This document shows, piece after piece, positions 1-64,000 of a DNA stretch of 64,000 nt; position 1 is the stretch's first letter, and the number at the start of each line of letters is the position of its first letter. Below the pieces are notes generated by a model. The model did not search any database. It saw only the letters and a list, made by a program, of their open reading frames with translations, and was not told where the DNA came from. Origin of the DNA: Bacteroidales bacterium UBA3843 (lineage in GTDB: Bacteria > Bacteroidota > Bacteroidia > Bacteroidales > Paludibacteraceae); NCBI GenBank assembly GCA_002392745.1, contig DGHR01000003.1:65154-129153 (forward strand), in the 5' to 3' direction. Position numbers and translations under genes: made by a program.

Positions 1-932
1 AGACAGACAGTTCCGTTATAGTGGAGGTGTTCCAACCCTACCAACGTATGGAGGTAACACACCCCCTGCAACGGTTGGGGACGATGAGCACCGTGCAAGT
101 CGGATTTCTCTATGCACTGGATGCAATCGATCATTTAGCTGCAGTCTGCAACCCGGAACTGATTTATACGCCCATCAAGGGTGATGAGATAGATCTCGGG
201 GATTCGATGAAACCCAGTGCCGAACGCGTATTGCAAGCCGGACTGGATGCCTTGCTTGCGGTCAACTACGGCCAATATGACAATCTGGAGGCAGCACGAC
301 TAGAGAAACTGGGTGTGCCTGTCATTTATATCAACGAATGGCAGGAAGGCTCGCCGTTGGCGAGAGCCGAATGGATACGTGTCATAGGTGCGCTGGTAGG
401 CAAACTGCATGAGGCGGACTCTATCTTCAATGCGGTCGAAGCCAAGTATCTCAGTCTGTCAGCGGAGCGGTCTGTCAAGCCGAAGAGCGGTCTTGACTCA
501 GACAGCAAGGCGGTATCCATCATGAGCGGCAATAATTTCCGCGGTACATGGTACGTGCCGAGCGGCAAGAACTATCTGGCGTATCTATTCAAGGATGCCG
601 GAGCAGAATATCCGTTCTATAATGACGAACGAGCTACCAGTATCCCGTTGACCGTCGAAGAGACCATCCATTATTTCCACAATGCCGATGTATGGGTGGG
701 AGCAGGCGGAAGCAGCCTGGCTGAACTGGCCGAGATGGACGAGAAACACACGTGGTTCAAGGCCTATGAAAACGGTCGCGTCTATAACTGGCGCAAACAA
801 CGCAAGGCCGGCGGTCCGAATAACTTCTGGGAACGCGGGGTAGTGCACCCCGAAGAAATGCTCGAGGATGTGATAAACATCCTAAATAACGCCCCAGACA
901 GTCTGCTGCATTTTGCAGAGAGATTATACTAA
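1..932 (+). CDS. ABC-transporter periplasmic substrate-binding protein (iron-siderophore/cobalamin class); N-terminus lies outside the window
   Basis: The frame is open from the window edge, with no stop between nt 3 and the GTG at 21. The translation has the layout of class III periplasmic binding proteins (GLDALLAVNYG, KLGVPVIYINEW..SPLARAEWIRVIGAL). Stop at 930-932. Confidence 0.7.
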   Translation, partial: TDSSVIVEVFQPYQRMEVTHPLQRLGTMSTVQVGFLYALDAIDHLAAVCNPELIYTPIKGDEIDLGDSMKPSAERVLQAGLDALLAVNYGQYDNLEAARLEKLGVPVIYINEWQEGSPLARAEWIRVIGALVGKLHEADSIFNAVEAKYLSLSAERSVKPKSGLDSDSKAVSIMSGNNFRGTWYVPSGKNYLAYLFKDAGAEYPFYNDERATSIPLTVEETIHYFHNADVWVGAGGSSLAELAEMDEKHTWFKAYENGRVYNWRKQRKAGGPNNFWERGVVHPEEMLEDVINILNNAPDSLLHFAERLY

Positions 933-970
933 TAGCCGGTTCAGAATAAGTCAGATAGTAAACAAACGGA

Positions 971-1168
971 CTAATAGAGAGCCGCAATCTCTTCCAGACA
1001 TTTTCTACAGAGACAATCCGAATAATGCGCGCGCAGATATGCACGCGCATTTTCGTTCAAGACAACTCCCACGCATTGGCAGAAAGCATCGTGGGTACAA
1101 ACAAACGCTGCTCCGCAACGGGGACAGCGTTTGCTATTTGATATTTGAGAAGCGGGATTATTTACCAT
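971..1168 (-). CDS. small cysteine-rich CWC-family-like protein
   Basis: 65-aa ORF with CPRCGAAFVC..H..FCQC and C..C pairs, the pattern of cysteine-rich CWC family proteins. Short, so only moderate support. Confidence 0.55.
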   Translation of the reverse strand: MVNNPASQISNSKRCPRCGAAFVCTHDAFCQCVGVVLNENARAYLRAHYSDCLCRKCLEEIAALY

Positions 1169-1169
1169 C

Positions 1170-1226
1170 TATTCATTTACCATTTGGTCATTTACCATTT
1201 ACCATTTGATTATTTGGCATTTGGTT
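1170..1226 (-). repeat. dispersed intergenic repeat, copy 1 (GGTAAAT-type low-complexity element just after the amylase stop)
   Basis: The minus strand reads aaccaaatgccaaataatcaaatggtaaatggtaaatgaccaaatggtaaatgaat. A 30-nt core (1175-1204) is identical to 30456-30485 on the plus strand. Confidence 0.7.
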
Positions 1227-1228
1227 AT

Positions 1229-3091
1229 TTACTTGGTAAGTTTGACGATCAGAGTACTCAGTGCAGGAACACGGATGTCTTTGCGGCTGAGGTCTATGGA
1301 TTCCCCTGTCAGCGGATTGCGGCCAACGGCATTGTACTTACCCAAAATCTCAGCATAGTGTTTTGTGGGAATCGTACGCGCTTCTTCTGCCGCATTGGCA
1401 AAAACAAACACAGCCTCTTTGTCGTTATAGCGGAAGAAAGCGTATGTGTTGTCGCGGCTAAAGAAATGCATGGTACGTCCGGAATGGAGCACCGGTTCGC
1501 TTTTGCGCCATTGGAAGAGTGCGGCTTGGAAATCAAACATCTGCTGCATTTCGGCCGTAACCTCGTTTCCTTGCGGCAGCGGTGCACGCAGATATGAGTG
1601 GTTGCTGACATCTTCGCCCTTGGAGGTCATGGCGTATTCGTCGCCGTACAGCACTTGTGGAATACCGCGCATGGTAGCCAGGAGAACGTAGGCGAGTTTG
1701 ACACGGCGCGGGTCTTTGTCTTTCACAACATCCGTGATACGCGCCATATCGTGGTTGCCAAGGAAAGTCAACAGTTTGTTGACATCGGCGTACTGATAAT
1801 CCATTGCCACAGCATCATAGACACGCGTGAGTCCGTTGCCCCAGCCGTTGCCATCGTTTTCCAATGCCTGACGGATTGCCTCTTCCGTCGGGAAATCCAT
1901 GACGGTAGGCAGATTGCTGTCAAAGCCATCGAAATTCTTGGTGCCGGACTGCCAGTAGGCGACCGCCGGAGCCGGACGAGTCCAGCATTCGCCGACAATA
2001 TTGATATTCGGGTATTCCTCGCGGATGGCTTTAATCCATTGGCTGCCGGGGATTTTCTCAATATAAGGGTAGGTATCTACGCGGAGACCATCCAGATTCG
2101 CATATTCAATCCACCAGATAGCCCATTGCTGGAAATATTTCAGCAGGTCGGGGTTCTCCAGATTCATATCCGGCATAGGATGGTCGAACCAACCGCGGTT
2201 GCTGAGCAGGCGGTCGTATTCCGAGGCGTTGATGTCATAGTTGGCCGAGAACACATTATTGGTGTTGGTGAACTCGGGGAACTGATTAATCCAGTCCCGG
2301 TAAGGCAGGTCCTTCATCCACCAGTGGGATGCGCCACAATGGTTAGGTACCATATCCATCAAAATCTTCAGTCCTTTCTGATGTGCCTCTTGTACCATTA
2401 ATGCGTATTGTGTATTCGAGCCGTAGCGCGGGTCAATGTGGTAATAATCAGAGCATGCGTAGCCATGATAAGACCATGCCTCTTCGTCATCACACAACAT
2501 CGGAGTGGGCCATATAGCGGTGGCTCCCAGTGCTGAAATATGGTCAAAAGAGTTGATGATACCCTGAATATCTCCTCCCCAACGGCCGTTGACATTGCTC
2601 TTGTCTGCTTTCTCGCGGGTGTCCTTGGTGGAGTTGTTGCTCTCGTCTCCATCCACAAACCGGTCTGACATAATGAGATAAATCATGTCCGCGGCAGTAA
2701 AACTCTGTCTGTCCCGGCTGCCGTTGCGGCGTTCTGCAATCAGATAGTCGTATTGTGCTTTTTTCTTGCCCTTCTGGAGCGTAATTCGATACATACCGGG
2801 CTGGAAGACTCCCATGTCAACAAACAGGTAGTTCGGACTCTCCGCATTGTGTTGTCCGCGTACCACCAAACCGTGACACTCGCCCCGTCTGGCTTTTCCG
2901 TTGACCAGTTGCTGTACGCTAACTTTTGCGTCCTGCAAGTCCTCTCCATGGAACATAAGGGTGAGTGGCGTTTTCATGTCGGTCCACCAGCATAGAGGTT
3001 CCACCTGTTGAATTTTCGGCGCAGCCGTCATCCATGCGGCGCAGAGTAGGGCGGCTGCCATCAGAGAAAATCTGTTCTTCATAGTATCCAT
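1229..3091 (-). CDS. GH13 alpha-amylase-family glycoside hydrolase (cyclomaltodextrinase/neopullulanase-like), secreted
   Basis: 620 aa with an N-terminal signal peptide. The GH13 conserved regions are present: LMDMVPNH (I), GLRVDTYPY (II), VGECW (III), FLGNHD (IV), plus DRFVDGD. Confidence 0.9.
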   Translation of the reverse strand: MDTMKNRFSLMAAALLCAAWMTAAPKIQQVEPLCWWTDMKTPLTLMFHGEDLQDAKVSVQQLVNGKARRGECHGLVVRGQHNAESPNYLFVDMGVFQPGMYRITLQKGKKKAQYDYLIAERRNGSRDRQSFTAADMIYLIMSDRFVDGDESNNSTKDTREKADKSNVNGRWGGDIQGIINSFDHISALGATAIWPTPMLCDDEEAWSYHGYACSDYYHIDPRYGSNTQYALMVQEAHQKGLKILMDMVPNHCGASHWWMKDLPYRDWINQFPEFTNTNNVFSANYDINASEYDRLLSNRGWFDHPMPDMNLENPDLLKYFQQWAIWWIEYANLDGLRVDTYPYIEKIPGSQWIKAIREEYPNINIVGECWTRPAPAVAYWQSGTKNFDGFDSNLPTVMDFPTEEAIRQALENDGNGWGNGLTRVYDAVAMDYQYADVNKLLTFLGNHDMARITDVVKDKDPRRVKLAYVLLATMRGIPQVLYGDEYAMTSKGEDVSNHSYLRAPLPQGNEVTAEMQQMFDFQAALFQWRKSEPVLHSGRTMHFFSRDNTYAFFRYNDKEAVFVFANAAEEARTIPTKHYAEILGKYNAVGRNPLTGESIDLSRKDIRVPALSTLIVKLTK

Positions 3092-3100
3092 GTTTTTTGT

Positions 3101-4423
3101 TTATATTTCATTTACCATCACTTTGTCCAGGGTCTTGTGTGTCTGCCGGATGTGTGTGTATCTGTTCCAGAACTGTTCCATCTCTTCCGAAGGATTTTGC
3201 AGGAACTGTTCTGTTCCCTGACATTCGATGCGCTCGATGACCATCCCGATACTTATCTTGTGAGTGTCCAATGCCGGTTGGTATGTGCGCTCCTCTTCTC
3301 CCTCGACATACACTTCCCTCAATATACCGGTCTCGACCATACGGCTCAACAGGCGGTTGACAAGGCGGATGGGCAAATGGTCGCGAACGGCCAGTTCGTG
3401 CGCCGTATAAGGCGCTTCGTCCGCCTCGAAGCGGCGGATGATAACAGAAAGCAGATAGAGCATAATGAAATCTTTGTAACGGCGAGACATACTATTGAGG
3501 TCCTGCTCGTACTCGAACTCTTCATTATTCTGAATGGCATATGACATTTCCGCTCCGATCAGAATCAGCAGACTGGTGTATTGGAGCATCGTCATCAGTA
3601 TAGGCAGTGTTGCAAAGGCTCCATAGACAATACTGGTTCGGCTAAGCATAGCTATCAAATAGACAGAAAGCATCTGCAGCAACTGGAAGAGCGTTCCCAT
3701 CAGCACACCCGGTATAAGCGCACTGAGGAAGCGAACTTTCGTATTCGGGATAGCAATATACATGGTAATGAAAAACATCCATACGATTGCAAACTGCAAG
3801 GCTTTGACGCCGCTGGTATGGAAGAATTGATGCAAAGCCTCTACATGGAACGAGCTCTCAATCGTGGTTTGCAGGAAGATGTTAATACCTGCGGAGCAAA
3901 CGATAAGCACGGGAATCAGCACTACGATAGCAATATATGTAGTGAGCTGGTGCAGAATAGAGCGGGATTTCCGGACATTCCATATTCCGTTAAAGGCCTG
4001 TTCGACGGATTGGAAGAAGGAATAAACCGCCCACAGCAAAATCAGGATACCTATACCAATGAAAAGCCCATCCTGTGCCGTCTCCAGATAGCGATCGACC
4101 ATCTCCATGATAGTAGGCACCAGGCCCGTATCGCCGAGGAATGATTTATTCAGCTGCATTTCAATAACGTCCGCCACGCCGAAGCCCTTAGCCACGGCTA
4201 CAATCATTGCCAGAATAGGAACGATAGCAAAAATAAGAGAATAGGTGAGACTTTTCGCTTTGTCATTCAGGTTCTTGCTCCCAAATCCACGAATGACCAG
4301 CACAATCGTGCGGATGATGATATATCCTAATCGCTGAAAGAACCCTGTGAACTCCGTATTGGTGCGTCGCCACATGTCGTAGCGCAGGAAACGTGTAATA
4401 TCGGAAAACTTCACTTTTTTCAT
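3101..4423 (-). CDS. YihY/BrkB-family membrane protein with a C-terminal winged-helix-like extension
   Basis: 440 aa with about 6 hydrophobic segments and typical YihY features (GFGSKNLNDKAKSLTYSLIFAIVPILA..). It lies 9 nt upstream of the amylase start on the same strand. Confidence 0.8.
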   Translation of the reverse strand: MKKVKFSDITRFLRYDMWRRTNTEFTGFFQRLGYIIIRTIVLVIRGFGSKNLNDKAKSLTYSLIFAIVPILAMIVAVAKGFGVADVIEMQLNKSFLGDTGLVPTIMEMVDRYLETAQDGLFIGIGILILLWAVYSFFQSVEQAFNGIWNVRKSRSILHQLTTYIAIVVLIPVLIVCSAGINIFLQTTIESSFHVEALHQFFHTSGVKALQFAIVWMFFITMYIAIPNTKVRFLSALIPGVLMGTLFQLLQMLSVYLIAMLSRTSIVYGAFATLPILMTMLQYTSLLILIGAEMSYAIQNNEEFEYEQDLNSMSRRYKDFIMLYLLSVIIRRFEADEAPYTAHELAVRDHLPIRLVNRLLSRMVETGILREVYVEGEEERTYQPALDTHKISIGMVIERIECQGTEQFLQNPSEEMEQFWNRYTHIRQTHKTLDKVMVNEI

Positions 4424-4454
4424 GATATACCTTTCGTCCTTTCTATCAAATCCC

Positions 4455-4815
4455 GCGAGGGGAAAGAAGGCAAATCTATAAGCCGGGTTCTGTGCCCCGA
4501 AGGGTGTCTGCCATTAATCTCGAACGTCGTGTTACCACGCGTTTCTCTCGCTTCCTACCCTCCAACGTGTCAAAGACTTGCGCGAGCAACGCTCTGACGC
4601 TGGTATACATGGAATTGCAGCCCACAGTGTGCTCGTTTCACCTCACTCGTCTCTGTAGCAGTGACCAAACATTCGCGGCCAGATGTGTCCATGCAGGTGC
4701 ATATACTCATCCGCTTCGCTCTGCCTGACGGCCGTTAACCGCTGTGGTGCTCTGCGCTGCCCGGACTTTCCTCTGCCGATGAGATTAAAGCACGGATGCT
4801 TTTCTTTCCCTCGGT
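4455..4815 (-). ncRNA. rnpB: RNase P RNA (bacterial type A); ends approximate (+/-15 nt)
   Basis: The minus strand contains the universally conserved GAGGAAAGUCCGGGC (reverse complement of 4759-4773) and ACAGAACCCGGCUUA (reverse complement of 4479-4493). A terminal P1 helix can form between CGAGGGAAAGAA (4802-4813) and UUCUUUCCCCUCG (4456-4468). The length of about 360 nt fits. ORFs over this region are spurious. Confidence 0.85.
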
Positions 4816-4840
4816 AGCGGCAGACCGATTTGCTTTCTTT

Positions 4841-4848
4841 CAAACGTA
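4841..4848 (-). promoter_or_regulatory. candidate Bacteroidetes -7 box (TAcgTTTG) for rnpB
   Basis: The reverse complement of caaacgta matches TAnnTTTG. It lies about 25-30 nt upstream of the predicted rnpB 5' end and just after a GCGGGC-actg-GCCCGC hairpin that follows the tRNA. Confidence 0.3.
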
Positions 4849-4870
4849 TAGCGGGCCAGTGCCCGCCCAG

Positions 4871-4941
4871 AGCGGTGTACGGGAATCGAACCCGCCTCCT
4901 CAGCTTGGGAAGCTGATGCACTACCGATGTGCTAACACCGC
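4871..4941 (-). tRNA. tRNA-Gly (anticodon CCC)
   Basis: The minus strand reads GCGGTGTTAGCACATCGGTAGTGCATCAGCTTCCCAAGCTGAGGAGGCGGGTTCGATTCCCGTACACCGCT. It folds as a cloverleaf: acceptor GCGGTGT/ACACCGC, D stem GCAC/GTGC, anticodon stem TCAGC/GCTGA with loop TTCCCAA, and T arm GCGGG-TTCGATT-CCCGT. CCA is not encoded. Confidence 0.9.
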
Positions 4942-4977
4942 GAAGCGCTTGTGCAGCGCGACTTTCAAAATCGGCTA

Positions 4978-4985
4978 CAAAATTA
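4978..4985 (-). promoter_or_regulatory. candidate -7 box (TAatTTTG) for tRNA-Gly
   Basis: The reverse complement of caaaatta matches TAnnTTTG, about 37 nt upstream of the tRNA 5' end. It is preceded by an A/T-rich tract and a TTG about 20 nt upstream. Confidence 0.4.
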
Positions 4986-5167
4986 CAACAAAAAAATGAA
5001 ATACGCAAGTGTGTGCGCGATTTTATATGAAAAATGTGCGTTTTTTTAGTGCGGAGATATGCATATATCATTATAGATAAATCGGAAATCTGACATCTGA
5101 AGTACAATTTATGGGAAGAGAAATTGTTTCTCAAAAACCTCTTTCAGAATGCCCACAAGGCATAGTA

Positions 5168-5326
5168 TTTGTAGTATATACATAGTATATACTATATTAA
5201 ACAAAGTGCCAAAGTGCCAATTTTCGCGCAAAATTCTGCTCTGACAGTGTTCCAATGCTATAGGAATAACCCCCTTATCACCCCGAAATAACGCCGAAAT
5301 CACCCGGAAATCACCCCCTTCTACAT
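5168..5326 (-). repeat. composite repeat IR-L, the inverted partner of 51762-51928
   Basis: Hand alignment to the reverse complement of 51762-51928 gives perfect blocks of 14, 37, 15 and 28 nt (tttgtagtatatac; aaagtgccaaagtgccaattttcgcgcaaaattctgc; cccccttatcacccc; ccgaaatcacccggaaatcacccccttc). Confidence 0.85.
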
Positions 5327-5572
5327 GAACTGGGTGTCGAAAATTGTTCTATACAGTGTCAGCAGAGGAACGTGATAATGTGTAGCTGAGAAGCCGACAC
5401 ATCGAAGTGCCGATATGCCAAGAGTGGGAGGACCGATATGGCGACACAATGATACAGTGATATATCGAGAGAATGAAAGGTCAAAAGGCATGAAGACAGG
5501 AAGAGCGTACGGCCGGAAAATCCGGAAAGAATTTCAGCCAATATACCAGTTAATTATATTTGTGCAAATAAA

Positions 5573-6061
5573 TCAGTCATATCTAAATATCAGAGTGCAG
5601 GCAACGCCATTTTGTTCGCAGCATAGTTCGGTAGGATAATGCAATGCGGCCTTTTCAGAGGGATAATTCTTCAACTGATTAAGAGAAGGAACCGGTTGAT
5701 ATAATAAAACAGAGGTATCTCCTATTGCCGGATTAATGCCTGTGATGAGAATGGCGTGCCCCTCATCTTCTTTATCCAAACGCTGTCCACCACTTATTTC
5801 CCACAAGACAGGCAGGTCTTTGGTTGTGATAACTGTGTCGGTAATGAAAGAATGTGTGTACTGCGGCAGCAAATTAGCCGTGTTGATTTCTACACAGGAA
5901 TAATACAGTCCGTTTTGCGGGATTTTGGTGAGTTGAATGCTTAAAAGCCATGCGATACTTGGATCGGCAGGAACAGATTTTTCGCGATCGTCAATCGTGT
6001 TTTCACAGGAAGAGAACATAATTGCTGCAATGACAAGCAGCGGAAAAAGTTTGTTTTTCAT
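5573..6061 (-). CDS. hypothetical lipoprotein
   Basis: 162 aa. The N-terminus MKNKLFPLLVIAAIMFSSC is a signal peptide with a lipobox cysteine. No recognisable family. Confidence 0.6.
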   Translation of the reverse strand: MKNKLFPLLVIAAIMFSSCENTIDDREKSVPADPSIAWLLSIQLTKIPQNGLYYSCVEINTANLLPQYTHSFITDTVITTKDLPVLWEISGGQRLDKEDEGHAILITGINPAIGDTSVLLYQPVPSLNQLKNYPSEKAALHYPTELCCEQNGVACTLIFRYD

Positions 6062-6072
6062 AATTCAAGGCG

Positions 6073-6432
6073 TTAAATAATCCGCTGTAAAGTAGCTCCC
6101 GATGAATTTATAGTCATTTTATAGGAAGAGTTCCATTTGAAATAATAATTACTCCAAGAGACGGAGCGGATTTTGTTTCCCTTGCTATCATAAAAAACAG
6201 TTTCTACATAAACAGGTATATTTACAGATGTGTCAGACAACTCCACCGCACCACTATTATTTCGTGCGCCAGCTGTCGCCACCGGTAAATTGTCGCAATA
6301 TACGCGTACCGTATAATCGGTACTATTTACGACATACAAGATAGGAAAACTACGCTCGAACGTGTTGTTACAAGAGCAGAAAATGCCCATCATTAGGGCT
6401 AACAAAGCAAATAAACGAATTTTGTTTTTCAT
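6073..6432 (-). CDS. hypothetical lipoprotein (start moved to an internal ATG)
   Basis: The track ORF 6073-6537 has an implausible Arg/Phe-rich extension. The internal ATG at 6432 gives MKNKIRLFALLALMMGIFCSC, a signal peptide with lipobox, and 119 aa. Confidence 0.55.
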   Translation of the reverse strand: MKNKIRLFALLALMMGIFCSCNNTFERSFPILYVVNSTDYTVRVYCDNLPVATAGARNNSGAVELSDTSVNIPVYVETVFYDSKGNKIRSVSWSNYYFKWNSSYKMTINSSGATLQRII

Positions 6433-6587
6433 ACGTGCAAACAATTTTTGAATTTTTTGTTTGCAAAAGTAGTGCTTTGGAGCGGAGAAAACAAAAGTTC
6501 GACGGAATAATCGAAGAAATCGAAGAAATCGAATCAAGCCTCAGGTGAACTCTTCCGAGAAATACAAAGCGTCCACCCATAGAACAT

Positions 6588-7184
6588 CTATTGTAGCAGG
6601 TTTTCTAATTCTTTGCGCGCAGTGGCTACTTTAGAGGCTGCACGGCTTGGAACCGCCTCGTTGAACTGGCTGGAGGAAGGAACTTGTTTGCCGGTTGTTT
6701 GGGCTACCCACATTCTAAGATTGCGTTTATCCTTCAGGTCCGCTTTGCCCATTTTCTCAAGAGCCGTCAGATATTGCGCCACGAGCGCCAGATTGATATG
6801 CCCCGGTTTCTCGGGATGCTCCGGCAGCGAATGCAACAGTTGTTTGATCTGCAGCTCCTGTTGGTCGGAAAGCGCGGCAAGAGGCGAGTAGGGCACAGAC
6901 GGCTGTGCAGTTTGTTTCTTCTGCAAGATATAATCCACCTTCTTTTCAAAATCCTCCTCTTCGTCGCTGATGACAAAAGGCGAAAGACAGATTCTGCAGA
7001 CAAATGCGGTCGCCCACACCGCCGCAACGGCATACAAGATGTATGTCAGAACTTGTTTTGCCGGCGTGTCGATAGCCGCCACCACCATCAGAATCAGCGT
7101 CAATACAGACGTGATTTCGAAGACAGGGCGGATAGTGCGGTCGATTTTGTACAATATTTTGGCAGTGCGCGGGGACATAATCAA
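6588..7184 (-). CDS. hypothetical membrane protein (two TM segments, soluble C-terminal half)
   Basis: 198 aa with TM segments ITSVLTLILMVVAAI and VLTYILYAVAAVWATAFVCRICL. Its start overlaps the stop of the upstream gene (7181-7184), which suggests operon membership. Confidence 0.6.
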   Translation of the reverse strand: MIMSPRTAKILYKIDRTIRPVFEITSVLTLILMVVAAIDTPAKQVLTYILYAVAAVWATAFVCRICLSPFVISDEEEDFEKKVDYILQKKQTAQPSVPYSPLAALSDQQELQIKQLLHSLPEHPEKPGHINLALVAQYLTALEKMGKADLKDKRNLRMWVAQTTGKQVPSSSQFNEAVPSRAASKVATARKELENLLQ

Positions 7185-8473
7185 TAAATCTCGACGATTT
7201 CGCGTTTGACGCGACGGGTGATTTGGCTCTTGGTCAAAGGTATAACTCCCTCCGTTTGTAGGCCTGTGACGCGTTGTGTGGCCTTGATTCTAATGGGAAT
7301 CTCCTGTTTCTTGCTGCCCAAAATATGGGCGTTTGCGAGCATGTTTTTCTCCAGTGTGTACACATGTCCGTTCACCCGCTGGTAAACCGTGTTGTAATCT
7401 ACGTTCGCCCGCATTTTGCGCAGCCGGAACTTTTGGATTTGGCTGTCGCTCATGTTGATGAGATTCAACATCTGAAGCTGGTCTGCATTCAGTTTATAGC
7501 CAAAAGGTATGGTGATTTTGACCTCGGCATGCTCGGAGAAACGGCGCACCTCGTACGTGCGCGAATCCACTATATAATGGCGCGTGAAAGTCAGTTTGAA
7601 GAAGCCGAGGTATTTGATGATTTTCTGTGTGTGGGTGAGCACTGTCTCTCCTTCCGACTCATTGCTGACGGTCCAATGCCTGGTGTCACTCATAGCCTGC
7701 TCAAAGTCATATCGCATGTTTCCCATCGCGAAAAGCGCCTGGTGTACGACCACGCCGCTATCCACGGCATTTGCCGCCCGCCGCATCGCTTTGCCGGCTC
7801 CGGTGTTTTTCTTGTCCAACCGTTCAATCGCATTTCCTGCGAGAATAGAGTCCGCCTGTGCGCGTTTTTCGGCCGAGAAGAACCGTTTGCAGAAACGTCC
7901 CTGGAACTGTAAAGAGTCGCGTCCTTCGCGTGCCGTTTCCGGCATCACCACAATATTGGCAATCATCTGTTCCATGCCCCATGTCTCGCCCTCGGACTGC
8001 ATCCGTACATCGCTAACGACCTGATACTGAGCGGGATTGTCGGGAAACTCTTCTTCGAGTTTGACATACACTGCATGCAGTAGCGCCGCCATCTGTTTTC
8101 GTTTGTTGCGCTGCTTGCTCGCTTTTGCCGCGACGACCGTTTCCTCCAAAGCAATAGGCTGTTCCTTCAGGACAAGCGAAGTACGCTGTATGGCCATGGC
8201 GTTCAGTTCGGAGAGGGTAAGCGAGAGTTTCTCATAGCCAATGAAACTGACGATAACCGCACTGGATTCCGGCAGATTTGTCTCGAAAGAGAAACGTCCG
8301 TCGGTGTTGGTAGCCGTACCCGCCTCCGGTTGCAGTTCCGGATAGACGGTTGCATAAGAAACAGGCGAGCCGTTCTGGTCCACGACGCGTCCGTCATAGC
8401 GATTTGCGAAAGCCGTCAGACTGCACAGAACGCCCATGCATAAAAACAGCCGTATTTTATGCTGACGTATCAT
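7181..8473 (-). CDS. carboxypeptidase-regulatory-like (CarboxypepD_reg) domain protein, secreted
   Basis: 430 aa with a signal peptide. The N-terminal segment GRVVDQNGSPVSYATVY...TNTDGRFSFE is typical of the CarboxypepD_reg fold. A 4-nt overlap (8470-8473) links it to the upstream gene. Confidence 0.7.
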   Translation of the reverse strand: MIRQHKIRLFLCMGVLCSLTAFANRYDGRVVDQNGSPVSYATVYPELQPEAGTATNTDGRFSFETNLPESSAVIVSFIGYEKLSLTLSELNAMAIQRTSLVLKEQPIALEETVVAAKASKQRNKRKQMAALLHAVYVKLEEEFPDNPAQYQVVSDVRMQSEGETWGMEQMIANIVVMPETAREGRDSLQFQGRFCKRFFSAEKRAQADSILAGNAIERLDKKNTGAGKAMRRAANAVDSGVVVHQALFAMGNMRYDFEQAMSDTRHWTVSNESEGETVLTHTQKIIKYLGFFKLTFTRHYIVDSRTYEVRRFSEHAEVKITIPFGYKLNADQLQMLNLINMSDSQIQKFRLRKMRANVDYNTVYQRVNGHVYTLEKNMLANAHILGSKKQEIPIRIKATQRVTGLQTEGVIPLTKSQITRRVKREIVEIY

Positions 8474-10140
8474 TTTTTCTTTTTATAAGTGTTTAGATTG
8501 CCGTGTACTTCCTTGGTCTGTTTATGTACAAAAAGTCCGGGCAACATTGTTTTGATAACTCCATCGATACAAGGTCCAAACAAATACAGCGGGTATGGCG
8601 CCCACGCATCGTTTTTCCATTCCACGGAATAACTTCTAGGATGAATGTCCACCGCGGTAGGGTTGCTTTTCGGAATCAGCGTGTTTGCCAGCGATGTAAA
8701 GACATCCGCATATTTTGTGATGATTCTATAAGGCACCTGGTCCTCCTTGTGCACCTTGACATTCAGTCCTTTGTATTGCATACAGAACTCGCCTTTGGCT
8801 TTTTGTCTGTCTCCGCTATAGTTGGCGTCTATCTTGTTTATATGACAGTCGCATGTGATAGCCACCAAGGGCCGAATAAAAGGATTCAAATCCTGCAGTT
8901 CGGCATCGGTTCCGCTGATGGAAATATCAAACCGCGCATCATGATCGATGTACATATTGAATTTCGCGTCCACGATACCGTTCTTGCCGAAAGGAGCATG
9001 CAGGCGGTTGTACCAAACGGCTCCTGTCTTGTTGGTGATATTATCCAACCGGGCGTGTATATCGTTCAGGCGCAGTTTGCCGCAGTTGACATCCGAGGTG
9101 GTAACCTCTATATCAATCTTATGAACTACCGCCGTAGCCTGTTTGATACAGAAATACTCCGGAATCCGGCGCAGTATATCCTGGGGAATAGGGAATGGCT
9201 CTTTCGGCGCATGGCGCGCATCCCTGTGAACATGCATACGCCGTACGTTTGCGTGAAGGGAATCGAGCGTGTAGTCCTTATCCAAAATCTTATGCAACGG
9301 GTTGAAAGCCGAAGTAGAGAGACTATTCAACTCCAGGTCCATCCAAGTGGTGGGTTCGTTATGCATGTCCGCCAGTTTGCGCGGAGAAACGGTATTCCTG
9401 TAGCGCGTGTATCCCAGATGAAAAGGTCCCTGGTTTTTGGTCCGGAAACCGTGAATCTCCAGCGAAGACAAGCTGTCGGGAATAACAACAGACGCTTCGC
9501 CAACAGAAACCTCGTACACGGAATCATTGTAAGTGAACAGGGAGTCGCCAAAATCATACCGGAAATCGCGTACCTGTGCAGTCAGACTATCTATGTTCAG
9601 TTCGAGCGATGTATTCAGGCTATACAGTTCGGCGTGTGCATTGTTCACGCGTATTTTTCTGAGGTCCGCCAGTTTGAGCCACTGTCCCGCGTCCTCGAGC
9701 GTGGTGTCTTTAGGCAGGGCCGGCAGAATAGCCTCCGGATGCTTTTCGTCCAAATAGCAAACAAACGACGGATTATCCGCTGTAAGGCTGCTGACATGCA
9801 AGTGCTTTTCGCGGAAGAGTTTTCTATAACTGATATGTCCGACCGTGAGGGTAGGTACGTTTATTGCCAGCCCCGGCATACGCTGCCCGGATTGCAACGT
9901 GTCGTTCCGATTGATACTGTTGGTGGCAAAATATATGTCCTCCACGATAGCCGTACCGCTAAGGAAGAAGATGTGTATATCACCGATAGACGCCTCTACA
10001 TCCGGAATATCCTCAAAGGCATCTTTCACCTCTCGGTGTACGAGCCGCGACACCCAAATATCGGTAGTCACGACAGCAGCCGCGAACAGCCCAATAACAA
10101 CGCCGAGCGTCCATAATGTAATTTTAACCGGCTTTTTCAT
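8470..10140 (-). CDS. hypothetical N-terminally membrane-anchored envelope protein (AsmA/DUF748-like N-terminus, tentative)
   Basis: 556 aa with a single N-terminal TM (ITLWTLGVVIGLFAAAVVTT). It is preferred over the 537-aa plus-strand ORF 8503-10116, which is the Arg-rich codon-aligned shadow frame. Confidence 0.7.
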   Translation of the reverse strand: MKKPVKITLWTLGVVIGLFAAAVVTTDIWVSRLVHREVKDAFEDIPDVEASIGDIHIFFLSGTAIVEDIYFATNSINRNDTLQSGQRMPGLAINVPTLTVGHISYRKLFREKHLHVSSLTADNPSFVCYLDEKHPEAILPALPKDTTLEDAGQWLKLADLRKIRVNNAHAELYSLNTSLELNIDSLTAQVRDFRYDFGDSLFTYNDSVYEVSVGEASVVIPDSLSSLEIHGFRTKNQGPFHLGYTRYRNTVSPRKLADMHNEPTTWMDLELNSLSTSAFNPLHKILDKDYTLDSLHANVRRMHVHRDARHAPKEPFPIPQDILRRIPEYFCIKQATAVVHKIDIEVTTSDVNCGKLRLNDIHARLDNITNKTGAVWYNRLHAPFGKNGIVDAKFNMYIDHDARFDISISGTDAELQDLNPFIRPLVAITCDCHINKIDANYSGDRQKAKGEFCMQYKGLNVKVHKEDQVPYRIITKYADVFTSLANTLIPKSNPTAVDIHPRSYSVEWKNDAWAPYPLYLFGPCIDGVIKTMLPGLFVHKQTKEVHGNLNTYKKKK

Positions 10141-10709
10141 AACAAGAACAATTTAGAGTGCACAATTAATGAATGATTGTTGTATGTCCTGTCTCTCCGC
10201 CATAAGCGGTCCGGAAAGGAGTGTAAACGCGAATAGTATGTAGAAATATCTTTTCAACATTCCGCAGCCAATCACAGCCATTCGGCACAAATCGGGTACA
10301 AAAATACAGCTTTTTTTGCATATATGCAAATATTGGCCCAAAATAATTGTCTAAAATTCCGGAAGAATGCACACCGGACAGAAACAAACCGTATTCATCT
10401 TCACTGGATATATACACAGTATATATAGGTATGTGTGGGATACAATATTACTCCGAATCGTCCACTACGCGCCTCAAACGCGAGTCACAAAATGAGCGAA
10501 ACAGAGTGTTTTGGCAGAAAAAGTTCAATACGGTTTCGTGTGGGCACACGCTGTCACGTGCGCACAAACGTCATAAACGGGCATAAAGGGCATTTATTTG
10601 CGTTCTGAGCGCATGAATGAATTAGTCCGACAGTTAACCGCACAGACCCAAAAATCAAAAAATATGCAATAAAAATGCAGAAATATTTGCGTATGTAATT
10701 TTTTTTTAG

Positions 10710-10717
10710 TAATTTTG
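10710..10717 (+). promoter_or_regulatory. candidate -7 box (TAatTTTG)
   Basis: taattttg lies 39 nt upstream of the ATG at 10756, with an A/T-rich tract upstream. Confidence 0.35.
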
Positions 10718-10755
10718 CGCCGCAAAATATGGTCAAACCAATCTACATTACAGCA

Positions 10756-11640
10756 ATGAAGCGCTTTTTATTTACTACAGTGCTTGTTCTGGCGGCCGTA
10801 GCAACCGTACAGGCAGATGCATACAGGGACGCCCTCAGTGAGTACTTGAAGAAAAAAAATATCGCGCAGGAACAGGAAAGTTATGTGGAGATGATAACTC
10901 CGCTTGCCAAGCAACTATTTCCCGACGACGAAAAAGCAACCTCCGCGCTGGCGGAGTATTTCTCGTCGCAACTGGTAGATGATATTATAGATCTGAACGA
11001 GCCTGTTTACCGCAAACACATGAGTATTGCGGATTTGCAGGAGTTAGGAAAATTATATTCCGACCCCCGCATGGCCGATATTGAAAAGCGTAGTGCGGAA
11101 ATAGCAAGCGCCATGCAGAAATCGGAAGAGTTTGCCGCATACATGCAGAATATCCAAACTGCTTTTATGGAAATCCTGTCCGGCAATCCGATGCCTGAGG
11201 ATATGCCTCTGCCCGCCGAAATCTCGCCGGCATACTACGAAGCGTTTATGCAGTATTACAAAAACTCCCGCATGGACGAGATGATGAATACCTCCATGCG
11301 CACTGTGTTCGAAGCGGCGAAAAGCATGCTGCAGAAAAACAATCTCCCCGATATGGACAAAAAAGTCCAAGATTTGACCGATTATTCAGTGCGCAACATT
11401 CCCAACGTAGTAGCCATGGTAATGCACAAAACCATCACCATGGATGACTTGCGCCTGTTGTCTGAAGTAGCCGCCAAGCCCTGCGCCCAACGCGCAGCTG
11501 CCGCCGCAGTAGAACAATCCGAAAATCCGCTCCAGTTGGGTTTGCAGGTAATCGGCAAAATGGCGGACTGGATGGATGTGCACTACCCCCAATATGCCTC
11601 TCCATTCCGCGAGATGGTGAAAATGATGGAAAATTTATAA
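10756..11640 (+). CDS. hypothetical secreted all-alpha protein
   Basis: Starting at the internal ATG gives MKRFLFTTVLVLAAVATVQA, a signal peptide. 294 aa. No catalytic motif recognised. Confidence 0.65.
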   Translation: MKRFLFTTVLVLAAVATVQADAYRDALSEYLKKKNIAQEQESYVEMITPLAKQLFPDDEKATSALAEYFSSQLVDDIIDLNEPVYRKHMSIADLQELGKLYSDPRMADIEKRSAEIASAMQKSEEFAAYMQNIQTAFMEILSGNPMPEDMPLPAEISPAYYEAFMQYYKNSRMDEMMNTSMRTVFEAAKSMLQKNNLPDMDKKVQDLTDYSVRNIPNVVAMVMHKTITMDDLRLLSEVAAKPCAQRAAAAAVEQSENPLQLGLQVIGKMADWMDVHYPQYASPFREMVKMMENL

Positions 11641-11661
11641 AACACAAACAAATAACAAAAA

Positions 11662-14262
11662 ATGGAAGAAAACAACGAAAACAAACAAGAAGAGCTGATT
11701 CAGAACGATCACATCATTCCTGTGAAGATAGACGAGGAAATGAAGTCCTCGTATATCGATTACTCGATGAGCGTAATTGTGAGCCGTGCGCTGCCAGATG
11801 TGCGTGACGGATTCAAGCCGGTTCACCGCCGTGTATTGTTCGGAATGAATGAGTTGGGCAACACGAGTGACAAACCGACCAAGAAAAGTGCCCGTATCGT
11901 CGGTGAGGTAATGGGTAAGTACCACCCTCACGGAGACAGCAGTATCTATGGAACCCTGGTTCGTATGGCTCAGCCATGGGCAATGCGTTATTGCCTGGTA
12001 GACGGCCAAGGAAACTTCGGTTCTGTCGATGGTGACGGTGCAGCCGCCATGCGTTATACGGAGGCACGTTTGTCGAAACTGGCGGAAGAGATGCTCCGCG
12101 ACATCGACAAAGATACAGTAGACATGCAACTGAACTTCGATGACTCGCTGCGCGAGCCGGTAGTTCTGCCTTGCCGTTTCCCGAACCTGCTGGTAAACGG
12201 AGCCAGCGGTATCGCCGTAGGTATGGCGACGAACATGCCAACCCACAACCTGGGCGAAGTGATAGACGGTTGCTGCGCCTATATCAATAATATCAAAGCG
12301 CGCATGCACGATGCAAACGCTCCGGAGATAACCGTAGAAGATTTGATGGAGTATGTAAAGGCTCCGGATTTCCCGACCGGCGGAACCATTTACGGCTACC
12401 AGGGCGTAAAAGACGCCTTTGAGACAGGCCGCGGACGTATCATCATCCGCAGTAACGCCGATATCGAGACAGATGACAACGGACGCGAGCGCATCGTGAT
12501 AACCGAGTTGCCGTACGGCGTTGTGAAGAGCGACCTGGTGAAAAATATCGCCGAGCTGGTCAACGACAAGAAGATAGAAGGCATCGCAGACATCGCCGAC
12601 CACTCCAAACGCGATATCCGTATCGTAGTGGAGGTAAAACGCGACGCAAACGCACAGGTGGTGCTGAACAAACTATACAAGTTCACCGCCCTGCAGTCCA
12701 GTTTCGCCGTAAACAATATCGCGCTGGTAAAAGGCCGTCCGATGTTGCTGAACCTGAAACAACTGATAGGTTATTTCATCGAGCACCGTATGGACGTAGT
12801 GACCCGCCGCACCCGCTACGAACTGCGCAAAGCGGAGGAGAAAGCCCACATCCTGGAAGGTTTGATCATCGCCGTAGACAATATCGACGAGGTGGTACGT
12901 ATCATCCGCGCCAGCCGCACTCCGGCAGATGCACAAGCCAATCTGGAGGCCCGCTTCAATCTGGACAACCTGCAGTCGAAAGCCATCGTAGATATGCGTC
13001 TGTCGGCCCTGACAGGTCTGCGTATCGACGAGTTGAAAGCCGAATATGCCGAGTTGGAGAAACTGATTGCCCACCTGAACGAGTTGCTGGCCAACGAAGA
13101 GATGCGTTATGACCTGATTAACACCGAATTGGTGGAGGTAAAAGACAAATACGCAGACGAGCGCCGCACGAAAATCGTCAAGATGGCTACCGAGTTCAAC
13201 CCCGAAGATATGTATGCCGACGACGACATGGTAATCACCATTTCGCATCTGGGTTATATCAAACGTACTCCTCTGGCAGATTTCCGCCAACAGACCCGCG
13301 GCGGTATCGGTTCGAAAGCCGGCAGCGCCCGCGACCAGGATTTCATCGAGTATGTATATCAAGCATCGATGCACTCCACAATGATGTTCTTCACCGAGAT
13401 GGGCCGTCTGTACTGGCTGAAAGTATATGAGTTGCCGGAAGGTAACAAACAGTCGAAAGGCCGTGCTATCCAGAATATGATTAACCTGCAGAAAGGCGAC
13501 AAGGTACGCACCTGCATCAACGTCAAAGGTCTGAACGACACCGAATACGTACAGAACCACTTCCTCATTTTCGTAACCAAGAACGGTTTGATGAAGAAGA
13601 CCACATTGGAGGCCTACAGCCGTCCGCGCGCCAATGGTATCAACGCTGTAGGATTGCGCGAAGGCGACGAACTGATTGGTGTAACACTGACCGACGGACA
13701 GAGCGAAATGCTGGTAGCATCGTACAACGGCAAAGTGGTTCGTTTCAACGAGGCAGGCGTTCGTCCGATGGGTCGCGGCGCAAGCGGTGTGAAAGCGATA
13801 ACTTTGGAAAATGATGGCCAGGATCGTGTAATTGGCATGGTTTGTGTAGAGAAGGGTACAGACAAGACTATTCTCGTCATTTCGGAGAAGGGCTTCGGCA
13901 AACGTACGCCGGTAGACGACGAAGAGGGCAATCCTATCTATCGCGTCACCAACCGCGGCGGCAAGGGAGTCAAGACAATCGAGATTACCGAGAAGACCGG
14001 TCAGCTGGTAGGCATCGAAGCCGTTACGGACGATGTGGACCTGATGTTAATGACCAAGTCCGGCACAGCTATCCGTATGGATATCTCCACCATCCGCGTC
14101 ACCGGCCGCGCTGCACAAGGCGTCAAACTGATTGACCTGGTAAAACGCAACGACAGTCTCGTAAGCGGATGCATCGTTCCGAAAGAGGAAGAGAGCGCCA
14201 GTGAAGAAGCGGATGCAGAAGAATCGCTCAATGAAGAAACAACAACTGAAAATCAAGAGTAA
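11662..14262 (+). CDS. gyrA: DNA gyrase subunit A
   Basis: 866 aa. It has the [22 protein letters not shown]-terminus, the active-site region [14 protein letters not shown], and a C-terminal beta-pinwheel repeat region with an acidic tail. Confidence 0.97.
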
Positions 14263-14263
14263 T

Positions 14264-15514
14264 ATGAAAAAAACATTGATTTTGGCAATGACGATGCTGA
14301 TAAGCGTCGGTTGCTTTGCTCAGAAAAACCCGTTGGTAAAGAAAGCAAAAAATTATGCAATGGGTGAGACCCCGGATTTCGCTGCCGCCCGTGCAACCAT
14401 CGGCGAGGCTCTGGAAGCTGCACCAACCACAGAGACCTACTATTGGGCCGGAATGATTGGTTATCAGGAAGTTACCCACGAGAACTACAACCAAGTACTC
14501 GGCAAAGGTTACAGCCAGGCAAAAGCCGGTGCCGCCGCTGCAGAGAGCTATGATTATTGGCTGAAAGCAGACGAATTGGCAATGGTTCCGACTCTGGACA
14601 AGAAGGGCCGTGAGGTAGTGGACCAGAAGACCCGTAATAACATCAGCAAAAAGATGCTGGAGTATTACAAGAACCAAGAATTGGTAAAATACGGTATCTA
14701 CCTGAACGAGCAGAAAGACTATTCGGGCGCATACGAAGCATTCAAGAAGCATATCAGCATACCTGAGTTGCCGATGATGCAGACCGAAAAACTCCAGAAG
14801 GAAATGCCGCGTGACACAACGTATCAGCAATACAAGTATTATGCAGCTATTTTTGCCGTTCAAGCAGAGATGCACCCGGAAGCGATAGCATTGCTGAGCG
14901 AAATGAAGGACGGAGAATACGAGTCTATCTCAGTCAACCAATTCCTTTATCAGGAATATGTAGCTGTAAAAGACACGGCTAATTTCGTAGCAACACTGCA
15001 GAACGCCATCTCCCGTTTCCCGAAAGAGTCATGGTTCCTGCAGAACCTAATCAACTACTACATCTTCTCCGGTCAGGAACAGGCAGCCATTGACTATCTG
15101 GAAAAAGCCATCGAGCGTGAGCCCAATGTAGCCCAATACCATCATATCAAAGGCAATCTGGATGAGAACCAAGGTAACTATGAAGAGGCTCTGAAAGATT
15201 TTGATAACGCTCTGGCTATCGATCCGACACTGGCAGACGCAATGGCAGGCAAAGGCCGTGTATATTACAACCAAGCCGTAAAACTGAATGAAGCCGCTGC
15301 GCTCATCAGCGATAACAAGGCATACAAAAAGGCCCTTGCAGAGATGAATGAGGTATTCCGCAAATCTCTGCCGTTCTTCGAGAAAGCCCATGAGATGGAT
15401 CCGAAAGAGCGCAGTTATATCCAGACGCTCAAGGGATTGTACTACCGCTTCCAATCCGAACCGGGTATGCAGGCAAAGTACGATGCCATGTCTGAGGCAT
15501 TGAACAACCTCTAA
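14264..15514 (+). CDS. tetratricopeptide-repeat lipoprotein/secreted protein
   Basis: The start is placed at the ATG 1 nt after the gyrA stop, giving MKKTLILAMTMLISVGCFAQ. Repeated TPR-like helices follow (..YEEALKDFDNALAIDPTLADAMAGKGRVYY..). Confidence 0.85.
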   Translation: MKKTLILAMTMLISVGCFAQKNPLVKKAKNYAMGETPDFAAARATIGEALEAAPTTETYYWAGMIGYQEVTHENYNQVLGKGYSQAKAGAAAAESYDYWLKADELAMVPTLDKKGREVVDQKTRNNISKKMLEYYKNQELVKYGIYLNEQKDYSGAYEAFKKHISIPELPMMQTEKLQKEMPRDTTYQQYKYYAAIFAVQAEMHPEAIALLSEMKDGEYESISVNQFLYQEYVAVKDTANFVATLQNAISRFPKESWFLQNLINYYIFSGQEQAAIDYLEKAIEREPNVAQYHHIKGNLDENQGNYEEALKDFDNALAIDPTLADAMAGKGRVYYNQAVKLNEAAALISDNKAYKKALAEMNEVFRKSLPFFEKAHEMDPKERSYIQTLKGLYYRFQSEPGMQAKYDAMSEALNNL

Positions 15515-15927
15515 TGGGACGTATATTAGCCATAGACTACGGTCGTAAGCGCACAGGATTAGCCGTTACGGACACACTCCGCATAACGGCTAATCCGCTG
15601 CTTACAATCGAGACGAAGGAATTGATGAATTGGTTGAAAGACTACTTCGCGAGCGAGCAAGTGGACGAAGTAGTAATAGGCAAGCCCACCCAGATGAACG
15701 GCTCGGAATCCGAATCGATGAACTATATACGTCCGTTCATAGGAAATTTCAAGAAACAATTTCCAGACAAACCGATAACTATGTATGACGAGCGTTTTAC
15801 ATCAGTACTCGCTCACCAGGCAATGCTGGCCGGAGGCATGAAAAAGAAAAACCGGCAAAACAAAGCAGTAGTTGACAAATTAGCTGCATGCATAATTTTG
15901 GAAGGCTATCTGGACAGCCTTCGATAG
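15514..15927 (+). CDS. ruvX: Holliday junction resolvase RuvX (YqgF family)
   Basis: 137 aa. MGRILAIDYGRKRTGLAVTD is the canonical YqgF N-terminus. Its start overlaps the upstream stop. Confidence 0.9.
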   Translation: MGRILAIDYGRKRTGLAVTDTLRITANPLLTIETKELMNWLKDYFASEQVDEVVIGKPTQMNGSESESMNYIRPFIGNFKKQFPDKPITMYDERFTSVLAHQAMLAGGMKKKNRQNKAVVDKLAACIILEGYLDSLR

Positions 15928-15960
15928 AGAAGTGCCTAAGGCACATAAAGAGTCAAGAAT

Positions 15961-16509
15961 ATGATACTACCTATATATTTATACGGTCAGGCGGTATTGC
16001 GCAAGCCCACAGAGGAAATCACGCAAACGCCCGAACTGAAACAGTTTATCGCCGACATGTACGAGACCTTGGCGCAGGCCGACGGTTGCGGATTAGCCGC
16101 CCCACAGGTAGGCAAGTCCTGGAGGTTGTTCATTGTGAACGGAACCGAGTTGGCAGAAGATTACCCCGAGTGCACGGATTTCAAACGCACTTTCATCAAT
16201 CCGGAATTGCTGGAAGCAAGCGAAGAGACGTGTACCTACAGCGAGGGTTGTCTCTCCCTGCCGGGAATCAGCGAGAACGTTGTTCGCCCCAAGACCATCC
16301 GCATCCGTTATCAAGACGAGAATTTCGCAGAGCATGAAGAGGAGTTTACCGGTTTTTGCGCGCGGATTATCCAACATGAGTACGACCATTTGGAGGCACA
16401 CGTGTTTACCGACCGGATTTCACCTATCCGCAAAACATTCGTCCGCAACAAACTTGCATCCATAGCCAAAGGCAAAGTAGGTGCAAAATACAAATACAAG
16501 AGGCAATAA
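15961..16509 (+). CDS. def: peptide deformylase
   Basis: All three deformylase motifs are present: GCGLAAPQVG, EGCLSLPG, HEYDHL. Confidence 0.95.
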   Translation: MILPIYLYGQAVLRKPTEEITQTPELKQFIADMYETLAQADGCGLAAPQVGKSWRLFIVNGTELAEDYPECTDFKRTFINPELLEASEETCTYSEGCLSLPGISENVVRPKTIRIRYQDENFAEHEEEFTGFCARIIQHEYDHLEAHVFTDRISPIRKTFVRNKLASIAKGKVGAKYKYKRQ

Positions 16510-17079
16510 GTGGATATCATATCCATTATATTATTGGCAATCGGTCTTGCTATGGACTGTTTGGCAGTCAGCATAGCACAAGGATTGGCGACCGACAAAC
16601 AGGAAAAGGGACACAGCCCGCGTCCAATAGAGATGGCGGTTCTGTTTGGCCTATTCCAGGGCGGAATGCCGCTAATAGGGTATTACGCAGGAAATATATT
16701 CGCTTCGTTTTTCAATACCTACGCGCCTTGGATAGCATTGGGACTGTTAGCTGCCATAGGCGGAAAAATGGTATGGGAAGCACTGCACGAAGAAGACAAG
16801 AATGTCGGTTCGGCCGACTGGAGTCATGCTCACCTGCTGCTATTGGCAATAGCGACATCCATTGATGCGCTGGCAACCGGAGTGGTATTTATACCTTATC
16901 CGAACACACTATGGATTGCCGTGACAATAATAGGATTGACAAGTCTTGTTCTCTCGTTAACCGGATATGTGGTTGGCAAGAAAACAGGAGAACGACTGCA
17001 TCTCAACGTGACATTAGCAGGAGGCTTGATACTAATAGCTATCGGATTGAAAATCTGGATTCAAGGAGTATGTTTATAA
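16510..17079 (+). CDS. mntP: manganese efflux pump MntP
   Basis: 189 aa with 6 hydrophobic segments. LAIGLAMDCLAVSIAQG and IATSIDALATGV are the paired DUF204/MntP motifs. GTG start directly after the def stop. Confidence 0.85.
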   Translation: MDIISIILLAIGLAMDCLAVSIAQGLATDKQEKGHSPRPIEMAVLFGLFQGGMPLIGYYAGNIFASFFNTYAPWIALGLLAAIGGKMVWEALHEEDKNVGSADWSHAHLLLLAIATSIDALATGVVFIPYPNTLWIAVTIIGLTSLVLSLTGYVVGKKTGERLHLNVTLAGGLILIAIGLKIWIQGVCL

Positions 17080-17654
17080 TAAGAGACACATTAGTCAGCC
17101 TTGATGTCCTGGAGAAGGAGTTCTGCTGCGACCTGGACAAGTGTCGCGGATGTTGCTGTATAGAAGGAGACGCCGGCGCACCACTGAGTGAAGAGGAAGA
17201 GCATAAAATCCAGGAGATACTGCCTATATTGCTGCCGGATATGACTCCAGAAGCGCGTGCCGTCGTATCGGCACAAGGGATTGCCTACAATGATCCGTCC
17301 GGCGAGCGTGTGACATCCATAGTGAACGACAAAGACTGTGTCTTCGCCCGAACCGACCATAACGGATGGTGTTATTGTCTGATAGAAAAAGCGTATAACG
17401 CGGGAAAGATAGATTTCAAGAAGCCTATTTCGTGCCATTTGTATCCCGTCCGCTTGACGCAAGTAGGCGAATATACCGGAGTGGAGTACCACCGATGGGA
17501 TATATGTCATTGTGCACGTGTGCTGGGTAAGAAACAGCATTTGCCATTATACCGCTTTCTCCGTGAGCCGCTTATCCGCCGTTTCGGCGAAGATTGGTAC
17601 AATGAGTTGGAATTAACCGCAACAGAATGGAAAAAACAATGCGCGCAGAAATAA
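17070..17654 (+). CDS. DUF3109-family cysteine-rich protein
   Basis: The internal ATG at 17070 gives MFIIRDTLVSLDVLEKEFCCDLDKCRGCCCIEGD, typical of DUF3109. The track ORF start at 16911 would run through mntP. Confidence 0.75.
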   Translation: MFIIRDTLVSLDVLEKEFCCDLDKCRGCCCIEGDAGAPLSEEEEHKIQEILPILLPDMTPEARAVVSAQGIAYNDPSGERVTSIVNDKDCVFARTDHNGWCYCLIEKAYNAGKIDFKKPISCHLYPVRLTQVGEYTGVEYHRWDICHCARVLGKKQHLPLYRFLREPLIRRFGEDWYNELELTATEWKKQCAQK

Positions 17655-18886
17655 TAACAATAGGAGACGAGTTGCTGATTGGTCAAGTAGTGGATACCAA
17701 TTCCGCCTGGATGGCCGAAAAACTGAATGAAGCAGGTATCGAATTATACCAAATCACCTCTGTCCATGACAGCCGCGAACACATCATCAAAGCATTGGAC
17801 GAAGCATTCAGCCGTGCAGATATAGTACTTACAACCGGCGGACTTGGTCCAACGGCAGATGATATCACCAAACATGTGCTGTGTGATTATTTTCACACCC
17901 GTTTGGTAGAAGATTCGCGCGTACGCGAACATATTAAGGAGTTATATAGCGGCCGGCCGGATGTGTTGAATCGTCTCACCGCCACACAATGGTTAGTGCC
18001 GGAGGATGCAATCATTCTGCCCAACAGGGTAGGCAGTGCGCCGCTGATGATATTTCACCATGGTCAACAGCTACTGGCTTCCATGCCGGGAGTACCCTAT
18101 GAGATGAAGATTGCCATGGAAGAACAAATCATGCCATATATCGGCAGTCAGACAATAAGTATTATTCACAAGACTCTATTAGTCAACGGAATACCAGAAT
18201 CCGCACTGGCTATATTGTTAGAAGATTTCGAAGCTGACAAACCTCAGTATATCCATTTAGCCTACCTGCCCAAAGACGGATTAATCCGCTTGCGTCTGTC
18301 TGCATACGGAGAAGCGGATGAAGAGGAGATGAACAAATGGTTCGAACAGTTAAAAAGACTGGTAAAAGATTATCTGGTGGCAGATGAAGATGTCCCATTG
18401 GAAGTCATCGTCGGCCGGTTATTACAAAAGGCGGGAAAAACCATATCCACCGCCGAGTCATGTACCGGCGGCAAGTTAGCCTCCTTGCTGAACAAACATT
18501 CCGGCAGTTCCGCTTTCTATTGGGGCTCCATCATCAGTTATGACAACAGCGTCAAACAGCACCTGTTATCCGTTCCCGAAGAGATGATACGGTTGCATGG
18601 TGTAGTAAGCGAAGAGGTAGTGCGACAAATGGCAACAGCGGTTCGCAGTCAGATAGGAACCGATTATGCCATAGCGACAAGCGGGATAGCCGGTCCCACC
18701 GGAGGCACCAAAGAGAAACCCGTCGGAACAGTCTGGATAGCCTGGGCGACACCTACTGACACCTATGCCGAATGCTTCCATTTAGGAGCATTGCGCGAGC
18801 AGATAACCGACCGTGCATGCCAAAAGGCGCTGGTAAGAATGATACAAATATTGAGGAACGAAGAAGAAAACCGCAAAGAGAATTGA
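17639..18886 (+). CDS. cinA: competence/damage-inducible protein CinA (MoCF-type domain plus nicotinamide-nucleotide amidohydrolase domain)
   Basis: MRAEIITIGDELLIGQVVDTNSAW N-terminus, with the C-terminal PncC-type motif TAESCTGG..AIATSGIAGPTGG. Confidence 0.88.
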   Translation: MRAEIITIGDELLIGQVVDTNSAWMAEKLNEAGIELYQITSVHDSREHIIKALDEAFSRADIVLTTGGLGPTADDITKHVLCDYFHTRLVEDSRVREHIKELYSGRPDVLNRLTATQWLVPEDAIILPNRVGSAPLMIFHHGQQLLASMPGVPYEMKIAMEEQIMPYIGSQTISIIHKTLLVNGIPESALAILLEDFEADKPQYIHLAYLPKDGLIRLRLSAYGEADEEEMNKWFEQLKRLVKDYLVADEDVPLEVIVGRLLQKAGKTISTAESCTGGKLASLLNKHSGSSAFYWGSIISYDNSVKQHLLSVPEEMIRLHGVVSEEVVRQMATAVRSQIGTDYAIATSGIAGPTGGTKEKPVGTVWIAWATPTDTYAECFHLGALREQITDRACQKALVRMIQILRNEEENRKEN

Positions 18887-18889
18887 TGT

Positions 18890-21745
18890 ATGAACGTAGT
18901 TGAAGAATTCTTGTTTCACCCCTCCATCACACAGTCGTTGCTATGGCTGACCATTGTGATGACAATAGGTCTATGGCTCGGAGAGAAAGCCAAGATAAAA
19001 CACTTCTCTCTGGGGGTGACATGGGTGTTGTTTGTCGGTATAGCACTGGCTTCGTTCGGCGTGAATATCGACCATAGCGTAGCACAATTTGCCAAGGATT
19101 TCGGATTAATACTATTTGTTTATTCCATTGGACTGCAGGTTGGTCCTTCCTTTTCTCCCTTCAAACGCGGCGGTTTGCAGTTGAATATGCTGGCAGCAGC
19201 AGTCGTATTGCTTGGTTGCGTATGCGCCATTATTTTGCACTATGTTACCGGAATAGATATGTCCACTATAGCCGGAATCATGTCCGGCGCCACCACTTCA
19301 ACACCGTCGCTGGCCGCCGCACAGCAGGCATATCAGGACATCACCGGTCAAATCAATCCGGATATAGCCACCGGTTATGCAGTTGCCTATCCGCTTAGTA
19401 TTGTCGGTGTTATTCTTGCGTTTGAACTAATCCGCCGTGCGTTCCGCATCAGTCTGCCAGAAGAAGAGAAAAGGCTACGTTCGGAAGCAGCAGCTGAGAC
19501 GGATGAACCCATTTGTGTGGATATAACGCTGAACAACCCGCAACTGGGCACAATGACCCTGGACGAGTTGCAGCAGGTATGTCCCGTTAAAGAAATGGTT
19601 GTCAGCCGTGTAATCCGTCCGAACGGTTCGGATGAACTAATCAATGAGCAAACCACATTCAGCAACGGCGATACAATCCGGGTCCTGACCGACAAACAGC
19701 ATCTGACAGCCCTGCGCCTACTGGGACCATTGAAAGACTACGACCTCCGCTCCCAAAAAGAGAAATCCGACCATCTGATTTCCCGCCGTATAGCAGTAAC
19801 ACGTCCGGAATGCAACGGCAAACGAATCCGTTCGTTCAATCTGCGGCAACAATACCACGCCACCATTACCCGTGTGAGCCGCGCAGGAATAGACCTGCTG
19901 GCTACGCCGGATATGGTTCTGCAACTGGGTGACCGTTTGATGGTAGTAGGCGACAAAAACGATGTAAGCCGCGTAGCGGAGACTTTCGGAAACGAATTGA
20001 AACGCTTGGATGTACCACATCTGCTGCCTGTTTTCTTCGGAATGGTGCTGGGTATTTGTGTAGGCCTGTTGCCGATTCCTATTCCCGGAATGGGGCAGAC
20101 ATTCAAATTGGGACTGGTGGGCGGTTCGCTCATCGTAGCCATACTAATAGGACACTACGGACCATATTACAACATGGTGACGTTTTCCACCACATCCGCC
20201 AATATGATGTTGCGCCAAGTAGGACTGACGCTGTTTCTTGCCGCACTGGGACTGAGTGTCGGAGAGAATTTCGTACCGACCCTGACAGGCGGAGGTTATT
20301 TATGGATAGGTTACGGTTTCCTGATTACCATAGTTCCGTTGCTGATAGTCGGTATCGTGGCATACAAATGGTTGCATATCAACTATTTCAATGTCGTCGG
20401 TCTGCTGGTCGGCTCCATGACATCAGCTATGGCGTTGCCGTATGCCCAGTCGCAGTCCAACGAAAACAACCAGGCGGCAGTATGCTATGCAACCGTATAT
20501 CCGTTTACCACTTTCCTGCGCGTAATGGGAGCCCAGTTGCTCGTAATCATCTTCTGCAGTTTCAGTTCGCCGGACAGTATCCAGCCGCAAAGACTGGCAC
20601 AGACCATAAATACATTGCAGGGGGAGGAATACGGTCCGGTGCTGACGATAGATGACCAGACTCTCTATTTCGTAGGTCTGAACCGCGAGGACGGGACAGA
20701 GACAGAAGATATTTATGTCTCCCGCCGTGACAAACGTACAGGCGAGTGGGGGACAGCGCGGCGTATCGCCGAATTGAGCAATCCCTATCGAAACGAAGCT
20801 CCGACTTCCGTCAGCGGAGACGGACGGACGATGCTACTTTTTGTAGAAGGACGGATGTGTTTCTCTGTCCGTCAAGGCAATATGTGGAGCGAACCCCGCC
20901 CGTTGCCCCAATACCTGCAACTCGGGAACTGGCAAGCGGATGCCATGATTACGGCAGACGGTCAGGCATTGCTCTTCGCCGCCCATTACCCGGCAGAGGG
21001 AGAAGAAAAGCCGTCTTTGAATATCTTTGTGAGCGAACGCGACGCACAGGGACGCTGGGGCAAACCATATTCAATAGGCGGAGCTATCAATACTTCCGGT
21101 ATGGAACGTTCGCCATTCCTGCATCCGGACATGAAAACGCTGTATTTCTCCTCGGACAGAGAAGGAACTACAGGTGATTTGGATGTATGGGTCAGCCGTA
21201 GGTTGAGCGACACCTGCTGGAATTGCTGGTCGGAACCGGAAAACCTCGGACCGCAAATCAATACTACAGGGCGTGACTGCTGGTACAAGATAACCGCAGA
21301 CGGCCGTCAGGCCTATTATGCCCGCAAATCAGGACGGGTGCATGATATCTACGCCGTCAGCCTGCCGGAAGACAAAAGACCTGAGCAGATTACCGTACTG
21401 ACCGCCAATACGCCTATCGCCATCGAAAATCTGCTGTTTGAAACCGGTAGCGATGTGATAATAGCCAATTCGTTGCCGGAACTGAAACGCATTGCCGTTT
21501 TCATACAGACCTACGGTTACAGAGTGCGATTGGCCGGTCATACAGACAATATAGGGCAGGCGGAAGCCAACAAAAAACTCTCTCAAGCCCGTGCAGAGGC
21601 TGTGAAACGGCAATTAGTGGTCTACGGCTGTACCCCGGAGTCCATCAGCGCATTTGGCTACGGCGACACCAAACCGGTGGCGACCAACGAGACAGAAGAC
21701 GGCCGTCAGTCCAACAGACGAGTAGAAATCACTTTGATACCATAA
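18890..21745 (+). CDS. fusion protein: AAE-family (YidE/YbjL/AspT-like) transporter with two RCK_C domains, fused to PD40 beta-propeller repeats and an OmpA-like peptidoglycan-binding domain
   Basis: Single 951-aa ORF. The first ~557 aa have 5+5 hydrophobic segments flanking two TrkA-C-like domains. The rest has PD40-like repeats (DIYVSRRDKRTGEWG.., LYFSSDREGTTGDLDVWVSRR) and an OmpA_C motif (LAGHTDNIGQAEANKKLSQARAEAV...NRRVEITL). Confidence 0.8.
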   Translation: MNVVEEFLFHPSITQSLLWLTIVMTIGLWLGEKAKIKHFSLGVTWVLFVGIALASFGVNIDHSVAQFAKDFGLILFVYSIGLQVGPSFSPFKRGGLQLNMLAAAVVLLGCVCAIILHYVTGIDMSTIAGIMSGATTSTPSLAAAQQAYQDITGQINPDIATGYAVAYPLSIVGVILAFELIRRAFRISLPEEEKRLRSEAAAETDEPICVDITLNNPQLGTMTLDELQQVCPVKEMVVSRVIRPNGSDELINEQTTFSNGDTIRVLTDKQHLTALRLLGPLKDYDLRSQKEKSDHLISRRIAVTRPECNGKRIRSFNLRQQYHATITRVSRAGIDLLATPDMVLQLGDRLMVVGDKNDVSRVAETFGNELKRLDVPHLLPVFFGMVLGICVGLLPIPIPGMGQTFKLGLVGGSLIVAILIGHYGPYYNMVTFSTTSANMMLRQVGLTLFLAALGLSVGENFVPTLTGGGYLWIGYGFLITIVPLLIVGIVAYKWLHINYFNVVGLLVGSMTSAMALPYAQSQSNENNQAAVCYATVYPFTTFLRVMGAQLLVIIFCSFSSPDSIQPQRLAQTINTLQGEEYGPVLTIDDQTLYFVGLNREDGTETEDIYVSRRDKRTGEWGTARRIAELSNPYRNEAPTSVSGDGRTMLLFVEGRMCFSVRQGNMWSEPRPLPQYLQLGNWQADAMITADGQALLFAAHYPAEGEEKPSLNIFVSERDAQGRWGKPYSIGGAINTSGMERSPFLHPDMKTLYFSSDREGTTGDLDVWVSRRLSDTCWNCWSEPENLGPQINTTGRDCWYKITADGRQAYYARKSGRVHDIYAVSLPEDKRPEQITVLTANTPIAIENLLFETGSDVIIANSLPELKRIAVFIQTYGYRVRLAGHTDNIGQAEANKKLSQARAEAVKRQLVVYGCTPESISAFGYGDTKPVATNETEDGRQSNRRVEITLIP

Positions 21746-21758
21746 ATAAAAGAACGAT

Positions 21759-23345
21759 ATGAAAAAACATCTATTTATTCTAATGTCAACACTCCTGCCT
21801 CTACTGATGTATGCGCAGGAACGAATTATGGTTATTACCGATCCGCACGTACTGCCGCAGGAACTATTTGACGCAGACAGTCAGTCGTTCCGGGAGATGA
21901 TGGACGGTCAACGCAAGATGCTGGATTTGAGCGAACCAATCTGGCGTGCGTTGATGGATACGGCATTGAAATACAAACCCGAAGTGCTGCTTATTCCCGG
22001 CGATTTGACCAAAGACAGTGAAAAAGCGAGCCATGAGTTGATTATCAACTCGTTGCAGAAATTAAAAGAGGCGGGCATTAAGACACTGGCTATCCCCGGC
22101 AATCATGACGTAGGCGGAAACGCTTATTCATACATGGGAGCCGAGAAAACGAGCGTAGACAATATGCCTGACACGGAGTGGGAGAGTGCCTACTCATGGA
22201 TTTATGAGCAGGTTTTGTCCAAGGATACCGGTTCCCATTCCTATGTAGCAGAGCCGATAGACGGTATTACGATTATTGGCATTGACGGTTCGGACAATAA
22301 TGCCGCAACGGGAAAATTGTCAGATGCTTCGCTTGCATGGGTGCTGGCCCAGGCAGATGCAGCAAACGCAAAAGGCAACACCATTATAGCCATGAGCCAT
22401 TGGCAGTTGCTGGAGCATGTTGACAAGCAAGGCATGCTAGAAAGTTCCTGCCGTTTTGAGAAGGCCGATGCCATCCGTGACAGTCTGATACATCATGGTG
22501 TCCGTTTGCTGCTGACCGGTCATTTCCATATAAACAGCATATCCACGTACCGCGATACCACCGGCCTGACAAATGACAGCATCGTGGAAATCTCTACCGG
22601 TTCGCCGATTACCTATCCGTGTCCTTACCGTTGGCTGACTCTATCAGCAGACCGTCAGACAGTGGATGTGGAAACAGATTATCTGACAGCAGTGGACACG
22701 ATTGCGGACCTGTACACCTACAGCCGCGAATGGATGCGCGTGCATGCAACGAACATGATACCCCAGATGACCTTGCGCGCATGGGCCAAAGCAGACCAGG
22801 CGCTGGATATGCTACGAAACAACTCACAGTTAGGAGGAGATGTACTTGCCAATTTGTTGGAACAGTCGATGCCGACAACCGATTCCGCCAAAATCGACTT
22901 GGTACAACGCCATCTGGGACAAACAGCAGTAGAAATGTATCTGCTCCATAGTGATGCCAACGAACCGGAACATCCGGAGGCGGATTCGCTGGCTATGGCG
23001 GTATATGACGGCATGGAGTCAATGATTAAGGAGATGACAAACAGTACAATGTGGAATTTCTTCAGTGAGATGCGTACAATGCTGATAAACGGCGCCAAGT
23101 TAGTAGCAGAAGAACCCGTTCAGTCGCTGGTGGAGGATATGACCAACTGGCGTTCGGATCTCTATTACAACCGTACCGACGACCTGAAACTGCGCCTCAA
23201 AATAAACGGCGAGCAAGTGCAAGCAGTAGAGCAGACGCCGGTTCCCTTGACTGCAAATCAAAAATATGATATTCTGGGGCGGCCGATAGCCAGTCCGCAA
23301 CAAGGAACCGTTTACATTCAGGATGGTAAGAAAATATTACGCTAA
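21759..23345 (+). CDS. secreted calcineurin-like metallophosphoesterase
   Basis: 528 aa with a signal peptide. The phosphoesterase motifs are present: ITDPH, GDLTKD, GNHD, GHFH. Confidence 0.85.
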   Translation: MKKHLFILMSTLLPLLMYAQERIMVITDPHVLPQELFDADSQSFREMMDGQRKMLDLSEPIWRALMDTALKYKPEVLLIPGDLTKDSEKASHELIINSLQKLKEAGIKTLAIPGNHDVGGNAYSYMGAEKTSVDNMPDTEWESAYSWIYEQVLSKDTGSHSYVAEPIDGITIIGIDGSDNNAATGKLSDASLAWVLAQADAANAKGNTIIAMSHWQLLEHVDKQGMLESSCRFEKADAIRDSLIHHGVRLLLTGHFHINSISTYRDTTGLTNDSIVEISTGSPITYPCPYRWLTLSADRQTVDVETDYLTAVDTIADLYTYSREWMRVHATNMIPQMTLRAWAKADQALDMLRNNSQLGGDVLANLLEQSMPTTDSAKIDLVQRHLGQTAVEMYLLHSDANEPEHPEADSLAMAVYDGMESMIKEMTNSTMWNFFSEMRTMLINGAKLVAEEPVQSLVEDMTNWRSDLYYNRTDDLKLRLKINGEQVQAVEQTPVPLTANQKYDILGRPIASPQQGTVYIQDGKKILR

Positions 23346-23422
23346 AGGCTAAAAAATAATATATATTTTCCAAAAAAGGAAAAAATCGTGCGTGTGTACT
23401 TGCATATGTGCGATTTATTTTG

Positions 23423-23430
23423 TACCTTTG
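23423..23430 (+). promoter_or_regulatory. candidate -7 box (TAccTTTG) of the V-ATPase operon
   Basis: tacctttg is preceded about 20 nt upstream by cttgcatat. It lies 137 nt before the first V-ATPase ATG. Confidence 0.45.
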
Positions 23431-23505
23431 CAGCGAATATTTATCAGTTATGCGGGGAAATAGACAAAATTCCGCCAAACTTTCGGCAGCCCCTCTACAA
23501 AACTC

Positions 23506-23542
23506 CGATAAAACCTCGATAAAACCTCGATAAAACCTCGAT
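23506..23542 (+). repeat. 11-nt tandem repeat (CGATAAAACCT x3.4) in the V-ATPase 5' leader
   Basis: Three perfect copies at 23506-16, 23517-27 and 23528-38, plus a partial cgat. Confidence 0.9.
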
Positions 23543-23566
23543 CACGAATTTAAATACACAAATACA

Positions 23567-24151
23567 ATGAATCTTTCAGAATTAACCAACAAAATCTACA
23601 CGGAAGGTGTAGAAAAAGGCAACGCCGAAGCTCAACAAATCGTAGAGAAGGCCAATGCTCAAGCCCAAGAAATCATTTCCCAGGCCGAGAAGAAAGCATC
23701 TCAAATAGTAGCAGCCGCCGAGCAACAAGCCCAGGATTTGGACAAAAAGACGCGCGCAGAGTTGAAATTGTATGCAGCGCAGAGTGTCAGCGCCGTAAAG
23801 ACAGAGATTACAAACCTGCTGGCGGACACTATTTCCTCTGACAGTGTGAAAGCCGCTACAGCCGATGCCAAGTTCATGCAAGGACTGATTGCCAAGTTGG
23901 CCGAGCAGATGGCTAAAGACGGCGATGTTGTCATCGAAACAAAAGACGCCGAGGCTCTGAAGAAATATTTTACTGCCAACGCCAAGGGATTGCTGGAAAA
24001 GGGTGTGACCATCAAGGAAGTCAAAGGTATCAAAACCGAATTTACCATCCAACCTGCCAAGGGCGGCTACAAGCTCGCGTTCGGTGACGCTGAGTTCATT
24101 GCCTACTTCAAGGAAATGCTGAGACCTCAATTGGTAGAGATGCTGTTCTAA
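23567..24151 (+). CDS. V-type ATP synthase subunit E
   Basis: 194 aa. A long Ala/Gln/Glu-rich N-terminal helix and a globular C-terminus are typical of V/A-ATPase E. It is the first gene of the operon. Confidence 0.85.
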   Translation: MNLSELTNKIYTEGVEKGNAEAQQIVEKANAQAQEIISQAEKKASQIVAAAEQQAQDLDKKTRAELKLYAAQSVSAVKTEITNLLADTISSDSVKAATADAKFMQGLIAKLAEQMAKDGDVVIETKDAEALKKYFTANAKGLLEKGVTIKEVKGIKTEFTIQPAKGGYKLAFGDAEFIAYFKEMLRPQLVEMLF

Positions 24152-24154
24152 CAT

Positions 24155-24186
24155 CGTAGTTTGCGTAATTACGTAGTTTGCGTAAT
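24155..24186 (+). repeat. direct repeat (CGTAGTTTGCGTAAT x2, 17-nt period) in the E to DUF2764 spacer
   Basis: Identical 15-mers at 24155-24169 and 24172-24186. Confidence 0.8.
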
Positions 24187-24235
24187 GTAAATAATCAACA
24201 AATGTTACGGAAACAACGAAAACAACGTTTACAAA

Positions 24236-24958
24236 ATGGGTTATGAATATTTATTAACAGGACTGCCGGAACTGCGAGTGGACGGAGATGCCCCCATATC
24301 AATGGAGGATCTTTTGACACTATTTGCCGAATCGCTCAATGAGAAAGATTTGGAGGCTTTGCGTGTTCTCCAAATGCACAACGACGATGAGACAATCCTA
24401 AGTTTGCAGGAGCAGTACAACGATTCATTTATCGGTCGTCCCGACTGGTGGGATGACGCTATAAACAGGCTGAGCGAAGAAGATTTGCGTACGCAGCTGC
24501 TTTATGAATATGGCAAGCAAAGCAAATGCCGTTTTGTGCGCGAATGGTTCGCTTATAACCAGGACTTGAACAATGTGATGGTTGCCACTATCTGCCGCAA
24601 ACACGGATTCGATGTGTCCAAAGCGATAATCGGACATAATGAGGTCGCGGAGATTTTACGCAAGAACCTTCCCCAAAAAGACTTCGGTTTGGCCGGAGTA
24701 ATGGACAACCTGCCGGAGATTATGGCGGTGGTAGAAGTAGATAATCTGCGTGAGCGTGAAAAACGCCTTGATGCCCTCCGTTTCATATGGCTGGAAGAAA
24801 CGACACGGTTCAATGTGTTTTCTATAGAAAACGTACTGGCATATTACTTGCAGATACAGATGTTGCACCGCTGGTCGCTCCTGACCGTAGAAGAAGGCGA
24901 GAAAGTGTTCCGCGAGTTAGTGGCGGACATGAAAAAAGGAGTCAATCTAGACGCGTAA
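24236..24958 (+). CDS. DUF2764-family protein (Bacteroidetes V-ATPase-associated, subunit C-like position)
   Basis: 240 aa. Its position between subunits E and A, and the MGYEYLLTGLPEL start, are typical of DUF2764 genes in Bacteroidetes V-ATPase operons. Confidence 0.75.
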   Translation: MGYEYLLTGLPELRVDGDAPISMEDLLTLFAESLNEKDLEALRVLQMHNDDETILSLQEQYNDSFIGRPDWWDDAINRLSEEDLRTQLLYEYGKQSKCRFVREWFAYNQDLNNVMVATICRKHGFDVSKAIIGHNEVAEILRKNLPQKDFGLAGVMDNLPEIMAVVEVDNLREREKRLDALRFIWLEETTRFNVFSIENVLAYYLQIQMLHRWSLLTVEEGEKVFRELVADMKKGVNLDA

Positions 24959-25018
24959 AACTACGCAGCCGACACAAATTATCCGGTTAACAAAAAGATA
25001 ACAATAGAATTTTAAGAT

Positions 25019-26776
25019 ATGACAACAGGAAAAGTAAAAGGTATTATCTCCAACCTGGTCACCATACAGGTAAACGGTCCGGTGGCTCAAAACGAGATCT
25101 GCTACATTTCGGTAGGCGATGTGAAGCTGATGGCGGAGGTAATCAAAGTGATAGGCGAAAATGTCTATGCACAGGTATTTGAATCTACGCGTGGTCTGAA
25201 AGTGGGCAACGCAGTAGAGTTTACCGGTCACATGCTTGAGGTGACGCTCGGTCCCGGTCTGTTGAGCCGTAACTACGACGGTCTGCAGAACGACTTGGAC
25301 AAACTGACGGGTGTGTTCCTCAAACGCGGCGAGTACAACTTCCCGCTGGACGAGCAGAAGAAATGGGATTTCAAACCTATCGCCAAAGTGGGTGACAAGG
25401 TGGAAGCCGCTTCCTGGCTGGGAGAAGTGGACGAGAATCACCAACCACACAAGATTATGGTGCCCTTCGTATTCGAAGGAGCCTACACCGTCAAGGCTAT
25501 CAAAGCAGCCGGTCAATACACTATCAACGAGGAGATTGCCGTGCTGACCGATGCCGAAGGACAAGACCACACAGTGACGATGGTTCAGAAATGGCCGGTG
25601 AAGAAAGCTATTCTGGCTTACCGCGAAAAACCGCGCCCCTTCAAGCTGTTAGAGACAGGTGTGCGTACGATAGACACCGCCAACCCGCTTTGCGAGGGAG
25701 GTACAGGGTTCATCCCCGGTCCGTTCGGAACGGGTAAAACCGTGCTCCAGCACGCCATCTCCAAACAAGCCGAGGCGGATATCGTGATTATCGCTGCGTG
25801 CGGAGAGCGTGCCAATGAGGTAGTGGAAACCTTTACCGAGTTTCCGGAACTGGAGGATCCGCACACCGGCCGCAAACTGATGGAGCGTACTATCATTATT
25901 GCCAACACATCCAACATGCCGGTGGCCAGCCGTGAGGCATCTGTATATACATCCATGACCATTGCCGAGTATTATCGTTCGATGGGTCTGCGTGTGCTGC
26001 TGATGGCTGACTCAACGAGCCGTTGGGCACAGGCGTTGCGTGAGATGTCTAACCGTCTGGAGGAGTTGCCGGGACAAGATGCGTTCCCAATGGACCTATC
26101 CGCTATCATCGGTGCTTTCTACGCCCGCGCAGGTTATGTTTATTTGAATAACGGCGCAACGGGTTCCGTCACTTTCCTCGGAACTGTTTCACCTGCCGGC
26201 GGTAACCTCAAAGAGCCTGTGACCGAAGGTACGAAAAAAGTGGCACGATGCTTCTATGCTTTGGAGCAGGCCCGTGCCGACCGCAAGCGCTATCCGGCTG
26301 TAAACCCGATAGACAGTTACTCCAAATATGTGGAATATCCTGAGTTCGAGGAATATATTTCCGGCCTGATAGACAAAAACTGGCTGCCGATGGTGAACGA
26401 CATGAAGACTTATCTGCAGCGCGGCAAAGAGATACAGGAGCAAATCAACATCCTTGGTGATGACGGTGTGCCTGTTGATTATCACGAGGCTTTCTGGAAA
26501 TCCGAGGTTATAGACTTTGTAATCCTTCAGCAGGATGCTTTTGATAAGATTGATGCCGTTTGTCCGCTGGAGCGCCAGCAATATATGCTCCGTCTGGTAA
26601 TGGATATTTGTAACCATGATTATAATTTCGACAACTTCCTTGACGTCATCGATTATTTCAAGCGCGTCATCAACCTCTGCAAGCAGATGAACTATTGCGA
26701 GTTCCACTCCGCAGAGTTTGAGGATTATCGCAAGAAACTCGATGAACTGTTAGCAGAGAAACAAATCGCTGCATAA
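25019..26776 (+). CDS. V-type ATP synthase catalytic subunit A
   Basis: 585 aa with Walker A GPFGTGKTV and the conserved SRWAQALRE and GSVTFLGTVSPAGG segments. Confidence 0.95.
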   Translation: MTTGKVKGIISNLVTIQVNGPVAQNEICYISVGDVKLMAEVIKVIGENVYAQVFESTRGLKVGNAVEFTGHMLEVTLGPGLLSRNYDGLQNDLDKLTGVFLKRGEYNFPLDEQKKWDFKPIAKVGDKVEAASWLGEVDENHQPHKIMVPFVFEGAYTVKAIKAAGQYTINEEIAVLTDAEGQDHTVTMVQKWPVKKAILAYREKPRPFKLLETGVRTIDTANPLCEGGTGFIPGPFGTGKTVLQHAISKQAEADIVIIAACGERANEVVETFTEFPELEDPHTGRKLMERTIIIANTSNMPVASREASVYTSMTIAEYYRSMGLRVLLMADSTSRWAQALREMSNRLEELPGQDAFPMDLSAIIGAFYARAGYVYLNNGATGSVTFLGTVSPAGGNLKEPVTEGTKKVARCFYALEQARADRKRYPAVNPIDSYSKYVEYPEFEEYISGLIDKNWLPMVNDMKTYLQRGKEIQEQINILGDDGVPVDYHEAFWKSEVIDFVILQQDAFDKIDAVCPLERQQYMLRLVMDICNHDYNFDNFLDVIDYFKRVINLCKQMNYCEFHSAEFEDYRKKLDELLAEKQIAA

Positions 26777-26789
26777 TGGGGATTATATC

Positions 26790-36561: not shown

Positions 36562-39500
36562 ATGAATATTGTCTGTTTAAAAAATCTTTGTAAGGTACGT
36601 GTTCTGTTGCTGATTTCGGTAGTATTTGTTACGCTGGGAATGTATGGAGCCGTGTACGATTTTACACCGACGGATGGTGGTCTGGTAGTCAATCTCAAAC
36701 AGGGTGACCGGATTTTGTTGTCCACATGGGTGGACGTAAACGGTAACGGTGTAGAGGATGACGGTGAGGAGTATTTCGTGTGCCATTACCCGGGTCATAC
36801 GGGTGGCTATTTTAATTACACGAACTGGGATGGAAACAAAGGAAACTTTCTTAAGTTGATTCCTCAAGATGCCGCGGCAACGGAACCCTCTTCTCCTTCT
36901 ATCTGGACTATTGACGACCCCGTGCCGTTCCTTAACAGTGGTCAAACTTACCCGTTGGATGGTATCGCCTATACGATGTGGAGTACCAACCCGGGAGGCG
37001 ATTCCTATACGCTACTCACGTCTTCCGGTAATGCCTATAAGTACCAAGGCGATTTGACCAGAGAGGCAAACAATGCCAACATCTGTAACGCCATCTTTGT
37101 TGTGCCGACGAACCGCTCAACCGTAACCACGTTTGACCCGAACAGAAGATTAACAACCCTGGAAGGCAGAACGGATCAAGATGCCCAAGGTCGATTCAAT
37201 GGAGAGAAGGGTTATGGTTTCTTAGGTCTGCCTTATCGTGAAGTGTATTGGCTGGATATCCCGCGAGGCAACGGCCCTTATTCTTACATCAATGCTTCGC
37301 TGGTCGGTTTCAATAAAACGCTTAGTGAAATAACCTATAGTAACGGTGATGGAAAAGCAAAGCCAGGTCAGGCATTGTATGCTTTTGGTAATAAAGACAA
37401 ACACCATAACACCCCGCGTACCATCTTCCGCCTCTATGTGCTGAATGATCCGTTGACTTCTACTTGCGCGGATTCGTATTTCTTTGCCTACGACGAGCAG
37501 GATTATAAGCAATACAATAAAAACTTTGCTGTAACGCCCGCTACGTACACCACTAAGAAGAAGACCTATACCATCGACCGTCTGGTGTGCATGGAGCGTC
37601 TTGGGGATACCAAGTACTATGTATCCGATTGGATGAATGTGCCGACACCCGATAGTACCTATTACTATGTGGGTTATAAGAATCTGTATTGCCACCAAGG
37701 TCACTCTCCCGAAGAAACATTTAATTCGCAGTTTAAGCAAATCGACACCTTGAAGATTCACTATTTAGGTCTTAAGGCGCCACGAGGAGCTTACGGCCAG
37801 ATGATTGTGGATACGACGCAAACGGGCAAACAGAACCTTGGCGTGGAGTTCCAACCGGGAGGATATTTCCTGCAGACCAATACCGGCCGTAATATCCAGT
37901 TGACACCCAATGCGGATGGTACGGTTTGGACCTGTGAAGAGATGTGGCATATTACAGACGCATATGCAGCCCTGACTATCAAAGCCACGATGTTCACCGG
38001 CTCCGAATATAGCGCTACCGATCCGGGAGCGGATATTGATGGTTGGAGTGTTCCTATGGTGGGAACCTCTGTGCCCTTATCCGATGGTAGCGGTTATGTG
38101 ACTGGAGGAATGAACGGCTGGGCACGTATCCACATTGACAACGACGCTCCGAACGGCGCTATCGAGTTCGTGCCTGCGAACCCGGATCGGCATATTCATT
38201 ATAATAACAACGGCTGCGAAGGCGATACTATCGCAGACCAATACCCGATGTACGGCGAGAATTCTGTCACCATCCGCGAAGCGCGTCTGGTGAAAGGATT
38301 TGATTTCATCGGCTGGACAACGAATGCCGATGGTACGGGAACCCTGTATCGTCCGGGTGATGTATTCAACCTGCCGGCAGGAACCACCACGCTTTATGCA
38401 AAAGCTACGTATACCGGTACGATTCACGTGGCGCTCTCGTTCAAGAAAGACGACGGAAAGCGTTATTTCCTTACTCATCCGGGAACGGCAGCCCCGCGTT
38501 TCTCCCGTGCACGGAGCATCGCCGAATGGACGGATGCGTACCAAGGTATGGCGAATGCCGAAAACGTGGATAACCGCTATATCAACACATACAAAGTGCT
38601 TACCCATCCCAGTCCTTGTGCGGAGTGTGCGTTCGATGAGGTCGTTCTTGACCCTCGTCGAGAGATGCGTTATGGCGCCGTGGATTCGTTGCTGTTCTAT
38701 GAGAACTTTGCTCCGGATAACGAGGAGTACATCGGTTTGTACTATACCGACCCGAATGTCATTCTTGCTAACACTACGTGGGCGGGTTTGTTCAAATCGA
38801 CAGCCACAGGCGGCCGGAACGGATGGCCCGATTATACGGTCGCCGATGTCAAAAACGCCAAAATATATTCCACCCACTATCTGCATAGAAATGGAGGAGG
38901 TGACATTGAACGTGTTGCGCGTTCCAACAGCGATGTGCCCTACGTGAAATATAACACGACTGATAATCAGTTTGATGGAGAAGCATCCGAGGCTAATGCC
39001 ACCGTTTTCCAGATTTCCCGTGTTCGCGTGGCGGATGAGCATTATGTCGTGATCCCGGATACCACTACGGCGTGGACCGATGAGATCGTTTTCGGTATTC
39101 ACCAGGACGAAAATATAGAGCAGCCGGTATGGTCCAAACTCATTGGCAAACAACTGATGGCGGTGATGAAATTGGATGACGACACCGTCTATTTCCACCC
39201 GAATCCGAATAAGATCATTACCGAATATCAGCAGATGCGCCTCAACCCCAACTACCGTTTGGAGGAGAGTTTTGAGTATATCCGTGATTCGCGCGTAGAG
39301 GCAGCAGGTTCCGTTGATGACGAGGACAAACCCCACATGAACGACCGATTGGAGAAGAATTACTTCGGGCGCCTCATCACCAGCGGACGGAATACCCCAA
39401 TGGATGTGATCTATGAGGGCGAGTATATCGATATCGTAGATACCATACGTATCACTCTCAGAACCCTTGGACCGGTAAAAATCAAGGGGTACTACGGTCG

Positions 39501-42500
39501 ATGGAAAGAAGGCGCGCCGGGCCTGCATATCCGTCCCGACGGCTCGCGCTACCGCGATATTATCGTGCGTACCAAGACGGTTCACTATGGCGCCGTGCAG
39601 ACAAAACTGGAGATTACACCCGAATATCCGGTATATAACTTCAACCCGCTGGCGGGAGACAGCAAACGGCTGACCTTTACCATGGCGAAAGTAAACTCGC
39701 ATCAATTGCTCGATACCGACGGTAACGTGCTGGGAGAGGAAATCATCTCCTCGGTGGATGCGACCTCTTTGCTCCACTTGACCTCATCGCAATGCTCTTT
39801 CAAAAGCGGAGGCGCGTACTTCAATATCAATGCGGCAGCGACGCTGGATGACCATATCACCCTCGTCACGAAGGCGGACAACAGCTCCGGCGTGAACTAC
39901 GATACGCTCCTTATCAACTCTACCGCTACGGTAGGAGAAGTAAGTTATCCGGTGACGGGACGCGTGCCGTTGATGCAATCCGCTCTGGCGGACGCGGAAC
40001 TGATATGGTCTGCCGTGGCGGGAGGCAACCGCTATTTCATCATGGCGGGCGAAGATGGATTGGGAAATAAATCCCTCATCTTCCGCCAGTTCGAGCTCAA
40101 AAGCAATACGCTCTACAAGAAAGAGGACGGTAAGACCCAACTCGTCAAAGGATCTGCCAATGCGGCGAACAGCGACACCAAGTATATCACGCCATGGAGA
40201 TATACCTATGTCAATCAGGCGGCGCAGCAGCTTCACCTCCAGACGGAGTATGACGTGAATCTGGATTTCATCATTAATGGTTCGTCGCTTCCCAACGTAG
40301 CGACTACAGGTACCGGTACAGGTCCGGTTACCTTGACATACGAATATGTCAATACCTATGTCAATGATAATGCGAACTTCGAGGAACAGGTAAAACTCAA
40401 ATACGGAACGGATCGTTGGTTGCGGCTCATTGTGACAGAAGGAGTACCATCACTCACGTTGACAACTAACGAAGAAGAAGCAACGGTTTTCTCCTGGGCG
40501 TATCTGCAACAGGAGTATAACCTCCTCAATAACGGCGCTTATCCAAATAAAGACTATCTGGAGTTCGGCTATAACAGTACCGGTTCCAATGCCTCTGTTC
40601 AAACGAGGTATAAAGGATACCGCATCTACTCGATGCTGCTCAATAATACGCTGACCTATTGCGGCCGCGAGGATGAAAACGATATCGCAGACCTCATCTC
40701 TGACGGCAATGACTGGAAGACGGCTTATGCGATCGATATCATACGCGATAGCCGCTTTGCTTCCGGACTCAGCGGTCTGACCAAGACTACCAACGAAGGT
40801 ACGCTCACCACCACCGTCACCCCTTCCGGAGACAATCCGATGGACGTGACGTACGGCGGCAAATATGTGAATATCGTCGATACCCTCGATGTGCAGATCT
40901 CGCTCCAAACCGGTGCTCCGAACTATCGATTCAAAGATGCATGGAAAGACTTCACCTCTGTGGACGACGCGCATCTGAAGATTCCGCTGATTCGCCGAAC
41001 CTTCCATACCGCACCATATGACTCGCTCATATGTACCGTGGAGAGCGATGAATACTACTATGTCTTCCCACCGGAAGTGACGACGGGCGTGAATGATACC
41101 CATACCTTCACTCTCCATACCGACCATCGTTTCGGCACCAATACCCTGAATACAGAGAATCAGGTAGTATCCTATACCGGAGAAAGTGATGACCATACCT
41201 CCGACATGCACCTCAACAACCCTGCGTATGCGGAGATTCGTCTGCAGGATGAGTATGGTAATACCCCTGACTGGTGCGAGATTAGCAGTATAGGCGAACA
41301 TTCCATCACCGTGCGTTGCAAAGGCAATGGTATCCGTGCACCGCGTTCGGCGAACCTGTATCTGGCTTATACGATGCAGGTGAGTACCAAGTGGCGGTAT
41401 ATCAACTTCCGCCTCCAGGTGATGCAATCCAGCCGATTCCAGTATGCAGGAAACCAAAACCTCGTGCACTCTAAAGGCGCATCCGGCGATGACCTGAAAG
41501 ATGGTGTACAGCAGGTACATGAGAATAGAAATATCCTCTATTACTATAACCCCTCCAACACTGCGCAGTCGACCGACCAGCGTGTCGAACTCCCTGTCCG
41601 TGAGCGTAACTTCTACGGGTGGTGGCGCTGGTATTCGCTCCAGCCGGGTGAGGAGGATACGGATATTCCGGCAGCGAGATGGCAGACACCTCCATCCAAT
41701 ACCGGTAAATGGAATTTCTCGTTCCGTGTCATCGGAGACTCGGTGGATGATGGCGCAGGAGGTAAGAAACTCGTTACCCAAGGACGCTATACCGTCTTCC
41801 ACTATCCTTCGCAGGATTATAACGCCCGTAAGGATCCTCCGTCCAAAGCGCCGATGCTCTATCCGCCGCAAAACAAAGCGGTTGAGACCTACGCAGTGGA
41901 CCTCAGCGTTTATTACGACAACCTGCCGTTGTCCATGAAGAATGTCAACCAGGTGGATACAGCGAAATTGGATACGATGACCAATATCATCGAGCCGACC
42001 CTCTCGCTGCGCGAGATATACGAACTCCACCCGTGGACCGAGATGGCGGACACCTTGGATCATTATCGATATGCGTTGGATGCTCCCTATGCCGGCCAGA
42101 AATATCTGGAAGACCACGTGGTGCGTGCGCCGATGGGGAACCGTCTGCTCCTCAAGACCGAACAGCGCTATAGCTACAATAATATCAAGAAAGGCAACCA
42201 TTCCGAGTCGCTCCTGGGTTATTACATGCACGATGATAACTGGTCTACCTTCGATGCTACGGCGAAAGATACGATGATATGGTGCGGCGGATGGGATGTT
42301 ACCTGTGGATGGTACACCTACAACACCCGAACGGGGACCTATGATACCTGTCGCTATACCGTCACGGAGGCAAATGACTTCCTGCAGGTACCGAAGAAAG
42401 GAAGTATCACTTCCCCATCGGGAGTTGATACCGTTATATACTGCCTCCGCGCACGAAGCGTCAAATCTACCAACGTAGGTACGGAGGATGAAAAAAATGC

Positions 42501-45500
42501 TGCTGGAGATTATTGGTTCAATATATGCCGTTACAAGGTGCTTTACCATCGTGAGGCCATGTTTGGACCGAAACTGGAGAATGCCGGCAGTGCCATCATC
42601 ACCAATGATGATATAGAGCAGCATTTCGAGGTACTCGAGCGCCTCAACTTTGACTACAACAAACCCGGAACGGACTATACCGTCTATCCGCACCCGCTGC
42701 CGTGGGCGGACGCTTCTTACGGTTTCGCATACCCGAGAACGGCCGACCTGCCCGATAACCGTCCGCATAATAAGAACGGCTTGACGAACCTGGCGAACAT
42801 GGGTGAGTATAACCTGATTAACAGGATTCCATCATTCGGATCATACTGGTATAAGATGGAGCAGCACGGCGGTGCCGCGAACGGATATATGATCTTCTGC
42901 GACGGTATGTCCTCCGCCGGTCAGGTAGCTGCCCTCTCGTTAGAGTCGCATCTATGTGAGGGACAGAAACTCTACTTCTCCGCCTTCGTGGGTAATCCCA
43001 ATAACGAGACGGGTAATAAGTCCTGTCCGAACTTCCTCTTCTCCGTACAAGGTAAGGAGGACGAGGTAGATGCCGAATGGGAAGATATCACCTCGTATCT
43101 GACCGGAGATTTGGCGAAATCCGACAAGTGGTATCAGATATACTTCCCGATAGAGCAAGATAAGGAATATGCGCACTTCCGTGTACGAGTATATAACATG
43201 GCAGCGGATGATAACGGTAATGACTTTATCATCGATGATATGTGTATCTTCGCTACCAAACCGCCGTTGATGGTTTATCAGGCGAACACTACCTGTAAAA
43301 ACGAGAACGAAAGCGACTCCCTTACCCATATCGTGCTTCGTGTGGATTACCAGGGCTTCACCGATGAGATCTATGCTGTGGGTAGTGAGTTCTATACTGT
43401 TCAGGAGATCACCAAAACCAACGACTCCACGTTCCTGAAACTGGAGGACGGCTATTACAATGAGGCTAAAAAGCCTGCTATCCCGCCGGCTACGAAGGAT
43501 ACGATCTATGGTGAGATTGGCTTGCCGAACCGTCATTACCAGCCGGAAGATGTAGACTCGATCTTCCCGAACCTGCAGGGTTTGATTGCCAAGTTTGAAG
43601 AGACGCTCGAAGCGCACGCTTTAGACCCGGCTGTAGACGTCTTCCGCAAGGGATACGTATTCGAGCACCTTGATGACTCAATCCGTCCGGTACTATACGT
43701 CGTCCATTCGGCGAAGATGTCCGCGGATAACACCTATGTAGTCCATATGGCGGGCCAGTATAGTGAACTGATGTCCAGCAAATGCGCGCTGACACGTTCG
43801 CTGAGAGTACGAAACCGTATGATCCTGACGCTCAACGGAGAAGAACAAGCGGAGAAGGTGGTCGAGGGCATGTGCTCCAATACCACCTATGATGTCTCAT
43901 TGCATGTCAAAGGAACCCTCTTGCTCAATAATACCGCGCCGATTGAGGTTACCGGTTCGTGCTACAACGACTGGCTCCTCCACGGCGATACAGCGAGAGT
44001 TAGTAGCAAGTCACGCTATGGCTACTACTACAAAGATATTGAGAAAGTAATCAAGGATATTCTACGTGCCGATCCGTCACAAGGTACCGGTATAGAACCG
44101 AATCCTAATTATTTGGCCCATTCCCTCGCGGAGGTCGATAGAGCAGCGATGAAGCGCGTACAGACGAATAATGGTGTGACCCTCTCCGAGGATGTACATC
44201 CGTACGATATCCTTGCCCATCTGGTGAATAACGGATTCCTTAAGCTCTATCAGGCTAACCTGACGGTTCTTACTCCGGTGAGTGAAGAGGTTAAATATAC
44301 TATCTTCCCGATTCCGGGTACGGGATCCGAGGTGATGCAAGATTTGAATATCGATGTATGTCCTACACCGGTACATATATCGCTTCAGTCCTCTCTGGGT
44401 GAAGGCGCGCCGCTGATTATCGGTGGTCTGAACCGCTCGGAGGAAGATTCGCAATACCCGATTACCGTATTGGCGGATGTCACGCAGGCCAATTCCGATA
44501 TCAGCATTCCGATTGACTCGCTGATGATGTTCCCCGGCACGGAAGGACCAAGAGTGGCATTGAAGCAAATCACGTTACTATCGACCAACGATCCGGAATA
44601 CCGCGAGGGCGTACATACTATCGCGCTTGAGCCGGATAAAACATGGAACCTGGAAGGCGATAATACGGGCTACTACAAGAATGGTAATGATACTCTCCAT
44701 CTTGTGAACTCTATTTCTACCAACTATCTCATGCGCGGCGGATACAACTATACCTTCGGTATCGAGATGATGACCAATACCGGTGCCGAGAGTTGGGGTG
44801 GCGTCGGAGATTGCTCGGTAGGTACGATTCCGTTCACCCTCAGCGTAGTGCCGGATTACCTGCGTTGGGATCCGCAGACCTCGGATAACAGATGGAATAA
44901 TCCTGATAACTGGATCGGTATTACGGCCAATAACACGCCTATTCATGCGGATGCGCATTTCGCTCCGCAATCATCCAGCTATGTGATCATTCCGCCGATG
45001 ACGGATGGCAAACCCTATCCGGTATTGGTAGATCCCGCTGCTATCCCGTCCGAGGATTCGATTCAGCAAGTTGGATTCCAATATAACGCCTGCCATTCGA
45101 TTCGCTTCCTGCCGGGTGCTGCGATGAGTCAGCAACAGCGTCTGATATATGACAGCGTGATTGCAGATCTGAGTATGCCGCAAGAGAAATGGGCACTGCG
45201 CACCTCGCCGGTAGAGGGCCTTCTTTCCGGAGATATCTTCATGGCGAATGCGGACCTGATGCATGAAACATCTACGTGGGAAGTAGGAGAATTCGATGCA
45301 TCCGGACGTAGCGCCACCTATGGAAACGCCTCCTTCTGGCTCTCCGTTTATAGCCGCGAGGTGGTTCAGAAAGGAAACGGCGACAACGTGAAGGATTCGG
45401 TCTATACCGCCGAAGCCGATTGGTCGAAGGTCACCAATGCGATGACCCTCCCGCTTCCGGCAGCACAAGGATGGGCAATCTATTCGCGTACAAAATCCGG

Positions 45501-46617
45501 CAACCAGGCGGAAGTCAGATTGCCGAAGCACGACAATATATACTATTACTATAACCGATCCGGCAATAAACTCTGGGATTCCTATGAGTCGGGCCTCAGC
45601 GCGAAACGTGCTGAAAATGCAAGTTCTGCCGATAAGGTGGGCAAACTGGCCTTCAGTCCGGGTAAAGATGCCACATCGCAGGCATACAACCTGACCAATG
45701 AAGCAGCCTCCACCTCCTTCGTATTCGGTAACCCCACCATGGGATATATCGATATCTGGGGCTTTATCGCCGATAATGAACTGAACGGAGAGTTCGGGTA
45801 TATCAACGCCGCAGGCGCTTATACGACGATATCCAGAGACGCAGCGCTGGCCACGACCAACGAACTGACCAACCTGGAACGCTACCTCCCGCCGATGCAC
45901 GCAATGGTGGTTTCCACCGCTTCTGCATTGACAGAGAAAGCGGTAGTAGTAAAGACCAGCCGCATTGTTACCTCGCCCGTTGTGCCGGCTCCGTCTCCTA
46001 CACCTGCGCACCTCAAATCGGCGCTCAGCAAGGGAATCATGACCGTCACGGCTACTAACCCCGTCTCGCCACGTTGTATCTCGCGTCTGCTTATCGGACA
46101 GGGATACCATGCCGAGGTAATAGAGGGAGAGGACGCGCTGTTGACCACTATCAATATCGACAATTATTCCAACACCTCTGCGCCTGCCACACCGTTTAAT
46201 ATCTATGCCGTCGAGGGCAATAATGGTCTGAGTATCAACCTCAGAAACGAGGTTCTCAATGTGCCGCTGTCGTTCTATATGAGCCCGCTGCCCTATGACC
46301 CTGTCACCAACCTCTGGTTCACCGGCGTCAACGCTATTGACGGCGAACTTGTCCTGTATGACGCCCTTACTGATTCCGAGCGTTCCATTCTCGATGGTAT
46401 ATGCCTCACCATAGAGACTCCGGAAGCGAACCATGAGACCCGCTATTATATCCGACGAAGAGGATTCAGACCCGGCGGACAGGATGATCCGATAGCCACC
46501 GGTATAGGTACTTCTTCGGACGAAGAGGCAAGAGCTCAGAAAATATTGAAAAACGGACATGTACTCATCCTCAGGAACGGACATACATTCACAGTTTTTG
46601 GACAAAAAATACAATGA
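36562..46617 (+). CDS. giant (3,351-aa) secreted/cell-surface protein of unknown function with a T9SS-like C-terminal tail
   Basis: Uninterrupted 10,056-nt ORF with an N-terminal hydrophobic segment (VRVLLLISVVFVTLGMYGAVY). It has a Listeria-Bacteroides-type repeat at aa 576-617 (nt 38287-38412) and a BACON-like segment (PDWCEISSIGEHSITVRCKGNGIRAPRSANLYL). It also carries GNDFIIDDMCIF at aa ~2219 and the C-terminal tail KILKNGHVLILRNGHTFTVFGQKIQ. Confidence 0.9.
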   Translation: MNIVCLKNLCKVRVLLLISVVFVTLGMYGAVYDFTPTDGGLVVNLKQGDRILLSTWVDVNGNGVEDDGEEYFVCHYPGHTGGYFNYTNWDGNKGNFLKLIPQDAAATEPSSPSIWTIDDPVPFLNSGQTYPLDGIAYTMWSTNPGGDSYTLLTSSGNAYKYQGDLTREANNANICNAIFVVPTNRSTVTTFDPNRRLTTLEGRTDQDAQGRFNGEKGYGFLGLPYREVYWLDIPRGNGPYSYINASLVGFNKTLSEITYSNGDGKAKPGQALYAFGNKDKHHNTPRTIFRLYVLNDPLTSTCADSYFFAYDEQDYKQYNKNFAVTPATYTTKKKTYTIDRLVCMERLGDTKYYVSDWMNVPTPDSTYYYVGYKNLYCHQGHSPEETFNSQFKQIDTLKIHYLGLKAPRGAYGQMIVDTTQTGKQNLGVEFQPGGYFLQTNTGRNIQLTPNADGTVWTCEEMWHITDAYAALTIKATMFTGSEYSATDPGADIDGWSVPMVGTSVPLSDGSGYVTGGMNGWARIHIDNDAPNGAIEFVPANPDRHIHYNNNGCEGDTIADQYPMYGENSVTIREARLVKGFDFIGWTTNADGTGTLYRPGDVFNLPAGTTTLYAKATYTGTIHVALSFKKDDGKRYFLTHPGTAAPRFSRARSIAEWTDAYQGMANAENVDNRYINTYKVLTHPSPCAECAFDEVVLDPRREMRYGAVDSLLFYENFAPDNEEYIGLYYTDPNVILANTTWAGLFKSTATGGRNGWPDYTVADVKNAKIYSTHYLHRNGGGDIERVARSNSDVPYVKYNTTDNQFDGEASEANATVFQISRVRVADEHYVVIPDTTTAWTDEIVFGIHQDENIEQPVWSKLIGKQLMAVMKLDDDTVYFHPNPNKIITEYQQMRLNPNYRLEESFEYIRDSRVEAAGSVDDEDKPHMNDRLEKNYFGRLITSGRNTPMDVIYEGEYIDIVDTIRITLRTLGPVKIKGYYGRWKEGAPGLHIRPDGSRYRDIIVRTKTVHYGAVQTKLEITPEYPVYNFNPLAGDSKRLTFTMAKVNSHQLLDTDGNVLGEEIISSVDATSLLHLTSSQCSFKSGGAYFNINAAATLDDHITLVTKADNSSGVNYDTLLINSTATVGEVSYPVTGRVPLMQSALADAELIWSAVAGGNRYFIMAGEDGLGNKSLIFRQFELKSNTLYKKEDGKTQLVKGSANAANSDTKYITPWRYTYVNQAAQQLHLQTEYDVNLDFIINGSSLPNVATTGTGTGPVTLTYEYVNTYVNDNANFEEQVKLKYGTDRWLRLIVTEGVPSLTLTTNEEEATVFSWAYLQQEYNLLNNGAYPNKDYLEFGYNSTGSNASVQTRYKGYRIYSMLLNNTLTYCGREDENDIADLISDGNDWKTAYAIDIIRDSRFASGLSGLTKTTNEGTLTTTVTPSGDNPMDVTYGGKYVNIVDTLDVQISLQTGAPNYRFKDAWKDFTSVDDAHLKIPLIRRTFHTAPYDSLICTVESDEYYYVFPPEVTTGVNDTHTFTLHTDHRFGTNTLNTENQVVSYTGESDDHTSDMHLNNPAYAEIRLQDEYGNTPDWCEISSIGEHSITVRCKGNGIRAPRSANLYLAYTMQVSTKWRYINFRLQVMQSSRFQYAGNQNLVHSKGASGDDLKDGVQQVHENRNILYYYNPSNTAQSTDQRVELPVRERNFYGWWRWYSLQPGEEDTDIPAARWQTPPSNTGKWNFSFRVIGDSVDDGAGGKKLVTQGRYTVFHYPSQDYNARKDPPSKAPMLYPPQNKAVETYAVDLSVYYDNLPLSMKNVNQVDTAKLDTMTNIIEPTLSLREIYELHPWTEMADTLDHYRYALDAPYAGQKYLEDHVVRAPMGNRLLLKTEQRYSYNNIKKGNHSESLLGYYMHDDNWSTFDATAKDTMIWCGGWDVTCGWYTYNTRTGTYDTCRYTVTEANDFLQVPKKGSITSPSGVDTVIYCLRARSVKSTNVGTEDEKNAAGDYWFNICRYKVLYHREAMFGPKLENAGSAIITNDDIEQHFEVLERLNFDYNKPGTDYTVYPHPLPWADASYGFAYPRTADLPDNRPHNKNGLTNLANMGEYNLINRIPSFGSYWYKMEQHGGAANGYMIFCDGMSSAGQVAALSLESHLCEGQKLYFSAFVGNPNNETGNKSCPNFLFSVQGKEDEVDAEWEDITSYLTGDLAKSDKWYQIYFPIEQDKEYAHFRVRVYNMAADDNGNDFIIDDMCIFATKPPLMVYQANTTCKNENESDSLTHIVLRVDYQGFTDEIYAVGSEFYTVQEITKTNDSTFLKLEDGYYNEAKKPAIPPATKDTIYGEIGLPNRHYQPEDVDSIFPNLQGLIAKFEETLEAHALDPAVDVFRKGYVFEHLDDSIRPVLYVVHSAKMSADNTYVVHMAGQYSELMSSKCALTRSLRVRNRMILTLNGEEQAEKVVEGMCSNTTYDVSLHVKGTLLLNNTAPIEVTGSCYNDWLLHGDTARVSSKSRYGYYYKDIEKVIKDILRADPSQGTGIEPNPNYLAHSLAEVDRAAMKRVQTNNGVTLSEDVHPYDILAHLVNNGFLKLYQANLTVLTPVSEEVKYTIFPIPGTGSEVMQDLNIDVCPTPVHISLQSSLGEGAPLIIGGLNRSEEDSQYPITVLADVTQANSDISIPIDSLMMFPGTEGPRVALKQITLLSTNDPEYREGVHTIALEPDKTWNLEGDNTGYYKNGNDTLHLVNSISTNYLMRGGYNYTFGIEMMTNTGAESWGGVGDCSVGTIPFTLSVVPDYLRWDPQTSDNRWNNPDNWIGITANNTPIHADAHFAPQSSSYVIIPPMTDGKPYPVLVDPAAIPSEDSIQQVGFQYNACHSIRFLPGAAMSQQQRLIYDSVIADLSMPQEKWALRTSPVEGLLSGDIFMANADLMHETSTWEVGEFDASGRSATYGNASFWLSVYSREVVQKGNGDNVKDSVYTAEADWSKVTNAMTLPLPAAQGWAIYSRTKSGNQAEVRLPKHDNIYYYYNRSGNKLWDSYESGLSAKRAENASSADKVGKLAFSPGKDATSQAYNLTNEAASTSFVFGNPTMGYIDIWGFIADNELNGEFGYINAAGAYTTISRDAALATTNELTNLERYLPPMHAMVVSTASALTEKAVVVKTSRIVTSPVVPAPSPTPAHLKSALSKGIMTVTATNPVSPRCISRLLIGQGYHAEVIEGEDALLTTINIDNYSNTSAPATPFNIYAVEGNNGLSINLRNEVLNVPLSFYMSPLPYDPVTNLWFTGVNAIDGELVLYDALTDSERSILDGICLTIETPEANHETRYYIRRRGFRPGGQDDPIATGIGTSSDEEARAQKILKNGHVLILRNGHTFTVFGQKIQ

Positions 46618-46623
46618 TTGCAT

Positions 46624-47079
46624 ATGCAAATACGGTATTATTTATATAAATTTCTGTTGATGGCATGGCTGCTGATGCCAATAGCCGGCGCCAATGCCAG
46701 CAATGCCAATGACCGCACATCGGCGTATGCATCGTGGGGCTACAAGCCCTTGTATAGTACGGCTACGGCGAAACCCCAAGGGCGTGTTTACCAACTGAGC
46801 GGCAGTGTCCCGACATATCATTTCCGCTCTACCTCTCCGTATTCCTATGTGCCCGGTCAAACCACAACCCAGAGCTCTGTTCCGAGCGTCCTTCCTTCCC
46901 GTCCGCGAAAAGTAGGGGAGGGGGGCTCCGAATGGAACTGGGGCGACCCGGGGGAAGAGGACCCGATAGGCGTTTTGCCGGACCCTCAACCGGTTGGCGA
47001 ACCGCTCGTCCTGCTCCTCATGGCGGCGCTCTATCTCCTTTGCGCACGCATGTATGGCAAGCGAAAACAGCGTCTTTGA
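46624..47079 (+). CDS. hypothetical 151-aa protein: signal peptide, Ser/Thr/Pro/Tyr-rich middle, PEP-CTERM-like C-terminal anchor
   Basis: The ATG lies 6 nt after the giant-gene stop. N-terminus MQIRYYLYKFLLMAWLLMPIAGANA. C-terminus PVGEP-LVLLLMAALYLLCARMY-GKRKQRL (motif, TM helix, basic cluster). A strong terminator follows. Confidence 0.65.
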   Translation: MQIRYYLYKFLLMAWLLMPIAGANASNANDRTSAYASWGYKPLYSTATAKPQGRVYQLSGSVPTYHFRSTSPYSYVPGQTTTQSSVPSVLPSRPRKVGEGGSEWNWGDPGEEDPIGVLPDPQPVGEPLVLLLMAALYLLCARMYGKRKQRL

Positions 47080-47088
47080 TTTCCCCAA

Positions 47089-47118
47089 GCGCGGTCATTT
47101 CCTGACCGCGCTTTTCTT
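47089..47118 (+). terminator. rho-independent terminator closing the giant-gene unit
   Basis: GCGCGGTCA-tttcc-TGACCGCGC hairpin followed by TTTTCTTT. Confidence 0.75.
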
Positions 47119-47240
47119 TGCAGGTCTTGCTCTTGCGGGTAGTACCGCGAGCCCTCTGGATGAGCGAAGCGTTCCGGATCTGCCGGATTTTCTGGAAAAA
47201 AAATTACCCTCACACTTGCACCACTCAAAAAAAAGTTGTA

Positions 47241-47248
47241 CCTTTGCA
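47241..47248 (+). promoter_or_regulatory. candidate -7 box (TAccTTTG) embedded in the palindrome CCTTTGC-aggc-GCAAAGG, preceded by A8
   Basis: tcaaaaaaaagttgtacctttgcaggcgcaaaggtt; 33 of 36 nt are identical to 51361-51396. Confidence 0.4.
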
Positions 47249-47254
47249 GGCGCA

Positions 47255-47494
47255 AAGGTTTTTAAGTCCCCCAAGACGCTGATACCCGGAACGTCCTCCC
47301 GACGTAACGGGAGGAGTGGCCTCCGCCGAGGAGGGAAGTAAAAAATGAAATAAAAAAGCGCAAAGCGTTGCGCAATAACATATAACATACTAAAAGCGTT
47401 TGCTTTATTGATGGAGTATATTCATTTCTCGACAACTTGAATTTTGGCATCCTGAAATATAGCGAAACGCTCACGCTTAGGCGTGGGCTTTTCT
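47255..47494 (+). ncRNA. candidate orphan transcript (small RNA or long structured leader), about 240 nt; speculative
   Basis: It has a consensus-like promoter upstream and no ORF longer than 9 codons on this strand. Hairpins lie at 47295-47314 (CCTCCCG/CGGGAGG), 47320-47334 (CCTCC/GGAGG) and 47358-47373 (GCGCAA/TTGCGC). A terminator-like hairpin GCTCACGC-ttag-GCGTGGGC plus TTTTCT lies at 47469-47494. Confidence 0.25.
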
Positions 47495-47612
47495 GCGTAT
47501 ATTGGAGCCAAAAGGAGTCGAGACCTGAATATACCGATATACAATGCAAAAGGCTCACGTTTTTGTATGTCTATAAGTGGCGCGAAAATGGCTAAAAAAT
47601 AGACTACAAAAT

Positions 47613-49184
47613 ATGGCAGAATTAAGCAAAGTAAAAAGCGATTTGATTGCAGAGATTGAGAAACGTGTGGAAGACCATGTATTGGAACCGTCCAATGCAG
47701 AATTGCTGACCAAACTCATTTCTCAGGCGGACAATGACAACGAGGCAATTTCGATTGCTGCGTTGGGCACGACCTATAAGCGTACCGGTTTGCATTTTGA
47801 CAAACGGTTAGAGCGGTTGACGCATGACATCCGGTATTTCCGAAAGAATGATAAACTTAGTTTCCACACAGATAATAGCAAACCTACGCACAAACTCATC
47901 ATCGGCGATAACTATGAGGCTTTGCAGAATTTGCTGGTGCAATATACCGGTGCGATAGGTGTCATATATATTGACCCTCCTTATGGAAAGGACAGTATGG
48001 GTGAGTTTGCGCAAACGAACTACCAGAATGCTATCACGCGTGACAACCTGCTGTCTATGCTCTACCCGCGTCTGCAACTGGCTAAGCAACTATTGTCGGA
48101 CAGTGGCGTTATTTTCTGCTCAATAGACGACAAAAACCAAGCCTATGTCAAGTGCCTTTTTGATGAAGTTTTTGGAGAAAGCAATTTTATTGCGAATATA
48201 TGTCGTGAAGCAATAAAAGGCGGTACAAAGACAAAAAATATTAAGCAGGTTCACGATTATATAATTGTTTTTGCTAAGAATATTGCAGCAAATGAGAACG
48301 GAATATTATCAGGAGAGGAGTTCAGTGAGAACTATTCATATGATTATTTAGACGAAAAAGGATTTTTTGCTAAAGGTAGAGAATTAAACAAGTGGGGAGC
48401 GAGCTCAAGGCGAGAAGATTCTCCATCTATGTGGTTCCCAATTAAAGGACCAGAAGGAGACGTGTATCCAATAAGAAATGATGGCTCAGAAGGAAGGTGG
48501 AGATGGGGACGAGAAAAACTATTAAAAGCTGTAGATGAAAATGAGGTTATATTTGAGAAGAGGGAAGATGGTACTTATGTGGCATATGAAAAAATTAGAG
48601 ATAATAAGATAAAGAACAAACAACTAATATCGTTTCTTAAGGACTGTTTCTTAAATGCTAAGGGTAGCGAAGATTTGAAAGAAGTATTCAATACTCTTAT
48701 GTCTCCCTTTGATTATGCTAAACCTGTAAATTTAATTTCGTATCTAATAGAGAGCTTTCCCGAAGAAGATGCAATAATACTAGATTTCTTTGCAGGATCT
48801 GGGACTACAGGTCATGCAGTTTTAGATTTAAATAAGGATGGCGGCAACCGCACGTTTATTCTGTGTCAGATGAACGAGAAAACGGACACGACACCCAACG
48901 GCATTGCATATGATGTGACCGCCAAACGGCTCAAACGAATCATGACAGGCGAGTGTTATGACGGCACAAAGGATTTTGAATGGATCAAGAAGAACAAGCC
49001 TTACGGCGGCAATCTCGATGTCTATGAGATAGACAAAGTGGCGGATTTTGAATATACCGAAGGCAAGTCGCCTTTTGATGTGATAGACGAAACGCTCTAT
49101 GGTCAACCGCGTTTTGCTACGCTGCAAGAGAAAATAGATTGGGTGTGCTCGCATTTCGGCAACGCCCGCAAACAACTCGATTGA
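47613..49184 (+). CDS. mod: type III restriction-modification system methyltransferase (Mod), beta-class N6A/N4C MTase
   Basis: DPPY motif (VIYIDPPYGK) comes before FxGxG (LDFFAGSGTTGHA), the beta-class motif order. The ATG at 47613 is preferred over the GTG at 47577. The res gene follows after 1 nt. Confidence 0.88.
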   Translation: MAELSKVKSDLIAEIEKRVEDHVLEPSNAELLTKLISQADNDNEAISIAALGTTYKRTGLHFDKRLERLTHDIRYFRKNDKLSFHTDNSKPTHKLIIGDNYEALQNLLVQYTGAIGVIYIDPPYGKDSMGEFAQTNYQNAITRDNLLSMLYPRLQLAKQLLSDSGVIFCSIDDKNQAYVKCLFDEVFGESNFIANICREAIKGGTKTKNIKQVHDYIIVFAKNIAANENGILSGEEFSENYSYDYLDEKGFFAKGRELNKWGASSRREDSPSMWFPIKGPEGDVYPIRNDGSEGRWRWGREKLLKAVDENEVIFEKREDGTYVAYEKIRDNKIKNKQLISFLKDCFLNAKGSEDLKEVFNTLMSPFDYAKPVNLISYLIESFPEEDAIILDFFAGSGTTGHAVLDLNKDGGNRTFILCQMNEKTDTTPNGIAYDVTAKRLKRIMTGECYDGTKDFEWIKKNKPYGGNLDVYEIDKVADFEYTEGKSPFDVIDETLYGQPRFATLQEKIDWVCSHFGNARKQLD

Positions 49185-49185
49185 T

Positions 49186-51207
49186 ATGCTGCAAGAAATA
49201 AAAGATTTGCAACGCCGTGCAGTTGGCGAGTTGCTATTCAAGTCGGCGAAGAAACAAGAACTGACATTCCGTGCGCCAACCGGTAGCGGAAAGACCCATA
49301 TGATGGCGGATTTCATGAACCGGGTACTGGCTCAAAATCCCGATGTGGTCTTTCTCGTTTCCACGCTTTCCAAAGGCGATTTGGCGGGACAGAACTACCG
49401 CTCGTTCTGCAAGAGGCGTGAAGAAGGGGTGTTTCCAAATATCCATCCGTATCTTATCTCCACGAACATCAGCGGCGAGGAATCGCTCTATATACCAACG
49501 GACTACAACGTCTATGTGTTACCCCGCGACTTATTCAAAAAGAACGGTCGTTTGATGGCAGGTCCTATGACCGCTTTTTTAGAGCAACTGACGCGTGGAG
49601 AGTTATTCGGCGGTCAGAACAAACGCATTTATCTCATAAAAGACGAGTGCCACCAAGCGACAAACAATCTGGACGAGATCTCGCCGAAATTCTTTAGCAA
49701 GACATTCAATTTCTCCGCCACGCCAAACCTCAGACGCGGACAGATGCCGGATGTGCAGATAACCGACGACGAAGCCGTACAAGCCAAACTAATCAAACGA
49801 GTGGAATTTGGCGATGAGACTGCAACCGTAGAAGATGCGATTTGCAAGTTTGAGGAAGTCAAGCAGCAATACTTGTCATTGGATGTCAATCCGTGTCTCA
49901 TTATTCAGATTTCCAACAAAGAGAAAGCGGAAGAAGAGTGGCTGCGGAACATCAAACCCGTTCTGGACAAGACCGAGCACCAGAGCCTTAAATGGATGCT
50001 GATTGTCGATAAAGACAAAGATTGCGACACGAATGACGACCTCAAAAAACTGAAAGTCGATAAATGGAAAGAGTACGCAAAACTGCCTGCCTCCACGATA
50101 GATGTGATTATCTTCAAAATGGTTATTTCGGAAGGTTGGGATATTCCGCGTGCATGTATGTTGTACCAAGTACGCGACACCAAAAGCAAGCAGCTGGACG
50201 AGCAGGTGATGGGGCGTGTGCGGCGTAATCCGCGATTATTGGATTTCGAGACGCTGAATGCAGCGCAGCAAGAGTTAGCTACTACTGCGTGGATTTGGGG
50301 CATACTGCCGCAAGAGCGAACCAAAACGACGCAAGTGAGCCTTTGGAATGACGAGCAGATTCAGCATAAGATGTTGCTCAAAACAACCCGTATCCTCTTA
50401 CCTACCGAACGCAAGGATTTTAATGTAGAGGCTTTCTTTGAGACCCGGAAGAGTGTCGTGGCTCCGGAAGACATCTTTTCGCTGTACCATAAGCTGCAAG
50501 GTGCAGAGACCGATTTGCAGCACTTGTGTTATGAATACGCGGGTGAAAGCGTAGATAAATGGAAAGAGTTTATGATGAATATAGCAGCCGTACGGCATCA
50601 ATATAACCGGTTTATCTGCAACTATGAAGAAAGTATGGTCGTAGCAGAGGAAGAGACCTCTTTCCCGGCACGGTCATACTATCTGGAGACAGGCAATAAG
50701 AACTCAGCCGTCAAGAGCTGGGTGTGGCGCAAAGCATCCAACGGCGCGTTTACGTTTGACAGCGACGCAGAGAGCGAATGGGCGGGCATATTGCAAGAAG
50801 TAGCCGAGAAATACAGTGTGCGTATCGAACCCGGAGAGTTCTTCAACGAGGAAACGCGCTATCTATGGGGAAAGAATTTCTTGCCGAACTCGGAAATACG
50901 TTATGAGTATTACGCAGATGGTGTACATTCGTCGTATCCTGATTTTGTGATGAAAGATCAAATGGGGCGTATCCATCTGTTTGAAGTCAAGAGTGTCAAC
51001 CGCTCTGCCGGCACAAATATAGATTCCGCCGAGTATGAGGAAAAAGTGCGCCAACTGAAAGAGTGCTATCGCGCTTGCTCCAAGAAATTAGGCGGATATA
51101 TTTTCTACCTGCCGTTACTCAAAGAGGATACATGGCAAATTACTCGTTTTGACAATGGAGAGGAAACAATGCTAACCGAAGATGCATTCAGGGAATCCTT
51201 CAAATAA
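49186..51207 (+). CDS. res: type III restriction enzyme Res subunit (SF2 helicase plus PD-(D/E)xK nuclease)
   Basis: 673 aa with motif I APTGSGKTH, motif II DECH, FSATP, SEGWDIPRA and QVMGRVRRN. The C-terminal YPDFVMKD...IHLFEVKS is nuclease-like. Confidence 0.88.
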   Translation: MLQEIKDLQRRAVGELLFKSAKKQELTFRAPTGSGKTHMMADFMNRVLAQNPDVVFLVSTLSKGDLAGQNYRSFCKRREEGVFPNIHPYLISTNISGEESLYIPTDYNVYVLPRDLFKKNGRLMAGPMTAFLEQLTRGELFGGQNKRIYLIKDECHQATNNLDEISPKFFSKTFNFSATPNLRRGQMPDVQITDDEAVQAKLIKRVEFGDETATVEDAICKFEEVKQQYLSLDVNPCLIIQISNKEKAEEEWLRNIKPVLDKTEHQSLKWMLIVDKDKDCDTNDDLKKLKVDKWKEYAKLPASTIDVIIFKMVISEGWDIPRACMLYQVRDTKSKQLDEQVMGRVRRNPRLLDFETLNAAQQELATTAWIWGILPQERTKTTQVSLWNDEQIQHKMLLKTTRILLPTERKDFNVEAFFETRKSVVAPEDIFSLYHKLQGAETDLQHLCYEYAGESVDKWKEFMMNIAAVRHQYNRFICNYEESMVVAEEETSFPARSYYLETGNKNSAVKSWVWRKASNGAFTFDSDAESEWAGILQEVAEKYSVRIEPGEFFNEETRYLWGKNFLPNSEIRYEYYADGVHSSYPDFVMKDQMGRIHLFEVKSVNRSAGTNIDSAEYEEKVRQLKECYRACSKKLGGYIFYLPLLKEDTWQITRFDNGEETMLTEDAFRESFK

Positions 51208-51270
51208 ATCTCCATACTCTCAACCTTGATTAAACCGATGGAGTAGGATTATTCCGTTGTGTAAACATTT

Positions 51271-51300
51271 AGGGTGGGGCATTGCCTCGCCCTCTTTTTT
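51271..51300 (+). terminator. rho-independent terminator after res
   Basis: AGGGTGGGG-cattg-CCTCGCCCT hairpin (G-U pairs allowed) followed by CTTTTTT. Confidence 0.65.
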
Positions 51301-51374
51301 GCAAAACAATGTACGCAAAATCATTAGTGTCCATTTAAAATCACATTTTATTTGCATATCTCAAAAAAAAGTCG

Positions 51375-51382
51375 TACCTTTG
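51375..51382 (+). promoter_or_regulatory. candidate -7 box (TAccTTTG) embedded in the palindrome CCTTTGC-atcc-GCAAAGG, preceded by A8
   Basis: tcaaaaaaaagtcgtacctttgcatccgcaaaggtt, lying 96 nt upstream of the ATG at 51478. Confidence 0.45.
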
Positions 51383-51477
51383 CATCCGCAAAGGTTGTTT
51401 GTGACGATGATGGAAATGCGACCAATACATCGGACTTTGTATAAAGAAGGGAATAGCAACTTTGACCATCAGACTAT

Positions 51478-51672
51478 ATGCAAAAGTCAACTAAAAACAA
51501 ACTGAACATCTGGATTGGGGCGTTGATAGCCTTTATCTACGTCCTTATTCCGGTGGATTTGTCGCCCGATGCGGTGCCTGTCCTTGGATGGATTGATGAC
51601 ATTATTGCTATTCTGCTGGCCGTCGCCAACGGACTGCTTTGGGCCTCCAAAATCAAGAAAAACAAGGAGTAG
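51478..51672 (+). CDS. YkvA/DUF1232-family small membrane protein
   Basis: 64 aa. ALIAFIYVLIPVDLSPDAVPVLGWIDDIIAILLAV matches the DUF1232 signature (P.DL.PD..P..G..DD). Confidence 0.7.
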   Translation: MQKSTKNKLNIWIGALIAFIYVLIPVDLSPDAVPVLGWIDDIIAILLAVANGLLWASKIKKNKE

Positions 51673-51724
51673 GGCAGTGCCCTATACACTATAAACCATA
51701 AACCATACACCATACACAATCTAT

Positions 51725-51746
51725 CTCGACCGCGTGTCGAGTTTTT
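51725..51746 (+). terminator. rho-independent terminator
   Basis: CTCGAC-cgcgt-GTCGAG hairpin followed by TTTTT. Confidence 0.55.
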
Positions 51747-51761
51747 ATCGACCTTTTCTTC

Positions 51762-51928
51762 ATATTGAAGGGGGTGATTTCCGGGTGATTTCGGGGTGAT
51801 TTGGGGGTGATAAGGGGGAGATTGCTATAGCGTTAGAATACTTTTAGTGCAGAATTTTGCGCGAAAATTGGCACTTTGGCACTTTGGCACTTTACTTAAT
51901 CTAGTATATACGTAGTATATACTACAAA
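51762..51928 (+). repeat. composite repeat IR-R, the inverted partner of 5168-5326
   Basis: It contains GGGGTGATTTC-type 11-mers (51770-51818), GGCACTTT x3 (51870-51893) and TAGTATATAC x2 (51902-51911, 51913-51922). It aligns to the reverse complement of IR-L. Confidence 0.85.
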
Positions 51929-52018
51929 ATGCGTGTCAAATCAGCGATTTGAAAGAAAGTGGAGAAGAACCCTCCATATGATATGAATATTCATTAAACA
52001 ACTAAATCAGACGATATT

Positions 52019-52510
52019 ATGAGCCAAATTGAATTTACGGATCCGGTCAAATCAATGCGTGGAACACCTGTCAAAGGTAGCGGTTTGATTATGCGGAAAA
52101 AGAAGTTCCGCGCACCCACAGGAAAAGTGCTTAAAGAAGGAGTGCAGGAGTCGTACAAGATTGTCAATCCCCGCGATTACACACGAAATCCGCCTAAAGG
52201 TGCCGAATTAGCCAATATTTTGAGCTTTGCGGAGTCTAAACGTCGCTCGACCGAAATCATCAATGCCGGTAAACTTACGGACGATGAACTCGCAGCTATG
52301 ACTCCGGAACAACGTGCCAAAATGCTTGAACTGCGCACAGAATTGGAAAACTTCAAAAAGCGTTTCTACGCGCAGTTCAAACAGGCTGACCCGGAAGCGC
52401 CGTTCGAGAAGAAACCCGAACCAAACTCCATGAAACTCCGGCGAAAGCAATATTCCAAACTCGACAACTTCATCCAGGCAATCATGCGTGAGAGACTCAA
52501 AAAACAATAA
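52019..52510 (+). CDS. hypothetical Lys/Arg-rich protein
   Basis: 163-aa ORF with no recognisable motif. It lies about 90 nt downstream of IR-R. The coding assignment rests on ORF length and composition only. Confidence 0.55.
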   Translation: MSQIEFTDPVKSMRGTPVKGSGLIMRKKKFRAPTGKVLKEGVQESYKIVNPRDYTRNPPKGAELANILSFAESKRRSTEIINAGKLTDDELAAMTPEQRAKMLELRTELENFKKRFYAQFKQADPEAPFEKKPEPNSMKLRRKQYSKLDNFIQAIMRERLKKQ

Positions 52511-52737
52511 TCCGACATTCAGCTTACTGACATTATGGCAGTACATTTTTATTTGGTATAATTATTGTACAATTTCAACTGCAATATTTTATTTGTATTT
52601 CATATATATTGTTTATAAATCTAATCTGTATTATGTAAAATAGCATTTTTCGAGAACTCCCTATTTAGGGATATTCTTGAGAATATTACGGCGAAGATTC
52701 ACAATTTTTAACGGACACAAATGAACTAAAAAAGAAT

Positions 52738-55113
52738 ATGACTAAGAAAACCGAAGATATTGAAGAAATCAAGCAATACGAAGTATTGCCCGTTAGAAAC
52801 ACCGTTTTGTTTCCCGGCGTGCTGATGCCCGTGGCTGTCTCGCGTAAGACCAGTCTCAAGCTTATTAAAGCGGCACACAAGGCGAAACGGCAAATCCTTG
52901 TGCTCGCTCAACGCGACAGTGCTGTTGACGAACCGGACGGAAACGACTTGTACGCGCTGGGAACAATAGCCCGGATTATGCAAATCGTGCCGGTGCCCGA
53001 TATGGACGCCGAAGAGCATGTAATGGCTATTCTGGAAGGCGTAAAACGTGTACAAGCCATTGCTTTTCAGGAGAATGAAACAGGTCTGCTGACCGCGGAG
53101 GTACAGGTGCTGGAGGAACAGATGCCGCTGAAAAACGACAAACAGTTTGCCGCCACCCACGATTCAATCCGTGAACTGGTGCTGAATATCCTCAGCCACC
53201 GCGACAATCCTTCTGCAGACCTCCAACTGACACTCCGTACCATCAACAACGCCCCTACCCTCGTGAACTATGTCTGCGCCACCTATGACATTTCCATGGA
53301 GCAGAAGCAGGAACTTCTGGCTATCGATTCATTGCCGGAAAGAGCCACAGCCATGCTTGCTATCCTGGAGAAAGACAACGAGATGCAGAATATCAAGGCG
53401 GATATACGCCGTCGTACGCATGAGGCGATGGACAAGCAGCAGCGCGAATATTTCCTGCAACAAGAGATAGAAACTATCAAACAGGACCTGGGAGACACCG
53501 GCGCTGAGACTATCAAGGACCTGCGCGAACGCGCCGCCAAACAACACTGGTCTGAAGCCGTGGCTAAGGTCTTTGAGAAAGAACTGCTGCGACTCGAGCG
53601 TATGCCCCTGCACTCGCCGGACTACTCCACTCAACTCAATTATCTGGAGACGTTGCTGGAACTGCCTTGGGGCATTTACAGCGAGGACAACTACGATATG
53701 AAACACGCGCAGGAGGTCCTCAATCGCGACCACTACGGATTGGACAAAGTGAAGGAACGTATCGTCGAATATCTGGCGGTACAACGCCAACTGGGCCTTC
53801 GTAGCGAAAAAGACAAGCGCGAACATCCGGTCAAATCCCCTATCCTGTGTCTCTACGGACCTCCGGGAGTCGGCAAAACCAGTCTCGGCAAGAGTATCGC
53901 AGAGGCGCTCGGACGCAAATATACACGCGTTTCGCTGGGCGGACTGCACGACGAAGCGGAGATACGCGGACACAGACGCACATACATCGGTGCGCTGCCG
54001 GGACGTATTATTGACAGCATCAGAAAATGTGGGACTTCCAACCCCGTCTTTGTGCTCGATGAGATTGATAAAATCGGTGCGGACTACAAGGGCGATCCCA
54101 CTTCAGCCTTGCTCGAAGTGCTGGACCCGGAACAGAACAGTACTTTCCACGACAATTTCCTGGATGTCGATTACAACCTGAGCCAGGTGCTCTTTATCGC
54201 TACAGCCAATAGTCTGGAGACCATCCCGCGGCCGTTGCTGGACAGAATGGAACTGATTGAGATGACTGGATACCTGCAGGAGGAAAAAGAGGAAATAGCC
54301 AAGCGCCACCTCATCCCGAAGGAACTGGCTAACCATGGACTGAAAGCCAACCAGCTGCGCTTGAAAAAGGAAATCATCGGCCATATCATCGACGACTACA
54401 CGCGCGAATCGGGCGTGCGCTCGCTCGAACGGCAAATAGCTACTATCTGCCGCAAGATTGATACCAAACTGGCTCTGAATGAAGAATACAATGTCTCTGT
54501 TACCCTGAATGACCTGCGTGAATATCTGGGACAAGCGCGTTTTAGCCGCGACAGTTGGGAGACCAACAAATATGTGGGGGTTGTTACGGGCTTGGCTTGG
54601 ACACAGGTCGGCGGAGAGATTCTGTTCATCGAGACCAGCCTCTCTGCCGCCAAATCGCCGTCACTGACGCTTACCGGCAACCTGGGAGATGTGATGAAAG
54701 AGAGCGCTACACTCGCACTCGGTTATGTGAAGGCCCATGCTAAACAGTTGGGCATCAAACCCGATGTGTTCGAAAAAACGGCTGTGCATATCCACGTGCC
54801 GGAAGGCGCTATACCCAAAGACGGCCCAAGTGCAGGAATAACCATGACAACGGCGCTGGTCAGTGCCTTTACAGGCCGACTGGTCAAACCGCGTATCGCG
54901 ATGACTGGAGAAATGACCCTGCGCGGCAAAGTACTGCCTATTGGCGGTGTGAAAGAAAAACTGCTGGCTGCCAAACGCGCGGGTATCACGGATATTATCC
55001 TCTGCGAGGACAATAGAAAGGATGTGGTGGAAATACCGGAGATATACCTGAAAGGTCTGCATTTCCACTTTGTGCATGACATCAGCGAGGTACTAAAAGA
55101 AGCGCTCCAATAA
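52738..55113 (+). CDS. lon: ATP-dependent Lon protease (endopeptidase La)
   Basis: 791 aa with the LON N-domain (VLPVRNTVLFPGVLMPVAV), Walker A GPPGVGKTS, protease Ser motif PKDGPSAG and catalytic Lys in GGVKEKLLAAKRAG. Confidence 0.96.
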   Translation: MTKKTEDIEEIKQYEVLPVRNTVLFPGVLMPVAVSRKTSLKLIKAAHKAKRQILVLAQRDSAVDEPDGNDLYALGTIARIMQIVPVPDMDAEEHVMAILEGVKRVQAIAFQENETGLLTAEVQVLEEQMPLKNDKQFAATHDSIRELVLNILSHRDNPSADLQLTLRTINNAPTLVNYVCATYDISMEQKQELLAIDSLPERATAMLAILEKDNEMQNIKADIRRRTHEAMDKQQREYFLQQEIETIKQDLGDTGAETIKDLRERAAKQHWSEAVAKVFEKELLRLERMPLHSPDYSTQLNYLETLLELPWGIYSEDNYDMKHAQEVLNRDHYGLDKVKERIVEYLAVQRQLGLRSEKDKREHPVKSPILCLYGPPGVGKTSLGKSIAEALGRKYTRVSLGGLHDEAEIRGHRRTYIGALPGRIIDSIRKCGTSNPVFVLDEIDKIGADYKGDPTSALLEVLDPEQNSTFHDNFLDVDYNLSQVLFIATANSLETIPRPLLDRMELIEMTGYLQEEKEEIAKRHLIPKELANHGLKANQLRLKKEIIGHIIDDYTRESGVRSLERQIATICRKIDTKLALNEEYNVSVTLNDLREYLGQARFSRDSWETNKYVGVVTGLAWTQVGGEILFIETSLSAAKSPSLTLTGNLGDVMKESATLALGYVKAHAKQLGIKPDVFEKTAVHIHVPEGAIPKDGPSAGITMTTALVSAFTGRLVKPRIAMTGEMTLRGKVLPIGGVKEKLLAAKRAGITDIILCEDNRKDVVEIPEIYLKGLHFHFVHDISEVLKEALQ

Positions 55114-55129
55114 AGCGCTTCTTTTTTTT
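55096..55129 (+). terminator. rho-independent terminator overlapping the lon stop
   Basis: AAGAAGCGCT-ccaataa-AGCGCTTCTT hairpin followed by T7. Confidence 0.75.
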
Positions 55130-55165
55130 AGTATCATAACAAGCGTTCGGCATTATGCGGAATAA

Positions 55166-55250
55166 GACCGGCTATACCAGACAGAATACAGATCGGCTAC
55201 ACCTGACAGAATACAGACCGGCTACACATGACAGAATATAGACCGATAAT
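55166..55250 (+). repeat. 25-nt tandem repeat x3.4 (GACCGGCTACACCTGACAGAATACA consensus)
   Basis: Copies at 55166-55190, 55191-55215 and 55216-55240, plus a partial copy. There are a few substitutions per copy and no spacers. Confidence 0.9.
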
Positions 55251-55316
55251 GATTGGTAAAACCTCATCCCGCCCCTCTCTTCATGAGAGGGAGAAAGGGA
55301 TTGGTAAAAAACAACT

Positions 55317-55344
55317 ATAACCAATAACCTATAACCAATAACCT
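55317..55344 (+). repeat. 14-nt perfect tandem duplication (ATAACCAATAACCT x2)
   Basis: 55317-55330 equals 55331-55344. It is followed by related ttaaccttta/cccattacc low-complexity sequence. Confidence 0.85.
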
Positions 55345-55362
55345 TTAACCTTTACCCATTAC

Positions 55363-55752
55363 CTATCTCGACATAAACTCCTCAAAGGTATTATCGGAAT
55401 AATAGACTACAATCTTTGTAATCTGCTTGGCGGGAGCTGCTATTACCTGCGGCTCCTCTTTGGGCATATCCGTACGCGTTTTCTTGGTTCCGTCTGGCGG
55501 CAACGCGTCAAAGAGCCCTGCTTCCTGGCCGGGAACGGTGCGCCACATCTCACCTTTACCTACAACCAGCCACTCCGGATTCAGGGTCGGATACCTTTCC
55601 ATGATACGTTTCATCACATCCAGACTCGGATTGTTGCGGCCAGCCATCATATTGCTGATAGTACCAGGCTGTACGTGTATCTCAGCGGCAAACTGACGGG
55701 CTGTTAATCCTAAGCTTTCTTGCACCTGTTTAATGCGCTCTCTCTCGTTCAT
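55363..55752 (-). CDS. XRE-family (Cro/CI-type) helix-turn-helix transcriptional regulator
   Basis: 129 aa. IKQVQESLGLTARQFAAEIHVQPGTISNMMAGRNNPSLDVMKRI is a canonical HTH_3 domain. Confidence 0.85.
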   Translation of the reverse strand: MNERERIKQVQESLGLTARQFAAEIHVQPGTISNMMAGRNNPSLDVMKRIMERYPTLNPEWLVVGKGEMWRTVPGQEAGLFDALPPDGTKKTRTDMPKEEPQVIAAPAKQITKIVVYYSDNTFEEFMSR

Positions 55753-55816
55753 AAGAAAAATATTTTCAAATATTCAATTCTCAGATAAAATAATACGGCA
55801 TTTTGTAAAACCGCTG

Positions 55817-55824
55817 CAAAGGTA
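55817..55824 (-). promoter_or_regulatory. candidate -7 box (TAccTTTG) for the XRE regulator gene
   Basis: The reverse complement of caaaggta, 65 nt upstream of the ATG at 55752. A TTTG lies about 20 nt upstream and overlaps the palindrome at 55842-55853. Confidence 0.45.
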
Positions 55825-55841
55825 CAAAAAAATATCGAAAT

Positions 55842-55853
55842 ACACAAATGTGT
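55842..55853. promoter_or_regulatory. near-palindromic operator candidate ACACAAATGTGT
   Basis: Inverted ACACA/TGTGT arms. A 16-nt block, acacaa[a/t]tgtgtgca, is shared with 56322-56337. It overlaps the -33 region of the XRE gene promoter. Confidence 0.3.
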
Positions 55854-56321
55854 GCAGCATTTTGTTGTGAATATTTTTTCACATTTGTGAATATCAGAAA
55901 CCTATTCTGTGTTCACATTCATAACCACACCGTCCTTTCTCTCATGCCTCTGCCGGAAGTACCCCACAGACACTGACAAATGCAACCATAGTGCGTAAAT
56001 ATATCGTTCTTTTAGTCTAATTAAACGGCATAAACTGCTGATTATTAGCAATTTGCAACAACAACACAAAGTATTCATGTGTCTTTTGCTGACTGTTTGC
56101 ATATTTACATATTTTGTCTTAAAGTGTTAGTTTATATAAAATCACTATCTGTTGATTTTCAGCAAATTATATTTGTAGTAAATAAGTATATGCTTTGGTT
56201 TCCGCATTCTCTCCATCCGGAATATTGAGGCGTATTCATGCGTTCACTCCCCTACTCTGTTAATACATTGGGTTATCAGATTTGAGGTAAATTTATCTGC
56301 CGGATATTCATTTTGTGAACG

Positions 56322-56333
56322 ACACAATTGTGT
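56322..56333. promoter_or_regulatory. perfect 12-bp palindrome ACACAATTGTGT (operator candidate)
   Basis: Self-complementary 12-mer, related to 55842-55853, lying about 90 nt upstream of the box at 56413. Confidence 0.3.
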
Positions 56334-56354
56334 GCATTTTCTACTTGTTTTGCG

Positions 56355-56428
56355 TTCACATTTATTCCGCAAAAATTCACACATTTTTCTTGCATAATTC
56401 ACAAGAATATACTACCTTTGCATTCACA
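56355..56428 (+). promoter_or_regulatory. four phased TTCACA direct repeats spanning a promoter
   Basis: TTCACA at 56355, 56376, 56398 and 56423, with spacings of 21, 22 and 25 nt. The last one lies between the -7 box and the ATG at 56430. Confidence 0.35.
56413..56420 (+). promoter_or_regulatory. candidate -7 box (TAccTTTG)
   Basis: tacctttg lies 10 nt upstream of the ATG at 56430, with cttgcataat about 20 nt upstream. Confidence 0.4.
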
Positions 56429-56429
56429 A

Positions 56430-56576
56430 ATGAAAGAGAGACTTTCTATATTATTCAATAAGCTTCAATCTGCACTCTTGCAGTTATTCATTGAGGCAAA
56501 TGATAACTCTTCCCTAACCGATGGTAGCGACAACTGCTACACCGGTGCGCATTGTGGTACTTTTAACCGCAAGTAG
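56430..56576 (+). CDS. speculative 48-aa small ORF (near-leaderless); could instead be a non-coding transcript
   Basis: MKERLSILFNKLQSALLQLFIEANDNSSLTDGSDNCYTGAHCGTFNRK. The only support is its position right after a consensus-like promoter. Confidence 0.2.
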   Translation: MKERLSILFNKLQSALLQLFIEANDNSSLTDGSDNCYTGAHCGTFNRK

Positions 56577-56619
56577 CAATAATTTTCTCCATACATTTGC
56601 ATATATGCAAAAAAAAGTG

Positions 56620-56627
56620 TATCTTTG
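56620..56627 (+). promoter_or_regulatory. candidate -7 box (TAtcTTTG), same A8/palindrome promoter family as 47241 and 51375
   Basis: tttgcatatatgcaaaaaaaagtgtatctttgcagtcgcaaatg, 23 nt upstream of the ATG at 56650. Confidence 0.45.
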
Positions 56628-56649
56628 CAGTCGCAAATGAGTTTTCTAT

Positions 56650-57525
56650 ATGGAGGATGTCAAACAAACCTTGCCGCAAGAGCAGGAATGGACAACTGTT
56701 ATCAAGCCCAAAAATAAGTTACTGAGCGTAGACCTGAATGAGATTTGGCGCTATCGGGACCTGATGTTTTTGTTTGTAAAACGTAATATCATCACGCAAT
56801 ACAAACAGACCGTTCTTGGCCCGTTATGGTATTTGATACAGCCGATGATGACAACTATCATGTACATGGTTGTGTTCGGCGGTATAGCGAAGATCTCGAC
56901 AGACGGTCTCCCCCAGCCTTTGTTCTATCTGGCGGGTATCAGTTTCTGGCAGTATTTTGCGGATTGTCTGAACAAGACCAGTAACACCTTTGTCAACAAC
57001 GCCGGAATTTTCGGCAAAGTCTATTTCCCGCGTTTGGTGACTCCTCTGAGCGACGTTATCAGCAATCTGGTGCGGTTTGGCATACAGTTCGGATTGTTCC
57101 TGTGCGTGTACGCGTATTACCTTATATTTACGGACGCAAACGTATGCCCTAATTGGTATGCCCTTCTCTTCCCCTTCCTGGTAATGATGCTGGCGGGCCT
57201 GGCGTTGGGATTCGGAATCTTGTTTTCCAGTATGACCACCAAATATCGGGACCTGCAATTGCTCCTCGGTTTCTTTGTCAGCCTCTGGATGTACGCAACG
57301 CCGGTAATCTATCCGCTATCTACTATCACGAATGAGAAAATACTCTTTGTGATGAAACTCAATCCGCTGACGGGTATCATAGAGTTCTTCAAGTACGGTT
57401 TTCTGGGCGTTGGCTGCCACGAATGGTGGATGTTGGGATATAGCTTCTGCTTTATGGTGGTTCTGCTTGCTGTCGGAATCGTTGTATTCAACAAGGTGCA
57501 GCGCTCGTTTATGGACACTGTCTGA
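56650..57525 (+). CDS. ABC-2-type exporter permease (Wzm/TagG/KpsM-like)
   Basis: 291 aa. IWRYRDLMFLFVKRNIITQYKQTVLGPLWYLIQP is the typical ABC-2 N-terminal signature, with 6 TM segments. No ATPase gene is adjacent. Confidence 0.85.
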   Translation: MEDVKQTLPQEQEWTTVIKPKNKLLSVDLNEIWRYRDLMFLFVKRNIITQYKQTVLGPLWYLIQPMMTTIMYMVVFGGIAKISTDGLPQPLFYLAGISFWQYFADCLNKTSNTFVNNAGIFGKVYFPRLVTPLSDVISNLVRFGIQFGLFLCVYAYYLIFTDANVCPNWYALLFPFLVMMLAGLALGFGILFSSMTTKYRDLQLLLGFFVSLWMYATPVIYPLSTITNEKILFVMKLNPLTGIIEFFKYGFLGVGCHEWWMLGYSFCFMVVLLAVGIVVFNKVQRSFMDTV

Positions 57526-57563
57526 TGGACCGTTGCTGATTTCCCAATACGCTTCGTAGTTTC

Positions 57564-58433
57564 ATGATTTACTACCCTAACTGCAAAATCAATCTGGGTC
57601 TGCGCGTGATTGACAGACGCGAGGACGGCTACCATACTATTGAGACGGTGTTCGTCCCGGTATATGCGTTGCACGACGAACTGGAGGTAACGCCTGCAGA
57701 CGCTTTCTCGTTTGTACAGCAGGGACTCGTTGTGGATTGTCCGGCAGAGGAGAATCTGATAGTCCGTTGCTACAGACAGATGGCTGCCCGCTATCCGCAG
57801 ATCCGCCCCGTTGCTGTCCGGTTTCGGAAAAACATCCCTTTTGGCGCCGGTTTGGGAGGAGGCAGTAGCGATGCTGCGCATATGGCTATAGCCCTGAATG
57901 ATTTGTTTGGACTCGGTCTGAGCCGTGAACAATTGGCGGCAGAGGTCCGTTCGTTAGGCGCCGATTGTCCGTTCTTTATATATAATACCGCATGTTTTGC
58001 CGAAGGAATCGGAGACATACTGACTCCTGTCTCGCTTGATCTGAGCCGTTTCCGCATATTGCTCGTCAAACCGACCGAAAGTGTTAGCACGCGCGAGGCA
58101 TACGCAGGTATCGCTTTGCATCCGGAAGCCGCCGGCAAACTGATGGCGTGCCTGACCAATCCGGATATTCCTGCGCTGCTGCAAAAAGAGACACCCGTCA
58201 TTAATGACTTCGAACAGACCGTCTTCCCGCTCCATCCGGCTATCGCAAAAATAAAACAGCGCATGCTGGATGCAGGCGCTGTTTATGCAAGTATGAGCGG
58301 CAGTGGGTCAACCGTGTTTGGACTTTTTGAGAACAATCCGGAAAGTAGTTCCTATTCCCGGTTGGGAATGCTTGAGCAGGAGTTTGCCTCCATGGTATTG
58401 CTCAACGATTCGCTTGGCCAATGGAAGGCCTAA
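57564..58433 (+). CDS. ispE: 4-(cytidine 5'-diphospho)-2-C-methyl-D-erythritol kinase
   Basis: 289 aa with the KINLGLRV N-terminus, GHMP-kinase motif PFGAGLGGGSSDAA, and C-terminal MSGSGSTVFG. Confidence 0.9.
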   Translation: MIYYPNCKINLGLRVIDRREDGYHTIETVFVPVYALHDELEVTPADAFSFVQQGLVVDCPAEENLIVRCYRQMAARYPQIRPVAVRFRKNIPFGAGLGGGSSDAAHMAIALNDLFGLGLSREQLAAEVRSLGADCPFFIYNTACFAEGIGDILTPVSLDLSRFRILLVKPTESVSTREAYAGIALHPEAAGKLMACLTNPDIPALLQKETPVINDFEQTVFPLHPAIAKIKQRMLDAGAVYASMSGSGSTVFGLFENNPESSSYSRLGMLEQEFASMVLLNDSLGQWKA

Positions 58434-59423
58434 TCCCCAGCCGCGTTCCTTAGTGGTATATCCGGCATCGAATATATGCCTCTGGACCGAAGTGTCCATT
58501 CCTCTGCCGTTATCCGAAATATCCAGCATTATATCGTGTTCATTCTCATGAATCTGAAACGATATACTGCCCTCTCCCGCCATGGCATCTACGGCATTTT
58601 TCAATATATTCTCTATCACCCATTGCATCAGCGGTGCGTTTAATTCCAACCGACGCTCAATTCCGGCAAGAGCAGTGGTGTCTATTTGAATCTTACTGCC
58701 TGCGCGTGGACGCATATAATTGACGGCATCCATTATAACCGGAATCAAATCCATTGTTGCCAGTTCCGGTTCGCTTCCTATCTTCTGGAAACGGTCGGCG
58801 ATAATCTGCAGACGGTCGATATCGCGCTTCATCTGCGGGATATACGGGTCGTTGGGATAACTGTCTGCCAATAGTTGCTGCCAGGCGTTTAGCGATGAAA
58901 TAGGTGTGCCTAACTGATGAGCAGTCTCTTTGCTCAATCCTACCCACAATCTGTTTTGCTCACTGCGCTGAGCTGTCAGCATCATAATTACAGAGATGGC
59001 AATAAAGATGAAAATCAATGCAAACTGTGCAAACGGCACATAGCGGAGCTGGGTCAGCAGTTGGCTGTCATCGTAGTATATATACTGCTCGACGCCCTCT
59101 GCTATCTTGATGGTAATCGGTCCGTGCAATGTACGCGGGTCTGCAACTGCTCGTGTGACGTTTCTGCTGGCCAGCACGTTTCCTTCTGCATCGCATATAT
59201 ATACAGGAATGGTGGCGTTCCCCTCTATAATGGAAGTCACAAAGTCTATATCTGCTTCCTCGTCCGCCAGTATGAGTTGACGCGTCGCTTCAGCCCATAC
59301 AGCCATGTTTTTCTGTTCCTCCTGCTGCAGTTTATGCGAGAGGTTGTTGGTAAATAATACTGAAATAGCCACGATAAACATGGCTATTATCAGTACTATT
59401 GTTCCGATTTGTCGGTTATTCAT
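58308..59423 (-). CDS. sensor histidine kinase (two TM segments, HisKA plus HATPase_c)
   Basis: 371 aa with H-box ETAHQLGTPISSL, N-box ENILKNAVDA, G1 DNGRGM and G2 GWGLGL. Its 3' end overlaps the ispE 3' end by 126 nt. Confidence 0.88.
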   Translation of the reverse strand: MNNRQIGTIVLIIAMFIVAISVLFTNNLSHKLQQEEQKNMAVWAEATRQLILADEEADIDFVTSIIEGNATIPVYICDAEGNVLASRNVTRAVADPRTLHGPITIKIAEGVEQYIYYDDSQLLTQLRYVPFAQFALIFIFIAISVIMMLTAQRSEQNRLWVGLSKETAHQLGTPISSLNAWQQLLADSYPNDPYIPQMKRDIDRLQIIADRFQKIGSEPELATMDLIPVIMDAVNYMRPRAGSKIQIDTTALAGIERRLELNAPLMQWVIENILKNAVDAMAGEGSISFQIHENEHDIMLDISDNGRGMDTSVQRHIFDAGYTTKERGWGLGLPLAKRIVEQYHGGKLLLKHSQPGIGTTFRIVLKKSKHG

Positions 59424-59442
59424 AAAAAACGGTATTCTGCTA

Positions 59443-60618
59443 TCAGCCGAGCATGGTCAGAAGCACTCCGGCTGCTACGGCCGAACCGATCACACCTGCT
59501 ACGTTCGGTCCCATTGCGTGCATCAGCAGGAAGTTCGACGGATTCTCCTCTTGACCCACTGTCTGGCTTACACGAGCAGCCATCGGTACTGCCGAAACAC
59601 CGGCCGAACCAATCAGCGGATTGATTTTGTCCTTGAGGAAGAGGTTCATGAACTTAGCCAGCAACACACCTCCTGCACTACCCAATCCGAAGGCAATGAT
59701 ACCCATCGCCAAAATCATGAGTGTTTGCAGATTGAGGAAACTACCTGCTGTAGCTGTAGCTCCGACAGACAAACCGAGGAAAATAACTACGATGTTCATC
59801 AGTTCGTTTTGTGCCGTCTTGCTCAATCGGTCTACGACGCCGCACTCTTTCATCAGGTTGCCGAGCATCAAGCATCCGATCAGCGGTGCAGCATCCGGTA
59901 AGATAAGCGCTACGATGGCTGTAATGATAATCGGGAACACAATCTTCTCGGTCTTGCTAACTGGACGAAGCTGTCCCATCTTGATGGCTCGCTCCTTCTT
60001 AGTCGTCAGCGCGCGCATGATAGGCGGCTGAATGACCGGCACGAGCGCCATGTAACTATAGGCTGCGATAGCAATCGGGCCCAAGAGATGCGGAGCCAGC
60101 TTGGAGGTAAGGAAGATAGATGTAGGTCCATCTGCACCACCGATGATTCCAATGGAACCGGCTTCAGCGGGTGTAAAGCCAAGCGCGTTGGCGCAAAGGA
60201 AAGTCACGAAGATTCCTATCTGCGCTGCAGCACCCAGGACGAGTGATTTCGGGTTGGCAATCAGCGGACCGAAGTCAGTCATGGCACCTACGCCGATAAA
60301 TATCAGACACGGATACACGCCAGCTTTGACACCGATATACAGTACGTCCAACAAACCGCCCTCTTTGAGGATTGCTCCATAGGAATGGTAGGCCGGGCTG
60401 GACGGATCCAGAAACGCAGACCATAATTCGCTGTGAAACATACCTGCGCCCGGCAAGTTGGTCAACAACATGCCAAAAGCAATCGGAAGAAGCAATAACG
60501 GTTCGTATTTCTTATGGATGGCCAGGTACAGCAGAAAGAAACTGATAAGCAACATTAGTCCCTGTTGCCATGTCATCTGCATGAACCCCATCCCTTGAAA
60601 AAATTCCAAAATATCCAT
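59443..60618 (-). CDS. Na+-translocating decarboxylase beta subunit (OadB/GcdB/MmdB family)
   Basis: 391 aa. Polytopic membrane protein with the conserved [11 protein letters not shown] and MGPNVAG segments of this family. Confidence 0.92.
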
Positions 60619-60659
60619 TTGGCAATTTTTAATTAGTGATTTGTAAATGGTAAGTTATA

Positions 60660-61100
60660 TTAGCCGAGAACAACGAGCACGTCATCCTGCATCACATTCT
60701 GGCCGGCAGCTACCAAAATCTGTTTAATTGTGGCATCCTGCTCTGCCATGATGGCATTCTCCATTTTCATGGACTCCAGGGTCAGAAGAGTGTCGCCTTT
60801 CTTGACAGCCTGTCCTTCGCTTACCAATACTTTGATAACCGAACCGGGCAGCGGACTCTTTACTTTGATGCCGTCTGCGGCAACAGGTGCTGCGGGTTTT
60901 GCTTCTGCTTTAGGAGCAGCCGGTGCTGCTGCCGGTGCTGCTGCCTTGGGAGCTATCGGTTTCGGAGCCGGAGCAGCCGGTTTCTCGGTTTCTACTTGGT
61001 AGGTCTTGCCATTGACGGTTACATTGGTTAAACCTGCCTCTATTTCTTCTACTGCGCATTTATATTCTGCGCCATTGATTTTGAATGAAAATTCTTTCAT
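60660..61100 (-). CDS. biotin carboxyl-carrier subunit of the decarboxylase (MmdC-like)
   Basis: Biotinyl domain with the LESMKMEN attachment motif, preceded by an Ala/Pro-rich linker. The start is taken at the ATG at 61100 (MKEFSFKINGAEY). Confidence 0.85.
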   Translation of the reverse strand: MKEFSFKINGAEYKCAVEEIEAGLTNVTVNGKTYQVETEKPAAPAPKPIAPKAAAPAAAPAAPKAEAKPAAPVAADGIKVKSPLPGSVIKVLVSEGQAVKKGDTLLTLESMKMENAIMAEQDATIKQILVAAGQNVMQDDVLVVLG

Positions 61101-61136
61101 ATGTATTAATAATTGTTCTGCCACAAGGGCACGATG

Positions 61137-61517
61137 TTAAAATCCTTTGTTGTTTAATCCGATTTCTTTGGCGTTCCAAGCCGTGTTGCGTGCTTGGGGT
61201 TTGATCATCGCCGTCGGCACGTCATGATTCTTGCCGCTATAGAGATACAATGCATAGGCAATTGCTGCCTTGTCATCGTCGTCTCCGGCTTTTGCCAAAG
61301 CCATGGCAATTGCTGCCTCTGTGGCTTCATTGGATGGTACTGTTGCTGCTTTTTGTATTTTCTCTGCAGTTTTCGGACTTTTGGGTGCAGTGAGTTTCTG
61401 CATGCACCAACCGAAGAACTGCATGATAAATACCAGACAGAACAGCAAAACAAGCACTATTCCGAAACCAAGACCGGTAACAATCCAAGTATCTGTAGTA
61501 ACTGCTAAAAGTATCAT
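61137..61517 (-). CDS. OadG-like small membrane subunit (MmdD-like)
   Basis: 126 aa with one N-terminal TM (GLGFGIVLVLLFCLVFIMQFF), typical of OadG-family subunits. It sits between the carboxyltransferase and biotin-carrier genes. Confidence 0.7.
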   Translation of the reverse strand: MILLAVTTDTWIVTGLGFGIVLVLLFCLVFIMQFFGWCMQKLTAPKSPKTAEKIQKAATVPSNEATEAAIAMALAKAGDDDDKAAIAYALYLYSGKNHDVPTAMIKPQARNTAWNAKEIGLNNKGF

Positions 61518-61519
61518 AA

Positions 61520-64000: not shown

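Follow-up and report, generated by a model that had tools for sequence, protein, structure and literature searches.

CsrB, RsmY and RsmZ for CsrA, and CrcZ for Hfq/Crc, are stand-alone sponge small RNAs (sRNAs), often several per genome, in which a repeated short motif serves as a multivalent platform. In the Bacteroidetes, RNA-based regulation is only beginning to be charted. FopS/GibS of Bacteroides thetaiotaomicron, a lineage without Hfq and ProQ, comprises many paralogous sRNA genes with canonical sigma-ABfr promoters, and although one relative carries a near-palindromic promoter motif (PM2), a conserved single-stranded stretch is common to them (PMC11697453, PMC7366714). FopS/GibS associates with the protein RbpB and was deposited in Rfam, according to its authors (PMC11697453, PMC7366714).

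Here, we analyzed a window of 64,000 nt (the whole stretch of DNA studied) from an uncultured member of the Bacteroidales, which contains two copies, A1 and A2, of an element that invites comparison with these systems. Similar to FopS/GibS, the element belongs to a set of multicopy units, part of which have canonical sigma-ABfr promoters. However, it has no sequence or Rfam match to FopS/GibS, and in place of a single seed it conserves a tandem array of 11-nt units. In addition, RbpB is an RRM protein, whereas the candidate partner here is not and is encoded beside one copy. The element also differs from the CsrB, RsmZ and CrcZ sponges, whose motifs lie in hairpin loops at irregular spacing; here, AAUCACSC recurs with a strict 11-nt period, the motif and the protein are unrelated to theirs, and binding is a candidate property. 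With about even confidence, we read the element from its sequence as a small non-coding unit with a multivalent array, probably for a linked protein family, and not as an inversion device.

The initial annotation had reported an inverted repeat at positions 5168-5326 and 51762-51928, and this repeat is real. A repeat search of the window returned two ungapped inverted blocks, 5202-5329/51759-51886 (128 nt, 89%) and 5168-5220/51876-51928 (53 nt, 89%). In a gapped global alignment of A1 (5168-5329, plus strand, 162 nt) and A2 (51759-51928, minus strand, 170 nt), 146 of 171 columns are identical (85.4%; 90.7% in ungapped columns). The perfect blocks measure 14, 10, 38, 15 and 28 nt; those of 14, 15 and 28 nt had been listed correctly, the one given as 37 nt is 38 nt long, and the 10-nt block is additional. 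The single 8-nt copy-number difference was recovered as well and concerns the unit AAGTGCCA, present twice in A1 (5204-5219, plus strand, overlapping a GC hairpin at 5214-5239) and three times in A2 (51869-51892, minus strand). The likeness ends at both element borders, beyond which the flanking DNA is unrelated, and the rest of the window contains no comparable inverted pair, the runner-up being 67 nt at 70%.

Both copies, designated type A, share the same anatomy. A1 starts with a TTTG box (5168-5171), followed by the perfect 10+3+10 palindrome TAGTATATAC-ATA-GTATATACTA (5172-5194, plus strand), a candidate 5' hairpin or alternative promoter; its A2 counterpart is TAGTATATAC-TAC-GTATATACTA (51902-51924, minus strand). 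The LexA-like SOS operators of Bacteroidetes, GGA-N5-TCC and CTAA-N5-TTAG (PMC8565304), are not matched by this palindrome (GTATATAC-N3-GTATATAC). Further along lies a C-rich array of five 11-nt units, which in A1 read AATAACCCCCT TATCACCCCGA AATAACGCCGA AATCACCCGGA AATCACCCCCT (5265-5320, plus strand) and in A2 occupy positions 51768-51823 (minus strand). A hairpin, CTCGAC-N5-GTCGAG (51725-51741), represents the 3' module that type A conserves. It has a T-run on the plus strand and thus terminates the gene of a 64-aa DUF1232 protein (51478-51672, plus strand) that converges on A2, and its counterpart in orthologs is often bidirectional.

The neighbors of the two copies were located where the initial annotation had placed them. 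RNase P RNA (4463-4836) and tRNA-Gly(CCC) (4870-4941), both on the minus strand, are divergent neighbors of A1. A2 is divergent from the gene of a basic protein of 163 aa that belongs to no known family or fold (52019-52510, plus strand), downstream of which lies lon, encoding Lon protease (52738-55113, plus strand). The palindrome-bearing end points towards tRNA-Gly/rnpB in A1 and towards the 163-aa gene and lon in A2. DUF1232, element, 163-aa gene and lon also follow one another in this order in at least four species. The A2-type arrangement is orthologous in loci L053, L054, L056, L065, L087 and further loci; the 163-aa gene precedes lon also in L056, L065, L087 and others, and a DUF1232 gene neighbors the element in L087, L099, L100 and L104. 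A1, which has no adjoining 163-aa gene, lies inside approximately 2.2 kb absent from related species, a stretch that it fills together with three small ORFs of no family (162, 154 and 198 aa; 5573-7184, minus strand). In at least seven related species, tRNA-Gly directly abuts a 430-aa gene. Judged by this conserved gene order, A2 is the ancestral copy and A1 a paralogous one.

These junctions bear on the proposal, made in the initial annotation, that RecA could recombine A1 with A2 and so invert the 46.4-kb segment between them. The two inverted copies span about 160 nt each at 85% identity, and their 38-nt perfect block slightly exceeds the minimum for RecA-dependent exchange in E. coli; a divergence of 15% would be under strong counter-selection by mismatch repair. 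When orientation was compared in relatives, the assembled arrangement turned out to be ancestral at both junctions, on the tRNA-Gly/430-aa gene side as well as on the DUF1232/163-aa gene/lon side. In addition, the GC skew of the block and its nearly all-plus genes agree with its replichore; the skew turns at C11, 175-185 kb, outside the block, and the putative terminus lies 60-110 kb away. Gene orientation, GC skew and ancestral junctions thus argue against a fixed inversion of the 46-kb block. Inversion would also turn gyrA, the V-ATPase operon and other genes head-on to replication, no recombinase is encoded among the scanned adjacent genes, and the pair is not unique in the genome. We consider this ordinary and unsupported reading highly improbable, although the block may invert rarely within a population. 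The inverted placement of A1 and A2, 46 kb apart, would be incidental, and dispersed inverted copies of this kind are not to be taken for inversion switches. As a side observation, Logan contigs break at the repeats and are hence uninformative on the orientation of the block, as are two metagenome scans, which returned nothing.

The element is part of a larger set, which removes the idea of A1 and A2 as a specific pair. The genome holds 12 copies, three full-length type A (A1, A2 and A3) and nine of a second type, B, and the C-rich array is the sole part common to both types. This array consists of three to five tandem 11-nt AATCACCC units with the consensus WAATCACSCnn. In a search across this genus of uncultured rumen and gut Bacteroidales, 118 of 267 genomes contained a two-unit array pattern, with a reversed control near zero and genome-specific linkers; the named carriers are RUG, RGIG and UBA MAGs. 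The Rfam 15 scan of the window at gathering thresholds returned RNase P and tRNA only, and a scan of all 12 loci at E<=1 left the elements themselves without a match.

Several features give the type B copies the look of small RNA genes. Their promoter is a canonical sigma-ABfr sequence, TTTG-N18-22-TAnnTTTG, at a fixed distance of 79 nt from the array. Such a promoter lies on the C-rich side of six of the nine type B arrays of this genome and on the G-rich side of none; for arrays in other genomes, the counts are 10 versus 4. The 5' segments fold better in sense than in antisense in 15 of 16 cases (G-U pairs, 39 versus 10), intrinsic terminators follow in five of the nine copies, the units contain no ORF, and the downstream genes are nearly all convergent. 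Going by promoters, strand-asymmetric hairpins and terminators, type B copies look like stand-alone small RNA genes with the C-rich strand transcribed.

For type A, the promoter is limited to an imperfect nnnnTTTG (-7-like) box and the strand test is neutral (9/16; G-U pairs, 37 versus 32). A1 and A3 have no recognizable terminator and the tail of A2 is not U-rich, whereas type A orthologs have a conserved 3' hairpin, in several with a U-tail. Both the mid hairpin and the terminator stem preserve their pairing through sequence changes, the stem by compensatory changes at three of five pairs, and the array is predicted by folding to be unpaired. The initial annotation had also offered a shared upstream control module for the two flanking transcription units. 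For the right copy this comes close, A2 being the conserved divergent neighbor of the 163-aa gene; yet the element resembles a self-contained unit and not a control region common to tRNA-Gly/rnpB and lon.

The 163-aa protein is the founder of a genus-restricted multicopy family. A phased ATCAC array lies within 300 nt upstream of 27 of 37 family members, which share 28-100% identity, versus 6 of 1,677 background genes, a statistic inflated by kinship among the loci. All 27 arrays have one orientation, pointing away from the family gene. This genome encodes six paralogs, each with an 11-nt array upstream (6/6); the unit flavor differs per paralog, and dispersed copies of each flavor are present in the genome. 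All five array-rich genomes encode the family. The predicted structure of the 163-aa protein consists of four N-terminal strands plus helices and has no match in the PDB. Searches of Pfam and NCBIfam gave no match and no recognizable RNA- or DNA-binding domain, so it is the linkage that points to this protein as the partner.

A repeat array paired with the gene of a similar-sized protein is also found in the type III toxin-antitoxin system ToxIN, which combines a tandem-repeat RNA, a terminator and a repeat-binding protein of about 170 aa. In ToxIN, promoter, 36-nt repeat units, terminator and toxin follow each other in this order and all in the same direction. Here, the units are 11 nt long, and all 27 arrays point away from the gene. 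Given the opposite direction and the absence of a PADLOC model match, a type III toxin-antitoxin system was rejected. In PADLOC and PHROGs searches, 17 family members had no match.

The main rival reading is a ParR/parC-like array of DNA iterons or operators, in which the 163-aa protein would bind the 11-bp repeats cooperatively on one helix face and autoregulate its own gene (and lon), with the dispersed arrays as further chromosomal sites. In parC of plasmid R1, two sets of five 11-bp iterons flank the par promoter, and ParR binds them cooperatively and autoregulates (PMC2241845). The omega protein (ParB of pSM19035) binds 7-10 WATCACW heptads at promoter regions, including that of its own gene (PMC9499535). 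The layout here is alike in that tandem 11-bp direct repeats, with a period of one helical turn, adjoin the gene of a small protein; three to five of them lie upstream in fixed orientation, and each paralog has its own unit flavor with dispersed copies. The omega core ATCAC recurs in tandem direct repeats, and the neutral strand test of type A fits an operator as well. However, the likeness to omega may be a coincidence: its period is 7 versus 11 in the element, the 163-aa protein has a different predicted fold, and the host is a Firmicute plasmid versus a Bacteroidales chromosome here. Unlike parC, the arrays are chromosomal (a 413-kb contig with lon and the DUF1232 gene as neighbors), about a dozen are dispersed, and no ParM/ParA-type partner is present. 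Neither a ribbon-helix-helix domain nor another DNA-binding domain was detected in the 163-aa protein by Pfam, NCBIfam or the predicted structure. Many arrays also lie inside promoter-to-terminator units without a gene to regulate, and a canonical promoter about 79 nt upstream, as type B arrays have in terminated units devoid of ORFs, would be needless for an operator. Two loci show a reversed array orientation with respect to the gene, and in both a canonical promoter is reversed along with the array. The hairpin that separates gene and array retains its pairing though its sequence changes entirely, which is RNA-like. Given this evidence, the iteron reading seems unlikely to us, although it is a serious one.

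Mosaic intergenic repeats such as BOX of Streptococcus pneumoniae and BIME/REP of enterobacteria are 100-200 nt long, occur in both orientations and vary in the number of internal sub-units. The units described here are likewise modular, mosaic and dispersed, with varying sub-unit copy number. They could be selfish or neutral repeats of this kind, or of the cyanobacterial STRR kind, that spread and homogenize by recombination or slippage, with the link to the 163-aa gene due to hitch-hiking. The genome contains 1,896 short tandem arrays with dominant periods of 7, 9 and 11, so a repeat-generating process may have left part of the arrays as by-products. It also has many 7-nt AATCACC arrays. The modules also recombine, the element palindrome being combined with different arrays at about 12 loci beside unrelated genes; the 8-mer copy number is variable, and linkers are homogenized within genomes. 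However, unlike BOX and BIME/REP, the units carry their own promoter and terminator and are tied to a protein gene family. Arrays are kept in one orientation upstream of members diverged to 28% identity, the spacing to the promoter is constant, and conservation extends to hairpins and terminators. Near the copies, neither a transposase nor a RAYT-like gene was seen, and neither terminal inverted repeats nor target duplications are evident. On balance, a selfish origin appears quite improbable.

Under the favored reading of a small non-coding unit, A1 and A2 would be paralogous copies of a module spread through the genus, in which a promoter-like 5' end is followed by one or two hairpins, an unpaired 11-nt array and usually a terminator hairpin. 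Type A would be transcribed from the C-rich strand like type B, into an RNA about 180-200 nt long. The array would serve as a multivalent platform that most likely binds the co-inherited 163-aa family, and the dispersed copies, A1 and A3 together with all nine of type B, would provide this partner with additional sponge or scaffold RNAs, as CsrB, RsmZ and CrcZ do for theirs. A broader proposal, which we hold with less than even confidence, is that the family of about 130-165 aa, with its unmatched predicted fold, forms an undescribed recognition system with the 11-nt arrays. Each paralog would read its own flavor, the dozens of dispersed arrays, many of them on small RNAs, would constitute paralog-specific sponge or regulon sets, and the lon-linked pair would be the founding one. 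This founding module would possibly tie proteolysis or stress control to the recognition system.

The locus thus adds, in an uncultured rumen and gut lineage, a multicopy non-coding unit that is absent from Rfam and whose repeated motif is linked closely and directionally to a protein family specific to this lineage. Should the protein read the array, the two would form a new protein-repeat recognition pair, and paralogs with different units would be built-in natural specificity variants. The repeat units also explain assembly breaks at such loci in these organisms. The candidate unit flavors are AATCACCCnn, TATCGCGCACT, ACCTACTA... and CCTAGGTAT....

Within the window, a repeat search recovered two inverted ungapped blocks, 5202-5329/51759-51886 (128 nt, 89% identity) and 5168-5220/51876-51928 (53 nt, 89%). 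Gapped alignment of the two copies, A1 (5168-5329, plus strand, 162 nt) and A2 (51759-51928, minus strand, 170 nt), gave identity in 146 of 171 columns (85%), with perfect blocks of 14, 10, 38, 15, and 28 nt. The 8-nt unit AAGTGCCA occurs twice in A1 and three times in A2. The inverted ~160-nt repeat pair described in the initial annotation is borne out, and gene annotation confirms the neighbors it named: tRNA-Gly and RNase P RNA (rnpB) on the minus strand to the left, and an ORF of 163 amino acids (aa; 52019-52510) and lon on the plus strand to the right. The flanks of the two copies align to nothing in each other. Each copy is divergent from these neighbors and faces the 3' end of another gene in convergent orientation.

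The two copies are not a private pair. Across the genome (2.28 Mb in 20 contigs, the window being C11:65154-129153), three full-length copies are present, namely, A1, A2, and A3 (C17:50339-50492), here called type A. Nine more loci (type B) share only ~60 nt, corresponding to a C-rich array. All 12 aligned copies follow one plan, in which a promoter-like 5' end is followed by hairpins and then by 11-nt units (WAATCACSCnn), four or five per copy. The 5' end of the nine type B copies is a textbook Bacteroidetes promoter (TTTG-N20-TAnnTTTG); in type A, a TTTG box, a perfect 10+3+10 palindrome, and an 8-mer microsatellite follow one another instead. A small-ORF reading of the elements was rejected, as no start codon was seen by eye in the type B unit and 8-nt indels separate A1 from A2. 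Assemblies of this lineage break at these repeats: a type B copy lies within 170 to 1,000 nt of the end of three contigs (C20:1-229, C18:1-229, and C7:1-1073), and public unitigs (Logan contigs that encode the exact flanking proteins) are interrupted within A1 and A2.

No Rfam family matches the elements, and BLAST of the whole element against 30 relatives returned no match. The genus-wide spread is visible only through a pattern of two array units, which matches 118 of 267 genus genomes, often many times each, with a reversed-pattern control near zero. The 4-nt linker of the array is typical of each genome. The named carriers are uncultured rumen and gut metagenome-assembled genomes (RUG, RGIG "Paludibacteraceae bacterium," and UBA). 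The element belongs to an undescribed, genus-wide family of noncoding units that bear such arrays and are linked to an uncharacterized protein family. In other species, the C-rich array is also found in sense orientation in a spacer whose flanks read as mraZ-rsmH (L068, L069, L070, and L075) and after apparent tRNA genes (L062 and L079), these gene names being read from sequence rather than assigned by a tool. Such contexts raise the possibility that the array may also lie within longer transcripts.

The protein family is that of the 163-aa gene. Five other species have a type A element immediately upstream of their ortholog of this gene and in divergent orientation to it, with lon beyond; at locus L087, a DUF1232 gene occupies the far side of the element, and more loci share this arrangement. 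The right-hand copy, A2, is ancestral and tied to the 163-aa gene. In most species, the start codon of the ortholog lies 10 to 17 nt from the conserved 5' box of the element, GGCAYGRTTTTTG. The 163-aa protein has no match in Pfam, NCBIfam, PDB sequences, PADLOC, or PHROGs, and its 313 homologs are all annotated as hypothetical. Its AlphaFold model is confident (pLDDT 84.6) and shows four N-terminal strands followed by helices; a Foldseek search of the model against the PDB gave nothing below an E value of 0.25.

The family is multicopy, with six members in this genome and two to nine profile hits in each of five array-rich genomes, and was not found in 298 genomes from ~200 other genera of the order. 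All six members in this genome have an array of 11-nt period upstream, each with its own unit flavor, and these flavors also occur as dispersed copies. Genus-wide, 27 of 37 members (28 to 100% identity) carry a phased ATCAC array (three or more ATCAC sites spaced 11 nt apart, ≤300 nt upstream) against a background of 6 of 1,677 genes in this genome, a linkage that is descriptive only because kinship among loci inflates a formal P value. The C-rich strand runs away from the gene in 27 of 27 cases. In the genome of a related species (G104), two copies of the 163-aa gene with equal scores and identical upstream elements (C38:92054-92542 and 107813-108301; L103 and L124) lie 15.8 kb apart on one contig, which looks like a recent duplication of a gene-plus-element module. 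A 129-aa paralog in the present genome (C8:13700-14432) is preceded by three copies of the 8-mer GGCACTTT, which is also the microsatellite of A1 and A2, and by an array of three CTCATTACCTA units.

The initial annotation proposed that the 46.4-kb block between A1 and A2 could flip by RecA-mediated exchange. Inversion is not supported, given that the junctions at both ends are ancestral as assembled, that the pair is not private, and that the copies are only 85% identical. At least seven related species have tRNA-Gly next to the ortholog of the 430-aa CarboxypepD_reg gene (7181-8473), in the same orientation and 50 to 230 nt away. Here, ~2.2 kb of extra sequence (4942-7184) separates the two and contains A1 and three small minus-strand ORFs (162, 154, and 198 aa), none with a family; a weak PG1828-type lipoprotein signal is present in the first. 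At the other end of the block, the order DUF1232, element, 163-aa gene, lon is ancestral. The junctions expected of an inverted block (tRNA-Gly-DUF1232 and 430-aa gene-163-aa gene) are absent from this assembly. Scans of metagenome contigs with unique flank sequences matched nothing and speak neither for nor against inversion. Cumulative GC skew on contig C11 peaks at 175 to 185 kb, 46 to 56 kb right of the window, the point at which plus-strand gene bias gives way to minus-strand bias and probably the replication terminus. All of the block (C11:70-117 kb) belongs to a single replichore, with a GC skew and almost all-plus genes that agree with the surroundings. With 85% identity and a longest perfect block of 38 nt, exchange between A1 and A2 would be rare at best.

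Six of the nine type B arrays of this genome have a canonical promoter on the C-rich side, at a constant distance of 79 nt, and none has one on the other side. In other genomes, the corresponding counts are 10 versus 4, with fixed distances on the C-rich side only. At the two loci that carry the array in reverse orientation with respect to the 163-aa gene, a canonical promoter has turned with it. Sense folding of the 5' part is more favorable than antisense folding in 15 of 16 distinct copies (G-U pairs, 39 versus 10), a difference to which base composition may contribute. Folding predictions leave the array unpaired. Clean terminators are present at five of nine copies. A 5' leader or attenuator was rejected because the downstream genes are convergent. 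These features make a good case that type B is transcribed as RNA.

The RNA evidence for type A is weaker than that for type B. The middle hairpin keeps its pairing with changed sequence (CUGCCA/UGGCAG, CUGACA/UGUCAG, UCUAAC/GUUAGA, and UCCGCC/GGCGGA), the 3' hairpin shows compensatory changes at three of five pairs, and U-rich tails follow it in several orthologs. The strand-folding test is neutral, the -7-like box is imperfect, and no terminator was found for A1 and A3. In other species (L105, L107 to L112, L116, L118, L126, and L127), a canonical sigma-ABfr promoter lies 60 to 120 nt beyond the type A terminator and points back to the shared hairpin, suggesting a second short convergent transcript that would end at the same bidirectional terminator.

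The arrays could instead act as DNA iterons, for which there are real precedents: in parC of plasmid R1, 11-bp iterons in two sets of five lie at the promoter of ParR itself (PMC2241845), and omega binds WATCACW heptad repeats (PMC9499535). Weighing the type B and type A evidence with these precedents, we therefore rank transcribed RNA units first, at about an even chance of being right, and DNA iterons second, as a rather unlikely explanation. Mimicry of the anti-Shine-Dalgarno sequence (AAUCACCCCCUUU versus the 16S tail GAUCACCUCCUUU) was set aside: in many species the AATCACGCGC units lack the C-run, and the assembly of this genome contains no 16S 3' end.

The genome contains 1,896 short tandem arrays in 2.28 Mb (TRF), most commonly of period 7 (552), 9 (218), and 11 (212). 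Examples in the window are 1158-1222 and 30453-30493, and ~25 of the arrays are AATCACC heptamers. The type A palindrome, ATATATAC-N3-GTATATAT, is joined to other arrays at ~12 intergenic loci beside unrelated genes, including 10405-10427 in the window (C11:75562), C12:73290, C12:109137, C6:93263, and C1:165339, often with a different 11-nt array, TATCCTATGGG, or TTAGTGCGTCG-type arrays following it. These loci look like a sister family with a shared 5' module. The array count and the shared palindrome make the element family part of a wider, modular repeat landscape and keep alive the view of the units as selfish or neutral, which we consider improbable. A LexA/SOS box was rejected for the palindrome, as was an operator of a coherent regulon, the flanking genes (from their translations, YbeY-like, MiaB-like, MetK, RecQ, RecD-like, amylase, glycosyltransferases, and transporters) having no common theme. 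A possible counterpart is the PM2 promoter of Bacteroides thetaiotaomicron, described as near-palindromic, which offers a lead. Finally, CGATAAAACCT forms 11-nt tandem arrays in the V-ATPase leader (window 23506-23542, 3 copies) and at C7:83945-84014 (6.4 copies), and its words are the conserved A-run and the stem GATAAAACCTCGA of the type A 3' hairpin.
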